This document shows, one piece after another, positions 1 through 56,500 of a DNA stretch of 56,500 nt; position 1 is the stretch's first letter; every line of letters begins with the position of its first letter. The notes below the pieces were generated by a model. That model saw nothing but the letters and a program-made list of their open reading frames with translations, was not told the origin of the DNA and ran no database searches. Both the position numbers and the translations under genes were made by a program. This DNA comes from Halobacteriovoraceae bacterium (GTDB lineage Bacteria > Bdellovibrionota > Bacteriovoracia > Bacteriovoracales > Bacteriovoracaceae). The stretch is from the NCBI GenBank assembly GCA_040377495.1, contig JBEIOQ010000001.1, forward strand, positions 1 through 56,500, written 5' to 3'.

Positions 1-479
1 AGCACAAGGCTTCCACTTGTAATTAAAGATGAATATGAATTATACTTCGCGCTACTTGCGTTCATAGGCGAAGGAGTTGATAAGAGTTTTTCTTTTTTAT
101 AACTAAATTCTTTAGGGAAATTGGGATCTTGTTCATCTATTACACTTGGTGTTGGGGGAGTACTTGGATTTTTAGAAACTGCAGGTTTGTTAACTTGAGT
201 GCTAGTTATTTCAGTTTGTTGCTCAGTTGTAGTTCCCAAATTAAGTTCAGACAGCTTTCTTAAAACTGTGGCATTTTCTGTCGTGGTTTGATTTAGGTTT
301 TGGCGAAATATATTAGAAAGAGCATCGAAGTCTAAAACTTTCAGCCATTCTCCCGCAGGAAAAAGCTGACATTCTTCTGTCCCTTCAATGTGTCCCTTAG
401 CATATAGCTCAGTAATTTGATCCTTATTAAAAGGACCTACCACACGGCCATTGGCTAAACGAATCCTATACTTATCCAT
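1..479 (-). CDS. GYF_2-domain protein; only the 5' part is present because the gene runs off the left edge
   Basis: I hand-translated the minus strand from the ATG at 479-477: MDKYRIRLANGRVVGPFNKDQITELYAKGHIEGTEECQLFPAGEWLKVLDFDALSNIF... The frame stays open to position 1. The N-terminus resembles the bacterial GYF_2 signature, and the remainder is T/S/P/Q-rich low complexity. It is absent from the ORF track because it is truncated. It starts 15 nt downstream of nuoN (set 2). Confidence 0.55.
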   Translation of the reverse strand, partial: MDKYRIRLANGRVVGPFNKDQITELYAKGHIEGTEECQLFPAGEWLKVLDFDALSNIFRQNLNQTTTENATVLRKLSELNLGTTTEQQTEITSTQVNKPAVSKNPSTPPTPSVIDEQDPNFPKEFSYKKEKLLSTPSPMNASSAKYNSYSSLITSGSLV

Positions 480-494
480 AGGATTTATTTTAAC

Positions 495-1880
495 TTAAAA
501 ATTAATAAAGAGCGATGGTAAGACACCTCCCAGAATAACTACTACCCCCATAAATGTCAGAAGGAGTCTATTTTCAATAGAAATGGCCCCAGCTTGAACA
601 GGAACATAGTTTTCTGGTTTCTCTTCCATAAAAAGGGAGATCACAACTTTAATGTAATACCCGATTCCCACTATAGAACTTACCAACAGAGCTAAAGCAG
701 GACCAATCAGTCCTTCTTTAAAGTAGTTAGTGAAAAGAAGATACTTAGTAGCAAACCCTGAAGTGAGAGGAATTCCGGCCAAACTCAGCACACAAATACA
801 CAAAAGTGTCCCCATCAGATGGTTTTTATAGAAACCACCTTTCAGTCCATCATAAGTATCTTTGTTTTTATCAATATCTAGGAAGAAATTGATACAAAGT
901 ATAACTGCGGTCGCAGAAATAGAATAAAACATGAGATAAAAGATCAGTTGTTTTTCATAGCCTTGATTAATGTTAAGACCGATCGTCATCAACATATAAC
1001 CAGAGTGGGCGACAGAAGAGTAAGCAATCATACGCTTAAACTGATTTTGGGCCAGGCCCAAAATATTGCCATAAAAAGCTGAAATAATCGAAACCCCAAT
1101 AATGATGGAAACCATCATGTTTTGCACATGCGGTTCACATTCTGAAATCAAATTCTGTACTAAGGTGATCATAATAAAGCCAATCACAAATTTCGAAATA
1201 AGAAAATTGGAAGCCAAAACACCTTTGTGAACATTGGAATACACATCTGGGACCCAAGAATGAAATGGAAATGATCCAATTTTAAATAGAACGACAATTA
1301 AGAATAGTCCAATCGAGAAAGAGTAAAGCTGTTGATTCAAAATAGTGAAACCTTTGAATTCAAAGCCACCAGTTGCCCCGTAAAAGAAAGCAAGGGCCAA
1401 TAAGAAGATCACACTATTAATGGAACCTTGAATAAAATATTTTACAGCTGCTTCTTTAGAAAATTCTAAACCTGAAAGACGAACAAGGGCGTAAGTCATC
1501 AAGCTCATTAATTCTAAACTTACGTAAAAAGTTATAAACTCAGTCGCACCGACTAAAAAAATCGCTCCTAAAAAAACAAAGCTCGTAATAAGTGAATTAC
1601 GGACATCCTTTAACTCTTGATAACCATTAATGACAGTAACAATAATGGCGAAGATAGTTGTAATTGAAAGAATTTTCGTTCCTAAACTATTTACTACAAA
1701 AAGATTAGTTAGACTCAGGTCCATTTGTTGGTTGATGGAATAAAGGAAGATGACATAATTCACAATGGTTAAACCATAACTTATATACTTTCCTTTTTTA
1801 GGCACGATCAAAGAAAGTGTGGATAAGCATAGAATGCCTATGAAAACTAAAATTGTGGGGAGAAAACTCATGTTATCCAT
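495..1880 (-). CDS. nuoN: Complex-I-type membrane subunit N (ND2 family), set 2
   Basis: 461-aa polytopic antiporter-like protein. It has the TM5 Glu (YVSLELMSL) and the FPFHSWVPDVY motif. It is the last gene of an L-M-N series. Confidence 0.88.
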   Translation of the reverse strand: MDNMSFLPTILVFIGILCLSTLSLIVPKKGKYISYGLTIVNYVIFLYSINQQMDLSLTNLFVVNSLGTKILSITTIFAIIVTVINGYQELKDVRNSLITSFVFLGAIFLVGATEFITFYVSLELMSLMTYALVRLSGLEFSKEAAVKYFIQGSINSVIFLLALAFFYGATGGFEFKGFTILNQQLYSFSIGLFLIVVLFKIGSFPFHSWVPDVYSNVHKGVLASNFLISKFVIGFIMITLVQNLISECEPHVQNMMVSIIIGVSIISAFYGNILGLAQNQFKRMIAYSSVAHSGYMLMTIGLNINQGYEKQLIFYLMFYSISATAVILCINFFLDIDKNKDTYDGLKGGFYKNHLMGTLLCICVLSLAGIPLTSGFATKYLLFTNYFKEGLIGPALALLVSSIVGIGYYIKVVISLFMEEKPENYVPVQAGAISIENRLLLTFMGVVVILGGVLPSLFINF

Positions 1881-1893
1881 GACTGTTCCTTCT

Positions 1894-3381
1894 TTATACT
1901 TTGGTGATTAGAGAAGGAATGATCCCACTATAAACATCCGACAAAATCTTGGGATAAACCCCAAAAAGCAAAATTAAAAAAGCAAGAATCAAAAATGAAA
2001 TCATTTCTGTTTTGCTAATATCTGTTAAAGTTTCATTTTTAGGATTCGTAATTGGTCCTAGCATAACTTTTTGAAATGTTGTTAAAAGGTAAACCGGCGC
2101 AAGGATAACCCCTAAAGCACAAACAAACCCCAACACTGGATGAACTTCATAAATTCCCCAGATAATCAAAAACTCGCCCACAAAACCATTGGTTAGTGGA
2201 ACGGCCATACTTCCAAGCAACATAATGAAGAAGGCAACAGCAAATACCGGCATAACCTTCGCAACTCCACCATATTCAGAAATCATTTTAGTGTGACGTC
2301 TAACATACAAACAATGAACAGCGATAAAAAGACCGCCTGTGGTTATTCCGTGAGAAACCATTTGAAAAATAGCACCATTCACAGCCATTTCATTAAAAGA
2401 AAAAATTCCTGCGACAATATAACCCATATGGGAAATAGAAGAAAAAGCGACAACCTTTTTAACATCTTCCTGAGCAATGGCAGTTAAGGCACCGTAGACT
2501 ACACCAATGGCCCCTAAAGTAATGATCACTTCTTTGTAAGCAAACACCGCCTGTGGGTAAACTGGAATAACAAATCGAAGTAAACCGTAGATACCAAGTT
2601 TAAGCAACACACCTGCTAGAATAATAGAACCTGCTGTAGGAGCTTGCACATGGGCATCCGGCAGCCAAGAGTGAAATGGAAACACGGGTACTTTTATAAA
2701 AAGTGCCAAACAAAAGGCGCAGAAAATTAATGACTGGGGTGAGAAAAATCCTGCAAAAGGTAAATTTAGGCTTTTAATAATGACCGGTGTTAAATCATAG
2801 GAGCCATTCATCACATAACTGAGTGAACTCATATACATCATCGCTCCCAACATAATAATAGAGCCAGCAGCAGTATAAATGAAGAATTTGTAGCTTGCAT
2901 ATTTTCTTTCATCACCGCCAAAAACACCAACTAAGATGAAGAGTGGGATCAACATCGCTTCCCAGAAAATATAGAAAGCATAAAGATTTTCCGTCAACAA
3001 TGATCCATTAACTGCCCATGAAAGAGAAAAAATGGAAAAATAATAAAGCTTAAACTTGGTTGTTTCAACATTCAGTGTAGAAATCACGACAATTAAAAGT
3101 AAAAGCGCATTAAGAGTAATTAACACACCAGAAAGACCATCAATCCCAATGGCATAAGTTAACCCAAAAAAGTTATCAATTTTAAAAGTAATCAGATTAG
3201 TAAGCGTGCTAAGACCATGTTGACTAGCAACAGAGTTCACTAAATTAAATGTTAGTAACAAATAAATAATGGAAGCAACAAGGGCCAGAATTTGAGACTT
3301 TTTCTTATTAAGTGGAGAAATATAAAAACTTATAGCCGCCAACAAGGGAAAGAAAAACTGAAATAAAACTAAATTTTCCAT
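1894..3381 (-). CDS. nuoM: Complex-I-type membrane subunit M (ND4 family), set 2
   Basis: 495 aa. Motifs: YIFWEAMLIPLFILVGVFGG and FPFHSWLPDAHVQAPTAGS. It lies between the nuoL and nuoN homologues. Confidence 0.9.
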   Translation of the reverse strand: MENLVLFQFFFPLLAAISFYISPLNKKKSQILALVASIIYLLLTFNLVNSVASQHGLSTLTNLITFKIDNFFGLTYAIGIDGLSGVLITLNALLLLIVVISTLNVETTKFKLYYFSIFSLSWAVNGSLLTENLYAFYIFWEAMLIPLFILVGVFGGDERKYASYKFFIYTAAGSIIMLGAMMYMSSLSYVMNGSYDLTPVIIKSLNLPFAGFFSPQSLIFCAFCLALFIKVPVFPFHSWLPDAHVQAPTAGSIILAGVLLKLGIYGLLRFVIPVYPQAVFAYKEVIITLGAIGVVYGALTAIAQEDVKKVVAFSSISHMGYIVAGIFSFNEMAVNGAIFQMVSHGITTGGLFIAVHCLYVRRHTKMISEYGGVAKVMPVFAVAFFIMLLGSMAVPLTNGFVGEFLIIWGIYEVHPVLGFVCALGVILAPVYLLTTFQKVMLGPITNPKNETLTDISKTEMISFLILAFLILLFGVYPKILSDVYSGIIPSLITKV

Positions 3382-3387
3382 ACCAAC

Positions 3388-5313
3388 CTATTTAACCATT
3401 AGGGCTGAAAACAAAATTGTTACAATAATTGTTAAGCCCATAATCATAAAGAAAATATTACTTTGAAGCTCAACGCCTCTTACCGACTTCAAGAAAACGG
3501 AACTTTGAAAACTTAGAATACCTATTGTACGAACAGCTCCGTCGATGACATATTTTTCAACGATATTTACTAGAAACCCGGCAAAGTTTTTAATAGGCTT
3601 AATGATTATGGCAAAATAGACTTCATCCACAAAAAATTTGTTATTACTTAAATTCCAAACCTTACGTAGGTTGAATTTAAATTTATCTGCCAACTTGGAT
3701 TCTTCATTTTTTACATACATAAAGTAAGCTAAAAACATTGAGATAAAAGTTAATCCTATAGTTAAACCCATCAATAAATGTTCCGTGTGCTCATCATAAA
3801 CAATAGGCTTTGGTCCACTCACGGCCTTTTCTACAAATAATTGAAAGGCGCGAGCATTTTCATGAGACATAAAATGAGGCATCCCTAGATAACCCACACC
3901 AATGCTACAAATAGATAAAATAGCCAAAGGAATTATCATAATCGGTGGCGCATCATGAATAGGATGATGAGGATCATGGTGTGTTTTATCTTTGCTTAAA
4001 AAAGTCAGACAAACCAAGCGAGTCATATAAAAGGCAGTAAGTGTTGCTGCCGTTAAAAGAATGGCAAAGATATATTGTCCAGTTCCAGCTTTATTAAAGG
4101 CCATCCACATAATTTCATCTTTACTAAAGAAACCTGAAAATAATGGAACCCCAGCGATACTCAATAGGGCAACGACAAAACACCAATAAGTTTTTGGCAT
4201 TTTCTTTTTTAGTCCACCCATTTTAAACATGTCTTGTTCGTGATGCAGGCAGTGAATAACTGCTCCCGCCCCCAAGAACAACAGTGCTTTAAAAAATGCA
4301 TGAGTGAAAACGTGGAACATCCCTGAAGAGAAAGCTCCTACACCACAAGCAGCTATCATAAAACCAATTTGTGAAACAGTAGAATAGGCCAAAACTTTTT
4401 TAATATCCGATTGAGTAACAGCAACAATCGCTGCCATCAGTGCTGTCACAGAACCAATCCATGCAATCACTTCCAGCACCACAGAAAGATGGGTAATAAC
4501 AAAAGAAATACGACAAAGCATAAACACACCTGCAGTCACCATCGTTGCAGCGTGAATCAGTGCCGAAACCGGTGTTGGGCCACTCATTGCGTCCGGCAAC
4601 CAGATATAAAGAGGGATTTGAGCAGATTTACCTGTTGCACCTAAAACTAGAAATAAGCTAGAAAGTGTTAGCATTTCTTTATTCGCCAACACCGTTTCCA
4701 TAGAAACAGCTTTTAAATCCACAAATGAAATTGAATGAAACACCATCGCGTAACCTACAATTCCTAAGACAACCCCAAGGTCACCTACTCGGTTAGCAAC
4801 AAAAGCTTTTCTTCCGGCCTTCGCCTTATCAAGATCTGTATACCAGAAACCAATAAGAAGATATGAACAAAGCCCTACTCCTTCCCAACCAAAGAAAAGA
4901 ACCAATAAGTTTTCTGAAAGAGTAAGAAGTAGCATGGAGAAAATAAATAATGAAAGATACGAGAAAAATTTTCCAGGTCTTTCATCGTGATCCATATAAC
5001 CAATAGCGAAAAGGGTAATTAAACTTCCAATTCCAGTCACCATAATAGAAAGGATGATAGAAAGGTTGTCCATTAAGAATTTTACTTCAAAAGTAAAATT
5101 AGAAAACTGCATCCACTGCCATAGACTTGCCGTGACTGGAGTTTCTTTAACGTATGGATAAAGAAGACAAACAAAAATAAAAGAAATGAATGTTCCTAGA
5201 AATGAAATAAATCCCGCTAACGAATTTTTTGCATTCGACTTCAAAATCAAGCCATTTGTTAAAAAGGCAAGAAGTGGAAACAGGGGGATAATTTTTAAAT
5301 ATAATTCACTCAT
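3388..5313 (-). CDS. nuoL: Complex-I-type membrane subunit L (ND5 family), set 2
   Basis: 641 aa. Motifs: FFGWEGVGLCSYLLIGFW and SAQIPLYIWLPDAMSGPTPVSALIHAATMV. The C-terminal lateral-helix segment is FFVDEVY...VIDG, followed by a final TM helix. Confidence 0.92.
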   Translation of the reverse strand: MSELYLKIIPLFPLLAFLTNGLILKSNAKNSLAGFISFLGTFISFIFVCLLYPYVKETPVTASLWQWMQFSNFTFEVKFLMDNLSIILSIMVTGIGSLITLFAIGYMDHDERPGKFFSYLSLFIFSMLLLTLSENLLVLFFGWEGVGLCSYLLIGFWYTDLDKAKAGRKAFVANRVGDLGVVLGIVGYAMVFHSISFVDLKAVSMETVLANKEMLTLSSLFLVLGATGKSAQIPLYIWLPDAMSGPTPVSALIHAATMVTAGVFMLCRISFVITHLSVVLEVIAWIGSVTALMAAIVAVTQSDIKKVLAYSTVSQIGFMIAACGVGAFSSGMFHVFTHAFFKALLFLGAGAVIHCLHHEQDMFKMGGLKKKMPKTYWCFVVALLSIAGVPLFSGFFSKDEIMWMAFNKAGTGQYIFAILLTAATLTAFYMTRLVCLTFLSKDKTHHDPHHPIHDAPPIMIIPLAILSICSIGVGYLGMPHFMSHENARAFQLFVEKAVSGPKPIVYDEHTEHLLMGLTIGLTFISMFLAYFMYVKNEESKLADKFKFNLRKVWNLSNNKFFVDEVYFAIIIKPIKNFAGFLVNIVEKYVIDGAVRTIGILSFQSSVFLKSVRGVELQSNIFFMIMGLTIIVTILFSALMVK

Positions 5314-5319
5314 GTTGGC

Positions 5320-5613
5320 CTACTCTGATTGAATGCTAACTTCGTCGGATTCTGTGGTGTTAATCTTCTTAAATAAGCTCACAATAATAGATATCCCGAT
5401 CGCTGCTTCAGCCGCAGCAACCGTAATAATAAAAAATACCTGGATTTGAGAATCAATATTTCCCGTTGTTTTAGAAAACAACACAAAGAATAAATTTACA
5501 GCAGAAAGCATTAACTCGATACAAAGCAGGATTGATATAAGATTTTTTTTAGTTAAAGCCCCAACTAATCCAAGACAAAATAAAAAAGCAGCTAAATAGT
5601 AATAAATAATCAT
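5320..5613 (-). CDS. nuoK: Complex-I-type membrane subunit K (ND4L family), set 2
   Basis: 97 aa with 3 TM helices. Both conserved Glu residues are present (LLCIELML and AAAEAAIG). It overlaps nuoJ by 4 nt. Confidence 0.9.
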   Translation of the reverse strand: MIIYYYLAAFLFCLGLVGALTKKNLISILLCIELMLSAVNLFFVLFSKTTGNIDSQIQVFFIITVAAAEAAIGISIIVSLFKKINTTESDEVSIQSE

Positions 5614-6122
5614 GCTTGGTCTCCGTCTTCATTGTTACCTAAAGACTTCTTTAACATACTAACAACAGTAACGACTGAAGCCAGTAGCAACATGGTCGCT
5701 AACTCAAACGGAACAAGATACTTTTCAAATAATTCTTTAAACAAATCCATCATATTGGTTTGCGGTAACTGATCTTTAGAAAGATAGTCAAAATTATTGG
5801 TGATAATGATTGAGAATACACCTAATAAAACCATGGCTGAAACTATACCCACAATCGGCTTCACGTTATTACGGGATAAATGTTTTTTATAATCGTCTAT
5901 ATTTAAAAGCATAAGAACGAAAATAAAAAGAATCGCAATAGCTCCGGCATAAACCAGAACTTGAATAGCTGAAATAAAAGTTGAGCCCAACTGAAAGAAA
6001 ATTCCTGCCATTGCCACAAACATAGTTAACAGCGAAAATGCTGAGACCATAGGGTTGGAGGAAATTACTACCACCAAGGCAAAAATACTACAAATGACAG
6101 TTAAAAGTATGTCTATGGCCAT
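5610..6122 (-). CDS. nuoJ: Complex-I-type membrane subunit J (ND6 family), set 2
   Basis: 170 aa. It carries an ND6-like core (AIQVLVYAGAIAILFIFVLML) and lies between the nuoH and nuoK homologues. Confidence 0.85.
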   Translation of the reverse strand: MAIDILLTVICSIFALVVVISSNPMVSAFSLLTMFVAMAGIFFQLGSTFISAIQVLVYAGAIAILFIFVLMLLNIDDYKKHLSRNNVKPIVGIVSAMVLLGVFSIIITNNFDYLSKDQLPQTNMMDLFKELFEKYLVPFELATMLLLASVVTVVSMLKKSLGNNEDGDQA

Positions 6123-6128
6123 GGTGTC

Positions 6129-7169
6129 CTACTTTTGAAAATATATAAAAGCGACTGTGATTATTAAGTTAATTATTCCTAAAGGGAGTAAGCGCTTCCA
6201 TCCTAAATCCATAAGTTGATCATAGCGTAGACGAGGAAGTGACCAACGAACCCAAACAAACAACCAAATCATAAGGCCTACTTTAATAATTAATGAAGCT
6301 GTTTGAAGAATTGGAAGTGGAATCATATTTTCAAGAAGACTCATTCCCGGCAGAAGGTTATATCCACCAAAAAATAAAATTATGAAAACAGCTGATAATA
6401 CAATCATGTGAATATACTCAGCCATGAAAAATAATGCAAACTTCATAGAAGAGTATTCTACGTGATAACCTGCGACTAATTCTGATTCACCTTCAGCAAG
6501 GTCAAAGGGAAGGCGATTTGATTCAGCAAAAATACCTACTAGGAAAATAACTGTCGCAATCGGTTGGTAAAAGAATCCCCAACGTGGGAGAAAACCCAGA
6601 ATCGTTTCATTTTGATAGGCCACCATTTGATGTAAATCATTGGTTCCATAAAGAAAGAACATCGCCACCAATGTGATCGACATCGAAAGTTCGTAACTTA
6701 CCATCTGAGCTGAAGCACGAATTGCACCGAGCATAGAAAATTTATTATTGGAGGCCCAACCAGCAATTAAGATGGCATAGGAACCTAGAGAAGCCGCTGC
6801 AAATACATAAAAAATACCCATTGAGCTACGGAAGGATTCAGGAAATATTGTTTCTCCACCAATTATAAAGGGAGCACAAAGAGGAATACTAGCTAGTGGC
6901 ATTAATGCAACCATAACTGCAAATATAGGTGCCAATTTATAAAAGAACGGACGCACATGTGATGGCGCAACTTCTTCTTTAAACATAAACTTCACTACAT
7001 CTGCCAATGGCTGTAATAAACCAAAAGGTCCAACTCGGTTAGGCCCAACACGTTTTTGAATAAACGCTGCCCCTCTGCGTTCTACATGAATTATCAAAGG
7101 TAGAACACCTAAGGGAATGAGAATGATAATAATAACTTTAGCGAGAAGAATTAGAATTTCATTAATCAT
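6129..7169 (-). CDS. nuoH: Complex-I-type membrane subunit H (ND1 family), set 2
   Basis: 346 aa. Motifs: ERRGAAFIQKRVGPNRVGPFGLLQPLADVVKF and NRLPFDLAEGESELVAGYHVEYSS. Confidence 0.92.
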   Translation of the reverse strand: MINEILILLAKVIIIILIPLGVLPLIIHVERRGAAFIQKRVGPNRVGPFGLLQPLADVVKFMFKEEVAPSHVRPFFYKLAPIFAVMVALMPLASIPLCAPFIIGGETIFPESFRSSMGIFYVFAAASLGSYAILIAGWASNNKFSMLGAIRASAQMVSYELSMSITLVAMFFLYGTNDLHQMVAYQNETILGFLPRWGFFYQPIATVIFLVGIFAESNRLPFDLAEGESELVAGYHVEYSSMKFALFFMAEYIHMIVLSAVFIILFFGGYNLLPGMSLLENMIPLPILQTASLIIKVGLMIWLFVWVRWSLPRLRYDQLMDLGWKRLLPLGIINLIITVAFIYFQK

Positions 7170-7170
7170 T

Positions 7171-7530
7171 TTAGTCTTCCCAGTCTAAGCTTTTTGAGAA
7201 CAATACAAAAAGATAGCCCACAATAAAAATAAACATGAAAAAGACAAATTCAGCAATCATAAGTCCCTTCATAGATGATTCTTGATAAGTCAGGGCCCAT
7301 GGAAACAAGAACACGACTTCCACATCAAAAAGAAGAAACAAAACAGCCGTTAGATAAAATTTAACATCATATCTTCTAGTGGCGCTTCCTACAGGATTAA
7401 CTCCAGATTCATAGATATCATGCTCTCTAACCGTCTTTGGTTTTTTTCCTAATAAGACGGAAACGGTTAATAAACCAATTCCTAATAAAAACCCAATAAC
7501 GACAAATAATATGACCGGAAGAAGATTCAT
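7171..7530 (-). CDS. nuoA: Complex-I-type membrane subunit A (ND3 family), set 2
   Basis: 119 aa. Motif: YESGVNPVGSATRRYDVKFYLTAVLFLLFDVEVVFLFPWA. It starts 12 nt after the stop codon of set-1 nuoN. Confidence 0.9.
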   Translation of the reverse strand: MNLLPVILFVVIGFLLGIGLLTVSVLLGKKPKTVREHDIYESGVNPVGSATRRYDVKFYLTAVLFLLFDVEVVFLFPWALTYQESSMKGLMIAEFVFFMFIFIVGYLFVLFSKSLDWED

Positions 7531-7542
7531 TCTTTATCCCAA

Positions 7543-9009
7543 TTACTTAATAAAAAGTTTTGCTCCATGAGAAAGACTCATTAGGTCTTCCCAAAAAATA
7601 CCTAAGAAAATAACTGGAACAGTGAAACCAGCAATAATTAATTGATTTAAAAAACCAAATCCAGAAATCTTTTCTTCTGATTCAGCTGTATCAAAAATCA
7701 TCAACTTTACGATTCTCATATAATAATAAAGACCAATAACTGAGTTAAGACCAGCAATGAAGGCCAGACCGTAATATTTCTTAGAAATGGTTACACTTAA
7801 AATATTATATTTCGCAATGAAACCTGAGAATGGTGGAAGACCAGCCAATGAAAACATAACAACTGCCATCGCCAACGCCATCCAAGGATGTTTATAAATT
7901 AAGCCTTTGAAACTGGCTTGAGAATCGGAGCCCATATGATCAGAAATCATCGCTGTTACGTAGAAAGCAACGATGGTCATAAATAAATAAGTCGCTCCAT
8001 AGAAGAGTACGGCTGACGTACCGATATCACCTGCGACAGTTACCCCTAATAACATGAATCCAGCATGTCCAATAGAAGAGAAAGCGAGCATTCTTTTCAC
8101 CGAATCCTGACCAATTGCGGATACGTTACCTACTGTCATGGTCATCGCTGCGATAATATGGAGAAGCCCAATCCAGGTAGCTTGCAGCCCATCGTTTTGG
8201 CCAAAGAACACCATCGTGACACGAAGAATACAGGCGATCCCTGCCATCTTAGGAACAATCGCAAAAAATGAAGTTACTGGAATAGGAGAGCCTTGGTACA
8301 CATCTGGTGACCACATATGAAATGGGAAACAAGCAATTTTGTATCCAAGACCAACAAAGAAGAAAACAAACGAAATCATAAGAACAATTTTCTGACCAGC
8401 AGTGATGGCTGCCATCTGACCTGAAATCTCAGAAAACTGAATGGTTCCTAATGTTCCATAGATGTGACTCATCCCAAACAACATGATACCTGCTGAAATA
8501 CCACCATAAAGAGCATATTTCATACCAGCTTCGGTTGACTTCGCCTCATCTCGCTTAAAACTTGCTAGCACATATGAAAGAATTGAAAGAGTTTCTACTC
8601 CTAGATAAACCGTTAGCATATTGTTCGCAGACGCAAGTAACATTCCACCTAACAACACTCCAAAAGCAATGGCATAAAATTCAGTTTTAAGTTCCGTGTA
8701 AATATCTTCAGATTGATTGGCCAAAACAATGGCAGCAAATGTTCCAATCACCATAATTACTTTCATGAAAGTCGAAAAATGATCAATCACAACAGCATTA
8801 TAAAATAAATACATCGGTTTATCGTAACCACTCATTAATAAAGTGATTAGAGTAATGGCCAAACCAATACATGAGGTGATGAACGTCATGGAACGAGCTT
8901 TTTCCTCATGTTTATAAGCTGCTTCAATCAGCAACAAAAAACACATGGTCATGATCACCATAAGTTCTGGAACATAAAATCCAAGGTTCGCTAATAAATC
9001 TATACCCAC
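7543..9009 (-). CDS. nuoN: Complex-I-type membrane subunit N (ND2 family), set 1
   Basis: 488 aa. Motifs: VYLGVETLSILSYVL (TM5 Glu) and FPFHMWSPDVYQGSPIPVTSF. Confidence 0.88.
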   Translation of the reverse strand: MGIDLLANLGFYVPELMVIMTMCFLLLIEAAYKHEEKARSMTFITSCIGLAITLITLLMSGYDKPMYLFYNAVVIDHFSTFMKVIMVIGTFAAIVLANQSEDIYTELKTEFYAIAFGVLLGGMLLASANNMLTVYLGVETLSILSYVLASFKRDEAKSTEAGMKYALYGGISAGIMLFGMSHIYGTLGTIQFSEISGQMAAITAGQKIVLMISFVFFFVGLGYKIACFPFHMWSPDVYQGSPIPVTSFFAIVPKMAGIACILRVTMVFFGQNDGLQATWIGLLHIIAAMTMTVGNVSAIGQDSVKRMLAFSSIGHAGFMLLGVTVAGDIGTSAVLFYGATYLFMTIVAFYVTAMISDHMGSDSQASFKGLIYKHPWMALAMAVVMFSLAGLPPFSGFIAKYNILSVTISKKYYGLAFIAGLNSVIGLYYYMRIVKLMIFDTAESEEKISGFGFLNQLIIAGFTVPVIFLGIFWEDLMSLSHGAKLFIK

Positions 9010-9038
9010 GGTATTACCCTTCTATTTAAATCTAAAAA

Positions 9039-10568
9039 TTAAACAGCAAATTTTCCTAATAAAGTTACCAAGCTTCCTACTGAAGCTCTCATGATATCCA
9101 GGATCGGAGTTGGATAAATTCCAAACACAACTACTGCTACACAAAGAGGAAGCATGTAGAAAACTTCTCTAGCATTCATATCTTCGTATTCTTTTACTTC
9201 CTCTGATGGTTCACCAAAAAACATACGCTTGAACATCCAAAGAAGATAAGCAGCACCGATAAGAAGACCAAGCACACCAACAACCGCGATTGATTGATAT
9301 TTACCAAATACACCAAGGAAAATCAGAGCTTCAGAAATAAAACCAGAAAGACCTGGCAGACCTAATGAGGCAAACATCGCAATAATAAAGATCACGGTAT
9401 AACGTGGAAGTTGTGTATAAAGACCGCCGTATCCTTTTGTCCCATCTGGCTTAACAATCCAACGATGGTGAGAACGTTCATAAAGTACACCGATCATTAA
9501 GAACATCATGGCAGTTGATGTACCGTGGTTGAACATTTGAAGAACAGCACCATTCATTCCCATAGTAGTCATTGCAGCCATACCCATCATAACGAATCCC
9601 ATGTGAGACACTGATGAATAAGCGACAAGTTTCTTCACATCATCCTGGGCCATTGCACAGAAAGCTCCATAGAGTATTGAGATCAGACCAAGAATAGCAA
9701 TCCAGTTAGAGTAATAAACCGTTGCCGCAGGAAAGATAGGAAACGAAATTCGAAGGAAACCATATGAACCCATTTTTAGCAACACCCCTGCCAGAATTAC
9801 TGATACAGCAGTAGGAGCTTGTACGTGCGCGTGTGGTAACCAAGTATGGAATGGAAAAATAGGAACCTTGATAGCGAAACCAAGAAACATAAACCAAAAG
9901 AAAACTCTTTCAAATGAAAGTGTATGGCCAAAAAGAGTAATGGTTTCATTAACGAAGTGACCACCAGCCAACGCCATAATATTAAATGAAGCTGGGCCTT
10001 TTCCAGACACATAGAAAAGAGCAATGATACCAATTAACATGAAGATTGAACCAAAGAAGGTATAAAGGAAAAACTTGATCGCTGCGTATTCGCGGTTTTC
10101 ACCACCCCAAATTCCAATAAGGAAGAACATTGGAAGAAGCATAACCTCCCAGTAAACATAGAACAAAAAGAAGTCCAATGACATGAAAACACCGAAGACC
10201 GTACTTTGTAAAAAAAGTAGTAAGGCAAAGTAGGCCTTAACTGATTTTTCAATGGTCCAAGAACTCATGGTACAAAGGAAGAATAAAAGACCTGTTAAAA
10301 TTATCATTGGAAGAGAAATTCCATCGATACCTAAAGAGTAATTGATGTGGAAATCCTTAATCCAAGGAACGCTAAAAGCAGTATTAGGTTGAATTCCAGG
10401 AAGACTTAAATCAAACCCCTTATAAAGTACGAGGGTTAAAAGAAAAGTCACTAAAGTTGTTACTAAGCTTACCCAGCGAATAACGTTCGCTTTTTCTTTG
10501 GGAACGATGAGTACTGCCACCATCCCAATAATAGGTAACCACAAAATCCAGTTTAATAAACCTTGCAC
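9039..10568 (-). CDS. nuoM: Complex-I-type membrane subunit M (ND4 family), set 1
   Basis: 509 aa. Motifs: YVYWEVMLLPMFFLIGIWGG and FPFHTWLPHAHVQAPTAVS. Confidence 0.9.
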   Translation of the reverse strand: MQGLLNWILWLPIIGMVAVLIVPKEKANVIRWVSLVTTLVTFLLTLVLYKGFDLSLPGIQPNTAFSVPWIKDFHINYSLGIDGISLPMIILTGLLFFLCTMSSWTIEKSVKAYFALLLFLQSTVFGVFMSLDFFLFYVYWEVMLLPMFFLIGIWGGENREYAAIKFFLYTFFGSIFMLIGIIALFYVSGKGPASFNIMALAGGHFVNETITLFGHTLSFERVFFWFMFLGFAIKVPIFPFHTWLPHAHVQAPTAVSVILAGVLLKMGSYGFLRISFPIFPAATVYYSNWIAILGLISILYGAFCAMAQDDVKKLVAYSSVSHMGFVMMGMAAMTTMGMNGAVLQMFNHGTSTAMMFLMIGVLYERSHHRWIVKPDGTKGYGGLYTQLPRYTVIFIIAMFASLGLPGLSGFISEALIFLGVFGKYQSIAVVGVLGLLIGAAYLLWMFKRMFFGEPSEEVKEYEDMNAREVFYMLPLCVAVVVFGIYPTPILDIMRASVGSLVTLLGKFAV

Positions 10569-10578
10569 AGGAAACTCC

Positions 10579-12762
10579 TTATATAATCTTCAATGTCCAA
10601 ATATAACTAGCTGTTACAATAATAAGTACGATGAAATAGAATTGAATTTTTCCAGATTGAACGATTCTTAGAATGAGGTTCATGAAATTAACCGCCATTC
10701 CGTTACCGTCTACCATGATTCCATCTACGATGTTGTTATCAAACCATTTGTGTGCTTTAAACACCCAACGATTTACATGTTGCCATCCATCCACAGCAAA
10801 ACGGTCATAAACTCCCATATCAAAAGCAGCGAGAAGTTTATTCATATTAAGAAGACCCTTCTGGATAATGACACCCACATAAAGATCATCAAAGTAATAA
10901 CGATTTTTGAGAGCACGAGTCCAGCCACTGAAAGTATTTACAAAAGTTGCTGGGTTCAATGATTTTTGGATATACATTAAGAACGCCAGGAACACGCCCG
11001 AGAACGCAATAATCACAGAAATGATCGCACCCCAAACGTGAGCTTTGTGTAGTTTAGCTTCTGGAGTTGTTGGATCTGGGAAATGATGAGGGTGATAGTG
11101 TGAATGCTCCCACTCCTTGGCCACTCTAGTATCCGTTGATCCAAACTGCTCACTGACATAACTCGTGAATTTTTGTACTTCGGGTTTTTTAATTAAAACA
11201 TCAAACCACTCATACTTAGACTCTGGAAAAATTCTGATCTCACCTTGACCCGTCAGTGATCCCGAATAGAACACACCAAGAGTAAAAATTGATAGAATCA
11301 AAAGAGGAATATTTGAATTAAATTGAAGATGTTCTTCATGACAGTGTTCATACACTTCTTTATCACGAGGTTCACCGTAGAAAGTTAAGAACATCATACG
11401 GAACATATAAAAGGCTGTAAGCAGGGCCGCTCCAAATCCTAGGATTGGAACTAACATATGCTTTGGATTGGCCATGAAGCCCCAATAGAGAGCATCACCA
11501 AGAATTCTATCTTTAGAAACAAATCCTGAGAAAAGTGGAATACCGGCAATGGCCAAAGTACAACACATCATCGCAATGAAAGTATAAGGAAGCTTTTTAC
11601 GTAGACCACCCATACGTGGCATTTCTTGCACATGTGAATCGGTGTGGTGGTCGTGAAGTGAGTGAATCACTGACCCGGCCGCAAGGAACAGACAAGCCTT
11701 GAAAACCGCGTGAGTAATAAGGTGCATGAAAGAAGCATTGTAGGCCCCAACACCGATACCTAAAACCATGTAACCTAATTGAGAAATAGTAGAAAAAGCG
11801 AGAACCGCTTTAATGTCGGTTTGCACGAGGGCAATTGTCGCAGCCCCAAAGGCGGTGATAGCTCCAATGTAAGCGATAAAAGTTGTCACTCCCCCCGCTT
11901 CCATTAAGGGATACATTCTTAAAGAAAGATAAACTCCAGCGGCAACCATCGTCGCTGCGTGAATAAGAGCTGAACACGGAGTTGGCCCCATCATCGCGTC
12001 TGGCAACCAAACTTGTAATGGAAACTGCGCTGACTTTCCGATGGTACCAGCGAAGATACAGTAACCAGCAAAAGTCGTAAGACCAATACCCATCACTGAC
12101 ATTCCTGCTAATTTACCAGTGGCCAAAGCAGCATAAATATCCACAAAACGAACTGAACCAAGTGCATGCCATAGTGCCATAATTCCCAGGAAGAAAATAA
12201 CGTCCCCTACTCTAGTTGTCATGAAAGCTTTAATCGATGCATTTCCGGCAGCTTCTTTCTCGTGATAAAAACCAATCAGTGAGTATGAACAGAACCCCAT
12301 AAGTTCCCAGAAGATGAAAACTGAAAGCACATTATCGGAAAGAACTAGTCCCAACATTCCTGAAGTAAAGAGTGAAAGATAATCGAAGAACTTTCCGTAC
12401 TTCGGATCGTCATGCATATAGAAAGTTGAGAATAAGTGAATGAGAGTTGCAACTCCTGTCACCATCAACAACATAACGGCTGTCATGTTATCAATATAGA
12501 TACCAAGATCTAATTTCACGATTTGATCAGCAAAGCTTAAATCAATCCAAGTGAAAACCTTGTGAACATAGTAATCGGTGTTGTACTTCATAAAGAAGAA
12601 ATCAGAGAAAACTCTGAAAGCATAAATGAATGAGCCAAAAATAGCTAAAACACTTAGCCAATCTCCCTGGCGAGGAAGTTTTCTTCCCACAAATGCATTA
12701 ATAACAAATGCAAAGAAAGGGAAAAGAAAAATCGGTGCAATGGTTCCAATCGTGTACTGCAT
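10579..12762 (-). CDS. nuoL: Complex-I-type membrane subunit L (ND5 family), set 1; unusually long
   Basis: 727 aa. Motifs: IFWELMGFCSYSLIGFY and SAQFPLQVWLPDAMMGPTPCSALIHAATMV. The C-terminal part contains a hydrophilic insertion and a lengthened YYFDDLY...VDG...VDG lateral-helix region. Confidence 0.92.
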   Translation of the reverse strand: MQYTIGTIAPIFLFPFFAFVINAFVGRKLPRQGDWLSVLAIFGSFIYAFRVFSDFFFMKYNTDYYVHKVFTWIDLSFADQIVKLDLGIYIDNMTAVMLLMVTGVATLIHLFSTFYMHDDPKYGKFFDYLSLFTSGMLGLVLSDNVLSVFIFWELMGFCSYSLIGFYHEKEAAGNASIKAFMTTRVGDVIFFLGIMALWHALGSVRFVDIYAALATGKLAGMSVMGIGLTTFAGYCIFAGTIGKSAQFPLQVWLPDAMMGPTPCSALIHAATMVAAGVYLSLRMYPLMEAGGVTTFIAYIGAITAFGAATIALVQTDIKAVLAFSTISQLGYMVLGIGVGAYNASFMHLITHAVFKACLFLAAGSVIHSLHDHHTDSHVQEMPRMGGLRKKLPYTFIAMMCCTLAIAGIPLFSGFVSKDRILGDALYWGFMANPKHMLVPILGFGAALLTAFYMFRMMFLTFYGEPRDKEVYEHCHEEHLQFNSNIPLLILSIFTLGVFYSGSLTGQGEIRIFPESKYEWFDVLIKKPEVQKFTSYVSEQFGSTDTRVAKEWEHSHYHPHHFPDPTTPEAKLHKAHVWGAIISVIIAFSGVFLAFLMYIQKSLNPATFVNTFSGWTRALKNRYYFDDLYVGVIIQKGLLNMNKLLAAFDMGVYDRFAVDGWQHVNRWVFKAHKWFDNNIVDGIMVDGNGMAVNFMNLILRIVQSGKIQFYFIVLIIVTASYIWTLKII

Positions 12763-12765
12763 GAC

Positions 12766-13071
12766 TTAGTTCCTTAATTGAGTCGCTTCATCAATATGAA
12801 TCGTTTCTTTAATTTGAAAAAATCTAATAACAATCGCTAATCCCACCGCTGCTTCAGCTGCAGCGACAACAATAATGAAAAGCGCAAATATATGGCCATC
12901 TAAGTTATTAGTAACAAACTTAGAGTAGGCAACAAAATTTAAGGCCGCAGCATTTAGGATCATTTCAATCCCCAAAAGAATGGCCACAACATTTTTACGA
13001 GCGATCATGATCCAAACACCGATCGCAAACATAAACACACTAATAAGGAGGTAAGATTCTAATGTAATCAT
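12766..13071 (-). CDS. nuoK: Complex-I-type membrane subunit K (ND4L family), set 1
   Basis: 101 aa. Both conserved Glu residues are present (LLGIEMIL and AAAEAAVG). Confidence 0.9.
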   Translation of the reverse strand: MITLESYLLISVFMFAIGVWIMIARKNVVAILLGIEMILNAAALNFVAYSKFVTNNLDGHIFALFIIVVAAAEAAVGLAIVIRFFQIKETIHIDEATQLRN

Positions 13072-13080
13072 TGTTGCACC

Positions 13081-13614
13081 TTAAAAAATCTTTTTAGGAC
13101 GTGCAATAATTGCAGCCCCAATTAAAGCTCCCAGCAAAAGAACTGATGAAAGTTCAAAAGCCAGAACATGATTTGTAACTAAAAGTTTTCCAATTTTATT
13201 AACCGTAGATTCAGTTGCTGCCATTTTGTTTTGAGGAATCGCCGAACGTAAGTTAATAAACAACTTACTCGTTGAAATAACTAAAACAGCTGCAGTCAGA
13301 ATTCCGACAAAAGTAGAAAATTTATTTCCCATGGCCGGAATTAATCCCATTAAAGCTTGAGCACGCGAAACGAAGTCTTTACCGCCTGTTAACATCACTG
13401 CAAACAACATTAAGATAACAATACCACCGACATAAACCATAATTTGTGTCGCTGCTACGAAATCAGCACCTAATGTCACATACAATCCAGCCACTCCAAT
13501 AAGCGAGCCGAGCAGAAAGATACACGAGTGCATGATATTTTTTGTCGTCACTAAAGAGATCGACGACAAAAAGATCAAGAAAGTAGAAAGAAAGAAGAGT
13601 GTATTTAAAAACAT
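13081..13614 (-). CDS. nuoJ: Complex-I-type membrane subunit J (ND6 family), set 1
   Basis: 177 aa. ND6-like core ATQIMVYVGGIVILMLFAVML. It lies between the nuoH and nuoK homologues. Confidence 0.85.
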   Translation of the reverse strand: MFLNTLFFLSTFLIFLSSISLVTTKNIMHSCIFLLGSLIGVAGLYVTLGADFVAATQIMVYVGGIVILMLFAVMLTGGKDFVSRAQALMGLIPAMGNKFSTFVGILTAAVLVISTSKLFINLRSAIPQNKMAATESTVNKIGKLLVTNHVLAFELSSVLLLGALIGAAIIARPKKIF

Positions 13615-13627
13615 ATTTTAATCCTTA

Positions 13628-14782
13628 TTAATGTCCACCAGCTGCGTGGGAGCCAGCTGCGAAAATGAGATCAAAAATTGATTTCCCGTTGAACCAGTAA
13701 ACCCAAAAAGCCATTCCCACTAAATTGAAAATTGCCATTGGAGTTAAATATTTCCAACAAACAGTCATTAGTTGGTCAACACGTAGACGTGGAAGCGTCC
13801 AGCGAATCCAAATAACCACGTAGTAAAGAGCAAGTGTTTTTGAAACAAAAGCACCAATCTGAAGCAACTGCCCTACTAAACCGTCACCACCTAAATTAAA
13901 GGGAACATTGTATCCGCCCAAAAATAGAGCTGAGGCAACACCGCAAACAACAAAAACTTCTACGTACTCTGCTAATGCAAAAAATCCAAACTTCATCCCT
14001 GTATACTCAGTGTGATAACCAGAAACAAGCTCTGATTCAGCCTCAGGTAAATCGAAAGGGGCACGATTGGTCTCTGCTAGAGCACCTGTAAAGAAAACGA
14101 AGAATGCAATAAAAGCGAAAGGATTGTGAAAAATAAACCAAGTGTGAGGAAGGCCCGCCTGCTGAGCAATGATTTTGTTAAAACCAAGAGAACCAGCCAA
14201 CAAACAGATTCCTAAAACAGAAATTGTAACAGGGATTTCATAAGATATAATTTGAGAAGCTCCTCTCATTCCGCCCAACATCGACCATTTAGAGTTAGAA
14301 GCATAACCACCGAGGAAAACACCCAGACCCACCAAAGATGAGATGGCGATCAAATAAAATGTTCCAACATCTAATTGAGTAAGAGTGAAGCCAGAAGAAA
14401 AAGGCAGCACAGCTAGAGTTGAAAAAACACCGACCATGCAAAAAATGGGAGAGATAAAAAATAAAAACTTATCTGCATCTCGCGGAGTAATGTCTTCTTT
14501 CATGATCATCTTCACACCGTCTGCCAGAAACTGAAGAAGACCGTAAGGGCCAACACGGTTAGGACCAATTCGAAGTTGCATATCAGCTGAGATTTTTCTT
14601 TCAGCATACGTACCTAAACCGCCAATCGCTGCCATAATATTCACGATCACGAAGGCGACTAGGAAAAAAATAACGAAAGTAAGCAATGCTGTAACATCAA
14701 AACCTAAGCTCTTAGTGAGGAAGGCTATGAATTGTTTTACTGGCTCAAACCCAGTTAAGTAACTAACAACCGTAGAGTTCAT
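13628..14782 (-). CDS. nuoH: Complex-I-type membrane subunit H (ND1 family), set 1
   Basis: 384 aa. Motifs: ERKISADMQLRIGPNRVGPYGLLQFLADGVKM and NRAPFDLPEAESELVSGYHTEYTG. The N-terminus is longer than in the set-2 paralogue. Confidence 0.92.
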   Translation of the reverse strand: MNSTVVSYLTGFEPVKQFIAFLTKSLGFDVTALLTFVIFFLVAFVIVNIMAAIGGLGTYAERKISADMQLRIGPNRVGPYGLLQFLADGVKMIMKEDITPRDADKFLFFISPIFCMVGVFSTLAVLPFSSGFTLTQLDVGTFYLIAISSLVGLGVFLGGYASNSKWSMLGGMRGASQIISYEIPVTISVLGICLLAGSLGFNKIIAQQAGLPHTWFIFHNPFAFIAFFVFFTGALAETNRAPFDLPEAESELVSGYHTEYTGMKFGFFALAEYVEVFVVCGVASALFLGGYNVPFNLGGDGLVGQLLQIGAFVSKTLALYYVVIWIRWTLPRLRVDQLMTVCWKYLTPMAIFNLVGMAFWVYWFNGKSIFDLIFAAGSHAAGGH

Positions 14783-14784
14783 GA

Positions 14785-15216
14785 TTATTCCTTAATCTTG
14801 TTAAGTTTGTTGTTATTTTGCACATTAAAGCTTTTAACCCAATCAAGATCACCCTTTCTCCAGCAGTAGGCGATGCCAGCGACCAAAATGAACATGAAAA
14901 TTAAAACTTCAAAAAGAATCAGACCACCATTACCTTGATCAACCATTTCACGGAAAATTGATACCACTGGGAACATTAGAGCAGATTCCACATCGAAAAT
15001 AATAAAAATTAAACCTACAACGTAAAATCGTATATTGAACTGTGACCAGGCCGATCCCATCGGTTCTTCACCACACTCGTAAGGTGTTTCCTTTTTTATC
15101 GTTGGGTTACTTGGGCGTAAAATCCTAGAAGCTAAAAAAGCTAATAAACAGATCGCCACCCCCAAAAACATGAGGATAATGATTGGCATAAAGACATCAA
15201 TGTTATTTGATGGCAT
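14785..15216 (-). CDS. nuoA: Complex-I-type membrane subunit A (ND3 family), set 1; first gene of the 14-gene array
   Basis: 143 aa. Motif: YECGEEPMGSAWSQFNIRFYVVGLIFIIFDVESALMFPV. A GGAGA Shine-Dalgarno sequence lies 8 nt upstream on the minus strand. Confidence 0.9.
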   Translation of the reverse strand: MPSNNIDVFMPIIILMFLGVAICLLAFLASRILRPSNPTIKKETPYECGEEPMGSAWSQFNIRFYVVGLIFIIFDVESALMFPVVSIFREMVDQGNGGLILFEVLIFMFILVAGIAYCWRKGDLDWVKSFNVQNNNKLNKIKE

Positions 15217-15276
15217 AGAAGTGTCTCCGAATTACTAAACAAATTGTTTGGGATAGGGTACTTGATTGTAAAGATA

Positions 15277-15305
15277 TTGAAAACAGGAAAGAATCAGATT
15301 ATTTA
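15277..15305 (+). promoter_or_regulatory. Possible sigma70-type promoter for mfd
   Basis: TTGAAA (15277-15282), a 17-nt spacer, then TATTTA (15300-15305). It sits about 45 nt upstream of the mfd ATG, in the 132-bp divergent nuoA/mfd intergenic region. Confidence 0.3.
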
Positions 15306-15348
15306 GGAATTCTTTCTCTCAATTTCTCGACTGAAAAGATAAGGTTTT

Positions 15349-18300
15349 ATGCTCCGATTTGATTCGCTCAAAACTAAACTAAATTTGTGGCTGAAAGAAC
15401 CAAAAAATTCTTTTTCTTTGGATGGTATTAACGCTACGAGTTTTCAATTTTTTTACAAAAACTTTTTTTCACATCAGACTGAAACAGAAAGTTTTGATGA
15501 AATAATTCTTTGTCCCACCGCAGAAGAGGCGGAAGAATTATTTCAACACTTGAAAGTTCCCGGTGCAAAAAATATTTTTTATTTTCCAGGATTAGAAATT
15601 TCACCATACAGCAGCGCGGTGGCCAGCGAAGTTTCTCTTTTTCGTCGTCTCAAAGTTTTAGGACACCTGGCCAATCCAGAAATGCGCCAAGAAAAAATTG
15701 TTTTAATTACCTCCCTGGAAGGCTGGCTCATGCGTGTACCTCCACCAACACGCTTAGATCAATTTAAATTCACGTTAAAAGTAAGTGATATTGTTTCTCC
15801 CCAAGATTTAGCGCAAAAACTTGTCACTCTTGGTTACTCATCAGGAATCACGGTGGAAGAGCCAGGGACTTTTGCTAAAAAAGGTGAGATTTTTGATATT
15901 TACCCCACCGATTCTTCTCCTGTGCGCGTCCACTACTTTGATGATATGATCGAAGAAATCTTTTCAATTGATCCCGATACACAAAAAACTAATCGTGAGG
16001 AAAAATGGAATGAGATTATTCTCTCCCCTGCTCCCCTTGTTTTAACTTCAAGTGAATTTCAAACTAATTTACGCTCCAACATCCCCCAACCACAACCGCG
16101 CTTCAAGCACCGTCACGAAAGGCGAAAGATTATTTTCAATAAACTAAGTGAAAATGAACTTTTTGAAGAGTATGTGGCTTTTTATCCCCTATTTTTTGAT
16201 AAAACAGAGGTTTTAGGAAACTTTTTTAAACCAGATAAAACCTTAGTTTACGTCTTAGATGAAGAAAATCTAAAAAGAAATTATTTTGACTTAAAAGATA
16301 CGCTCAATAAAGAATTTGGCTTGGTTAAAGATGATACTGAATCAGATATTCTTTCTCCATCGCCTGATAAGTTTTTTGCTTTTGAAGCCCTTGATAACAT
16401 CGATCACTTTGCTAAACTTTGTCTGAACGCACTTGATATTCAAACAAACTTGGAAGAAAACTTACACAATAAAATCCTACTTAATCTAGAAACACCCTCG
16501 ACTTTTTTTCAGAGGAAAATAGGTCCTGAACTTTTACAAAATGACAAACCTCAGTTTATTAAAAAGGTAAGCGAATATTTATTTAATGAATTCCTGTCAC
16601 GTGGTGAATTAACCCTGGTTTGTCGTGGACAAAACGCCGAAGACGAACTTAATAATTTATTTTCTTATCAGGATAATTACACCAAATTTAGAAATAAAAT
16701 TAATTATATCAAAGATAAATTAGACCAAGGATTTTATTATCCTCAAGAAAATCACTTAGTCCTTTCTGATGCCGATTTTTTTCAAATAAAAAAAACTAAA
16801 ACTAAAAAAATAAAGGCCAGCAACATTGACCTATTTGCTGAACAGTTAGCAACTCTTCGTCAGGATGATTTTGTCGTTCACAGTCAGTTTGGCGTAGGTA
16901 TCTATAAGGGTCTAGAATCCATTGAATTTGGTGGGGCTAAATCGGACTTTTTGATTATTGAATATGAAAACCGAGACAAGGTTTACGTACCTGTTTACAA
17001 AATGAATCTCATTCAAAAATATGCAGATTCAAGTGCGGCTGTAAAACCAGCGAATCTTCAAAGTAAAAAATTTGAAGCAGCTAAAAACCGTGCACGAACT
17101 TCAGCCAAAGCTTTAGCTTTCGATCTATTACGTTTACAAGCAGAAAGACGCACACTCAAATCTTTTATTTTCTCTCCTCCTGACCATATGTACAAGGAGT
17201 TTGAGCTCTCTTTTGCTTTTGAAGAAACCCCTGACCAGGAAAAGGCAATTAATGATGTGGTAGAAGACATGCAACGAACCTTTCCCATGGATCGTTTAGT
17301 ATGTGGAGATGTGGGATTCGGTAAAACTGAAGTCGCCATGAGAGCAGCAATGAAAGCCGTTTTAGATAAAAAACAAGTTGCTGTACTAGTTCCAACTACC
17401 ATATTAGCACTTCAACATTACAATTCTTTTAAAAATCGCTTCAAAGATTTTGCTGTCAATGTTGAGTTTCTTTCGCGCTTTAAAACTGCCACAGAAGCTG
17501 CTTTAGTGAAAAAAGATCTAGAAGAAGGGAAAGTGGATATTGTGATCGGAACTCACGCTATACTCGCCTCCTCTATTAAATTCTTTGACCTAGGACTCCT
17601 AATTATTGATGAAGAGCACCGTTTTGGTGTCGCCCATAAAGAACAAATGAAAGTAATGCGCTCTACGCTCCATTGTTTGACCCTAACTGCGACACCTATT
17701 CCTAGAACATTACAACTTTCCTTTATGGGAATTCGCGATCTTTCTTTAATTCAAACTGCCCCCCCTAAACGCCAATCGATCAAAACCTATATCATTCATG
17801 AAGATGATCTCACGATTAAAAATGCGATTGAAAAAGAGCTTAATCGTGGAGGCCAGGTTTATTTTGTCCACAATCGTGTACATGACATTGAAGAAATTGC
17901 AGCACGAATCAAAAAACTTGTTCCTAAGGCTAAAATTGCTATTGGGCATGGGCAAATGAACGAAAAAGAATTAGAAAAAACAATTAAAGGTTTTTACCAA
18001 GGTGATTATGATATTTTACTAGCGACCACTATTATTGAATCAGGAATAGATATTCCAAGAGCAAATACTATGATTATTGATCGGGCAGATACTTATGGTT
18101 TGGCCCAACTTCATCAACTCAGAGGACGAATTGGGCGCTCTGATAAAAAGGCCTATGCCTATTTAATGATTCCACCTCATCGCAATTTGAGTGAACTAGC
18201 GAGCAAAAGATTGAAGGCATTACAAACTTATGCTGAAGTTGGTTCAGGTTTTTCCATTGCTTCATCTGACTTAGAAATTAGAGGAGCAGGGGATATTTTA

Positions 18301-18861
18301 GGAGCAGAACAATCAGGTCACATTGAAGCCATCGGGCTTGAGCTCTATATGGAACTTTTAAATGAGGCCATTTTAGAAATTAAAGGATCTAAGTTAAAAA
18401 CAAAACGAGATATTGAAATTTCAACACCAGATCTGGCCTTTATTGCTAAAAACTACATCGCTGATTCTGGTTTACGCTTGAAATACTATAAAAGATTATC
18501 AAATTGCTCAGATATCAATCAACTAACCCAAATTAAAGAAGAAATTCAAGATATGTTTGGTCCTATAACCAAGGAAATTAGTAATCTATTTTTAATTTTA
18601 GAGTGCCGAATTGTGCTGCAATATTTGGGATTATTGTCAGTCAAAGTAGGACAAAGAACTATTACCCTTAAATTCGATCAAACATATCTTGAATCAATGC
18701 CAGATTACCGGAACACTGTGGTGGAACACTTTATGGGCCGTCCTAAAGTATACAAAATATCTCCAGATTTTAGTGTTACCTACGAACATAAAACTTTAGT
18801 GACTTTAAATGATCTCCTTGATTTCTCAAAATCCATTGCACAGAGTATCAACCCATGTTAG
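15349..18861 (+). CDS. mfd: Transcription-repair coupling factor
   Basis: 1170 aa. It has a CarD/TRCF-like segment (FVVHSQFGVGIY) and superfamily-2 helicase motifs (GDVGFGKTEVA, LLIIDEEHRFGV, TATPIPRTL, QLHQLRGRIGR). Size and architecture are typical of Mfd. Confidence 0.95.
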   Translation: MLRFDSLKTKLNLWLKEPKNSFSLDGINATSFQFFYKNFFSHQTETESFDEIILCPTAEEAEELFQHLKVPGAKNIFYFPGLEISPYSSAVASEVSLFRRLKVLGHLANPEMRQEKIVLITSLEGWLMRVPPPTRLDQFKFTLKVSDIVSPQDLAQKLVTLGYSSGITVEEPGTFAKKGEIFDIYPTDSSPVRVHYFDDMIEEIFSIDPDTQKTNREEKWNEIILSPAPLVLTSSEFQTNLRSNIPQPQPRFKHRHERRKIIFNKLSENELFEEYVAFYPLFFDKTEVLGNFFKPDKTLVYVLDEENLKRNYFDLKDTLNKEFGLVKDDTESDILSPSPDKFFAFEALDNIDHFAKLCLNALDIQTNLEENLHNKILLNLETPSTFFQRKIGPELLQNDKPQFIKKVSEYLFNEFLSRGELTLVCRGQNAEDELNNLFSYQDNYTKFRNKINYIKDKLDQGFYYPQENHLVLSDADFFQIKKTKTKKIKASNIDLFAEQLATLRQDDFVVHSQFGVGIYKGLESIEFGGAKSDFLIIEYENRDKVYVPVYKMNLIQKYADSSAAVKPANLQSKKFEAAKNRARTSAKALAFDLLRLQAERRTLKSFIFSPPDHMYKEFELSFAFEETPDQEKAINDVVEDMQRTFPMDRLVCGDVGFGKTEVAMRAAMKAVLDKKQVAVLVPTTILALQHYNSFKNRFKDFAVNVEFLSRFKTATEAALVKKDLEEGKVDIVIGTHAILASSIKFFDLGLLIIDEEHRFGVAHKEQMKVMRSTLHCLTLTATPIPRTLQLSFMGIRDLSLIQTAPPKRQSIKTYIIHEDDLTIKNAIEKELNRGGQVYFVHNRVHDIEEIAARIKKLVPKAKIAIGHGQMNEKELEKTIKGFYQGDYDILLATTIIESGIDIPRANTMIIDRADTYGLAQLHQLRGRIGRSDKKAYAYLMIPPHRNLSELASKRLKALQTYAEVGSGFSIASSDLEIRGAGDILGAEQSGHIEAIGLELYMELLNEAILEIKGSKLKTKRDIEISTPDLAFIAKNYIADSGLRLKYYKRLSNCSDINQLTQIKEEIQDMFGPITKEISNLFLILECRIVLQYLGLLSVKVGQRTITLKFDQTYLESMPDYRNTVVEHFMGRPKVYKISPDFSVTYEHKTLVTLNDLLDFSKSIAQSINPC

Positions 18862-18903
18862 TGTTTTTATTAGAATAATTTGTTTTATTAATCTAGCGTA
18901 GGA

Positions 18904-19725
18904 ATGAATATGAAAAAGACTTTCGTGCTCACAGGTGTACTTGCTCTTTCAATGATGGGAGCATTCGCTCAAGATCCAGTGGTAGCTACAGTTAACGGTG
19001 AGAAAATTTTAAAATCATCCTTAGATCAAGCTTATCAACAAAATCTACTTTTCTTATCCAACAAGAAAGTAACGAAAGAAAAAGTTCTTGATGATTTGAT
19101 TGCAAGACAACTTGGAGTACAGAAAGCGAAATCAAATAAATTAGATAAAGATCCTATCGTAGCTTCAAAACTCGATGATATTCTTTATCACGCGCAAATT
19201 TCAAAAGATCTGGAAGATAAACTGAAAAAAATTCCTGAAGTGACTGATGGTGACGTAAAAGATTACTATGGATCAAATAAAGAATACCGCACAGCTCATA
19301 TTCTTTATCGTTTACGCGCTCAACCAACACCAGAAGAAGTTCAGAAAGCTTATGAGCAATCTCTACAACTTTACAATGAGTTAACAAAGTCTCCAGATAA
19401 ATTTGCTGAACTTGCTAACAAATTTAGCCAAACTACCACTGCACCAACAGGGGGAGATATTGGATTTCAGCCTTCGACGCGTTTAGCACCAGAGTATTTT
19501 GAGGCCATTAATGGCAAAAACATAGGTTTCATTACTAAGCCAGTAAGAACTCAATTCGGATTCCACTTAATCAAGGTTTTAGCAGTGAAGGAATACGACA
19601 AAATAACTAAAGACATGTATAAAAAGATCATCTACGATATCAGACGCGATAAGATCCTTGAAGAATACTTTGCTTCATTGAGAAAATCAGCCAACGTTAA
19701 TATCAACAAAGACTTATTAAAATAA
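18904..19725 (+). CDS. Exported parvulin-type peptidyl-prolyl isomerase (SurA/PrsA-like)
   Basis: 273 aa with a signal peptide (MKKTFVLTGVLALSMMGAFA). The parvulin domain reads YRTAHILYRL...GGDIGFQ...QFGFHLIKVL. It lies upstream of a SurA_N-like gene and pdxA, as in the surA-pdxA synteny of E. coli. Confidence 0.8.
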   Translation: MNMKKTFVLTGVLALSMMGAFAQDPVVATVNGEKILKSSLDQAYQQNLLFLSNKKVTKEKVLDDLIARQLGVQKAKSNKLDKDPIVASKLDDILYHAQISKDLEDKLKKIPEVTDGDVKDYYGSNKEYRTAHILYRLRAQPTPEEVQKAYEQSLQLYNELTKSPDKFAELANKFSQTTTAPTGGDIGFQPSTRLAPEYFEAINGKNIGFITKPVRTQFGFHLIKVLAVKEYDKITKDMYKKIIYDIRRDKILEEYFASLRKSANVNINKDLLK

Positions 19726-19726
19726 A

Positions 19727-20635
19727 ATGAAAACACAAATCTTGTTCATGACTTTGCTAACATCAACTCTGGTACAAGCAAAGCTCATGGACAAGGTTGT
19801 TGCTATTTTCAATTCCAAAGTCATTACTCTTTCCCAAATTGAACGAATCGAACTCAATGCAGCTGCTCGCAAAAACGTAAGTCCACAAATTTACTCTAAA
19901 GATAAGCTAACAGAGAAAGAGGTGGCTGAGTTACTGATTCATCAAGGGATGATTCGCGATAAATTAACTGCCATTGGCTATAATGTGACAGATGAGCAAG
20001 TAGAAGAACAAATTAAGGGAACTGAAAAGCGCCTAGGTTTAAGTCGACCTGAACTTTTAAAATTCTTAAGCTCCAATAATCTTTCTTTTGATGAGTACTT
20101 TGAAATTATCCGTGAAACCATTGAATACAATATTTTCTCTTCGCGAGTTATTGCGCCTTTGATTTCTATTACGGAACAACAAATTAAAAATACTTATTAC
20201 AATAAGTACTTAGGTAATAAGACTGTCTCTTTTAAGTACGGTCTGACTGATTATTCTCTCGGTTCCAGTTTACCAACAGAAGAAGCTAAAATTTTTAAAG
20301 ATGCGGTTGTGAAATATCATACCTCTGGAATTATTTCTGAAAGTTTTAAATCATTGGAAACCAATCAACTAGATAATATTTCTGAAGATGGTTTAACCAA
20401 CGAGCTAATTAAAGAACTTAAAAACACAGATGAAGGTGCTTTCACACGTCCGGTGAAAATTAATGGTTCTGAACACGTTTTTTATGTGAAGAAAAAAGAC
20501 TTAGTTGAATCAGACGAATATATTCAAACCAAAGAAAAGATCAGAAATGAACTTTTCGAAGATGCTGCTAAATCTTTAACGACAGTATGGTTTGAAAGAG
20601 AATCAGCAAAGCATTACATCAAATATAACTTCTAA
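19727..20635 (+). CDS. SurA N-terminal-domain chaperone-like protein with a degenerate PPIase domain
   Basis: 302 aa with a signal peptide. It has a SurA_N-like start (KLMDKVVAIFNSKVITLSQIE). The C-terminal segment GAFTRPVKINGSEHVFYVKKK resembles a decayed parvulin motif. Confidence 0.6.
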   Translation: MKTQILFMTLLTSTLVQAKLMDKVVAIFNSKVITLSQIERIELNAAARKNVSPQIYSKDKLTEKEVAELLIHQGMIRDKLTAIGYNVTDEQVEEQIKGTEKRLGLSRPELLKFLSSNNLSFDEYFEIIRETIEYNIFSSRVIAPLISITEQQIKNTYYNKYLGNKTVSFKYGLTDYSLGSSLPTEEAKIFKDAVVKYHTSGIISESFKSLETNQLDNISEDGLTNELIKELKNTDEGAFTRPVKINGSEHVFYVKKKDLVESDEYIQTKEKIRNELFEDAAKSLTTVWFERESAKHYIKYNF

Positions 20636-21573
20636 TGAAAATTTATGTGACTCAGGGTCATGAGTTAGGCGTTGGCCTGGAAGTTTTTTTAAAAAGCTTT
20701 CTGCAACTCTCAATTTCTGATCAGAAGCAATTTATTTTATCCGCTTATCCACAAAGTTTAAGAGAAACTTTGAATTCACTAAACATTCGTTATCAAATAA
20801 AGGGAAATGAATTAATCATTGGCAATTCTCATTTAGAGCTTTTACCTGTAACAGGTAAAAGTCCATATCAAACCACTAATACACTGATTTCCTGTTTAGA
20901 GAAAATAGGGGAGAAAGACATCCTTCTCACATTACCTACGAGTAAGGATCAGCTTGAAAATAAGGGAAAAAATCTTTCCGGATATACTGAATTTCTTCGT
21001 AGTTATTATCAGACTCCTGATGTTGTTATGTTCTTTTATTCTCCTCATGTAAAAATTTTTTTGATCACGGATCACGTTCCCTTAAAAGACGTCAGTTCTC
21101 AAATCACCAGTTCCATCATTGAGAGTAAAGTAGAACAAGTCATTCATGGCTGTTTGAAGCATCATCTTTACGACCCAACTGAAATACTTTTTTCCGGTAT
21201 TAACCCTCATGCTGGAGAAAACGGAATTCTCGGAAATGAAGATGCTGTGATTAAACAATGTCTAAGTCATTTAAAAGCAAAGTTTCCACAAATAAATTTT
21301 CAGGGGCCTTTGTCAGGTGATATTCTATCTTTATCTTTAGAGGAGAAGAAAAATCAAATCCTCGTGTACATGCACCATGATCAAGGGCTAAGCTTTTTTA
21401 AATCACAAATGGGATTATTAGGCATCAACATAAGTCTTGGCCTTCCTTTTTTGAGAGTTAGTGTCGATCATGGAACAGCTTTCTCTTTGTATGGAAAAAA
21501 CCAGGCCAACACCTCCGGGTGTTTGTATGTAATAAAGGAAATTTTAAAGTTGGGTCGTTGCCATGGAAAATAA
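20635..21573 (+). CDS. pdxA: 4-hydroxythreonine-4-phosphate dehydrogenase family (PdxA)
   Basis: 312 aa. Motifs: GINPHAGENGILGNED and HHDQGL...VSVDHGTAF, which are metal-binding His motifs of the PdxA family. It is adjacent to the surA-like genes. Confidence 0.85.
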   Translation: MKIYVTQGHELGVGLEVFLKSFLQLSISDQKQFILSAYPQSLRETLNSLNIRYQIKGNELIIGNSHLELLPVTGKSPYQTTNTLISCLEKIGEKDILLTLPTSKDQLENKGKNLSGYTEFLRSYYQTPDVVMFFYSPHVKIFLITDHVPLKDVSSQITSSIIESKVEQVIHGCLKHHLYDPTEILFSGINPHAGENGILGNEDAVIKQCLSHLKAKFPQINFQGPLSGDILSLSLEEKKNQILVYMHHDQGLSFFKSQMGLLGINISLGLPFLRVSVDHGTAFSLYGKNQANTSGCLYVIKEILKLGRCHGK

Positions 21574-24370
21574 ATTTATTACTATATCAAAAGCTAAGGT
21601 TCATAATCTTAAATCTATTTCCCTAGATATTCCTCGTGACCAAATAACTGTTATCACCGGTCCATCTGGTTCTGGTAAGTCATCTTTGGCCTTCGATACT
21701 ATTTATGCTGAAGGACAGAGACGTTATATCGAATCATTATCTTCCTATGCACGACAGTTTTTAGGACAGCACGAAGCTCCCGATGTCGAGTCGATTACAG
21801 GTCTCTCACCGGCCATCGCCATTGATCAAAAAACTTCAGGAAGAAATCCCCGCTCAACCGTGGGAACCGTAACTGAAATATACGATTACTTACGGGTGCT
21901 TTATGCACGTATTGGAGTTCCTCATAGTCCTAAGACAGGCAAACCTATGTTGGCCCAATCCGCTCAACAAATTGTTAAAAGAATCTTGGATCTTCCAGTA
22001 AATTCGAAATTACAAATTCTTGCTCCTATTGTGCGCGGACGCAAAGGTGAACACAAAGAAGAATTAAGCCAATATCTGGCCCAGGGGTTTTCTCGTATTC
22101 GTTTAGATGGAGAAATTCTGCAGATCGATGACGATTTAAAAATCACTAAAAATCAACATCACAATATTGATCTCGTGATTGATCGTCTCGTTTTAAAAGA
22201 CGGTATCACTCAACGCTTAACAGACTCGGTTGAATTTGCTTTAAAAATTGCCAAAGGCTACATGGTGGTTTTAAAAGACGAAGAAGAATTATTTTTTACC
22301 GAGAAATTCTACTGTCCTGCCACTGGTGAATCTTACCCAGAATTAGAGCCCAGACTTTTTTCTTTCAACTCCCCCGTTGGTGCATGCCCAGAATGTAATG
22401 GACTAGGGGAGACAAAAGTTCTGATTAAAGAACTACTTATGGTAGATCCTAGTCTTTCTATAAATGAAGGGGCCATTGGACCGCTCGCGAAGAAAAGTAC
22501 GTTCCTTTATCAAATGCTTAAGTGTGTAGCTAAAGAAGAAAAGGTCAGTCTAGATGAACCTTATAAAAAGTTGCCACAAAAATTTAAAAATATACTTTTT
22601 GATGGAACCGATAAAGTTTATACCTTCTCTTTTAAATCTGAAAACTCTACCTTTAATTTTAAGAAATCTTTTGTTGGAATCATGGCATGGCTACAGAAAA
22701 AGTATCATGAGTCTGAATCAGAAAAGGTTCGTACAGAGCTAGAAAGTTATATGCGCATTGAAGTTTGCCCTGCTTGTAAAGGCGAACGTCTCAATAGCTA
22801 TGCTCGTTCAGTGAAGGTTGCCAATCTAAGTCTTATGCAAGCATGTTCACTCTCTGTGGATGATTCTTATGCTTTTTTCAAAGATATTAAATTAGGTACT
22901 GAAGAAGCACAGATTGCTGAAAAACTGCTCAAAGAAATTCGTAGCCGTATTAAATTCTTAGTTGATGTCGGTCTGAATTATCTGACCCTCAATCGTTCCG
23001 CTGTCACTTTGTCTGGTGGAGAATCTCAACGAATTCGTCTGGCGACACAAATTGGATCAGCTTTATCTGGTGTACTTTATGTTCTCGATGAACCTTCGAT
23101 TGGTCTTCATCAACGTGATAATGACCGCCTCATTAATACACTCAAACATTTAAAAAGTTTAGGCAATACGATCCTGGTTGTTGAACACGATGAAGACACG
23201 ATGATGGCCGCTGACCATATTATTGATATGGGACCTGGGGCGGGAATCCATGGTGGAGAAATTATTGCTCAAGGTGATGCCAAAAATATCATGAAAAGTG
23301 CAAAATCGCTAACTGGACAATTTCTTGCAGGAAAAATTAAAATCGACGTTCCTCAAGAAAGAAGAACACTCAAAAATAAAATTGTAATCAAAGGGGCCAA
23401 CTCTAATAATCTAAAAAAATTGGATGTAGAAGTTCCTCTCGGTGGATTGATTTGCGTTACTGGTGTTTCTGGTTCAGGTAAATCTTCTTTAGTTCATAAT
23501 GTTCTGGTGCCCAATTTAAAGCAATACTTCGATGATGGAGATCTTTCGGAATATCTAAAAAATGCAAAGAACATTACTGGTCTTCATCATTTAAATTCTC
23601 TCATAGAGTTAGATCAGTCACCTATCGGAAGAACACCACACTCTAACCCCGCAACTTACACTGGTTTATTTGATGATATTAGAAATATTTTCGCTAATTC
23701 TAATGAAGCTAAACTCCGTGGCTACAAACCAGGACGTTTTAGTTTTAACGTGAAAGGCGGACGCTGTGAATCTTGCGAAGGAAACGGTGTCAAAAAAATT
23801 GAAATGCATTTTCTTTCCGACGTTTATGTTACCTGTGCTGAATGTAACGGAAGTCGCTACAACAATGAAACTTTGTCTGTTCTCTATAAGGGAAGAAACA
23901 TTGCTGACATTCTAAAAATGTCTATTGAAGAGGCCCATGAGTTTTTTGCCAATCATCCAAGAGTTGAAAGAATTCTCAAAACCCTTCTGGATGTGGGTCT
24001 TGGTTATATGGCGATGGGACAATCGGCGACGACTTTATCAGGTGGTGAAGCTCAGCGTATGAAGTTAGCTCGTGAACTAGCAAAGAGAGTAAAAGGATCT
24101 TGCCTTTATGTTCTCGATGAGCCAACCACAGGACTTCACTTTCAAGACATCAAAATGCTCCTTTCAGCCATTAATCAATTGATTGAGCTTGGACATACCG
24201 TACTCGTCATTGAACACAACCTGGATGTAATTAAGACAGCTGACTACATCATAGACCTTGGTCCTGAAGGCGGTAAGAATGGTGGTGAAATTATCGCGAC
24301 TGGTACACCGGAAGAAGTGGTGAAGGTCAGTGGATCGTTTACTGGGAAATATCTCAAAAAATATCTTTAA
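21563..24370 (+). CDS. uvrA: Excinuclease ABC subunit A
   Basis: 935 aa with two ABC modules. Walker A: [12 protein letters not shown] and [11 protein letters not shown]. Signature motifs: [12 protein letters not shown] and [12 protein letters not shown]. Zn-finger Cys clusters: CPECNGLG and CESCEGNG...CAECNG. Confidence 0.97.
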
Positions 24371-24386
24371 TTAACATCCTATAAAT

Positions 24387-24417
24387 AAAAAACCCCGCAA
24401 AAGCGGGGTTTTCTTTT
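24387..24417. terminator. Bidirectional intrinsic terminator between the convergent uvrA and atpE genes
   Basis: The sequence is AAAAAA-CCCCGC-AAAA-GCGGGG-TTTTCTTTT. The stem is a perfect 6-bp GC-rich hairpin flanked by an A-run and a T-run, so it can terminate transcripts from both strands. Confidence 0.85.
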
Positions 24418-24436
24418 ATAAAAACAAATCTAAAGA

Positions 24437-24775
24437 TTATGGTTTTACAAGGAACGCGATAACGAATGCGTAGATAACTAGAGACTCGATTAGAGCTAGA
24501 GCAATAATCATTGGAGTAAATAGTTTGTCTGAAGCAGCTGGGTTACGTGCGATACCTTCAAGAGCTACAGAAGCAGCTTTACCTTGAGCATAAGCTCCAC
24601 CAATAGCAGCAAAAGTGATTGCACCAGCAGCAGCTAGAGCGAACCAAGCTTTTTCAGTTACAGCTGGAATAGCAGCAGCAACATTAGTAGTAGTTGTGGC
24701 CATAGTTCCTGTTTCGTCAGCGAAAGCAAGAGCAGATACCACTAGAGCAACAAGAGCAGAAATAAGTTTTAACAT
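24437..24775 (-). CDS. atpE: F-type ATP synthase subunit c, with an N-terminal signal-like extension
   Basis: 112 aa. The hairpin core is IGGAYAQGKAASVALEGIARNPAA...IIALALIESLVIYAFVIA, with the carboxylate Glu. A roughly 45-aa N-terminal extension begins with a signal-peptide-like segment (MLKLISALVALVVSALAFA). Confidence 0.9.
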   Translation of the reverse strand: MLKLISALVALVVSALAFADETGTMATTTTNVAAAIPAVTEKAWFALAAAGAITFAAIGGAYAQGKAASVALEGIARNPAASDKLFTPMIIALALIESLVIYAFVIAFLVKP

Positions 24776-24815
24776 AGAAAATCCCCTGTTAAAAAAGTGT
24801 TAATATTCGGTTTAA

Positions 24816-25586
24816 TTAATGTGCCTCGTGTTCATCATGATCGTGATGAGCAGTCGCCAAACTAATATACACCATGGTTAAAAGACTAAATACGAAAGCC
24901 TGGATGAAACAAACGAACAATCCAAGAATCAAGAACGCAATTGGTACTACGTACGGAAGCATTCCTGAGAAAATGGAAAGAACTAAGTGGTCACCAAACA
25001 TATTACCGCGAAGACGTAGAGCTAAAGAAATTGGTCTTACTGCGTGTGAAATAATTTCGATTGGAAGAATTAAGAAAGCAAGATACCAAACTGGGCCCAT
25101 GAAGTGTTTAATGTGTCCAACTAGACCTTGTTCTTTAATTCCATGAAAGTTGTAATAAATGAAAACGAACACACCTAAAGCTAGTGTTGTGTTGATGTTA
25201 TCTGTTGGTGGTAAAAAACCTGGAATTAATCCGATTAAGTTAGAGATGAAGATGAAAGTAAAAAGAGTAGCGATACAGCCAAAATATTTTTTCGCTTCTT
25301 TTTCACCCATGGTTGAACGGCATAGACCGTAAATGAATTCACCAAAAGCTTCTACAATGTTTCTGAAAGTAATGCCTTTATCTGGAATAATCGCATTTCC
25401 AACCGAAGCAATTTTTGAACGGTAAAGCACGCCAACAATCGCTAAAAGACCTGCAATCAATGTAAAAGTGATTACATGTTCTTCAACGTGAGTTGAGTGA
25501 GCAATGTTTGATAAAAAGGTGTATCCAGAAGCATAAGCGCTTAAAGAAGTTAATAAAGTTAAGGCTAAAAGAACGGCTGTTTTCAT
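24816..25586 (-). CDS. atpB: F-type ATP synthase subunit a
   Basis: 256 aa. The essential-Arg motif is LALRLRGNMFGDHLV. It has a signal-like N-terminus and a His/Asp-rich C-terminal tail (HHDHDEHEAH). Confidence 0.9.
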   Translation of the reverse strand: MKTAVLLALTLLTSLSAYASGYTFLSNIAHSTHVEEHVITFTLIAGLLAIVGVLYRSKIASVGNAIIPDKGITFRNIVEAFGEFIYGLCRSTMGEKEAKKYFGCIATLFTFIFISNLIGLIPGFLPPTDNINTTLALGVFVFIYYNFHGIKEQGLVGHIKHFMGPVWYLAFLILPIEIISHAVRPISLALRLRGNMFGDHLVLSIFSGMLPYVVPIAFLILGLFVCFIQAFVFSLLTMVYISLATAHHDHDEHEAH

Positions 25587-25608
25587 GGTCGACCTAAAAC
25601 AAAAAATA

Positions 25609-25977
25609 TTAGTTTTTTCTTATACTTAAAAACAAATTTGCGAGTTGAACTAAATAAATAAACAGAGCAATTATTATCCTATCTTTCACAAAAAGTATAC
25701 CGATATAAAAAGCGGCTCCTAGAATTAACGTCTTGCCCAACATCAATCCACCAGCCTTCAAAAGCTCTCTTAAAGGTGGCTTAGAATCTTTAAATTCAAA
25801 GACCACAGATAGGCCAACAATCAGCATAATTTGGTTCAAAGTAGATGCTAATGAAATAGTGGCAAAGACTATTACTTCGGCCAGACTACGTGCGAAAACA
25901 GCCTCAATAACAACTATTGTTATAAGGGTAAGCACAAAATAGAACTTAAGATTTATCTTTTCTTTTAGCCAGGCCAT
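25609..25977 (-). CDS. atpI: AtpI-like small membrane protein
   Basis: 122 aa with about 4 TM helices, immediately upstream of atpB. The call rests on position and topology only. The start is uncertain because it overlaps the upstream ORF by 32 nt. Confidence 0.55.
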   Translation of the reverse strand: MAWLKEKINLKFYFVLTLITIVVIEAVFARSLAEVIVFATISLASTLNQIMLIVGLSVVFEFKDSKPPLRELLKAGGLMLGKTLILGAAFYIGILFVKDRIIIALFIYLVQLANLFLSIRKN

Positions 25978-26152
25978 AACGAATCATTAAGTAAAAAGTA
26001 TTAAAACTCACCACCACCAGGAGAATGAGCGCCACATTTTCTGAGATAATTTTCTTTTCCACCAAAATATAAACTAAGGCGAAAACACCCAAAATCGTCG
26101 AAGGTAAAGCAAAGGCAAGTCCTAAAATAAGCTTTAAATTGTTCTTTTTCAA
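25946..26152 (-). CDS. AtpZ/AtpR-like small membrane protein (ATP synthase gene 1 family)
   Basis: 68 aa with 2 TM helices and a basic C-terminus. It is the first gene of the atp(Z)IBE block. The call rests on position and topology only. Confidence 0.45.
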   Translation of the reverse strand: MKKNNLKLILGLAFALPSTILGVFALVYILVEKKIISENVALILLVVVSFNTFYLMIRYGLAKRKDKS

Positions 26153-26155
26153 ATC

Positions 26156-26971
26156 CTATCTTTTCCTTGCTTGGCGTCTGGAAAAAAGCGACTTTAGTCG
26201 TCCTTTAATTACGTCAGGATTAGGGTAGTCTGGTAACAACGAATAATATATATCATAAGCTTCTTTCAAACTTTCTTTGGTTTCATAACTATTCGCGATC
26301 ATAAATTTTGCTTCTATAATGTGATCTTTATTTTTTTCATATTTTAGATATTCCATCCATTGAGCTATGGCCTGATCCCATTTCTTATCAAAGTAATAAC
26401 ATAAACCTAATTCGTAATAACTTTGCTTAAAGTAAGGATGTCCTGGATTTTTAAGAATATCTTCAAAAATAACAATGCTTTCTTTGGTTTGATTATTTTT
26501 TCGGAGAGAAACACCTAAACGAAAATAATAAAAATCATGTTTATCTAATTTAGGCTCAAATTTTTTAAGTTCTAAATAGATTAGACTCGCCTGATGATAA
26601 TCTTTTAACATCGTGAAAGTAATTTCAGCTTTTTTTTCTAAAACTTTAATTTGCCATGTTCGGTCGTTGGTAAGAATTCCAATCTTTTCATAGTATCGAA
26701 TAGCGTTTTTACCTTGATGTAAATACAAAGAATAAATTTCACCTAATTGGTAATAAATTTTAACCTTTAACTGAACCGAAGGATTGTGACGAAGAATTTC
26801 TTCATATTTATAAACTGCTTCTTGGTATTCACCACGGCCCATGAGCTCCTGGGCCTTAATAATATCTTTGTACAAAGAGGAGGTAAAATCACAAGAATGT
26901 AGAAGACAGGTCATCGCTAAAAGAATGACCTGTCTTAGATAATTATTGAATTGGTGTTTCAGGAGTTTCAT
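26156..26971 (-). CDS. TPR-repeat protein, possibly a lipoprotein
   Basis: Several TPR-like units are present ([41 protein letters not shown]). The ORF-track start at 27022 lies deep inside gyrA. I prefer the Met at 26971 ([27 protein letters not shown], a signal plus possible lipobox) or the Met at 26914. The start is unresolved. Confidence 0.6.
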
Positions 26972-29438
26972 CAGTACCAGCTGGAGCATCACTTTCTGGG
27001 TCGAGGAATTTCTCAAGTGCAACTACACTTTCACCATCTTTAAGGTTAATTAAACGCACACCCTGAGTTGTACGACCAAGAAGAGAAATACCGGAAATCT
27101 TAATACGGATTACCTGTCCATTATTGGTAATGATCATTAAGTCGTCTTTATCGCTTACAGGTTTAATTGCCATGATATCACCATTTTTCTCGGTGAGTTT
27201 CATTGCCATAATTCCCTTACCACCGCGTGACTGGCTTCTATATTCAGTCGCTTGAGTTCGCTTACCGTAACCATTTTCAGTTACTGCTAAAATTTCTACC
27301 GTGTCATCGATAATTTCCATACCGATTACTTTTTCTTTTTCATCCAGTGTGATTCCTTTCACACCTTGAGAAACACGTCCTAATGGACGGCAGTCTTCTT
27401 CAGGGAAACGGATCGATTTACCAGATGATGAACAAAGAAGAACGTCTTTTTTACCGTCTGTCACTCGAACGGCCACAATCTTGTCGCCTTCCACTAACTT
27501 CAACGCTTTTAGACCGTTTTGTTTAATATTTTTGTATTCATCAAGTTCTGTTTTTTTCACAGTTCCATTTTCAGTGGCAATAATTAAGTAGTGATTTTCA
27601 AGATTAGCTGGAATGGCTAAAATTTCATTCACTTCTTCCCCTTCAGGAAGATTTATTAAGTTAACTATATTACGACCTTTAGACGTTCTTAGGCCTTCAG
27701 GAATCTGATATGTCTTCATTGAGAAGACAGTTCCTTTTGTCGTAAAGAACATAATAATGTCATGTGTATTGGCCATGAAGATTTTAGTGAAGAAATCATC
27801 TTCAACTTCAGCTCCCTTCACACCCATACCACCACGTTTTTGCGACTTGTAAGTATCCATAGCCATACGCTTAATATAACCTTTATGCGTGATGGTCACG
27901 ATCACTTCTTCTTTTTTAATTAAATCTTCAGCCTGAATTTCATCAGCAAAAGAAATAATTTCTGTACGGCGTTTGTCACCGTAAGTTTCAGCAATATTAA
28001 CAAATTCAGCTCTAATAATTGATCGCACTAGTTCATCAGAAGATAAAATTCCTTCTAAGCGAGCTATTTCTTTTAAGATATCCATGTACTCTTTAATAAT
28101 TTTGTCGCGTTCAAGACCGGTTAAGCGCTGTAATCTAAGATCCAAAATCGCTTGGGCTTGAATATCTGAAAGAGTGAATTTTGTGATTAAGTTGTCTTTT
28201 GCCTGTGCTGGGCCTTCAGACTTTTTGATCATCTCTACAATTTCATCAATATTTTCGACGGCAATTTTTAAACCTTCCAAAATATGAGCTTTTTCTTTCG
28301 CTTTCTTTAATTCAAAAATAGTACGGCGAACGACGATTTCACGACGGTGATCGATGAAACACTGGAGCATGTCCTTAATGTTCATTACTTTAGGTTGACC
28401 ATTAGAAACTGAAAGGAAAATAATACCAAACGAAACTTGCAACTGAGTCATTTTATAAAGACGATTCAGAGTTACATTTCCAATTTCACCTTTTTTAAGT
28501 TCTACGACAACGCGAATCCCCTCACGAGAAGATTCATCACGAATATCTGAAATACCAGTAAGTTCCTTTTCATTCACTAATTCAGCAATACGCTCAATTA
28601 GTTTTGCTTTATTAACTTGATAAGGTAGTTCGTTAATAATAATTCTTTCACGATCTTCGCCTTTTCCATATTTTTCAATATCGGCCTTAGCACGGATTTG
28701 AATAATACCTTTACCTGTATGGTAAGCTTCTTTGATCCCCTGAACACCATGAATTGCACCACCAGTAGGGAAATCTGGGCCTGGAATTAGTCTCATCATT
28801 TCATGATTATCCATATTAGGATTATCAATCAATTGTACTAGACCATTCATCACCTCAGTTAAATTATGAGGAGGAATATTTGTGGCCATACCAACAGCAA
28901 TACCAGTTGACCCGTTAATTAAAAGATTCGGAATACGAGTAGGAAGAACCATTGGCTCTTGCAATGAACCATCATAGTTAGGCTGCCAATCAACTGTTTC
29001 TTTATCGATATCTTCCAGTAGTTCTTCTGAAAGTTTTTTCATTCTGATTTCGGTATATCGCATTGCTGCTGCATTATCGCCATCGATAGAACCAAAATTA
29101 CCTTGTCCATCAACTAATGGATAACGAAGTGAAAAATCCTGGGCCATACGAACAATGGCTGAATAAACAGAAGAGTCACCGTGTGGGTGATACTTACCAA
29201 TTACATCACCCACCACACGTGCAGACTTTAAAAATGGTCTCGCGTGGTAATTATTCAAATCGTGCATTGAGAATAAAACACGTCTATGAACAGGTTTTAG
29301 ACCATCACGTACGTCAGGTAGGGCGCGTCCCACAATAACTGACATAGCATAATCAAGATAACAACTTTTCATCTCATCTTGAATATTAAGGGGGGTAATT
29401 TTACCGTGATTATGTTCTTTGTTGTTATTATCGCTCAT
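26943..29438 (-). CDS. gyrA: DNA gyrase subunit A
   Basis: 831 aa. The QRDR-like segment is [16 protein letters not shown] and the catalytic Tyr motif is AAMRYTE. It has C-terminal beta-pinwheel repeats and an acidic tail. Confidence 0.97.
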
Positions 29439-29454
29439 AACTTTTCCTTAAATC

Positions 29455-33019
<3,565 letters not shown>

Positions 33020-33029
33020 ATTCGGCTAA

Positions 33030-34145
33030 TTAGATTTTTAAAGGCATGATAATTCCAAGAAAATCTTGCATATCATGGCACTTCACTACAACTGGAGATA
33101 ATTCATTATTAAATTCCATAGTAATTTCTGTATCACTTAACACACTTAGATTATCAATTAAGTATTTTGCATTAAATCCAATATTGAATTCTTTACCTTC
33201 ATACTTAATAGGAATTTCTTCTTTAGCTTCACCCATTGCTGGGTGGTTAGTAGAAACAATCAATTGATTATTCTTTAAAGTACACTTTACACCATTAGTT
33301 TTTTCATTTGCTAAAACACGAATACGCTTAACTGCATTTAATAATGCATTCTTCTCTACTTGAAGACCAAAGGTGGTTTTATTAGGAATGACTGTTTGGT
33401 ATTTAGGATACTCTCTAGAAATTAAACGAATAGAAATAAAATAATCTTTTCCATGATTCACATATAAAAAAGAATCATCAACAGAAAATCTTAAATTATC
33501 ACTCGGATAAGAGTCAGAAATTTTCTTAAGTTCCGCTACACCTTTCTTTGGGACAATAATTCCATCCACTAAAAAATTAGATCTAGACATAAATTCTGGA
33601 ATATCTAACATTGCCAATCTATGACCATCGATAGCTACTGCTCTTAAAGTTGAATCGTATTGTTGAAAGAAAATACCATTTAAGTACAATCTTGTTTCAT
33701 CGGTTGAAATGGCATGTGAAACTTTATTAATAACTCTTGTAATGTCACCAGATTTTAAAAAGAATTCTGTACCTGAATTCTCAAAACTTAAATGAGGAAA
33801 CTCTTCAGCTCCTACAATCACTAATTGATAATTAATAGAACCACAATTTAAGTGGAGCATATTTTTATCTTTCTCAATTTTTACATTTAATTGATCGTTA
33901 GGTAGTTCTCTTAAAATATCAGCAAAATTTTTAATGTTTATACAAAAAGAACCTGTATGAGAAGCTTTGGCATTTAAAACAATTTTTACTGAAACTTCAG
34001 TATCTGTTGCAGTTAAAGTTAACGTATTTGTATCAGCTGTTACCAAACAGTTGGTTAAAATAGGTCTTGAAATTTTACGATCAACAACTCCAGAAAGTTT
34101 ATTGATTGCATCTTTTAAAAGTTCTGACTGTACAACTAATTCCAT
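33030..34145 (-). CDS. dnaN: DNA polymerase III beta sliding clamp
   Basis: 371 aa, a three-domain beta-clamp-sized protein. It sits in the canonical dnaA-dnaN-recF position and has a C-terminal ...LGIIMPLKI motif. Confidence 0.93.
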   Translation of the reverse strand: MELVVQSELLKDAINKLSGVVDRKISRPILTNCLVTADTNTLTLTATDTEVSVKIVLNAKASHTGSFCINIKNFADILRELPNDQLNVKIEKDKNMLHLNCGSINYQLVIVGAEEFPHLSFENSGTEFFLKSGDITRVINKVSHAISTDETRLYLNGIFFQQYDSTLRAVAIDGHRLAMLDIPEFMSRSNFLVDGIIVPKKGVAELKKISDSYPSDNLRFSVDDSFLYVNHGKDYFISIRLISREYPKYQTVIPNKTTFGLQVEKNALLNAVKRIRVLANEKTNGVKCTLKNNQLIVSTNHPAMGEAKEEIPIKYEGKEFNIGFNAKYLIDNLSVLSDTEITMEFNNELSPVVVKCHDMQDFLGIIMPLKI

Positions 34146-34517
34146 AGGGCCCTCGAGTTTACACTCTCTATCTTATATATATAGTTTAGAACATATTAGT
34201 AGTAAGCATCAGGATATGTTGAAAAATTAAATTTCTAAATTATATTAAGAACTTAATTTATCTCAATGTTTTTCATTGCTGGGATAATTTACTACTTCAG
34301 TTCTTTTTTTTGCGTATATTATTCAAATTTTCTTTAAAACTGTAAATTTATTCTCAATTTTGAACTAAATAAATGTGTAATACGCTAACTAACTCTTTAA
34401 TGTTTTACTTTGTTTAGCTTATTTAGGTCTACTTATTAACATTTTTATCCCCATGTGGAAAAGAAAAGTGTTATGACGCGTTTTATACTTATCCCAAGTA
34501 TGTTTATAAGTTGATTA
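34146..34517. other. Putative oriC (dnaA-dnaN intergenic region)
   Basis: At 372 bp this is the largest and most AT-rich non-coding gap in the window. Back-to-back DnaA-box-like 9-mers are TTATCCCCA (34445-34453) and TGTGGAAAA (34454-34462, reverse complement TTTTCCACA). Further TTATCCC-type boxes lie at 34279-34287 (reverse complement TTATCCCAG) and 34489-34497 (TTATCCCAA). TA-repeat and AT-rich tracts at about 34170-34260 are a candidate unwinding element. Confidence 0.6.
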
Positions 34518-36134
34518 CTATAGACTGTTTTCAATTTCCAAAACAGTTTGAGCCCATTTTTGATCCACTCGGATCTGTTGTTCAATTTTATTCACTGCGT
34601 GCATAACGCTGGTGTGATCGCGCTTCCCGTAAAAATCACCAATCTCAACTAAAGTTGCCTTAAGAATCTTGTGACTTAAATACATAGCAATATGTCTCGC
34701 TGTCGCTAGATCTTTTGTTCTTACCTTTGAGCGGATATCAGAAATAGAGAGTTTATAATAGTTGGCGACGGATTTAATTATAGAATCAAATGTGATGCTA
34801 TCAGCACTATAAGTATCATTAAGGTTAAGTTGGCTTTTAGCTATTTCTACGTCAATATCGACCTTACATACACTCGAATAAAGACCTAAGCGGATCAAGG
34901 ATGACTCTAATTCACGCACATTACTTTTTACCGCAGAGGCGATTAAATTCACCACATCATCAGGGACGTAGATATCTTTCTCAATTGCTTTACGTTTTAA
35001 AATAGCAATTCTGGTCTCTAGGTCAGGTTGTTGAATATCTACAATAAGTCCCCAACCTAAACGTGTTTTAACTCGTTCTTCGATACCATTTATGTCTTTT
35101 GGAGCTTTATCTGAGGTAAAAATCAGTTGCTTACCTTTATTATGAAGTTCATTAAAAATATTAAAGAAAGCATTTTGAGTTTCGTTTTTGTTTTTTAACT
35201 CGTGAATGTCGTCGATAATAAGGACGTCGAATTCATTAGTGTAACGATTTTGAAATTCTGAAACTTTACGGTTTTGAACTGATTTTACAAAATCATCTAC
35301 AAATTCATTACCTGTTATCAAACCAATTTTAAGATGTGGTTTTGTTTCACGAATACGATTAGCTAAAGCACATAATAAATGAGTTTTACCTAAACCAGAA
35401 GCGCTATGTAGATATAATGAGGGGTAATCTTTCCCAGGATTATTTGCTACTGCTTCACAGGAGGCAAAGGCAAGGTTATTAGAAGATCCTACGACGAAAT
35501 TTTCAAAGACTTTATCCGGGTCGATTTTTTTGTATTTTCTTTCAACTTGTAATTCTTCGATCACTTTAGCTTGGTATTGATCGATTAGATCATTTTTCGT
35601 TGGCATAAGATCATTGATAGAAAAGCTTGTTTCCCTTACGCTTGATCCTTTCTTCACGGAATAAGGACCTTCTACATCTTTTATCACAACAGGTTGTGCG
35701 GTAGTCGTCGTTTTTACTGGGGTTACATCACCTAATAAATCGATAGCAAAGGAATAGTCTTTGCCTAATGTCATCTTGATCGCCTTGGCGACTTGATGGG
35801 AATAGTTCCCCTCAATGATTTTTTTAATAAAGCTGGTGGTCACTGTAAAAATGAGACCATCATTTTCCATGCGGGATAAATGAAAATTATCACTAAAGTA
35901 TGTTTGATACTTTTGCGCTTCCACGGTTTCCTCTAATAAGGAGTGGATGGCCTGATCCAGACCTTGGATTTCCTCACGAGAAAAGCCAGTTGGGGCAGTT
36001 TTAGGTGTAATTTTAGTTTCAATCAATGAAGGTTTTACTTCATCTAAAGCAATGTTTTTAATAGGTTTTGAATCATTAGTTACTGGAGTTTCACTATTTA
36101 TTTTCAAAAAGTGGAAAGGAAAATTATTTTCCAT
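34518..36134 (-). CDS. dnaA: Chromosomal replication initiator protein DnaA
   Basis: 538 aa. The AAA+ motifs are Walker A (SGLGKTHLL) and Walker B (VLIIDDIH). The C-terminal DNA-binding helix is ARHIAMYLSHKIL...GKRDHTSVMHA. It has a long domain-II linker. Confidence 0.97.
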   Translation of the reverse strand: MENNFPFHFLKINSETPVTNDSKPIKNIALDEVKPSLIETKITPKTAPTGFSREEIQGLDQAIHSLLEETVEAQKYQTYFSDNFHLSRMENDGLIFTVTTSFIKKIIEGNYSHQVAKAIKMTLGKDYSFAIDLLGDVTPVKTTTTAQPVVIKDVEGPYSVKKGSSVRETSFSINDLMPTKNDLIDQYQAKVIEELQVERKYKKIDPDKVFENFVVGSSNNLAFASCEAVANNPGKDYPSLYLHSASGLGKTHLLCALANRIRETKPHLKIGLITGNEFVDDFVKSVQNRKVSEFQNRYTNEFDVLIIDDIHELKNKNETQNAFFNIFNELHNKGKQLIFTSDKAPKDINGIEERVKTRLGWGLIVDIQQPDLETRIAILKRKAIEKDIYVPDDVVNLIASAVKSNVRELESSLIRLGLYSSVCKVDIDVEIAKSQLNLNDTYSADSITFDSIIKSVANYYKLSISDIRSKVRTKDLATARHIAMYLSHKILKATLVEIGDFYGKRDHTSVMHAVNKIEQQIRVDQKWAQTVLEIENSL

Positions 36135-36296
36135 GAACCGTCCTTCTTCAGTCTATCGTCAATTTATAGAGGGATCCGTACGAGGGGGTTACATGTAGCA
36201 TGGCCAAGAGTTTAATTACAATCTTAAGTTCGTACCTTCTGAAAAATTTTCTTTTGTACGCTTGGCGCAACAAATTCAAGTTTTTTTAGTTAGATA

Positions 36297-36325
36297 TTGA
36301 CCTAATTGAGATTTATCGGTAATAC
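36297..36325 (+). promoter_or_regulatory. Predicted sigma70-type promoter of the rpmH-rnpA-yidD-yidC... operon
   Basis: TTGACC (36297-36302), a 17-nt spacer, then TAATAC (36320-36325). It sits about 40 nt upstream of the rpmH ATG. Confidence 0.45.
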
Positions 36326-36366
36326 TACCCACTCTAAATTTAGACTCTTGAACTAAGGAAATACTT

Positions 36367-36519
36367 ATGAGTAAACGTACATGGCAACCTAAAAAAGTTA
36401 AACGCTTAAGATCTCACGGCTTTTTAACCCGTATGAAAAGTAAGGGCGGACAAGACGTTATTAAAAGAAGAAGAGCTAAGGGTAGAAGAAAACTGACCGT
36501 TATTACGGGAACTAAATAA
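36367..36519 (+). CDS. rpmH: 50S ribosomal protein L34
   Basis: It is not in the ORF track because it is under 60 aa. My hand translation is [50 protein letters not shown]. This is a classic L34 sequence with an AAGGA Shine-Dalgarno sequence upstream, and it lies directly upstream of rnpA. Confidence 0.95.
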
Positions 36520-36522
36520 TCT

Positions 36523-36882
36523 TTGAGTGAAAGTTTTCCTAAAGCTAATCGTTTAAGATCAAAAACTGATTTCAATAACCTAAGAGATGGGTCACGTAAA
36601 TATCGTGACCCTTTTCTTTCTGTCTTCTATAAAGAAAATACAATTAATCGCTCTAGAGTGGCATTTTCTATAAGTGCAAAATCCTTTAATTCTGTGCAGA
36701 GAAACTCTCTTAAAAGGGCCATGCGGGAAATTTTCAGGAAAGAAAAATCCTTATTGCGAGCTGTTGATTTTTTAGTGGTAGTTCAGAGTAAAAAGAAAGA
36801 ACTGAGTTTTACTGAATTTCGTCCTAATATAATTTGCTCATTTAAAAAATTCCTCTTAAATTTAGCCCAAACTAAAAGTTAA
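36523..36882 (+). CDS. rnpA: Ribonuclease P protein component
   Basis: 119 aa, basic. It contains RLRSKTDFNNL... and the RNR-like motif NSVQRNSLKRAMREIFR. It uses a TTG start 4 nt after the rpmH stop, in the canonical rpmH-rnpA position. Confidence 0.88.
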   Translation: MSESFPKANRLRSKTDFNNLRDGSRKYRDPFLSVFYKENTINRSRVAFSISAKSFNSVQRNSLKRAMREIFRKEKSLLRAVDFLVVVQSKKKELSFTEFRPNIICSFKKFLLNLAQTKS

Positions 36883-36885
36883 TTC

Positions 36886-37098
36886 ATGCGATCATTTTTG
36901 AAAATTATCCTTAAAATTTACCAATTGGCTATTTCGCCATATTTAGGAAAACGATGTCGTTTTCATCCAAGTTGTTCAGAGTACGCGAAAACTTGTTTAG
37001 AGACACATTCCTTGGTAAAGTCCTCACTGTTAATTAGTCGAAGACTGTGTCGATGCCATCCTTTTTGCGAGGGTGGGTACGATCCAGTTCCCTTATAG
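36886..37098 (+). CDS. yidD: Membrane protein insertion efficiency factor YidD
   Basis: 70 aa. Motif: YQLAISPYLGKRCRFHPSCSEYA...CHPFCEGGYDPVP. Confidence 0.92.
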   Translation: MRSFLKIILKIYQLAISPYLGKRCRFHPSCSEYAKTCLETHSLVKSSLLISRRLCRCHPFCEGGYDPVPL

Positions 37099-37101
37099 GA
37101 G

Positions 37102-38574
37102 TTGTCCATGTCATCTGATAATAAACGCGCGATTTTAGCGGTAGTTCTTTCTGGTCTTATTCTCTTTGGATGGCAGCACTTTTTTGCTCCCAAAAACGTC
37201 GTAAGCAATACAGTCCCTGCGACTGAAACGGTGGCGGCAAACACTAACAATCCCGCTCCAATCACAGCACCGGCCACTGGAACAGTTGAGAAAATTGAAG
37301 CTCCAACTACTGCTCAGCTTTTGACTGATTACACAGTTAGAAATCAGCAAAATTCTTTTACTATTAATAACCAACTTCAAATCACGGCGGTAGCAAGCCC
37401 TAAAACGAGCTTTTCTTATATAGATACTGTGGGCTCACCTCAAGCATTCTCTCTTGAAGTAGAGAAAAATAACCTCTTCCATAAAATTTGGATCAATTTC
37501 ACTCAGTTAGATGAAAAAACACTAGAAGGAGCGAGCGACGAATTAGGTTTGAAGGTTAAATTGTGGTTAGAAGAAAATGGTAAATTAAACTACATTTTCA
37601 CCTCTACAAATGCTTATAAGTATAGAGTAGTTTTGAGTGCGACTAAAAAGGAATTAGATGGTGGACATCATCGTGAATTTACCGTTTTGGCCAAAGATCT
37701 TGAAAAGTTTGCTGTTGGAAAAAGTGATGAAGGTGAAGGCGAAATAAAGTGGCTTGGCATTGATTTTAATTTCCACCTTTTTTCTTTTATCTATAAAGAA
37801 AAGAAACTTTCTGTTTTTAATATAACAGAAGCTGGACAATTGACGGCCATGTTGGTGAATCCAACCACAACTCTTGAAGGTAGCTTTGTATTTGCTAAAA
37901 AAGACTACGATTTACTGACTAGTTTAGGAGATAATCTGAATCAAGGAATTGATTATGGAATGTGGGCTGTTTTTGCCATTCCTATTCTACGTGCTCTTCA
38001 GTTTTTCTATAAATTCTTCCCTAATTATGGGGTAGCGATCATTCTTCTTACTTTATTCATCCGACTTTTAACTTTTCCTCTTCAGTATAAGTCTTTTAAG
38101 AGTATGAAGAAGATGCAGGATCTCCAACCTGAATTGAATAAATTGAAAGAAAAATTTAAAGATGATCCTCAGCGTATGCAGAAAGAAACTATGGATCTTT
38201 TTAAGAAATCAGGTGCTAACCCGCTTGGTGGTTGTCTACCTTTGCTGTTACAAATGCCGATCTTTTTTGCTTTTTATAAAGTGTTGTTTAACTCTACTGA
38301 ACTAATGGGGGCCCCTTTCATGTTGTGGATTAAAGATCTATCGCATAAAGACCCTTTCTATGTTCTTCCTGTGTTAATGGCCGGATCAATGTTCTTACAA
38401 CAGAAGATGACTCCGTCACCTTCTGCCGATCCAACACAACAAAAAATTATGATGTTCATGCCACTTATTTTCGGTCTGATTATGAAGGATTTACCGTCAG
38501 GATTAACCCTTTATATCTTCGTTTCGACTATCATGGGGATTGGTCAACAATACTTCGTTTATAAAAGAACCTAA
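37102..38574 (+). CDS. yidC: Membrane protein insertase YidC
   Basis: 490 aa. It has an N-terminal TM helix, a periplasmic domain, and the Oxa1 core (PLQYKSFKSMKKMQDLQPEL...GANPLGGCLPLLLQMPIFFAFY). Confidence 0.95.
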   Translation: MSMSSDNKRAILAVVLSGLILFGWQHFFAPKNVVSNTVPATETVAANTNNPAPITAPATGTVEKIEAPTTAQLLTDYTVRNQQNSFTINNQLQITAVASPKTSFSYIDTVGSPQAFSLEVEKNNLFHKIWINFTQLDEKTLEGASDELGLKVKLWLEENGKLNYIFTSTNAYKYRVVLSATKKELDGGHHREFTVLAKDLEKFAVGKSDEGEGEIKWLGIDFNFHLFSFIYKEKKLSVFNITEAGQLTAMLVNPTTTLEGSFVFAKKDYDLLTSLGDNLNQGIDYGMWAVFAIPILRALQFFYKFFPNYGVAIILLTLFIRLLTFPLQYKSFKSMKKMQDLQPELNKLKEKFKDDPQRMQKETMDLFKKSGANPLGGCLPLLLQMPIFFAFYKVLFNSTELMGAPFMLWIKDLSHKDPFYVLPVLMAGSMFLQQKMTPSPSADPTQQKIMMFMPLIFGLIMKDLPSGLTLYIFVSTIMGIGQQYFVYKRT

Positions 38575-39965
38575 TGAACTTATTATTCAGTGATGGACCT
38601 ATTATCGCTTGCAGTACCAATGCTAACGCTAATAGTGCCATCGCTGTTATACGCCTTTCTGGCTTTGATTCTCTCGAACCATATCAGCCTTACTTTTCCA
38701 CCGATTTTAAAAAACTCAAACCACGCATGGCCACTTTGTCTGATCTTTCCGATGGAATGACCAAACTTGATTCAGTGGTTTTGACTTATTTTAAGGGACC
38801 CAAGTCCTACAATGGAGAAAATATTTTAGAACTTGCGGTGCACGGAAACCGTCTGAATGTTGAGAGAATTTTGACTCTTTTTGAGTCTAAAAAATTGGCC
38901 AGGTTCTCGGCTCCCGGAGAATTTACTTACCGTGCTCTAAAAAATTCAAAAATGAGCTTAAGCCAAGTGGAAGGCCTGGATCTGATGCTCAATGCTCAAT
39001 CAGAATTTGCTTTAGGCCAAGGTTTGTCTTTAATCAGTGGTGATTTAAACGATAGTTTTCAAAAATTATTTAATACTTATTTAAAATTGAAAACTAGTGT
39101 AGAGATGCATTTTGATTTTTTAGAAGACATGGGTGAAGAGCAAGCCAATAAACTTTTTCGTGAAAGTTTAGCTGATTTCTCCTCTCAAATTGGCAATTTG
39201 GCGAAAAGGGCTTCGACAGATAATTCCTCTTTAATGTCTCCTGAGATTGTTCTGGTAGGAGAAACTAATGCTGGGAAAAGTTCTCTTTTTAATCAATTTT
39301 TAGGATTTGATCGCTCGATTGTTTCCCCAATTAAAGGAACCACACGAGATTTTATTTCTGAGTACATTAAGCTTAAGGGAACAACCTACAAGCTGGTAGA
39401 TACCGCAGGTTTGCGAGCGAAAACCGATGATGAAATTGAGAAGATGGGTATGAAGTTGAGTCTAGAAAAGCTCACGAAGGCCTTTTTTAAAATTTTAGTG
39501 ATTAATCCCTTAGAAACTTTTTCTCCCTCAGCAGATTACTTAAAAATGAAATTTGATATGGTGGTATTTACTCACAAAGATGACCCAAGTTTTGATAAAG
39601 CTATGGTTGAATTTATGGCCAAGCATGGTTCTATAGAACCACTTAAAAATCTTGGTCCTATAGAACCAATCATGATTTCGACTCTTTCTGGTCCTATAGA
39701 ACCAAAACTAGAATCTCTTATTTCTGATAAATTTGCTCAATTATTAGCTAACTCACCGATATTACTAGAGAGACAACGTTTGGAGTTAAATAAACTGTAT
39801 TTAATTATTAGTGAATTCAACGAGTTATCTATTACTGAACCTGATATGGCAATTCTTTCGCATGAGCTCAATAATATTGGTCAAAGTCTCTCCGAATTGA
39901 TAGGTGTGATCGCACCCGACGATGTCTTGGACAATCTTTTCTCCAACTTCTGTATTGGAAAGTAG
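38574..39965 (+). CDS. mnmE: tRNA modification GTPase MnmE
   Basis: 463 aa. G1 is [13 protein letters not shown]3 is DTAGLR, and the C-terminal motif is CIGK. Its start overlaps the yidC stop. It contains three in-frame copies of a 15-bp repeat (see the repeat feature at 39627-39704). Confidence 0.93.
39627..39704 (+). repeat. Three copies of the 15-bp quasi-palindrome GGT(T/C)CTATAGAACCA inside mnmE
   Basis: The copies are GGTTCTATAGAACCA at 39627-39641, GGTCCTATAGAACCA at 39654-39668 and GGTCCTATAGAACCA at 39690-39704. Start-to-start spacings are 27 and 36 nt, so all three are in frame (G-S/P-I-E-P). The sequences between the copies are unrelated to each other. Confidence 0.9.
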
Positions 39966-39968
39966 ATT

Positions 39969-39984
39969 TGTTCCACGTGGAACA
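39969..39984. other. parS centromere-like site 1
   Basis: TGTTCCACGTGGAACA is a perfect 16-bp palindrome (18 bp with the flanking T/A). It matches the ParB-binding consensus TGTTNCACGTGAAACA at 15 of 16 positions. It lies in the 22-bp mnmE-mnmG gap. Confidence 0.85.
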
Positions 39985-39987
39985 ATT

Positions 39988-41841
39988 ATGACAATAATTT
40001 TCGATATCCTAGTTTTAGGTGGTGGCCATGCCGGCTTAGAAGCAGCTCATGCAGCAGCTCAGTTTGGTTTGGATGTCGCTCTGTTTGTCATGCCTGGAGT
40101 GAAGGTGGCTTCGGCTCCTTGTAACCCGGCCATTGGTGGAGTGGGTAAAGGGCAAGTGGTTCGCGAGCTGGATGCACTCGGTGGAGTGATGGGAAAGCTA
40201 GCTGACTTAGCTGGGATTCAGTACCGAGTCCTCAATGAGTCTAAAGGTTTCGCGGTTCAATCTAGCCGTGTACAAATAGATAAAGAAATCTATGCTGAGG
40301 AGGCCGAGAAATTGGTGGCCAGCATTTCTAATATCTTTCTAGTTAGAGAGAAAGTTCTTTCAGTGACTAAGGTTGAGAACTTATTTGAAGTGGTATCAAC
40401 CCAACGGTCCTATAGAACCAGAAAGGTCATCGTCACGACAGGAACTTTCCTGGGTGGAAAGATGCATACGGGTGCTCATCAAAGTATTGGTGGGCGAGTG
40501 GGAAAAGAGGCCAGTCCTCATCTAACCAGTCTTCTCTCCCAAGTGAAAACGGGCAAGAGTCGTTTTAAAACCGGAACACCTTCTCGTATCGCTCGAAGCT
40601 CGATTGACTATACTAAACTACAAGTTCAGCCCTCAGATCCTTCAACGAGAAACCTCCATTGTTTGCATGATGGACAGATTCGTTTCCAAAAACAATTGGA
40701 CTGCTACCTCACTTATACAAATGAAGATACTTTGGGGATTATTCGTGAGAACAAAGAAAAGTCTCCCATGTATAACGGACAGATCAATGGTGTAGGGGCA
40801 AGATATTGTCCGAGTATTGAAGATAAGGCCTTCCGCTATCCTGATAGAAATACTCACCATGTGTTCATCGAACCAGAAGGGATCGATGTAGAAACTATGT
40901 ATCCTAGCGGGGTTTCCTCTAGTTTGCCAGCTGATGTTCAAGAGGCTTTTCTAAAGACCATTCCGGGCTTAGAAAGCTGTGAAATCCTGGTTCCTGGTTA
41001 TGCTGTAGAATACGATGTGGTGGATACAACAACACTTGATCTTACCCTTGAATACAAAGATATTACTGGTCTCTACTTCGCCGGGCAGGTCAATGGAACT
41101 TCTGGCTATGAAGAGGCCGCAGGACAAGGATTGATTGCTGGATTGAACGCTAGTCTTAGTTTGCTTGGCCGTGAGAAATTGGTCTTGGATCGCCAAGAAT
41201 CTTATATCGGTGTGATGATTTCCGACCTCACCTTGAACACCAGAGATGAACCTTACCGTCTGTTCACCGCTCGTTCGGAAAACCGTCTTTATATCCGTGA
41301 GGATAATACCATCAACCGTATGGCCTCTTACCGTTTGTCTTTGGGTTTGAACGCCAAGCTTGATCAGTATTTAGAAAGTTTTATAGCAGAATATGATCTA
41401 CTGATGAAACTTTGCCGTGACATTACTTTTAGTTCCCAGTCCGAAATGATGTTGAAGTACCAGGATCCTGAGAACAAAAAAACCTTTCAGGCCAAGATCC
41501 CTTTGGCAGAACTGATGCGCCAATCTTGGATTAATCCGGTTGACGTTTTGGCCAAAGAACTAGCTGAGATGCATGTGAGTTTTTCTTCTGATGTGGTTCA
41601 GGCCGTAGCGATTAGCTTAAAATACGACGGATATATTAAAAAGTCTCAAGATCAATATGAGAAGATTAAGAAGCTTGATAATATGAAGCTAAACTGGGAA
41701 GAGATCACTAATTCTTCCAATATTTCTTTTGAGTGTAAGTCGCGAATTGCCAAGATCCGTCCAGAAACTTTTGGCCACTTAAAGCTGATTGAAGGAATTC
41801 GCCCCGCTACTTTAGCGATCATTGCCGGGAAACTTTATTAA
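39988..41841 (+). CDS. mnmG: tRNA uridine 5-carboxymethylaminomethyl modification enzyme MnmG (GidA)
   Basis: The FAD-binding N-terminus reads [20 protein letters not shown], and [11 protein letters not shown] is also present. I moved the start to the ATG at 39988, because the track start at 39922 overlaps mnmE and reads across parS. Confidence 0.95.
40406..40420 (+). repeat. Copy of the GGTCCTATAGAACCA motif inside mnmG
   Basis: This is an exact 15-mer. Here it is read in a different frame (..R-S-Y-R-T-R..) from the mnmE copies. Confidence 0.85.
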
Positions 41842-42482
41842 TGATCACAAGAGAATTTTCCGACGAACTATTTAGCATCTACTTCGGTGAACTGGAAGGT
41901 TTAAATTTAACTGCGATCCGTGAACCCACCGAGTTTTATCACAAACAAATTCTCGATTCGATTTATCCTTATGAGCAGTCTGAAACCTTCCGTGGTTCTA
42001 TAGGGGCACATCCTTATTATATAGATGTAGGATTTGGCGGAGGATTTCCTCTACTTCCTCTAGCAAAACTTCTCTCAGATAAAAAATGTGTGGGCATTGA
42101 TTCAAAAAATAAAAAGGTCGAAGCAGTAAAGTTAATTGCTAGCAAAGTTGGATTAGAAAACGTTCGACCTTATCATGCTCGTATTGAAGATGTGTTAATT
42201 GATCGTCCTGCGACTTTAACCTTTAAAGCTGTTGGCAGAATTTACGACATGCTAAACTTACTAAATTATTCAACGCCAATCGAAGTTTTTTTCTATAAGG
42301 GACCTAACGTTTACGAATTAGAAGAAATGGACTTTGCAAAAATTGGAAATAAGTGGGAAAGAATCGAAGAGAAGGAAATTCAAGTACCTAACACAGATAA
42401 ACGAATTTTATTAGGGTATAAAAGCAAAATTGTTCCACGTGGAACAGCTAAATACCTTGTCAAACTCTCTGACATTATTTAA
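41841..42482 (+). CDS. rsmG: 16S rRNA (guanine527-N7)-methyltransferase RsmG (GidB)
   Basis: 213 aa. The SAM-binding motif is IDVGFGGGFPLLPLA. It lies in the canonical position after mnmG. Confidence 0.88.
   Translation: MITREFSDELFSIYFGELEGLNLTAIREPTEFYHKQILDSIYPYEQSETFRGSIGAHPYYIDVGFGGGFPLLPLAKLLSDKKCVGIDSKNKKVEAVKLIASKVGLENVRPYHARIEDVLIDRPATLTFKAVGRIYDMLNLLNYSTPIEVFFYKGPNVYELEEMDFAKIGNKWERIEEKEIQVPNTDKRILLGYKSKIVPRGTAKYLVKLSDII
42431..42446. other. parS centromere-like site 2, inside the 3' end of rsmG
   Basis: TGTTCCACGTGGAACA is identical to site 1. In rsmG it encodes ..IVPRGT.. It lies 68 nt upstream of the parA ATG. Confidence 0.85.
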
Positions 42483-42513
42483 AAATTTCTCACGGACTTT
42501 CAGGAGAAATTCA

Positions 42514-43323
42514 ATGGCCAAAATTATTGCGATAGCAAACCAAAAAGGTGGCGTTGGTAAAACGACGACCTCAATTAACCTTGCCGCTGGTTTAGCAGTA
42601 GCTGAGAAAAAAACTCTACTATTAGATTTAGATCCTCAAGGTAACGCAAGTCTTGGTCTAGGTTTGGACAAAGCTAGCTTTGCTCAAAAAAATATTTATC
42701 ACGCTATTATTGGTGAAGAGAATATTGAAGAGGCCATTTATAAAACTGATTTACCTTATTTAGATATTTGTCCCTCTGACAATAACCTCACTGGTGCAGA
42801 AATTGAGCTAGTGGGTGCCTTTGCCCGCGAAACAAAGCTAAAGACTGCCCTAGAGTCCGTTATGGATCACTATGACTACATCATTATAGATTGCCCTCCT
42901 TCTTTAACTCTTTTAACAGTGAACGCTCTTACTGCAGCGCACAGTTATATTGTTCCAATGCAAACAGAATTTTTTGCAATGGAAGGACTTTCACAGTTAT
43001 TAAACACTGTTCGTCTTATCCGTCATTCCTTAAATCCGAGATTAGAATTAGAAGGTATTCTTCTGACTATGTTCGATGCTCGTAACAATCTTTCTAAGCA
43101 AGTGGCTTTTGAAATTAAAAAACACTTCAAAGACTCAGTATTAAAAACCATCATTCCAAGAAACGTGAAATTATCTGAGTCACCAAGCTTTGGTAAGCCA
43201 ATCATTCTTTATGATGTTAGCTCAAAAGGTAGTGAGGCTTATTTCTCATTAGCAAAAGAAGTCATCATTAATACAGATCCAAAATATTTAATTAATAAAC
43301 CATCGTCAGAGATGACTTTTTAA
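42514..43323 (+). CDS. parA: Chromosome partitioning ATPase ParA (Soj)
   Basis: The protein starts MAKIIAIANQKGGVGKTTTSINLA (deviant Walker A). An AGGAGA Shine-Dalgarno sequence lies 7 nt upstream of the ATG at 42514. The track start at 42430 is an artefactual extension through parS and rsmG. Confidence 0.93.
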   Translation: MAKIIAIANQKGGVGKTTTSINLAAGLAVAEKKTLLLDLDPQGNASLGLGLDKASFAQKNIYHAIIGEENIEEAIYKTDLPYLDICPSDNNLTGAEIELVGAFARETKLKTALESVMDHYDYIIIDCPPSLTLLTVNALTAAHSYIVPMQTEFFAMEGLSQLLNTVRLIRHSLNPRLELEGILLTMFDARNNLSKQVAFEIKKHFKDSVLKTIIPRNVKLSESPSFGKPIILYDVSSKGSEAYFSLAKEVIINTDPKYLINKPSSEMTF

Positions 43324-43334
43324 GCGGGGACTTT

Positions 43335-44225
43335 ATGGTACAAAAAACTGTTTTAGGTAAAGGTATTGCTTCTCTTATTCAATCAAGTCAGTCTGATTAT
43401 GGCAGTGAAAATAGAGCAAAAACTGAGCCGGCAATTAACATTATTAAAGGTGAGTCTTTATTAGTTCCCGTAGGAAAAATAAAAGCGAATCAATATCAAC
43501 CAAGAAGAATTTTTAAAGAAAAAGATATTGTTGAACTTGCAGAATCAATCAAGGAAAACGGCATCATTCAACCACTGATTGTAATCGAAAAAGGTAATGA
43601 ATTTGAATTAATTGCAGGTGAACGTCGTTTGAGAGCAGCAAAATTGGCTGGTCTTGAGCAAGTTCCTGTGGTGATCAAAAAAGCTACTGATCGCGAAAAA
43701 TTAGTCATGGCGATTATTGAAAACGTTCAACGTTCAGAGTTGAATTGTATAGAAGAAGCTTTAGCTTATTTCCAACTCATGGAAGATTTTAAATTAACCC
43801 AAGAAGAAGTGGCTAAAAAAATCGGGAAAGAGCGCTCAACTATTGCTAATTTTCTTCGTATCTTAAAACTTCCTCGCGATGTAATTGGTCTTTTAAAGGA
43901 AGAAAAACTTTCATTTGGGCACGCAAAGATTTTAGCGGCAGTAAAGGAAGCAGAACACGCAAAAAGACTGGCATTTCAAGTAGTAGAAGCAAACCTTTCT
44001 GTAAGAGAATTGGAAGTTCTCATTAATAAAAAACCAAAAACAGTCAAAGAAGAAACGAAAAAGAACTTCTTTACCGACAAACTTGATCCACTTAAAAATA
44101 AATTAGAGCAAAAAACTGGTTTTCATTTTAAACTAGCAGGTAAGAAGAACGGTGCAGGTGTTGTAACGATTAAGTTTAATAATGAAGCTGAATTTAACGA
44201 CATCTATGACTACTTAATGAAGTAA
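43335..44225 (+). CDS. parB: Chromosome partitioning protein ParB (Spo0J)
   Basis: 296 aa. The ParB box is LIAGERRLRAAKLAGL, and an HTH follows (LTQEEVAKKIGKERSTIANFLRIL). Confidence 0.95.
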   Translation: MVQKTVLGKGIASLIQSSQSDYGSENRAKTEPAINIIKGESLLVPVGKIKANQYQPRRIFKEKDIVELAESIKENGIIQPLIVIEKGNEFELIAGERRLRAAKLAGLEQVPVVIKKATDREKLVMAIIENVQRSELNCIEEALAYFQLMEDFKLTQEEVAKKIGKERSTIANFLRILKLPRDVIGLLKEEKLSFGHAKILAAVKEAEHAKRLAFQVVEANLSVRELEVLINKKPKTVKEETKKNFFTDKLDPLKNKLEQKTGFHFKLAGKKNGAGVVTIKFNNEAEFNDIYDYLMK

Positions 44226-44226
44226 T

Positions 44227-44565
44227 ATGCAAGATAGAAAAGGTGAAATTTCAGCGATTATTGAGGAAGGTTGCAAATTTGATGGCAACCTTTCCTTTAA
44301 TGGCGTGGTGCGAATCGCTGGTCAGGTTAATGGTAATATTTTTTCTAATGACACACTGATCATATCTGAAGGTGCATTGATTAACGCCGATATCAATGCC
44401 AACGTCATCCTGATATCAGGAAATGTGAAAGGTAACTTGAAGGCCACTTCTCGCGTGGAAATTCGCAAGCCTGCTCGCTTTGAGGGAACGATCACAGCAC
44501 CAAGTCTTATTGTGGAAGAGGGAGTCATTTTCCATGGTGTGACAAAAATGAAAGAATTAAACTAA
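44227..44565 (+). CDS. Bactofilin
   Basis: 112 aa. It has a beta-helical DUF583-type repeat pattern (KFDGNLSFNGVVRIAGQVNGNIFSNDTLIISEGALINADINANVILISGNVKGNL...). It starts 1 nt after the parB stop. Confidence 0.88.
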   Translation: MQDRKGEISAIIEEGCKFDGNLSFNGVVRIAGQVNGNIFSNDTLIISEGALINADINANVILISGNVKGNLKATSRVEIRKPARFEGTITAPSLIVEEGVIFHGVTKMKELN

Positions 44566-44629
44566 ATAGTTTTTCTTTCTACATCATACCATTCTCTTTT
44601 TAAGACCGTTGTATAAATCCTTAATTCCC

Positions 44630-44658
44630 TTGACGAAAGTACCTAAATTCTCTAATTA
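44630..44658 (+). promoter_or_regulatory. Predicted sigma70-type promoter of the atpF'FHAGDC operon
   Basis: TTGACG (44630-44635), a 17-nt spacer, then TAATTA (44653-44658). It sits about 30 nt upstream of the ATG at 44690. Confidence 0.45.
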
Positions 44659-44689
44659 TTAAGCCTAAATTTAGACTCGAGGCACTTCT

Positions 44690-45139
44690 ATGGAAACCAT
44701 TCAAGCGATTTTCTCTCAATTAGGAGCGAACGGCTCAATTGTTAATCAAATTGTTATCGTTTTTGTTTTTTATTTTTTAGCAAAATATGTTTTCTTCAAT
44801 AAACTTCAATTCGTTATTGAAAACCGCGAAGAGAAAACAACTAAGCTAGAAAATCATGCGGACGAAATGTTTGAGCAAGCAAATAAGCTAGGTGAAAAAT
44901 ATAAAGCTAAAATTGAAACCGCTCACGCCAAAGCTCAGTCTTTTCTTTCAGATAAGAAATCCCAAGCTAAATCAGAGATGAATGCCAAGCTTAAGAACTC
45001 TGAAGATGAAGTAAATGCTTATGTTGAAAGCTCGAAACAAAAAATCAAAGAAGATATTCAGAATAAAAGAAATGAAGTTATGTCTGAATCAAACCAACTT
45101 GCCAATCTACTAATTAATAAACTTACAGGAAAGCACTAA
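44690..45139 (+). CDS. atpF: F-type ATP synthase subunit b' (first of two b-type subunits)
   Basis: 149 aa. It has one N-terminal TM helix followed by a long charged coiled coil. It is the first gene of the F1/stalk operon. Confidence 0.8.
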   Translation: METIQAIFSQLGANGSIVNQIVIVFVFYFLAKYVFFNKLQFVIENREEKTTKLENHADEMFEQANKLGEKYKAKIETAHAKAQSFLSDKKSQAKSEMNAKLKNSEDEVNAYVESSKQKIKEDIQNKRNEVMSESNQLANLLINKLTGKH

Positions 45140-45684
45140 TGTTAAAATTTGCTTTTGTCTTCACACTGTTTATTGCAGATGTAATAGCCTCGGGCGATGC
45201 CCATGGTGGTCATCAACCAACAATGAAAGACCTAATTGCTCCTACCTTTAATTTTGTCATTCTTTTTGGGTTTCTTCTTTATAAGATTAAAGCTCCCATG
45301 AAGAGTTTCTTCGATACGAAATCAAAAAAGATTTCTGAAATCTTAGACCGAGCACAAGTTAAGTCTAAGGAAGCTCAGGTTCTCTTTGATTTAAATACGA
45401 GAAAAGTTAAAGAAGCAGATAATGATGCTGCTAACATTCTTAAGGCTGCAGAAGAAGACGCCAGAAAGTTTGCTATGGACTGTGACAAAGAAGCAAAAGA
45501 TAAAACGGAAAAGTTAAAATCAGAGGCCATTAACCGTGTTGAGGCTGAAAAGAAAGTCATGATTAATCAATTAAATAAAGAACTAGTTGATGAAGTTATT
45601 ATGAAGTCGAAAAAAATTATTTCGAGTGATAACAAGGTAAAAACTGATCTGACAACGAAAGCAGTGAAGGAAATTGCTCAATGA
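45139..45684 (+). CDS. atpF: F-type ATP synthase subunit b
   Basis: 181 aa. It has an N-terminal hydrophobic segment, a TM helix and a charged coiled coil. It is followed by atpH. Confidence 0.8.
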   Translation: MLKFAFVFTLFIADVIASGDAHGGHQPTMKDLIAPTFNFVILFGFLLYKIKAPMKSFFDTKSKKISEILDRAQVKSKEAQVLFDLNTRKVKEADNDAANILKAAEEDARKFAMDCDKEAKDKTEKLKSEAINRVEAEKKVMINQLNKELVDEVIMKSKKIISSDNKVKTDLTTKAVKEIAQ

Positions 45685-46217
45685 AAGAACAAATTGTAGC
45701 CAAGGCTTATGCTCAGGCAATTATTGATTTAGGTCAGGAAAAAAAGATTGATACCGCTTCTGAATTAACAAAATTCCAGGAAGTCATTAATAGTTCAAAT
45801 GATCTAGAAAACGTCATGTTTCTAGAAGTTTTCACAATTGAAGAGAAAAAAGATATTTTTGCTTCGATTTCCAAAAAGCTTCAGCTTAATAGTATTGTTA
45901 ATAACTTCATTGATTACCTTATTGATGTAAAACGCATTGGTCTACTTCCGCTTATCTATAAGGAAGTGATGGTGTTAGATGATTACGAAAAAGGTTTTAT
46001 TCGCGGAACGATTGAAGGCGCAGATAAAGAGATCGATACAGCTCTTCTAACACAGATTAAAAGTTTCTTAAAAAATAAAGTCGGAAAAAACCCAGAATTA
46101 ACCTACGTGCAAAATGCGAATGTTACAGCTGGTTTTAAAATTACTGTTGATGATTTCCAGGTGGATGCAACAGTCGACAATCAACTAGAACAATTTAAAA
46201 ACTCGATCGTTTTATAA
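45681..46217 (+). CDS. atpH: F-type ATP synthase subunit delta (OSCP)
   Basis: 178 aa. It has an OSCP-like start (AKAYAQAIIDLG) and lies between b and alpha. Confidence 0.85.
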   Translation: MKEQIVAKAYAQAIIDLGQEKKIDTASELTKFQEVINSSNDLENVMFLEVFTIEEKKDIFASISKKLQLNSIVNNFIDYLIDVKRIGLLPLIYKEVMVLDDYEKGFIRGTIEGADKEIDTALLTQIKSFLKNKVGKNPELTYVQNANVTAGFKITVDDFQVDATVDNQLEQFKNSIVL

Positions 46218-46228
46218 TTTGGAGATAA

Positions 46229-47743
<1,515 letters not shown>

Positions 47744-47770
47744 TAAGCATTAAGGCTTAGGATATAAACC

Positions 47771-50073
<2,303 letters not shown>

Positions 50074-50075
50074 TC

Positions 50076-50486
50076 ATGAGTTATTTTAAAGTGGATATAT
50101 TCACTCCTGCTGGCGTCGTCGATAAAAACATCGATGCCAGCTCGGTGACTCTTTCCACCATTCGTGGAGAGATTGCAATTCTTCCTGAGCATACTCATTT
50201 AATAACTGAGCTTGCTCCTGGAATTATGACAGTGAAGACGGATAAAGGTGATCGTCACTTTTTTCTAACTACTGGAATTGCTAAAATCTTAAAAAATAAA
50301 GTAACTATACTTGCACACACTTCTGAAAAAGCTGAAAGCATTGATAAAGAGAGAGCTCAGCGAGCTCTTAATAAAGCAAAAGAAAAACTTTCAGGGAAAG
50401 AATCACTTAATGACATAGAGTTAATTAAGTTCCGTCGTAAACTTGAAAGAGCAGAACATCGTTTAAAATTAGCTTACTTGAAATAA
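50076..50486 (+). CDS. atpC: F-type ATP synthase subunit epsilon
   Basis: 136 aa. It has a beta-sandwich followed by a helical hairpin, and it is the last gene of the operon. Confidence 0.9.
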   Translation: MSYFKVDIFTPAGVVDKNIDASSVTLSTIRGEIAILPEHTHLITELAPGIMTVKTDKGDRHFFLTTGIAKILKNKVTILAHTSEKAESIDKERAQRALNKAKEKLSGKESLNDIELIKFRRKLERAEHRLKLAYLK

Positions 50487-50487
50487 T

Positions 50488-50538
50488 GGTCCCATAGGAC
50501 CGTGATGACCTCTGGGTAGTCATGGTCCTATAGAACCA
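50488..50538 (+). repeat. Cluster of small palindromes directly after atpC, including one exact GGTCCTATAGAACCA copy
   Basis: The cluster has three elements: the variant GGTCCCATAGGACC (50488-50501), a small ATGAC..GTCAT hairpin (about 50505-50523), and the exact 15-mer GGTCCTATAGAACCA (50524-50538). Confidence 0.85.
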
Positions 50539-50650
50539 CCTTAAAAACTATCTGAATACTCACCTACAAATTTACTCTGGCTATTCACTAAATTCATCTA
50601 CTTGACGCAATTTTGTTTTAAAACTCTCTAATTTCGCTACACTAAATTTA

Positions 50651-52846
50651 ATGCGATCAAGATATTTGGTTCTAGCTTTAACCATAATGACAACGTTTGG
50701 ATGGATTCTCCATTCAAGTCTGGATCTATTTTATAGTCAGCAAACCATCTCTATTTCGACGCTAACCAAAGCTATCTCAACCCTTAAAAGTTTTGAAAAC
50801 ACGCAGATTGTGATTTCGAACTCAGGTAAAGACTACATTCACAACACTGACGAACGTTTGGCATCTTTAGAAAGAAATTTTAAGTCGTACAGAATCCAAC
50901 ATAAAGCAACTTCAGCTGTGATTATAGCTAAAACTAAGTCAGTGAAGGAATTCATTGAGAAAAGTGAAGTGGCCCGTGAAATAAAGCTTTACCAAGCGGC
51001 GACGAAGATCTTAACAGTAAAACATATAACGAAGGACCTACCTTCAGTTATTAAAGCAACAGAAACAATTGAAAAAGATCAGTTTTCTTTTCAACATAAA
51101 ATCCAAACAACGACAGTTAGCTATGCTCTTAACTATAAGGCAATGAAAAACTACGATTATATTGCTTTCCATGGACCAACCGAAAAGAAAGAACTTAAGG
51201 ATGAAGTTAAGTTAGCGATGGCATCACCGACGAAAACGAAAGAAAAACTTTCTGAACTATCAGAGGAAGAATTAAAATTAGATGAATCTGATGAATTAAT
51301 TTTAAAAAATCTTGATGATGAAGCTACTGCAGTACCTCTGGTTGAGGATAAAACTGACACCGTAAAGGTTGAAAATAAAACAACGACTCAAGAAGATCAT
51401 AGTTTAGAAATTGATGATCTTAATACTTATGAGTATTCAACTTTGGCCTCAGATCAAAATCCAAAAACTGAAGACACTTCTCCTCTTATTAAGTCGTCTG
51501 CTGTTTCTAGTAGTGTAAGTCAGGTTATCGGGCGAGAAATGCAGAACAATACTATGGGCCCATATAAATTTGAAAAAATACCAAAAACAACTGTACCTGA
51601 TACGACAACATTGGCTTCTAATGCTCCGGTGACGAACCCAATGATTAATTATTCTGGGTTAAAGACCGGCGAGAACAAGAATAAAACGCAATTGAGTACT
51701 CAAATGAATACTCAATTGAAAATTAGATCGATGAGTTTAAATCTGCTTGGAAAGAAGCAGGGTCTTTTAAGAGAGTTTGACTATCAATCTGTATACGATG
51801 TTAATGAATTACGGAGCTCTGACGAAAAAGGGGAGTTAGATCTCACTTTTCCTATCTCAAGAACCGGTATGAAGGCCATCTCGCTACGCTCGGATGAACA
51901 TTTAAAAACCAATATGAATGTTGAATTAAACATTGAAGACGATAATGAAATATTGGTTCCAATGATCGATGGACCGAGCTTAGAGGCTTACTTAGTTTCA
52001 AGGAATATTGAAGCCAGTGGTGGATTTCTGCTAATTAAGATTGATGGATCAGTAGAAACTGTTGGTTTGGATAAAACATTTTCTGGATTCGTGAATTTTG
52101 ATGAAAAGCTGAAGGTAACTCAGGATGAGTCTAAGGCCCAATATGTTCTTTATCTGGGTGTTGCGCCTGGAAATGTTCTCGTCACAGTGAAAATGAAAGA
52201 AGGGGCAACTTCATATATTACACATGTATCAGAAAATGAATTAACATACGACTATTTGTCGATGAATAAACTGAGTTTTCAGAAAATAGAACTTACGGTG
52301 GAAGAATTGATGTCAAAGAAAGCTCTGCCACTTAATATTCCAGGGGAAGAAATTTTAAGTTTTTCTAGTAATAAGAAATCTCAAAAGTTAAATATGAATA
52401 CATATGAATTTACATCTGAATTTACTAAGGCCGATACACAGAACTACTTTGAAATAAAAAATAAAGAAATGAATGTGTTTTTTGGTGTAAAAACTAATCA
52501 GAAAATTGTGATTCCATCTCAAAGCTATCAAGATGAAATTTATAATCTTTTTCATGTTAAAGAACCGAATCAAGTTTGTATTGTGCAAATTAATCTAGAT
52601 GCAAAAAAGAAATTGGACAACATAAGATCTTTGGCCCAGACAGTAGATGGACAAGATAATTTCAACCTAATGGCATTGGATAAAGATGGAACAATTGGAG
52701 AAGACGTCTCTGATACAACATCAAAAATCTTCTTTAAGGGTGAACATCAAGGAGTCTTAAATCTAGAGCTTAACTTTGTTGATAATACACAGGAATCAAT
52801 TCAAACCTTCTGTTCTCAAGGCATTTACTTAATCGAACAGCGATAG
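50651..52846 (+). CDS. Hypothetical exported or membrane-anchored protein (731 aa) with no domain I can recognise
   Basis: It has an N-terminal hydrophobic anchor (LVLALTIMTTFGWIL), an acidic low-complexity linker (residues about 190-290, E/D/K/T-rich), and a C-terminal region of about 400 aa that is beta-rich by composition. No Shine-Dalgarno sequence is evident. Confidence 0.6.
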   Translation: MRSRYLVLALTIMTTFGWILHSSLDLFYSQQTISISTLTKAISTLKSFENTQIVISNSGKDYIHNTDERLASLERNFKSYRIQHKATSAVIIAKTKSVKEFIEKSEVAREIKLYQAATKILTVKHITKDLPSVIKATETIEKDQFSFQHKIQTTTVSYALNYKAMKNYDYIAFHGPTEKKELKDEVKLAMASPTKTKEKLSELSEEELKLDESDELILKNLDDEATAVPLVEDKTDTVKVENKTTTQEDHSLEIDDLNTYEYSTLASDQNPKTEDTSPLIKSSAVSSSVSQVIGREMQNNTMGPYKFEKIPKTTVPDTTTLASNAPVTNPMINYSGLKTGENKNKTQLSTQMNTQLKIRSMSLNLLGKKQGLLREFDYQSVYDVNELRSSDEKGELDLTFPISRTGMKAISLRSDEHLKTNMNVELNIEDDNEILVPMIDGPSLEAYLVSRNIEASGGFLLIKIDGSVETVGLDKTFSGFVNFDEKLKVTQDESKAQYVLYLGVAPGNVLVTVKMKEGATSYITHVSENELTYDYLSMNKLSFQKIELTVEELMSKKALPLNIPGEEILSFSSNKKSQKLNMNTYEFTSEFTKADTQNYFEIKNKEMNVFFGVKTNQKIVIPSQSYQDEIYNLFHVKEPNQVCIVQINLDAKKKLDNIRSLAQTVDGQDNFNLMALDKDGTIGEDVSDTTSKIFFKGEHQGVLNLELNFVDNTQESIQTFCSQGIYLIEQR

Positions 52847-54216
52847 TTTTTCACAATTTTATTCCAGTTAATAGGATAGCTTCCCCTCATCTCTTTTCCA
52901 CTCAAGCGATAGAACAATGAACTATTAAGATGTACGTCGCTAATTAAAATATTACCAGCTGGATACTTTTTGTTACTCTTTAATAAATGCTGGTTAATCT
53001 TACTTAAATCAGGACTTATCGAATGCATTTGAGCATAGATTTTCTCTGGAATAAAAGGACATTTCGCTACATAAACTGAAACATTGTTCCGTTTAATCGT
53101 TAGGTGGTCGGGGTCAGTAACATTATCAAGTGGGTAGACAAGGTTTCGATAAGCCAAGACATGAACTAGGGCCAAAAATTCAGAATAGAAATTTTTAGAA
53201 GCAAATCCCAAATGAGGATGATCATAATTTTTAAAAATAGTTTCTAAGGTGGGAGAATTAATTTTTAATTTTTTTTCAGCGACTAATAAATGTTTCGTAC
53301 CGGAATTATAAGCAGTGACAGATAAATCCCAACGTCCAAGAATACGGTAATTCTGCTTTAATAAGTGAAAGGCTGCAATAGTGGCGATGAAAGGATTACC
53401 TCTCCCATCAATAGTTTTATCTTTAGATATAACCTTAGACTCAATAATAGGCATGATTTGCCAGATACCACTAGCTCCAACTTTAGACCTTGCCCGAACA
53501 TTAAAACTTGATTCAAGAAATGGAATGGCCAGTATTTCCGTTGGGAGTTCAAAGATACGGGCTTGCTCTTCCATATAAGGTAAATATGGAATGGAATTCA
53601 CTACTCCGTTATAGATCATATCGCGTTGACCAGTTTGAGTTCGCACACCTTCAGCCAATTCTATAAAAAAACTTTTAGCACCAGCTTTGGATTTTGGGAC
53701 ATTATGGCCAGATAGTTTTATAAGATTTAGTAAGCGCTTGCTCGCAGAAGATGGGCCTTGTGGGTTTTTAGCTAATTCCATGATAATTTTCTTAATAAAT
53801 TGAACTCTATCCTCTGAGTATTTTTGCATCATACGATTTTTTACGAATCGATTAAGTGCTGATTTATTTACTTCGCTAAAATCCATGATGTCATAAATAA
53901 GTTTTAAGTTTGTACGATCATGAATAACAATATGGTCAGTACTGTATTGGGTATAAATCCCAAACCAAAAGCGGACAGAGTTAAAAAAATACTTCGGCAC
54001 TTTGAATTGGTTAGAAACTTTATTATCCCTATCCTGTAAAATACTCAAAACCAATTGATTAGATACAAGTGAAGTGGGTGATTTAATATTGGGGTGAATA
54101 GCATGACGAGAAAGAATATCTTCTGTCATCAGAAATTCGGATGTAAAAATGCTTTCAGGGGCAATTGCTGCTGTATTTAAAGAAATAAGCATTAGTACTA
54201 GTAAGAATTTTCTCAT
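52825..54216 (-). CDS. Lytic transglycosylase (SLT domain, MltD-like)
   Basis: 463 aa with a signal peptide. The SLT catalytic motif is IPFLESSFNVRARSKVGASGIWQIMP, followed by AYNSG. Its 3' end overlaps the convergent 731-aa ORF by 22 nt. Confidence 0.8.
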   Translation of the reverse strand: MRKFLLVLMLISLNTAAIAPESIFTSEFLMTEDILSRHAIHPNIKSPTSLVSNQLVLSILQDRDNKVSNQFKVPKYFFNSVRFWFGIYTQYSTDHIVIHDRTNLKLIYDIMDFSEVNKSALNRFVKNRMMQKYSEDRVQFIKKIIMELAKNPQGPSSASKRLLNLIKLSGHNVPKSKAGAKSFFIELAEGVRTQTGQRDMIYNGVVNSIPYLPYMEEQARIFELPTEILAIPFLESSFNVRARSKVGASGIWQIMPIIESKVISKDKTIDGRGNPFIATIAAFHLLKQNYRILGRWDLSVTAYNSGTKHLLVAEKKLKINSPTLETIFKNYDHPHLGFASKNFYSEFLALVHVLAYRNLVYPLDNVTDPDHLTIKRNNVSVYVAKCPFIPEKIYAQMHSISPDLSKINQHLLKSNKKYPAGNILISDVHLNSSLFYRLSGKEMRGSYPINWNKIVKNYRCSIK

Positions 54217-55400
54217 TTGAAACTCAAGTTACTAAAAACTTCCATGGTTTTTTTATAACCCATTTTCATAGCATGAGCTGCATGGTTAGGATTTAGCGAA
54301 AATGAATTAGTAAAAAAGATCTGATAATCATGGTGGTCAGGAAAAATATCAATGTGCTTAATTCGTGGGTTAAAATTTAATTTTCTTTCCAAAATATTCA
54401 TTAAATCTTTGCGTTGTGAATTAGAAAACCGATGACTTTTCATGTAGTCATTGACGGTGTTGAGAATATCACTCGCTACAGCACGTCGACTTCGACTTGC
54501 TACAATTTTCTTTTGAATCATAAGATAGATGGCCTGAAGACAAATAGCATGAAGACCATAATGGGCCAATGATCCTACTTCATCGTGATAGTGATACGGA
54601 GTATGTGTCCAGCTGCTTATAATATATTCACAACCATTATCTTCAGCCACGTGAGTTGATAGTGTCTCTCGGATTTCACCATCAATATAGTAATCTACTT
54701 GTTTAGTGTGAGGATTAGTCACTGGATAAGGCGTGTAAAATGGTGGAACGCTCATGGAGGCACAAGCAGCCTCCTTCACTGGTATTCCTGTATAATAAAC
54801 GGCGGTAGAATCGTGAGTTGGTTTGGGATAGTTATATTTACTGAAAATAACTTTTCGTGAATGATCTAACTGTGTCGCAATAATGAACAAATCTGCTTTG
54901 TAGTCTTCAAAGTCTTTAAACCTTAAAATATTATTTTCAATATATTCCCCCACACCTTCTGTAGAAAAAAATCCACTAAATGACATAAGAGGTTTAATAA
55001 TGTGCCGGGCAACTGGTGGAAAGTCAGCAAAAGGATCATAAATTCCCTTTTGTTTAGGGGTCAACTTAAAATTTTTCAAGTACAGCATTTCTTTATAACT
55101 AATTGGCTTAATTTTACTGTTTTTGATTTTTAGAAAACTATCAATTACATCTTGTGGGGTAAAACCATTAGCAAGGTAAAGATTAATTAAATTTCCAGCG
55201 CTTGATCCGACAAAGGTAGAAATCTCTAAACTTCCTTTGGCATCATTGGGATCATTTTTACCATGTGAAGCGAAGGTAAAACCTAACTCTTCAAGCGCCA
55301 GTGTTACGCCCAAATGCCAAGCCGCCGCTTTAACGACCCCACCAGAAAGAACTAGCGCCATCTTGGAATTTTTAAGTTCAGAGAGATTAGCTTTTTGCAT
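54213..55400 (-). CDS. Patatin-like phospholipase
   Basis: 395 aa. The oxyanion motif is SGGVVKAAAW, the nucleophile elbow is GSSAG, and the catalytic Asp motif is IDGEI. Confidence 0.82.
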   Translation of the reverse strand: MQKANLSELKNSKMALVLSGGVVKAAAWHLGVTLALEELGFTFASHGKNDPNDAKGSLEISTFVGSSAGNLINLYLANGFTPQDVIDSFLKIKNSKIKPISYKEMLYLKNFKLTPKQKGIYDPFADFPPVARHIIKPLMSFSGFFSTEGVGEYIENNILRFKDFEDYKADLFIIATQLDHSRKVIFSKYNYPKPTHDSTAVYYTGIPVKEAACASMSVPPFYTPYPVTNPHTKQVDYYIDGEIRETLSTHVAEDNGCEYIISSWTHTPYHYHDEVGSLAHYGLHAICLQAIYLMIQKKIVASRSRRAVASDILNTVNDYMKSHRFSNSQRKDLMNILERKLNFNPRIKHIDIFPDHHDYQIFFTNSFSLNPNHAAHAMKMGYKKTMEVFSNLSFK

Positions 55401-55528
55401 TTAGTCTCTATTATAAAAAAAAATAGCATTAAAAGCGAATAATTCCGCCTACTAATGTTTACTCTTTAAGCAAGTTTTGGGTATGATTGAATAGTCATGG
55501 ACTGACGTAATAATTTAAGGAGGAAAAG

Positions 55529-55858
55529 GTGACTGATAATATCGGACATTGGATATCCATACTTGATTATGCTCAACAAAAGGGCAAATCAATCTCCACC
55601 ATTCGCCGTAGCATTAAGGCCAACCTAATTAAATACAAATTAGAGGATGGTAAATATTTTATATATACCAATCTAAATCGCTCTCATAGCCTAAATAATG
55701 AACAAAACATCCTAGAAGAAAACTTTAAACTTAAAGAAAAAATCATCAAACTTACACACGAAAATGATGAATTAAAAATGCTAGTAAAAATTTACGAAGA
55801 AAGATCACAGCTTAGCTTTGATCTACCTTCATTACCAGAATTGAATAAAGAACATTAA
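55529..55858 (+). CDS. Small HTH DNA-binding protein with a C-terminal coiled coil
   Basis: 109 aa with a GTG start and an AAGGAGG Shine-Dalgarno sequence. A MerR/excisionase-like HTH is present (ISILDYAQQKGKSISTIRRSIKANLIKYKLEDGKYFI), followed by a leucine-zipper-like segment. Confidence 0.55.
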   Translation: MTDNIGHWISILDYAQQKGKSISTIRRSIKANLIKYKLEDGKYFIYTNLNRSHSLNNEQNILEENFKLKEKIIKLTHENDELKMLVKIYEERSQLSFDLPSLPELNKEH

Positions 55859-55866
55859 AAGGTTAT

Positions 55867-56500
55867 ATGAAAAAAATAATTATTAGTTTTATTCTTACTC
55901 TTTTCTTCAGCGCTAATCTCATGGCCGATACAAACATGAGGAAATGTACTTTGCTGCCTATAACTGATTCTGTGGCAGGAGCAATATCATACAAAATTTA
56001 TGAAGATATTGAAGCCTATTTAAAAGATAGCCGTTGGTGTTTATATAAAACTAATTCAGAAATTCTAAGCATTCTATCTAATTATAAAAGTAACCTTAAT
56101 AACTATCTAGATAATAAAGAGGTTTTAAAAGTAATTGCGGATAAACTTAAAGTAGGCTCACTTATAAAAATTAATCTTAATAGTTTAAAAGACGGTATCG
56201 AGGTTATTTTAACGGTATTAGGACCTAATGGTGAAGATGTTTTCTTCAAAGAAAAAAAAGAACTAGAGAGTGATGACTTAGAAGGAATTGGTAATCAGAT
56301 TAAGGACTGGTTAGAACTTTTTGCTGAAAATATTCCTTATGATGCAAAGGTGGTTGGAGTACTTGGTGATCAAATTACATTAGATGTAGGAAAGAAATTT
56401 GCCATTAGCGCTAATCAACCCTTCAATGTGAAACGTCCAGGGGCCAAGAGAAAGCATCCGTTATTACAAGAGATTGTAGAATATGAAACAATGCCAATTG
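55867..56500 (+). CDS. Hypothetical exported protein; only the 5' part is present because the gene runs off the right edge
   Basis: I hand-translated from the ATG at 55867: MKKIIISFILTLFFSANLMADTNMRKCTLLPITDSV... (signal peptide). The frame is open to the window end. It is absent from the ORF track because it is truncated. Confidence 0.6.
   Translation, partial: MKKIIISFILTLFFSANLMADTNMRKCTLLPITDSVAGAISYKIYEDIEAYLKDSRWCLYKTNSEILSILSNYKSNLNNYLDNKEVLKVIADKLKVGSLIKINLNSLKDGIEVILTVLGPNGEDVFFKEKKELESDDLEGIGNQIKDWLELFAENIPYDAKVVGVLGDQITLDVGKKFAISANQPFNVKRPGAKRKHPLLQEIVEYETMPI

What the first reader, a model, noticed from the sequence alone, without database searches (positions are those of the whole stretch)
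495..15216. Fourteen-gene operon made of two divergent complex-I membrane arms (nuoA-H-J-K-L-M-N twice) with no peripheral-arm genes
Seen in sequence:
- There are 14 consecutive minus-strand genes separated by at most 29 nt, or overlapping.
- The order is A-H-J-K-L-M-N (15216 to 7543) and then again A-H-J-K-L-M-N (7530 to 495). Only 12 nt separate the two sets.
- The A/H gaps are 2 nt and 1 nt, and the H/J gaps are 13 nt and 6 nt. So neither set has room for nuoB/C/D(/E/F/G) between A and H, or for nuoI between H and J.
- The sets are old paralogues, not a recent duplication. For example, the two NuoK proteins differ at most positions outside LLxIExxL and AAAEAA(V/I)G.
- Both sets keep the residues I can check: the TM5 Glu (WE/LE/VE motifs) in all six antiporter-like subunits, both NuoK Glu residues, the NuoA FDVE motif, and the NuoH GPNRVGP and PFDLxExESEL motifs. 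Neither set looks like a decaying copy.

Established knowledge: canonical operons run A-B-C-D-(E-F-G)-H-I-J-K-L-M-N. NuoH forms the quinone chamber only together with NuoB/NuoD.

Inference: removing B-G and I precisely from two separate sets argues for a dedicated membrane-only module rather than an accidental operon split. There are three possibilities. First, two alternative membrane arms may serve a peripheral arm encoded elsewhere. Second, the sets may form an enlarged assembly with up to six antiporter-like subunits. Third, the module may be an Mrp-like ion translocator with a different or no redox partner.
Basis: partly seen in the sequence, partly recalled or inferred. Interest (0 to 1): 0.8.

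Follow-up and report, generated by a model that had tools for sequence, protein, structure and literature searches.

The report
Two tandem complex I membrane-arm operons
A predatory bacterium (Bacteriovoracaceae) encodes the membrane halves of two different respiratory complex I enzymes back to back, with the matching soluble halves encoded elsewhere; this split gene layout is already known in its phylum, so only the tandem arrangement is new.

Summary
In detail: 14 minus-strand genes (495-15216) are nuoA-H-J-K-L-M-N twice. Both sets are intact, keep every catalytic or proton-channel residue checked, and are under strong purifying selection.

It is less exotic than proposed. The window is the oriC region of a Bacteriovoracaceae (Bdellovibrionota) chromosome. 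In this phylum nuo genes are typically split by module.
- Set 1 (A directly next to H) sits at the same site beside mfd in all 80 related genomes fetched. It was reported in 2026 as conserved across Bdellovibrionota.
- Stand-alone peripheral-arm operons occur in relatives: nuoB-CD-I, and nuoB-CD-E-F-G-I (the latter in Bdellovibrio).
- Set 2 is a lineage-specific insert between nuoN1 and a TPR gene. It is intact in 12 of 57 informative genomes, strongly diverged in 22 and absent in 23. It is sister to the membrane genes of the complete nuoA-N operons of other Bacteriovoracaceae/Peredibacter.
- Set 1 shares a 28-residue NuoL lateral-helix insertion with 11-subunit (NuoEFG-less) operons.

Best reading: these are the membrane arms of two complex I isoforms that dock to peripheral arm(s) encoded in trans. 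I could not determine whether the genome has one shared or two cognate peripheral arms. Mrp-like and six-pump readings are not supported. Interest is moderate to low.

The parts
14785..15216 (-). nuoA, set 1 (143 aa)
   Evidence: Pfam Oxidored_q4 7e-32. FDVE motif kept.
13628..14782 (-). nuoH, set 1 (384 aa)
   Evidence: Pfam NADHdh 7e-111. Best solved relatives are cyanobacterial/chloroplast NdhA. All loop and E-channel residues checked are kept.
13081..13614 (-). nuoJ, set 1 (177 aa)
   Evidence: Pfam Oxidored_q3 9e-33. Y59 kept.
12766..13071 (-). nuoK, set 1 (101 aa)
   Evidence: Pfam Oxidored_q2 4e-25. E36 and E72 kept.
10579..12762 (-). nuoL, set 1 (727 aa), with a loop insertion of about 55 aa before TM15 and a 28-aa insertion in the lateral helix
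   Evidence: Pfam Proton_antipo_N+M. The HL span is 79 aa in all 52 orthologues measured, against 51-52 aa in canonical NuoL. The insertion is shared with the 11-subunit operons L160 and L152.
9039..10568 (-). nuoM, set 1 (509 aa)
   Evidence: Pfam Proton_antipo_M 6e-71. E144, K234, K265, E407 kept.
7543..9009 (-). nuoN, set 1 (488 aa)
   Evidence: Pfam Proton_antipo_M 2e-69. E133, K217, K247, K395 kept.
7531..7542 (-). 12-nt junction between nuoN1 stop and nuoA2 start (TTGGGATAAAGA), purine-rich just before the ATG
   Evidence: Sequence. No terminator-like or promoter-like site here above chance. In relatives the gap is 8 nt (L081) and 25 nt (L082).
7171..7530 (-). nuoA, set 2 (119 aa)
   Evidence: Pfam Oxidored_q4 8e-27. 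Sister to NuoA of complete operons.
6129..7169 (-). nuoH, set 2 (346 aa)
   Evidence: Pfam NADHdh 7.5e-107. Best solved relatives are mitochondrial Nad1 and Thermus Nqo8. 48% identical to NuoH of the complete operon in L086. Sister clade in the NJ tree.
5610..6122 (-). nuoJ, set 2 (170 aa)
   Evidence: Pfam Oxidored_q3 2e-32.
5320..5613 (-). nuoK, set 2 (97 aa); overlaps nuoJ2 by 4 nt
   Evidence: Pfam Oxidored_q2 2e-27. E36 and E72 kept.
3388..5313 (-). nuoL, set 2 (641 aa), with a canonical-length lateral helix
   Evidence: Pfam Proton_antipo_N+M. Alignments.
1894..3381 (-). nuoM, set 2 (495 aa)
   Evidence: Pfam Proton_antipo_M 2e-73. Key residues kept.
495..1880 (-). nuoN, set 2 (461 aa), the most diverged subunit
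   Evidence: Pfam Proton_antipo_M 1e-45. E133, K217, K247, K395 kept. dN/dS 0.018.
15217..15348 (.). 132-nt divergent intergenic region between nuoA1 and mfd, the likely promoter region of the block
   Evidence: ORF map. One weak -35/-10-like site at 15272-15243 on the minus strand, but counts are at chance level. The same divergent mfd neighbour is present in the related loci inspected.

Best explanation
The block encodes the complete membrane arms of two phylogenetically distinct respiratory complex I (NDH-1) isoforms, placed head to tail and probably transcribed as one unit from the nuoA1-mfd intergenic region.

Context. The organism is a Bacteriovoracaceae (Bdellovibrionota). In this phylum complex I genes are split by structural module: one operon for the membrane arm (A-H-J-K-L-M-N) and a separate operon for the peripheral arm (B-CD-I or B-CD-E-F-G-I).

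Set 1 is the conserved membrane-arm operon at a fixed site next to mfd. It belongs to a lineage that shares features with 11-subunit, NuoEFG-less enzymes.

Set 2 is a lineage-specific second membrane arm. It is sister to the membrane genes of the complete 14-gene nuo operon of other Bacteriovoracaceae and Peredibacter, and it lies between nuoN1 and a TPR-protein gene.

Mechanism (inferred). Each NuoA/H/J/K heel docks a NuoB-NuoCD-NuoI quinone-reduction module (with or without NuoEFG) made from genes elsewhere in the genome. Quinone reduction in the NuoH/B/D cavity then drives proton pumping through the E-channel and the three antiporter-like subunits, as in canonical complex I. Two membrane arms give two isozymes, for example for different conditions, donors or quinones.

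Shown: gene identity, intactness, conservation, phylogenetic placement, and the existence of stand-alone peripheral-arm operons in related genomes.

Inferred: that such an operon exists in this genome, co-transcription, and assembly. Not resolved: whether the two arms use two cognate peripheral arms or share one.
For: Gene identity and order.

Functional residues. All those checked are retained in both sets, including NuoH loop residues E36, R37, D63, D213, E216, E220, E228 and the NuoA FDVE motif.

Selection. dN/dS is 0.02-0.06 for all 14 genes against L081.

Conservation.
- Source clade, and set 1 with A adjacent to H in 80 of 80 loci; the divergent mfd-surA-surA-pdxA-uvrA neighbourhood in the loci inspected.
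- The full 14-gene tandem in L081 and L082.

Literature.
- A nuoAHJKLMN cluster at the same site in all Bdellovibrionota, plus a second nuo cluster (Tan et al. 2026, PMC13147790).
- The Bdellovibrio operon classed as 'split' (Degli Esposti 2015, PMC4758237).
- Dispersed nuo clusters are common (Moparthi and Hagerhall 2011).

Stand-alone peripheral operons.
- nuoB-CD-I in Bdellovibrionales bacterium GWA2_49_15 (L087).
- nuoB-CD-E-F-G-I in Bdellovibrio bacteriovorus and Bdellovibrionaceae relatives (L133, L130); nuoCD-E-F-G-I (nuoB not detected) in GWA2_38_16 (L136).
- The L087 Q-module nests inside the clade of complete-operon Q-modules, which points to recent operon fragmentation.

Placement of the two sets.
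- Set 2 is sister to the membrane genes of the complete operons L085, L086 and others. H2-H3 identity is 48%, against 37% for H1-H3.
- Set 1 resembles the 11-subunit type: its best solved-structure hits are NdhA and NdhF, and it shares a 28-aa HL insertion with the 11-subunit operons L160 and L152.

Junction. No terminator or promoter signal at the 12-nt N1/A2 junction.
Against: - I did not find a peripheral-arm gene in the same genome. The window is the whole contig on record. There is none in the window or within +-10 kb of set 1 in 80 relatives.
- No NuoD from the list lies on a known tandem contig. That list was saturated at 73% identity or more, and the metagenome scan depended on exact 8-mers, so these absences carry little weight.
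- The only stand-alone B-CD-I cluster found is of the 14-subunit-type lineage, not the 11-subunit type expected for set 1.
- In the closest sister lineages the set-2 slot holds strongly diverged copies, so set 2 may be conditionally dispensable.
- Co-transcription is inferred only from spacing.
Confidence: 0.72

Rival explanations
1. One shared peripheral arm. The genome has a single nuoB-CD-(EFG)-I operon, and the two divergent membrane arms compete for it, giving hybrid isoforms with the same redox module but different proton-pumping arms. This is a sub-variant of the main explanation but a distinct claim.
For: - Tan et al. 2026 describe only two nuo clusters in Peredibacter: the orphan nuoAHJKLMN and one complete operon. 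That would leave set 1 with no cognate Q-module.
- No 11-subunit-type Q-module was seen in any Bdellovibrionota locus I fetched. The stand-alone B-CD-I of L087 belongs to the complete-operon lineage.
- Set 1 is under strong purifying selection everywhere.
- From memory, not verified in the library: Aquifex aeolicus complex I isoforms share single-copy peripheral subunits.
Against: - Spero et al. 2015 report that subunit recombination between complex I clades is rare and that subunits are gained or lost together.
- H1 and H2 are only 39% identical, so one NuoB/CD/I would have to fit two old interfaces.
- My searches for Q-modules were biased towards relatives of one NuoD type. The paper may simply not have looked for a small B-CD-I cluster.
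Confidence: 0.3
2. A redox-independent, Mrp-like cation/proton translocator. One or both sets work as a membrane-only module with no peripheral arm.
For: - No peripheral genes in 56.5 kb, nor next to set 1 in 80 genomes.
- Antiporter-like subunits are homologous to MrpA/D (Pfam PF00361).
Against: - Both sets include NuoH and NuoA, which Mrp lacks, and there are no MrpB/E/F/G-like genes.
- The NuoH TM5-6 loop (PFDLxExESEL...GYHxEY) and TM1-2 loop, and the NuoA loop, are conserved under dN/dS below 0.06. As far as I know from solved complex I structures, these elements act only together with NuoB/D.
- Relatives have trans-encoded peripheral operons.
Confidence: 0.05
3. A single enlarged assembly with up to six antiporter-like subunits, built from both sets.
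For: - Tandem, tightly spaced genes.
- L1 has a 28-residue insertion in the lateral helix. From memory of Chadwick et al. 2018, such insertions mark four-pump complex I variants.
Against: - The same HL insertion occurs in ordinary 11-subunit operons that encode only L, M and N (L160, L152).
- It also occurs in all set-1 orthologues, including genomes with no set 2.
- Each set has its own A/H/J/K heel and its own NuoL with TM16 anchor. L2 has a canonical-length helix.
- Set 2 is absent or degenerate in most relatives while set 1 is unchanged.
Confidence: 0.03
4. Set 2 is a redundant copy on its way to loss.
For: In sister lineages the same slot holds strongly diverged modules (NuoH at 94-125 bits against 357 here, or recognisable only by hhalign) or nothing at all.
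Against: - In this lineage all seven set-2 genes are intact, keep all key residues, and have dN/dS of 0.018-0.041, as low as or lower than set 1.
- More than 120 clusters of H2 relatives at 68% identity or more exist.
- The set-2 tree broadly mirrors the set-1 tree.
Confidence: 0.04

Closest known systems
Split nuo gene organisation of Bdellovibrionota (nuoAHJKLMN cluster; Tan et al. 2026, PMC13147790; 'split' Bdellovibrio operon, Degli Esposti 2015, PMC4758237)
   Same: Set 1 is this cluster. It has the same gene order, with A directly followed by H, and the same chromosomal site next to mfd. The complementary stand-alone nuoB-CD-E-F-G-I operon is seen in Bdellovibrio.
   Different: Here a second, divergent A-H-J-K-L-M-N set follows 12 nt after the first. 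The papers I could read do not describe this tandem. Peredibacter and other Bacteriovoracaceae instead carry the second enzyme as a complete nuoA-N operon elsewhere, next to nqr.
Bacteria with two phylogenetically distinct complex I isozymes (Spero et al. 2015, PMC4453560; 2016, PMC4859585)
   Same: There are two old paralogous sets (27-42% identity) from different complex I lineages in one genome, both apparently functional.
   Different: In my understanding, the isozymes in those cases are encoded by two complete operons. Here only the membrane arms are present, and they are fused into one gene block.
11-subunit (NuoEFG-less) complex I / NDH-1 (Moparthi and Hagerhall 2011, PMC3144371)
   Same: Set 1's best solved relatives are NdhA and NdhF of cyanobacterial NDH-1. 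Its NuoL shares a 28-aa lateral-helix insertion with the 11-subunit operons L160 (Elusimicrobia) and L152.
   Different: In those organisms B, C, D and I sit inside the operon. In the NJ NuoH tree set 1 is a deep separate branch, not nested in a sampled 11-subunit clade. Its actual electron-input module is unknown.
Aquifex aeolicus complex I isoforms with duplicated membrane subunits (from memory: Peng et al.; not found in the library)
   Same: Duplicated A/H/J/K/L/M/N-type genes and a possible sharing of single-copy peripheral subunits.
   Different: A different phylum and gene layout. The sharing of peripheral subunits is not established here.
Mrp antiporter and Mbh/Mbx-type membrane modules
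   Same: Homologous antiporter-like (PF00361) and NuoK-like subunits.
   Different: NuoH and NuoA are present with complex I-specific loops. There are no MrpB/E/F/G genes and no adjacent hydrogenase-like subunits.

Membership tests
Respiratory complex I (NDH-1/Nuo) membrane arm | Homologues of all seven membrane subunits A, H, J, K, L, M, N | tested here: met
   Pfam hits far above gathering cut-offs for all 14 proteins. Top solved-structure hits are complex I/NDH-1 chains.
Respiratory complex I (NDH-1/Nuo) membrane arm | Conserved proton-channel residues (TM5 Glu, TM7 and TM12 Lys/Glu in L/M/N; NuoK E36/E72; NuoJ Y59; NuoA D79/E81; NuoH E-channel and loop residues) | tested here: met
   All are present in both sets on alignment to E. 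coli.
Respiratory complex I (NDH-1/Nuo) membrane arm | NuoL C-terminal lateral helix and TM16 anchor | tested here: met
   Both L1 and L2 align through HL and TM16. L1 carries a 28-aa HL insertion.
Respiratory complex I (NDH-1/Nuo), whole enzyme | Q-module subunits NuoB, NuoC, NuoD, NuoI encoded in the same genome | not testable with these tools
   Absent from the 56.5 kb window, which is the whole contig on record. Present as stand-alone operons in related genomes.
Bdellovibrionota split nuoAHJKLMN cluster (Tan et al. 2026) | A-H-J-K-L-M-N order without B-G and I, at a conserved chromosomal site, across the phylum | tested here: met
   Set 1: 80 of 80 loci have A next to H, and the same mfd-surA-surA-pdxA-uvrA neighbourhood is seen in the loci inspected. 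467 species-level genomes have a relative.
14-subunit complex I lineage of Bacteriovoracaceae/Peredibacter (complete nuoA-N operon) | Membrane subunits group with those of the complete operons | tested here: met
   Set 2 H and A are the sister clade of the L085/L086-type H and A in NJ trees. H2-H3 identity is 48% against 37% for H1-H3. The trees are NJ without bootstrap.
14-subunit complex I lineage of Bacteriovoracaceae/Peredibacter (complete nuoA-N operon) | B, C, D, E, F, G between A and H, and I between H and J | tested here: not met
   The A2/H2 gap is 1 nt and the H2/J2 gap is 6 nt.
Four-pump ('2M') complex I variants (Chadwick et al. 2018, from memory) | An extra antiporter-like gene per A/H/J/K set, plus a lateral-helix insertion in NuoL | tested here: not met
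   Each set has exactly L, M and N. The L1 helix insertion is shared with three-pump 11-subunit operons.
Mrp-type cation/proton antiporter | MrpA-G gene set; no NuoH or NuoA homologue | tested here: not met
   NuoH and NuoA are present in both sets. No other small Mrp-type genes lie in the block.
Group 4 membrane-bound hydrogenase / Mbx / Fpo-type relatives | Adjacent NuoB/NuoD-like (hydrogenase small/large subunit) or FpoF-like genes | tested here: not met
   No such genes in the window.

The most novel reading that the evidence does not exclude
Two anciently diverged membrane arms (39% identity in NuoH), one of an 11-subunit-like lineage and one of a 14-subunit lineage, are co-expressed from one operon and assemble alternately onto a single trans-encoded NuoB-CD-I(-EFG) module. 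That would be a naturally modular complex I with interchangeable proton-pumping arms. The same slot would then show, in marine relatives, how a complex I membrane arm drifts into a barely recognisable new membrane complex.
Probability: 0.28. Interest if true: 0.7.

Novelty: new variant of a known kind. Interest (0 to 1): 0.38.

Why it matters
If each arm simply has its own peripheral arm elsewhere, this is one more bacterium with two complex I isozymes and an unusual but already reported split gene layout. That is useful for annotation: membrane-only nuo clusters in Bdellovibrionota should not be scored as incomplete or absent complex I.

It matters more if only one Q-module exists. That would be a natural case of hybrid complex I assembly across deep clades, contrary to the general rule that subunits from different clades do not mix (Spero 2015). 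It would also offer a genetic system, in culturable predators such as Peredibacter or Bdellovibrio, for asking how the quinone site couples to different pumping arms.

The graded series in the set-2 slot (intact, diverged, barely recognisable) is a rare view of how a complex I membrane arm evolves once constraint changes.

Tried and rejected
1. Thermophile or Aquificota origin, suggested by the 36% GC and the split atp operon. Rejected: the genome scan places the window in Bacteriovoracaceae.

2. Literature hits for 'nuoAHJKLMN' in Desulfurobacterium, Desulfurivibrio and a syntrophic acetate oxidiser. These papers only use the term for the membrane arm.

3. Locating the peripheral arm of a tandem-type genome. 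None of these routes worked:
- An exact look-up of H1 found nothing.
- The H2 entry is on a contig of 56,500 bases, the window's own length.
- The NuoD search was saturated at 73% identity or more, with no hit on known tandem contigs.
- The metagenome scan depended on two exact 8-mers, so it was insensitive.
- Look-ups of further NuoD and NuoH hits gave only complete operons from unrelated MAGs.

4. L1 lateral-helix insertion as evidence of a fourth pump. Rejected, because three-pump 11-subunit operons share it.

5. L139 (N-like fragment, then A-B-C-D) as a direct intermediate for set 2. Its NuoA groups with L143, not with A2, and the N match is weak at 26 bits. L143 is a tandem of an 11-type and a 14-type operon from an unnamed organism.

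6. Promoter and terminator scans were at chance level.

7. Supplements of the two key papers are not held. The Aquifex isoform paper and Chadwick et al. 2018 are not in the library.

Full report
**1. Observation**

The window holds 14 consecutive minus-strand ORFs between 495 and 15216. Pfam assigns them, in order of transcription, to NuoA, H, J, K, L, M, N and again A, H, J, K, L, M, N, each far above the family cut-off.
- The paralogue pairs are 27-42% identical, so this is not a recent duplication.
- On alignment to E. coli, both sets keep every catalytic or proton-channel residue I checked. These include the NuoH loop residues which, as I recall from E. coli mutagenesis, are needed for docking the peripheral subunits.
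- Against the closest relative (L081, 82-95% amino-acid identity), all 14 genes have dN/dS of about 0.02-0.06, with dS near saturation.
- No homologue of NuoB, C, D, E, F, G or I is present anywhere in the 56.5 kb.

**2. Where it comes from**

The rest of the window is a chromosomal origin region:
- mfd, two surA-like genes, pdxA, uvrA, atpE-atpB, gyrA, gyrB, recF, dnaN and dnaA;
- then yidC, mnmE, mnmG, rsmG, parA, parB, a bactofilin gene and atpF'FHAGDC.

The cumulative GC-skew minimum lies at about 34-36 kb. A scan of one genome per species with set-1 NuoH found 467 relatives. The best 80 are nearly all labelled Bacteriovoracaceae, Bacteriovorax, Halobacteriovorax or other Bdellovibrionota (a few carry broader or other MAG labels), and the best is 87% identical. 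The source is therefore a predatory Bdellovibrio-like organism of the family Bacteriovoracaceae.

**3. Set 1 is a known, phylum-wide cluster**

All 80 loci carry A1-H1-J1-K1-L1-M1-N1 with A directly followed by H. In the loci I inspected it is always divergent from mfd-surA-surA-pdxA-uvrA.

The literature already covers this:
- Tan et al. 2026 (PMC13147790) state that a nuoAHJKLMN cluster occupies the same site in all predatory and non-predatory Bdellovibrionota. They add that predatory strains have another nuo cluster, complete in Peredibacter and 'split' in other BALOs.
- Degli Esposti 2015 had classed the Bdellovibrio operon as split.
- Moparthi and Hagerhall 2011 note that many prokaryotes have two or three dispersed complex I clusters.

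**4. Set 2 is a lineage-specific insert**

In close relatives the entire 14-gene tandem is conserved. It is followed after about 10-15 nt by a TPR protein of about 1080 aa (L081, L082), and the window ends inside the same gene.

Among 57 set-1 loci with enough downstream sequence:
- 12 (plus the window) have an intact set 2;
- 22 have a diverged module in the same slot;
- 23 (the freshwater B. stolpii-like clade) have a large ORF of about 1000 aa, which I take to be the TPR gene, directly after nuoN1.

Set-2 NuoH has more than 120 clusters of relatives at 68% identity or more. Outside that clade, the nearest 50%-identity representatives are at most 50% identical. The nearest outgroup is the NuoH of complete nuoA-B-C-D-E-F-G-H-I-J-K-L-M-N operons, next to nqr genes, in Peredibacter starrii and other Bacteriovoracaceae. 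In neighbour-joining trees, H2 and A2 are the sister clades of those H and A proteins, while set 1 is a separate deep branch. H2-H3 identity is 48%, H1-H3 37% and H1-H2 39%. The set-2 topology broadly mirrors the set-1 topology among tandem genomes, which suggests vertical co-inheritance.

**5. Where the missing subunits are in relatives**

I used a Bacteriovoracaceae NuoD as a probe, and then a fused NuoCD in the metagenome collection. This turned up the following:
- many complete operons;
- a stand-alone nuoB-nuoCD-nuoI cluster in Bdellovibrionales bacterium GWA2_49_15 (L087/L089);
- stand-alone nuoB-CD-E-F-G-I clusters (L129, L130, L133; L136 has nuoCD-E-F-G-I, with nuoB not detected). Their proteins cluster with those of Bdellovibrio bacteriovorus, of Bdellovibrionaceae MAGs, and of Deltaproteobacteria bacterium GWA2_38_16.

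These are the exact complements of A-H-J-K-L-M-N for an 11-subunit and a 13/14-subunit enzyme. The L087 Q-module nests inside the clade of complete-operon Q-modules, next to L095. Operon fragmentation is therefore recent and recurrent in this group.

**6. What I could not establish**

I could not find the peripheral-arm genes of a genome that carries the tandem.
- The set-2 NuoH of the window is on record only on a contig of the window's own length.
- No B-I homologue lies within +-10 kb of set 1 in any of 80 genomes.
- No NuoD in my lists lies on a known tandem contig, but that list was saturated at 73% identity or more.
- The metagenome scan relied on exact 8-mers.
- Further look-ups gave only complete operons from other MAGs.

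So 'one, two or no peripheral arm' remains open for this genome.

**7. Mechanism**

Both sets have the complete heel (A, H, J, K) and three antiporter-like subunits with intact channels. Both NuoH proteins keep the TM1-2 and TM5-6 loop residues that line the quinone cavity together with NuoB/D, and these are under strong purifying selection. The most economical reading is two canonical proton-pumping membrane arms that dock NuoB-CD-I (with or without EFG) made in trans.

Set 1 has affinities with NuoEFG-less enzymes:
- Its best solved relatives are cyanobacterial NdhA and NdhF.
- Its NuoL has a fixed 28-residue insertion in the lateral helix (a span of 79 against 51-52 residues). The same insertion is found in the 11-subunit operons L160 (Elusimicrobia) and L152.

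Because those operons encode only L, M and N, the insertion is a clade trait and not a sign of a fourth pump.

Set 2 belongs with the 14-subunit lineage. The 12-nt junction, with no terminator-like site, suggests one transcript, but this is inference.

**8. Rivals**

- Shared peripheral arm. This remains plausible, at roughly 0.3. Tan et al. list only an orphan set 1 and one complete operon in Peredibacter, and the only stand-alone B-CD-I I found is of the complete-operon lineage. Against it, Spero et al. 2015 find that mixing between complex I clades is rare, and my Q-module searches were biased.
- Mrp-like function. Disfavoured by the presence and conservation of NuoH and NuoA and by the absence of Mrp-specific genes.
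- A six-pump super-arm. Disfavoured because each set is self-contained, L2 has a canonical helix, and set 1 is unchanged where set 2 is missing.
- Decay of set 2. Excluded for this lineage by intact residues and low dN/dS, although the same slot in sister lineages is highly diverged.

**9. Side finding**

In Halobacteriovorax-type genomes the slot after nuoN1 holds a module with the size series of A-H-J-K-L. In L003, NuoA, H and K are still detectable at low scores (29, 94 and 41 bits). In L027 nothing matches Pfam. Profile-profile comparison still links the protein of about 275 aa to the C-terminal half of NuoH (hhalign 92.6%, E = 5e-7), and links the next protein only weakly to NuoJ. The ORFs are intact with conserved sizes across many species, so this looks like a changed function rather than pseudogenes. 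I did not resolve it.

**10. Verdict**

However, the design is the known split organisation of nuo genes in Bdellovibrionota. What is new is the head-to-tail arrangement of two divergent membrane-arm sets and its phylogenetic interpretation. I rate it a new variant of a known kind, of moderate to low interest. The one open question that would raise it is whether there is one peripheral arm or two.

Noticed in passing
L003:17307-21050; L027:17315-21206; also L004, L012, L013, L019, L021, L025, L033, L039, L040, L051-L053, L056, L060-L062, L066, L070, L080: In Halobacteriovorax-type genomes the slot after nuoN1 (where the window has set 2) holds a strongly diverged A-H-J-K-L-like module (about 95/275/146/85/450/260 aa). 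Pfam scores are weak in L003 and absent in L027. hhalign still links the protein of about 275 aa to the C-terminal half of NuoH (92.6%, E = 5e-7). The ORFs are intact and their sizes conserved across species, so this may be a new membrane complex derived from complex I rather than pseudogenes.
   Followed up: partly
window 10579-12762 (NuoL set 1, about aa 636-674): A fixed 28-residue insertion in the lateral amphipathic helix (span 79 against 51-52 aa), plus a loop insertion of about 55 aa before TM15. The helix insertion is shared with the NuoL of the 11-subunit operons L160 (Elusimicrobia) and L152, so it marks a complex I clade. Its structural role is unknown.
   Followed up: yes
L087:9295-12170 (MEPP01000031.1, Bdellovibrionales bacterium GWA2_49_15): A stand-alone nuoB / fused nuoCD / nuoI cluster with no membrane-arm or nuoEFG genes within 10 kb. 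Its proteins nest within the clade of complete-operon Q-modules (sister to L095), which implies recent operon fragmentation.
   Followed up: partly
L143:114-21667 (FRDC01001023.1, owner unnamed): An 11-subunit-type nuo operon (C-D-H-I-..-K-..-M-N) is followed 33 nt later by a 14-subunit-type nuoA-N operon. The order of enzyme types is the same as sets 1 and 2 in the window, but the peripheral genes are still in place.
   Followed up: partly
L085:8445-9989; L086:8457-9992: NuoG in the complete operons of Peredibacter and Bacteriovoracaceae is only about 511-517 aa (E. coli: 908 aa). It has Fer2/NADH-G_4Fe-4S/Fer4_Nqo3 domains but at most a faint molybdopterin-domain hit, so it is a truncated NuoG.
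   Followed up: no
window 1-479 (minus strand): Start of a large protein (MDKYRIRLANGRVVGPF...) 15 nt downstream of nuoN2. In relatives this is a TPR protein of about 1080 aa that follows N2 (L081, L082). An ORF of about 1000-1076 aa directly follows N1 in genomes without set 2 (not checked for homology). It may be co-transcribed with the nuo block.
   Followed up: partly
window 1-16000: The set-1 region has a higher G+C (about 0.385-0.40 over 8-14 kb) than the set-2 region (about 0.353-0.365 over 1-8 kb). This may reflect different histories or expression levels.
   Followed up: no
window 24437-25977 and 42430-50486; 34146-37100: The ATP synthase genes are split: atpB-atpE (with an upstream 122-aa ORF that has no Pfam hit) on the minus strand, and atpF'-F-H-A-G-D-C after parA-parB-bactofilin on the plus strand. 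The cumulative GC-skew minimum is at about 34-36 kb near dnaA. Only one adjacent pair of near-consensus DnaA boxes was found (34445-34462). The nuo block is co-oriented with replication, about 20-35 kb from the origin.
   Followed up: partly
window 50651-52846: A 731-aa ORF with no Pfam match, downstream of atpC.
   Followed up: no

Follow-up and report, generated by a model that had tools for sequence, protein, structure and literature searches.

The window, that is, the whole stretch of 56,500 nucleotides analysed here, carries the genes gyrA-gyrB-recF-dnaN-dnaA, rnpA-yidC-mnmE-mnmG-rsmG-parA-parB-bactofilin-atp operon in this order, as assigned with Pfam, and the region is the origin/centromere neighbourhood. 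Within mnmE there are three copies of a 16-bp palindrome, TGGTYCTATAGRACCA, all in the frame of the open reading frame and encoding the peptides GSIEP, GPIEP and GPIEP (Table 1). They had been described in the first-pass annotation as in-frame 15-mers (GGTTCTATAGAACCA at 39627, GGTCCTATAGAACCA at 39654 and 39690), the first of them containing a perfect palindrome, and positions, frame and peptides were all recovered in the window sequence; since every copy is flanked by T and A, the full unit is 16 bp, and the palindrome of the first copy extends over this whole length. The copies lie 27 and 36 bp apart, with unrelated spacers of 11 and 20 nt between them. When GGTYCTATAGAACC was searched for with up to 2 mismatches, 13 strand-hits were obtained in the window against 0.46 expected, a number reached by none of 100 shuffles.

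The assembly to which the window belongs (G000; 2.17 Mb in 155 contigs, about 75% complete) was scanned as a whole. The word GGTYCTATAGRACC occurs in it five times, always inside the window, and when mismatches are allowed the family has seven members: three in mnmE, one in mnmG, one in rsmG and two after atpC. All good copies are confined to one 11-kb stretch around parAB, 3.5-14.4 kb from dnaA, and the whole-assembly scan gave no copy outside this origin-proximal cluster. The only two perfect canonical parS sites of the assembly, TGTTCCACGTGGAACA, fall in the same stretch. As the motif differs from parS while both perfect parS coexist with it, it constitutes a second palindrome family, interleaved with parS. 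Moreover, in a census of the repeated palindromes of the assembly, this motif was the only GC-balanced word both repeated and clustered. The copies at 40405, 41993, 50487 and 50523 lie outside what the first-pass annotation had covered, and the parS sites at 39969 and 42431 had likewise been left unconnected to the mnmE copies.

Table 1. Genes and sites of the mnmE-parAB-atp region, with positions in the window
Feature	Position	Strand	Remarks
mnmE, 463 aa, host gene of the array	38574..39965	+	
Site 1, TGGTTCTATAGAACCA, perfect 16-bp palindrome	39626..39641	.	mnmE reading GSIEP, residues 352-356
Site 2, TGGTCCTATAGAACCA	39653..39668	.	mnmE reading GPIEP, residues 361-365
Site 3, TGGTCCTATAGAACCA	39689..39704	.	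mnmE reading GPIEP, residues 373-377; on the G-x-G-[IV]-[DE]-x-L position after G5
Canonical parS, TGTTCCACGTGGAACA	39969..39984	.	mnmE/mnmG junction; position conserved across the phylum
mnmG site, CGGTCCTATAGAACCA	40405..40420	.	other open frame, R-S-Y-R-T
rsmG hybrid A/B site, TGGTTCTATAGGGGCA	41993..42008	.	right half of TGCCCCTA type
Second canonical parS, TGTTCCACGTGGAACA	42431..42446	.	rsmG 3' end, just upstream of parA
parA (ParA1)	42430..43323	+	ORF as listed; true start probably further downstream
parB (ParB1)	43335..44225	+	specificity positions R-F-K-G, parS-binding class
Bactofilin gene fused to parAB	44227..44565	+	
Intergenic site, TGGTCCCATAGGACCG	50487..50502	.	directly 3' of the atpC stop
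Intergenic site, TGGTCCTATAGAACCA	50523..50538	.	36 bp past the 50487 site

Distribution of the word and forms of the array

The exact motif was present in 22 of 24 other Bacteriovoracaceae genera and in none of 16 outgroup genomes, and the two apparent exceptions (G020 and G023) have variant copies. In a sample of 200 genomes of the phylum, all 35 family genomes carried it, with 1-8 exact copies always forming one cluster, whereas 5 of the 165 non-family genomes had singletons only, which is the level of the scrambled control. The motif is specific to the Bacteriovoracaceae, a family of the Bdellovibrionota which includes Bacteriovorax stolpii, Peredibacter and Halobacteriovorax. In 63 of 64 named loci it lies within 6 kb on either side of mnmE. 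The only sampled genome of the sister family in the same order (G025) has the same synteny at the origin, and the motif is absent from it.

With at most one mismatch allowed, canonical parS is still found at two positions that the whole phylum shares, the mnmE/mnmG junction and the 3' end of rsmG, and it is down to 1-2 mismatches in several genomes. Counts of exact matches had hinted that the new word replaced parS, an idea which was discarded, given that with one mismatch allowed parS is found at its ancestral positions almost everywhere; coexistence of both words is the rule.

Locus maps were drawn for 20 loci and for the 64 named ones. Most family members have an in-frame array in the same part of mnmE, with 1 to about 14 copies and periods of 24 or 27 bp. 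Compact MnmE proteins (455-457 aa; B. stolpii and Peredibacter types) go with single sites at conserved spots, these being mnmE +131/137, yidC about -1290, and mnmG about +1815 and about +4870. Expanded ones (about 485-595 aa; Halobacteriovorax types and the lineage of the window) have 3-12 copies in the 3' part of mnmE, and about 14 were counted in one genome (G019) when degenerate copies were included. The mnmG spot equivalent to 40405 is also occupied in G001, G006 and G014, as well as in many genomes with compact MnmE, and the spacer between parB and the bactofilin gene is a second hot spot of the motif in relatives. Within mnmE every spacing is divisible by three (24, 27, 30, 36 ...), which does not hold for the parB-bactofilin spacer (22, 23, 26, 31, 34).

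The first-pass annotation had stated that the copies are not a simple tandem duplication of a longer unit. This stands for the window in so far as its spacers are unrelated, and it fails for the relatives, whose arrays include obvious tandem duplications of 24- or 27-bp units. In fact, one locus consists of 8 x 24 bp (L113) and another of 12 x 27 bp (L131), with spacers alike within each, which points to recent tandem duplication; in the window and in two further loci (L077 and L119) the 16-mers are intact and the spacers unrelated. Copy number varies even within one genus (G010 vs G152). Similar spacers in some arrays and drifted ones in others, together with this change within a genus, indicate that arrays expand and contract by unit slippage or unequal exchange. 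The array of the window is probably an old duplication with drifted spacers, and after duplication selection holds the 16-mer alone.

Selection on the nucleotide word and its host protein

The host protein aligns with T. maritima MnmE (1xzp) from residue 10 to residue 463 at E = 3.6e-53 and is an MnmE, with the N-terminal and helical domains, a G domain with G1-G4 and the C-terminal CxGK (...FCIGK). In the alignment with 1xzp, copies 1 and 2 fall between G4 (THKD) and G5 (STLSG), and copy 3 falls on 'GEGLEKL' after G5, where the G-x-G-(I/V)-(D/E)-x-L segment had been supposed to lie. Among orthologues, the insert is present in expanded MnmE and absent from the compact clade and the outgroups. 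An AlphaFold2 model built on a 37-sequence alignment has a mean pLDDT of 81.8, and its only long internal stretch of low confidence and no structure, residues 354-375, lies within the site-encoded residues 352-377, between the helix after G4 and the last helix of the G domain, although the low pLDDT may partly reflect that this region is unalignable. As a low-confidence coil between G-domain helices, the site-encoded insert is, on this model, a tolerated surface segment of MnmE, as had been expected from the sequence.

Codon usage was tabulated for 69 G[PS][IM][GE][P/A] pentapeptides from 18 genera, whose MnmE proteins are only about 35-60% identical to that of the window. The Gly1 codon is GGT in 65 of 66 cases, Ser2 is TCT in 18/18 and Pro2 CCT in 47/51, Ile3 is ATA in 45/49, Glu4 is GAA in 22/22 (the alternative at position 4 being GGA) and Pro5 is CCA in 44/52, while the base preceding the unit is T in 66/69. 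Thus, the residues vary (P/S, I/M, G/E, P/A) while the synonymous codons are nearly fixed. When 206 sites were classified by frame, 165 read x-GPIEP-x and 18 used the other open frame (R/W-S/F/P-Y-R-T, as in mnmG), 27 lay outside ORFs of at least 150 aa, and 4 lay in two such ORFs and were counted twice; none of the 206 used the third frame, in which the central TAG is a stop. Fixed codons with varying residues, a second frame and intergenic copies all argue for selection on the nucleotide word, and strong DNA-level selection on the 16-bp word is the result. The proposal that selection acts on the nucleotides and the protein tolerates them is supported by the orthologues, which encode similar peptides with the same codons and not with different ones.

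Sites made of two TGGTYCTA halves (A/A) are asymmetric at positions 5/12 in 152 of 190 cases. In about 170 further sites one half is of A type and the other of a recurrent B type that is not complementary to it, [TC]GCCCC[CT][AG] (TGCCCCYA); among them are TGGTTCTATAGGGGCA, encoding GSIGA, and TGCCCCTATAGAACCA, encoding APIEP. No compensatory changes between half-sites were found, and specific bases are conserved, including the central TATA. The half-sites vary independently, a pattern which fits separate reading by the two subunits of a protein dimer.

These data bear on three rival readings. Were a G-P-I-E/G-P linker required by MnmE, with the palindrome as a by-product of codon choice, one would understand why all mnmE copies share one frame and why related pentapeptides recur in orthologues; nevertheless, synonymous sites are fixed where residues vary (ATA for Ile and TCT for Ser are the clearest cases), the same word is R-S-Y-R-T in mnmG and intergenic both after atpC and between parB and bactofilin, the insert is missing from MnmE of the compact clade and the outgroups, and the encoded stretch is modelled as disordered, so that this explanation, which we hold to be extremely improbable, is effectively refuted. 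RNA hairpins acting in stability or termination, or DNA cruciforms, are very unlikely as well. The sense RNA of 39612-39718 does fold better than shuffled sequences (z -3.3) and one pair of sites sits at the expected position of the atp terminator, but in this fold copy 1 is simply paired to copy 2, as any repeated palindromes would be, 80% of the A/A sites would have a C.A mismatch on one strand, the A/B hybrids are not self-complementary, the half-sites show no compensation, the bases conserved include those of the supposed loop (TATA), and the word is restricted to the origin region instead of marking operon ends genome-wide. A search of the region against Rfam matched no family, and with a trivial z-score the RNA reading was rejected.

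The copy-number differences among close relatives and the lengthening of a conserved protein would also be expected from repeated in-frame insertion of a miniature palindromic element, mobile or selfish, comparable to the Rickettsia palindromic elements, and an insertion mechanism had been offered as one possible origin of the copies. It is not supported, given the confinement of the word to the origin/parAB neighbourhood without dispersal: the copies of each genome all lie in one origin-proximal cluster, their positions in yidC, in mnmE, in mnmG and after parB are conserved across genera, tandem-unit slippage accounts for the change in copy number, and there are no target-site duplications, nothing extending past the 16-mer. 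The chance that such an element explains the sites is very small. The many scattered copies that characterize REP-, RPE- or MITE-like repeats were found neither in the assembly nor in the relatives, and a HIP1-like or mobile repeat dispersed over the genome was rejected, as the copies form one cluster.

Relation to known centromere sites and in-frame palindromes

Chromosomal parS, the centromere site of ParB, reportedly has the consensus TGTTNCACGTGNAACA (Livny et al. 2007). Like parS, the word described here is a palindrome of 16 bp that has TG...CA at its ends and is free at positions 5/12 (N in TGTTNCACGTGNAACA), it is present in few to many copies near oriC/parAB (35 of 35 family genomes), and it is tolerated inside coding sequences; in B. 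subtilis, a parS site lies inside the spo0J coding sequence. Unlike parS, it has the core CTATAG instead of CACGTG and G instead of T at position 3, the identity being 10/16 (6 of 16 positions differ in the best alignment of TGGTCCTATAGGACCA with TGTTCCACGTGGAACA), it occurs alongside genuine parS in the same cluster, it is repeated in tandem and in frame up to 12-14 times within one gene, and it is limited to one family. The sopC centromere of the F plasmid consists of 12 x 43 bp, with one SopB-binding inverted repeat per unit. The arrays resemble it in being built of short head-to-tail units with one palindrome each (as seen in L113, L131 and the window), as for a ParB-family dimer, and in changing copy number by the unit; they differ in that sopC is non-coding and plasmid-borne with a 43-bp unit, while here units of 24 or 27 bp are in frame and translated in MnmE. 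Rickettsia palindromic elements are also said to be inserted in frame in genes, and both are palindromic DNA tolerated in open reading frames as an extra surface peptide; those elements are dispersed, selfish and 100-150 bp long, whereas the present word has 16 bp and keeps to conserved positions within the centromere region.

Two further systems involve a change in ParB specificity or several ParB-parS pairs. In Noc/NBS of the Firmicutes, a ParB paralogue with changed specificity residues recognizes a palindrome that descends from parS (Jalal et al. 2020, PMC7383237), and the second ParB of the Bacteriovoracaceae (ParB2, see below) differs from ParB1 at the same switch positions, K-S-K-Y against R-F-K-G. 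In contrast, NBS sites occur all along the chromosome and Noc lacks a ParA partner, while the word described here stays at the origin and ParB2 is accompanied by ParA2; furthermore, ParB2 scores 95.7 bits against the Noc model TIGR04285, whose cut-off is 315. In the Bsr-type ParB/parS families of multi-replicon Burkholderiales (PMC5450999), the several ParAB pairs of a cell are reported to have each their own palindromic centromere word, with one system per replicon; here, both site families are adjacent on one chromosome, 260-420 kb from parAB2. In the literature that could be searched, no description of a second site family in the Bacteriovoracaceae was found. The present analysis contributes the in-frame array in mnmE across the family, tests of codons, frames and half-sites, a model of MnmE and ParB2 as a candidate reader.

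Candidate reader of the sites and proposed centromere function

A second ParA-ParB pair (ParA2-ParB2) is encoded on another contig of the assembly (C5). ParB2 has about 300 aa, is 28-33% identical to ParB1 and keeps the GERRYRA box (the GERRxRA motif of ParB CTPases), while its GHAR box is lost; across 21 genera there is hardly any change in its recognition helix, GISKSEVHRSL. In the same sample as used for the motif, ParB2 and ParA2 were present in 35 of 35 family genomes and in 0 of 165 others, a co-distribution which is a correlation only and counts as one evolutionary event, both being family synapomorphies. The parAB2 genes occupy a syntenic housekeeping locus, 260-420 kb from the origin sites, and no conserved palindrome of their own was found near them in 21 loci. 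A separate ParB2 site near parAB2 was rejected on this ground, and the census of the assembly gave no other repeated, clustered, GC-balanced palindrome as a candidate. Among plasmid relatives of ParB2 with a known centromere, none was closer than about 37% identity.

Specificity in ParB depends on positions 173, 179, 184 and 201 (Caulobacter ParB numbering; Jalal et al. 2020, PMC7383237): exclusive binding of parS requires R173 together with a small residue at 201, K184 is permissive and the RTKG variant is promiscuous. Judged by these positions, ParB2 should not read parS, and ParB1, with R-F-K-G throughout the family and R-x-K-G in most of the outgroups, is still in the parS class. ParB2 thus has a fixed new specificity without any other visible target, and the motif is a conserved parS-like word without any other visible reader, which makes ParB2 the candidate; that it reads the sites is put at close to an even chance, or slightly below. 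Par operons usually adjoin their centromere, and the distance of 260-420 kb to parAB2 speaks against ParB2, as do the frequent B-type half-sites, which fall outside this explanation. The array itself adjoins parAB1.

On this basis, the sites are interpreted as a second, Bacteriovoracaceae-specific, centromere-like family for a dimeric DNA-binding protein, most probably ParB2, a reading to which we assign a probability of roughly 0.5. That the sites function as a centromere seems somewhat better than an even bet. We regard as possible, and rather doubtful, the more complete scheme of two ParABS systems on one centromere, with ParB1 at the two ancestral parS and ParB2/ParA2 at a neighbouring, rapidly evolving array of the new word, a large part of which is carried in frame by mnmE.

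Two other readers have to be weighed against ParB2. The sites could be a second class of parS read by ParB1 with a specificity relaxed in this family, ParB2 having some other task. They do lie around parAB1, interspersed with canonical parS; in ParB1, K184 is permissive while F179 and GHAK are specific to the lineage; and among the genomes with large arrays there are several whose parS has 1-2 mismatches. Larger arrays also tend to go with fewer exact parS (rho -0.28), but this trend is weak and not significant (p 0.09), the genomes being kin. R173 and G201 are kept by ParB1 in all family members and in outgroups, K184 is also found in outgroups free of the motif, and ParB1 of the sister-family genome shares the F179/GHxK changes (as GHGK) although this genome has neither ParB2 nor the motif. 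Besides, the core differs at 3 of 7 half-site positions (CTA vs CAC, and G vs T at position 3), and in one genome the array stays with mnmE though parAB1 was relocated (G013). We consider ParB1 an unlikely reader. A similarly low likelihood is given to docking of a non-ParB protein, such as an organiser of the origin domain, a SMC/condensin loader or a transcription factor, with ParB2 unrelated to the sites. In its favour, 16-bp palindromes are typical of many HTH dimers; the architecture, however, mirrors parS in length, TG...CA ends, free positions 5/12 and 10/16 identity, arrays of up to 12-14 copies in coding regions are centromere-like and not operator-like, and ParB2, conserved and with its recognition helix invariant, would on this view be left without a detectable site family.

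In the model with ParB2 as the reader, the three mnmE copies would be binding sites for the dimeric protein, and ParB2, with its own ParA2, would load at the new sites, so that one and the same centromere region would carry a second partition complex. The gene-dense origin region would force the sites into genes, where the surface segment of MnmE between G4 and G5 could tolerate them. The mnmE array would gain and lose in-frame units of 24 or 27 bp through slippage or unequal exchange, and the outcome in MnmE would be a hypervariable disordered run of G-[PS]-[IM]-[GE]-[PA] peptides.

If true, this would be a natural instance in which a new centromere word of ParB type has emerged next to its predecessor within one chromosome, with the candidate reader surviving as a paralogue, and dozens of genera would offer evolutionary snapshots of it, complementing the laboratory reconstruction of the ParB-to-Noc specificity switch. 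Two ParABS systems, if they exist, would mean a second, separately controllable origin handle for predators that form filaments and divide by multiple fission. For cultured Halobacteriovorax, Peredibacter and Bacteriovorax, the sites would supply a hypothesis on origin segregation in non-binary division that can be tested directly.

Two attempts to tie ParB2 to the sites through natural variation were set aside. A ParB2 that seemed to carry stops (G132), and might have served as a natural knock-out, is intact over 1-232 with a shorter C-terminus, in a genome with a 6-copy array. The link between residue 185 of ParB2 (M or L) and B-type half-sites was seen by eye only and is confounded by clade.

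The array is also an unusually clean case of overlapping codes, since up to about 14 copies in a conserved enzyme fix the codons of Gly, Pro, Ser, Ile and Glu and make the length of MnmE hypervariable. For annotation, this is a warning that an odd low-complexity insert in MnmE is a DNA feature.

Conserved single sites and hybrid sites

In the clade with compact MnmE, single copies of the motif stand at identical codon positions in yidC, in the 5' part of mnmE and in mnmG across many genera. These copies are old and positionally conserved, while the 3' mnmE array is instead fast-changing. Besides the standard half TGGTYCTA, another half-site type, TGCCCC[CT]A, recurs, and the pairing of the two gives rise to non-palindromic hybrid sites, of which the arrays of some genera are mostly composed (e.g. 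12 copies of TGGTTCTATAGGGGCA). Such hybrid sites may be weaker, decayed or of distinct specificity.

Positions of single motif copies, hybrid sites and the second ParA/ParB pair
Feature	Locus	Position	Strand
Single motif copies	L081 (Peredibacter)	mnmE +137; yidC -1287	
Hybrid sites	L131	3646-3958	
Hybrid sites	L022 (genome G011)		
Hybrid sites	L032 (genome G023)		
Hybrid sites	L033 (genome G020)		
Hybrid site	Window	41993-42008	
ParB2	G000 (window's assembly), contig C5 (L002)	1009..1890	-
ParA2	G000, contig C5 (L002)	1918..2766	-

All four asymmetric copies in the window genome (39653, 39689, 40405 and 50523) share one orientation, with the C-half first on the + strand, and this extends to the intergenic copy at 50523. 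The common orientation is not imposed by coding constraints, and gene conversion between copies is a possible source of it.

Second ParA/ParB pair and divergent origin regions

ParA2-ParB2 constitutes a complete second pair, with a rewritten recognition helix, and was found in all the sampled Bacteriovoracaceae genomes, as against 0 of 165 other Bdellovibrionota genomes.

The reduced 0.9-Mb genome G025 (L143), belonging to the same order, retains the synteny dnaA | yidC-mnmE-mnmG-rsmG-parA-parB-atp; its 20-kb region contained neither parS, allowing up to 2 mismatches, nor the new motif, nor any match to bactofilin. In genome G013, the parA-parB-bactofilin unit and dnaA-yidC-mnmE lie on separate contigs (L024 / L025), neither the motif nor parS occurring within 9 kb of the former. 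There, the motif array remains with mnmE, which is no longer followed by mnmG. In addition, the parS-like words TGTTCCACGTGGAATT and TGTTA[GC]ACGTGAAATA are paired on three G013 contigs (C4, C9 and C11), at a spacing of exactly 4173 bp on each, this pair being a repeated element.

Other sequence features

The GC-rich stem with a GTAA loop formed by GGCTCCGTAAGGAGCC occurs three times in the window's assembly, on separate contigs (C20:348, C21:56 and C150:8514), and probably represents the hairpin of a terminator or of a small structured RNA. As regards the window MnmE itself, its G4 motif (39562-39573, residues 330-333) reads THKD in place of the usual NKxD, and [TS]H.D is also present at this position in most relatives.

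Follow-up and report, generated by a model that had tools for sequence, protein, structure and literature searches.

Families of sites near the origin, among them parS, the Noc-binding sites (NBS) and ram, have in every case led to the discovery of a protein that organises the chromosome. The NBS are sites of a ParB paralogue that derive from parS, and they are an earlier case of a parS-like site whose specificity has switched; the specificities of Noc and ParB are separated by two positions per half-site. The lineage analysed here consists of predators with filamentous growth and non-binary division, some members of which package their DNA with histones, and the positioning and partition of the origin in such predators is a question on which the motif described below bears.

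The window, that is, the whole stretch of 56,500 nucleotides that was analysed, comes from a Bacteriovoracaceae genome and represents its origin region. The probable origin was placed by the minimum of the cumulative GC skew, by dnaA and by two DnaA-box-like words at 34445-34462. All the copies of the motif in the window lie to the right of this neighbourhood, and we found no literature on the motif. We propose that the copies are a family of 16-bp palindromic duplex sites, associated with the centromere, which would be read by a dimeric sequence-specific DNA-binding protein, a reading to which we give a probability of roughly 0.55.

The palindrome and where it is found

In its full reading the word is a 16-bp palindrome with the consensus TGGTYCTATAGRACCA, sometimes extended to 18-20 bp in the family. 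A previous sequence-only reading of the window had reported the exact 15-mer GGTCCTATAGAACCA at 39654, 39690, 40406 and 50524, the variants GGTTCTATAGAACCA at 39627 and GGTCCCATAGGACC at 50488, and a possible half copy at 41994 in rsmG. All six copies are present as reported, and the half copy turned out to be a conserved degenerate copy, GGTTCTATAGGGGC. The earlier claim that chance does not explain them is confirmed: the window contains 6 exact copies of the degenerate 14-mer GGTYCYATRGRACC, versus 0.00 in 100 dinucleotide-preserving shuffles. The contexts were also correctly given: G-[S/P]-I-E-P in mnmE, R-S-Y-R-T in mnmG and non-coding DNA for the two copies after atpC. Nevertheless, the start of the family had been set at 40406, which omits the three mnmE copies of that same report, and the strand consistency holds for the four asymmetric copies of the window, but the word reads almost identically on both strands and the bias in relatives outside the GPIEP frame is just 10:2.

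Table 1. Positions of the sites, the parS and the neighbouring genes in the window
Feature	Sequence	Position	Strand	Description
Probable replication-origin neighbourhood		34146..36522		dnaA (34518-36134, minus strand) with the intergenic region on either side
mnmE		38574..39965	+	host gene of the three-site array
Site 1	TGGTTCTATAGAACCA	39626..39641		perfect 16-bp palindrome, in mnmE, frame G-S-I-E-P
Site 2	TGGTCCTATAGAACCA	39653..39668		in mnmE, frame G-P-I-E-P; 27 bp past site 1
Site 3	TGGTCCTATAGAACCA	39689..39704		in mnmE, G-P-I-E-P; 36 bp past site 2; G5 region of the GTPase domain
Canonical-type parS (parS-1)	TGTTCCACGTGGAACA	39969..39984		between mnmE and mnmG; kept at the junction in most related loci
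mnmG		39988..41841	+	host gene of site 4; ATG at 39988
Site 4	cGGTCCTATAGAACCA	40405..40420		in mnmG, other frame (R-S-Y-R-T); offset 418 from the start codon
Degenerate site	GGTTCTATAGGGGC	41994..42007	+	in rsmG; left half intact, right half variant
parA, parB and bactofilin genes		42430..44565	+	centre of the site-bearing zone
Second canonical-type parS	TGTTCCACGTGGAACA	42431..42446		3' end of rsmG / start of parA
Site 5	TGGTCCCATAGGACCg	50487..50502		non-coding, 1 bp 3' of the atpC stop (50486)
Site 6	TGGTCCTATAGAACCA	50523..50538		non-coding, 36 bp past site 5, ~113 bp upstream of orf731

Individual sites are retained in related loci. The ortholog of site 1 is found in locus L001 at 11051, and the offset of site 4 in mnmG is likewise occupied in L001, L012 (with 1 mismatch), L061 and L083. 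The 14-mer of the degenerate rsmG site is identical in L001 at an equal offset (153), and its right half, GGGGC, was found again in other loci. Site 5 is unchanged in L026 despite the divergence of the spacer.

The copies are interleaved with the two parS, as had been noted. To the left of dnaA we found no copies either in the window or in four 21-kb loci. The left 39 kb of the window had been described as free of copies apart from short partial matches, and the best matches there are two with 2 mismatches, at chance level, while isolated half-sites occur at about the frequency expected by chance (an estimate of ~7).

A motif scan of 185,579 species genomes gave at least 120 eight-kb blocks among the matches listed. 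The genes of the origin cluster are carried by 72 of these listed blocks, and every match there falls within the stretch from yidC to the atpC/orf731 spacer. Among the matches listed, 72 of the 74 Bacteriovoracia blocks fall in the origin cluster, with only 2 Bacteriovoracia-labelled blocks elsewhere. An independent scan of metagenomes agreed: among the matches listed, the 23 contigs assigned to Bacteriovoracia all have their matches inside the origin cluster, where the assignment was made by the origin-cluster genes themselves; a small number of low-GC contigs lacked these genes and could not be assigned. The motif zone, as drawn from this sample of matches listed in both scans, is one cluster of ~13-15 kb, yidC-mnmE-mnmG-rsmG-parA-parB-bactofilin-atp. 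Among the matches listed, the word is conserved across Bacteriovoracia, the motif family is specific to this class and it is almost wholly confined to the parAB/parS zone on one side of oriC.

A truly dispersed palindrome with the same core was seen in Pseudonocardia-like genomes.

Selection on the DNA word in coding sequence

Around three quarters of the sites lie deep in coding sequence (mnmE 169 of 218, plus yidC, mnmG, rsmG and parB). Frame 0 coding copies, which are read as G-P/S-I/M-E/G-P, account for 192 of the 218 (~88%), and sites are also kept in frame 1 (R/W-S-Y-R-T) and in non-coding DNA. The selection acts on the DNA word and not on the peptide. This had been suggested from the different contexts of the copies, and the fixation of the codons now backs it statistically. 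In 220 pentapeptides defined at the peptide level as G[PS][IM][EG][PA], the Gly codon is GGT in 219 (background 39%) and the Ile codon is ATA in 194 of 196 (background 17%). The first Pro is encoded by CCT or CCC only and the last one by CCA in 180 of 193; even the codon before the pentapeptide ends in T in 208 of the 220 (background 39%). Array copies within one genome are non-independent because of slippage, so there were fewer independent events than these copy counts suggest. A tandem repeat at the peptide level would need free synonymous choice and we rejected it, since the codons are fixed and there are frame-1 and non-coding copies.

In the closest relative, whose MnmE is 60% identical, all seven positions of the window are kept although the identity at third codon positions is only 40-55%. 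This refutes one recent local gene-conversion event, which had been named as one of the cases that would overturn the family. Furthermore, the single sites in the N-terminal regions of yidC and mnmE are invariant while the flanking synonymous codons vary, with synonymous positions near saturation around the invariant sites.

The number of sites in the mnmE arrays ranges from 1 to about 11. In the protein they appear as GPIEP-type repeats, and in the DNA they have periods of 24, 27 and 30 bp beside parS-1 (range 24-36 bp, in multiples of three), with a median distance from site to parS of 451 bp. Such periods are out of helical phase, therefore cooperative binding on the same face is not indicated. 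The array region of MnmE is an insertion of variable length and the loop is probably disordered, judging by the AF2 model, where sites 1 and 2 of the window fall in a low-confidence loop (residues 353-371) modelled as coil. The GPIEP peptide would thus seem to be tolerated rather than needed, which fits both the variable insertion and the low-confidence coil. This is an unusually clean case of DNA-level selection that overrides codon usage and inserts repeats in an essential tRNA-modification enzyme, and it is relevant for the annotation of "low-complexity insertions" in proteins.

A proposed protein-bound duplex site and its alternatives

A site for a dimeric DNA-binding protein in the organisation of the origin region was among the candidates of the sequence-only reading, and it is supported by the conservation, the confinement to parS and parAB, the override of codon bias and the lack of covariation between half-sites. 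Regarding the last point, the half-sites are GGTCC or GGTTC, and hybrids of the two make up 143 of 218 sites versus 106 expected under independence, so matched pairs are not in excess; no compensatory doubles were found at positions 6/9. The perfect palindrome folds at -8.2 kcal/mol, whereas the commonest form on the sense strand, with a mismatched C..A (111 of 192 coding sites), folds at only -1.8 kcal/mol. A hairpin is therefore the poorer fit, since paired changes are absent and the prevailing coding variant is the one with the weakest fold; a dimeric protein that reads duplex DNA accounts better for the data.

A dimer of the putative protein would bind the TGGTYCTATAGRACCA duplex sites, which are kept wherever the local sequence tolerates them (intergenic, frame 0 or frame 1). 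At a few hundred bp from parS-1, in the part of mnmE that encodes a surface loop, they have multiplied to between 1 and about 11 units. Their role would most likely be to load a second nucleoprotein complex on the centromere/origin domain. Such a complex could serve to anchor or mark the region of the origin, or else give the ParB partition complex its shape or its limits. In its broad form the proposal is tentative and we put it slightly short of an even chance: Bacteriovoracia would have a second centromere-associated system, with a dimeric protein on a 15-kb parS domain, whose sites are so strongly selected that they overprint housekeeping genes and force the GPIEP repeats of MnmE (1 to about 11) and single insertions or substitutions in YidC, MnmG, RsmG and ParB. 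If so, chromosome-organisation signals would be shaping protein sequence, and there would be a handle on the tagging or anchoring of the origin in predatory bacteria with non-binary division. The motif is a ready bait for another chromosome-organising protein. A point against the proposal is that neither a ParB paralogue nor an obvious extra DNA-binding protein is encoded in the window or in some 95 related loci.

The sites might instead be secondary, non-canonical binding or loading sites of the chromosomal ParB, enlarging or shaping the partition complex around the two parS. The motif had been described as having a shorter core than parS; actually, with its flanks (T...A) the unit is 16 bp, the length of parS, so the resemblance is stronger than was noted. 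By direct comparison with the local parS, 10 of 16 positions are identical (5 of 8 per half-site), with differences at positions 3, 7 and 8. Besides this geometry, the sites strictly co-localise with parS and parAB, and a second ParB-family gene is absent from every locus analysed. Nevertheless, the resemblance is weak and just a lead, as at least 5 of 8 matches per half-site have a chance of ~0.03 in one register, and three positions of each half-site differ, where two already separate Noc from ParB. Moreover, the ParB specificity looks canonical because canonical parS is strictly conserved in these genomes, which counts against this explanation, and we regard it as unlikely. By the parS consensus TGTTNCACGTGNAACA the motif is not itself a parS, with 10 of 16 positions only, and true parS (0-1 mismatch) are separate, including those at the junctions of relatives. 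Nor is it a Noc-binding site: the consensus ATTTCCCGGGAAAT differs, each locus analysed has a single ParB-family ORF, and no noc-like paralogue was found in these loci, including the interval from rsmG to parA.

Alternatively, the sites could serve as operators for the joint control of the operons near the origin (bactofilin, atp, orf731, mnmEG) by a transcription factor, and there are non-coding copies upstream of bactofilin, atpF and orf731. With its arms TGGTC/GACCA, or AGTGGTC...GACCACT in the extended form, the motif resembles GntR/HutC-type operators (e.g. dre, TGGTCTAGACCA), where TGGT and ACCA are 3-4 bp apart. However, in the motif these arms are 8 bp apart, for which we rejected a GntR/HutC-type operator on the family consensus. 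The many sites deep in coding sequence, mostly in mnmE, also speak against operators, as do positions that are not conserved relative to start codons or promoters; the post-atpC pair of the window lies roughly 60-100 bp upstream of a conserved TTGACG element. It would also be unusual for a regulon to be limited to a single stretch of 15 kb. Operators are therefore an improbable explanation.

Still less probable is a hairpin in RNA or single-stranded DNA, which would process, stabilise or terminate the long co-directional transcripts of the cluster, although the host genes are all on one strand. Sites 5 and 6 can pair as a hairpin with a 13-bp stem (-28.7 kcal/mol, z = -5); it is kept in L026, where the spacer has a different sequence and a 5-bp complementarity as in the window. 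In relatives, several sites downstream of atpC are within longer palindromes, some of them perfect over 26-38 bp. This hints at a hairpin role of the post-atpC pair at that one location. For the family as a whole, the absent covariation and the dominance of the weakly folding form in coding sites are against it, no Rfam covariance model matched at gathering score in the whole window, and there is no obvious rationale for writing an RNA element of one cluster as arrays into open reading frames. An intrinsic terminator was rejected too, as the + strand has no U-tract after the atpC-downstream hairpin and the flanks in relatives are a T-run upstream and an A-run downstream.

A peptide repeat of MnmE prone to slippage, with occasional gene conversion or copying into neighbouring sequence and with no function at the DNA level, is very unlikely. 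The arrays are homogeneous within a genome and differ in copy number between genomes, as is typical of slippage, and palindromic units promote it. However, the codon choice is fixed across lineages with MnmE just 38-60% identical, and many lineages either conserve the single sites of yidC, mnmG, rsmG, parB and intergenic DNA or possess them independently. No tandem unit was detected among the three mnmE copies of the window, which have nothing in common past the 16-mer, and slippage leaves the confinement to the parS zone unexplained.

DNA uptake sequences are genome-wide, roughly one per kb, non-palindromic and strand-independent. Hardly credible is the suggestion that the word is such a sequence, a polar word that gives orientation (KOPS- or Chi-like) or a small mobile palindrome of the REP/MITE kind: the exact word is over-represented and the four asymmetric copies of the window have the same orientation, but almost all the Bacteriovoracia matches listed are in one gene cluster and not genome-wide or dispersed (72 of 74 blocks, with 0 copies in the left 39 kb), the motif is in essence a palindrome (self-complementary save one Y/R pair, with the 10:2 bias outside frame 0), and most copies are in-frame coding (~88% in frame 0) rather than extragenic, without target duplications or flanking element sequence. 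Of the candidates of the sequence-only interpretation, the dimeric origin-organising site is the one supported.

Comparison with known systems

As a 16-bp perfect palindrome present in a handful of copies, a few kb from parAB and near oriC, the motif is like parS and is clustered in the same way. Both are tolerated in coding sequence: the mnmG of L077, L079 and L126 carries a parS in-frame, read as F-H-V-E. Arrays of up to about 11 tandem copies are, however, atypical of chromosomal parS. The NBS of Firmicutes are likewise a second family of 16-bp palindromes with parS geometry that is read by a dedicated protein, but they cover most of the chromosome except the terminus, whereas the motif stays within about 15 kb among the matches listed.

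The RacA ram sites of Bacillus subtilis are also short palindromes, concentrated around the origin, that recruit an anchoring or segregation protein, although they extend over hundreds of kb and are GC-rich. The sopC centromere of F is built from tandem arrays of a 16-bp inverted repeat; it is non-coding and has a fixed period of 43 bp, while the arrays described here are translated and have periods of 24-36 bp in multiples of three. Finally, the Rickettsia palindromic elements (RPEs) are palindromic DNA tolerated in open reading frames, where they add a peptide segment to housekeeping proteins. Nevertheless, RPEs are 100-150 bp long, mobile and genome-wide, whereas the motif is 16 bp long and undispersed, is conserved at orthologous positions and has a distribution that tracks the centromere region.

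The origin side with the motif copies

In this origin region of a Bacteriovoracaceae (Bdellovibrionota) member the cumulative GC skew of the window turns at about 34-36 kb. The nearest MnmE on record, from a Bacteriovoracaceae MAG, is 60% identical, and an exact-protein look-up of the window's MnmE returned no identical entry. The sequence-only reading had listed exact 15-mers, variants and a possible half copy on the right of the putative origin, and all of them were recovered. When the flanks are included, the repeated unit is the 16-bp palindrome TGGTYCTATAGRACCA, which is perfect at 39626-39641. The degenerate 14-mer GGTYCYATRGRACC gave six exact matches in the window versus none in 100 dinucleotide-preserving shuffles, therefore the claim that the repetition is not due to chance is borne out. 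The same holds for the claimed lack of copies in the left 39 kb, where we found only two matches, both with 2 mismatches and at chance level; isolated half-sites there are near their estimated chance frequency. The three mnmE copies have no sequence in common outside the 16-mer and tandem-repeat detection in the window found no longer unit. The two parS sites alternate along the window with the motif copies, and the ATP synthase genes are divided by the origin.

Coordinates of the motif copies and of their surroundings in the window
Feature	Position	Strand	Sequence or content
atpB and atpE	24437-25586	minus	~10 kb to the left of the origin
Left of origin			nuo genes, mfd, uvrA, atpBE, gyrAB, recF, dnaN
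dnaA	34518-36134	minus	
Right of dnaA		plus	rnpA, yidC, mnmE, mnmG, rsmG, parA, parB, bactofilin gene, atpFFHAGDC, 731-aa ORF
Variant copy	39627		GGTTCTATAGAACCA
Exact 15-mer	39654, 39690, 40406, 50524		GGTCCTATAGAACCA
parS, canonical type	39969		TGTTCCACGTGGAACA, mnmE/mnmG junction
Degenerate copy	41994		GGTTCTATAGGGGC, in rsmG
parS, canonical type	42431		TGTTCCACGTGGAACA, 3' end of rsmG
atpF-F-H-A-G-D-C	44690-50486	plus	beyond parAB and the bactofilin gene
Variant copy	50488		GGTCCCATAGGACC
orf731	50651-52846		731-aa ORF

Occurrence in Bacteriovoracia and look-alikes elsewhere

The motif is a real, conserved feature and it is class-wide in Bacteriovoracia. A genome scan with one genome per species and TGGTYCTATAGRACCA as query gave at least 120 eight-kb blocks. 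At least 72 blocks carried origin-cluster genes and, among the matches listed, all of their copies lay between yidC and the atpC/orf731 spacer. Two Bacteriovoracia-labelled blocks among the matches listed were outside the cluster: the copy in the L080 block is, judged from sequence, a GPIEP that looks like a chance match, in an ORF for a putative sugar dehydratase/epimerase-like protein, and the L113 block, from a Bacteriovoracaceae MAG, has at 6784-6803 a 20-bp perfect palindrome, ATTGGTCCTATAGGACCAAT, located between the 3' end of radA and a region upstream of dnaX, the sole convincing out-of-cluster copy among the matches listed. We rejected the idea that such copies mark the promoter of the binder's own gene, given the chance-like L080 copy and the lack of a nearby regulator in L113. 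The other listed blocks were single matches in unrelated taxa, e.g. one conserved Caulobacter gene. In a separate metagenome scan, with a perfect 18-mer as query and counts that are lower bounds from the matches listed, at least 23 contigs were assigned to Bacteriovoracia by their origin-cluster genes and all their listed matches were in the cluster, although assigning them in this way is partly circular. A few low-GC contigs that lack origin-cluster genes were left unassigned, and most of the remaining matches belonged to collagen-like GPIGP genes or to a dispersed palindrome of high-GC genomes that is unrelated to the motif.

Regarding the positions within the cluster, the mnmE G-domain array holds 169 of the 218 origin-cluster sites among the matches listed. 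Other recurrent coding positions are the yidC and mnmE N-terminal regions, mnmG, rsmG and parB, and the recurrent spacers are parB-bactofilin, bactofilin-atpF and atpC-orf731 (the latter ORF is conserved after atpC in many Bacteriovoracia). Sites are a median of 451 bp away from the nearest parS, and the loci examined have no copy to the left of dnaA. Four relatives whose DNA was retrieved via protein have the identical palindrome at their MnmE repeats, and there are additional copies in mnmG, rsmG and the parB-bactofilin spacer. The orf731 product had no Pfam or NCBIfam match and its N-terminus is hydrophobic by eye, resembling a signal peptide or membrane segment; in one relative (L011) the motif lies inside orf731, translated G-S-I-G-P.

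The high-GC look-alike is the palindrome CGTGAGTGG[C/T][G/A]AGTGGTCCTATAGGACCACT[C/T][G/A]CCACTCACG of Pseudonocardia-like soil genomes (~70% GC), which is about 44 bp long, usually perfect and unrelated to the Bacteriovoracia motif. It was found at 2246-2305 of L007, in L067, L084 and L101 and in about 70 high-GC contigs among L127-L245 (variants in L045 and L160), in differing intergenic settings, as its 142 flanks fall into 104 clusters. In a Solirubrobacterales version the outer arms are different but the core is retained. The 20-bp core shared with the extended Bacteriovoracia site might be a coincidence or might reflect a shared binder or structure. The collagen-like (Gly-X-Y)n genes of AT-rich organisms (contigs L148, L150, L162, L164, L168, L170, L178, L192, L199, L210, L217 and L229) write GPIGP as GGTCCTATAGGACCA and are therefore false positives in any motif search. 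Finally, one Omnitrophota MAG has two 30-34-bp palindromes (L033 623-638 and L065 7743-7758) with nested GGWCC/GGTYC units around the identical 16-mer core, e.g. CTGAGAACCTGGTCCTATAGAACCAGGTTCTCAG.

Constraint on the DNA and the form of the site

The constraint acts on the DNA and not on the peptide, as the sequence-only reading had also held. We searched the peptide pattern in origin-cluster ORFs and then read the codons; one site per block is conditioned, since the blocks came from a DNA match, the remaining ~150 sites are unconditioned, and array copies within the counts are non-independent events. Gly was GGT in 219 of 220 cases (background 39%) and Ile was ATA in 194 of 196 (background 17%), the first Pro was only CCT or CCC, the last was CCA in 180 of 193, and the codon before the pattern had T as third base in 208 of 220 (background 39%). 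The motif is read in both frames 0 and 1, frame 2 being impossible because it would contain TAG, and 21 copies are non-coding.

Third-codon identity between the window and its closest relative is only 40-55%. This relative retains the three mnmE sites with identical 27- and 36-bp spacings, the mnmG site (offset 418) and the degenerate rsmG site (offset 153) at the same offsets, and the atpC-downstream pair, while the sequence around all of them diverges. In other lineages the single sites of the yidC and mnmE N-terminal regions are an invariant TGGTCCTATAGAACCA amid varying synonymous codons, with decayed forms (gcCCCTATAGAACCa) in some genomes. The mnmG position is filled in several separate lineages and vacant in others, therefore the sites turn over, like parS sites. 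In three loci (L077, L079, L126) the parS core TTCCACGTGGAA lies in-frame in mnmG at about codon 135, translated F-H-V-E, only a few codons before the position of the motif in other lineages (compare window 40385-40400); parS core and motif thus alternate near the same spot, so that one variable MnmG loop hosts either.

In the MnmE homologue alignment the arrays form a variable-length insertion of G-[P/S]-[I/M]-[E/G]-[P/A] repeats between G4 and G5 of the GTPase domain, with protein lengths from 451 to 536 aa. There are 1 to about 11 sites per array, with a period of 24, 27 or 30 bp, rarely 33-36 bp (8-10 codons), which in the inspected arrays is largely uniform within a genome and different between genomes. 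AlphaFold2 modelled residues 353-371 of the window's MnmE (the first two copies) without secondary structure and with pLDDT below 50, which fits a tolerated loop insertion.

The palindrome could be a hairpin in RNA or a site on duplex DNA. The half-sites are GGTCC or GGTTC, and hybrids made up 143 of 218 sites versus 106 expected under independence, thus matched pairs are not enriched; nor did a covariation test of the 218 sites find compensatory doubles at positions 6/9. The C..A hybrid (GPIEP, sense strand), dominant in coding sites (111/192), folds with only -1.8 kcal/mol versus -8.2 for the perfect palindrome, which predominates among the non-coding copies (12/21). Covariation and folding therefore reject the hairpin as a general explanation. 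It is retained as a local possibility after atpC, where the window pair (50488-50538) can pair mutually in a stem of 13 bp (-28.7 kcal/mol, z = -5). In the closest relative (L026, 1781-1832) the stem is kept, as are 5 bp of spacer complementarity, although the spacer sequence differs (GUGAU/GUCAU against AUGGA/UCCAU), and several atpC-downstream copies of other genomes are embedded in 26-38-bp palindromes. The hairpin is not followed by a U-tract, a terminator scan of the window gave nothing relevant and an Rfam search gave no matching family. In general, the pattern is consistent with a dimer recognising double-stranded DNA, the coding copies being a probable compromise between site and peptide.

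Three copies inside mnmE (L226 1756, L187 218, L215 1104) have palindromic flanks too, TTTTTTGGTCCTATAGGACCAAAAAA, translated F-F-G-P-I-G-P-K-K, and such T-run/A-run flanks recur at non-coding copies downstream of atpC; therefore recognition, or DNA shape, may reach beyond 16 bp. A separate perfect 12-bp palindrome, GTGAGTACTCAC, lies on the reverse strand of L026 (about 1757-1768) between the motif pair and TTGACG, a conserved promoter-like element upstream of orf731, with a degenerate counterpart, TGAATACTCAC, at 50553-50563 of the window. It is possibly the operator of another regulator.

Search for a binder and comparison with known systems

The confinement of the motif to one zone, its conservation, the constraint at the DNA level and the lack of hairpin covariation support what the sequence-only reading had put first, a dimeric-protein site organising the origin region. 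Most likely the motif is a family of protein-binding sites that marks the centromere/origin domain, second to parS. We infer from these sequence patterns that a dimeric protein binds it and, on these sites, would organise, anchor or bound the partition complex. According to Pfam/NCBIfam annotation of the window and related loci, the only sequence-specific DNA binders are ParB and DnaA; no ParB paralogue or other candidate binder was found in the window or in about 95 related loci.

No paper with the motif or any of four 14-mers was found, and searching by the motif peptides returned only collagen and poxvirus papers, so the motif is apparently undescribed so far. The motif goes unmentioned in a chromatin/Hi-C study of Bacteriovorax (PMC11789641), which reported a typical origin-terminus cross-diagonal. 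REP/MITE elements, uptake sequences and polar words, the other readings proposed from the sequence, are rejected, as the motif fails their defining distribution.

The extended non-coding motif, AGTGGTCC-TATA-GGACCACT, has TGGT/ACCA arms similar to those of GntR operators, whose arm spacing differs; this is a lead by resemblance only. The motif and the local parS have 10/16 positions in common (TGGTCCTA/TAGGACCA versus TGTTCCAC/GTGGAACA), with a chance probability of about 0.03 in a single register, a lead by resemblance only. By sequence the motif falls outside both parS and NBS. By analogy, it would work like parS, NBS, ram sites and plasmid centromere arrays, and it apparently belongs, as a family not described before, among the origin-proximal centromere-like sites.
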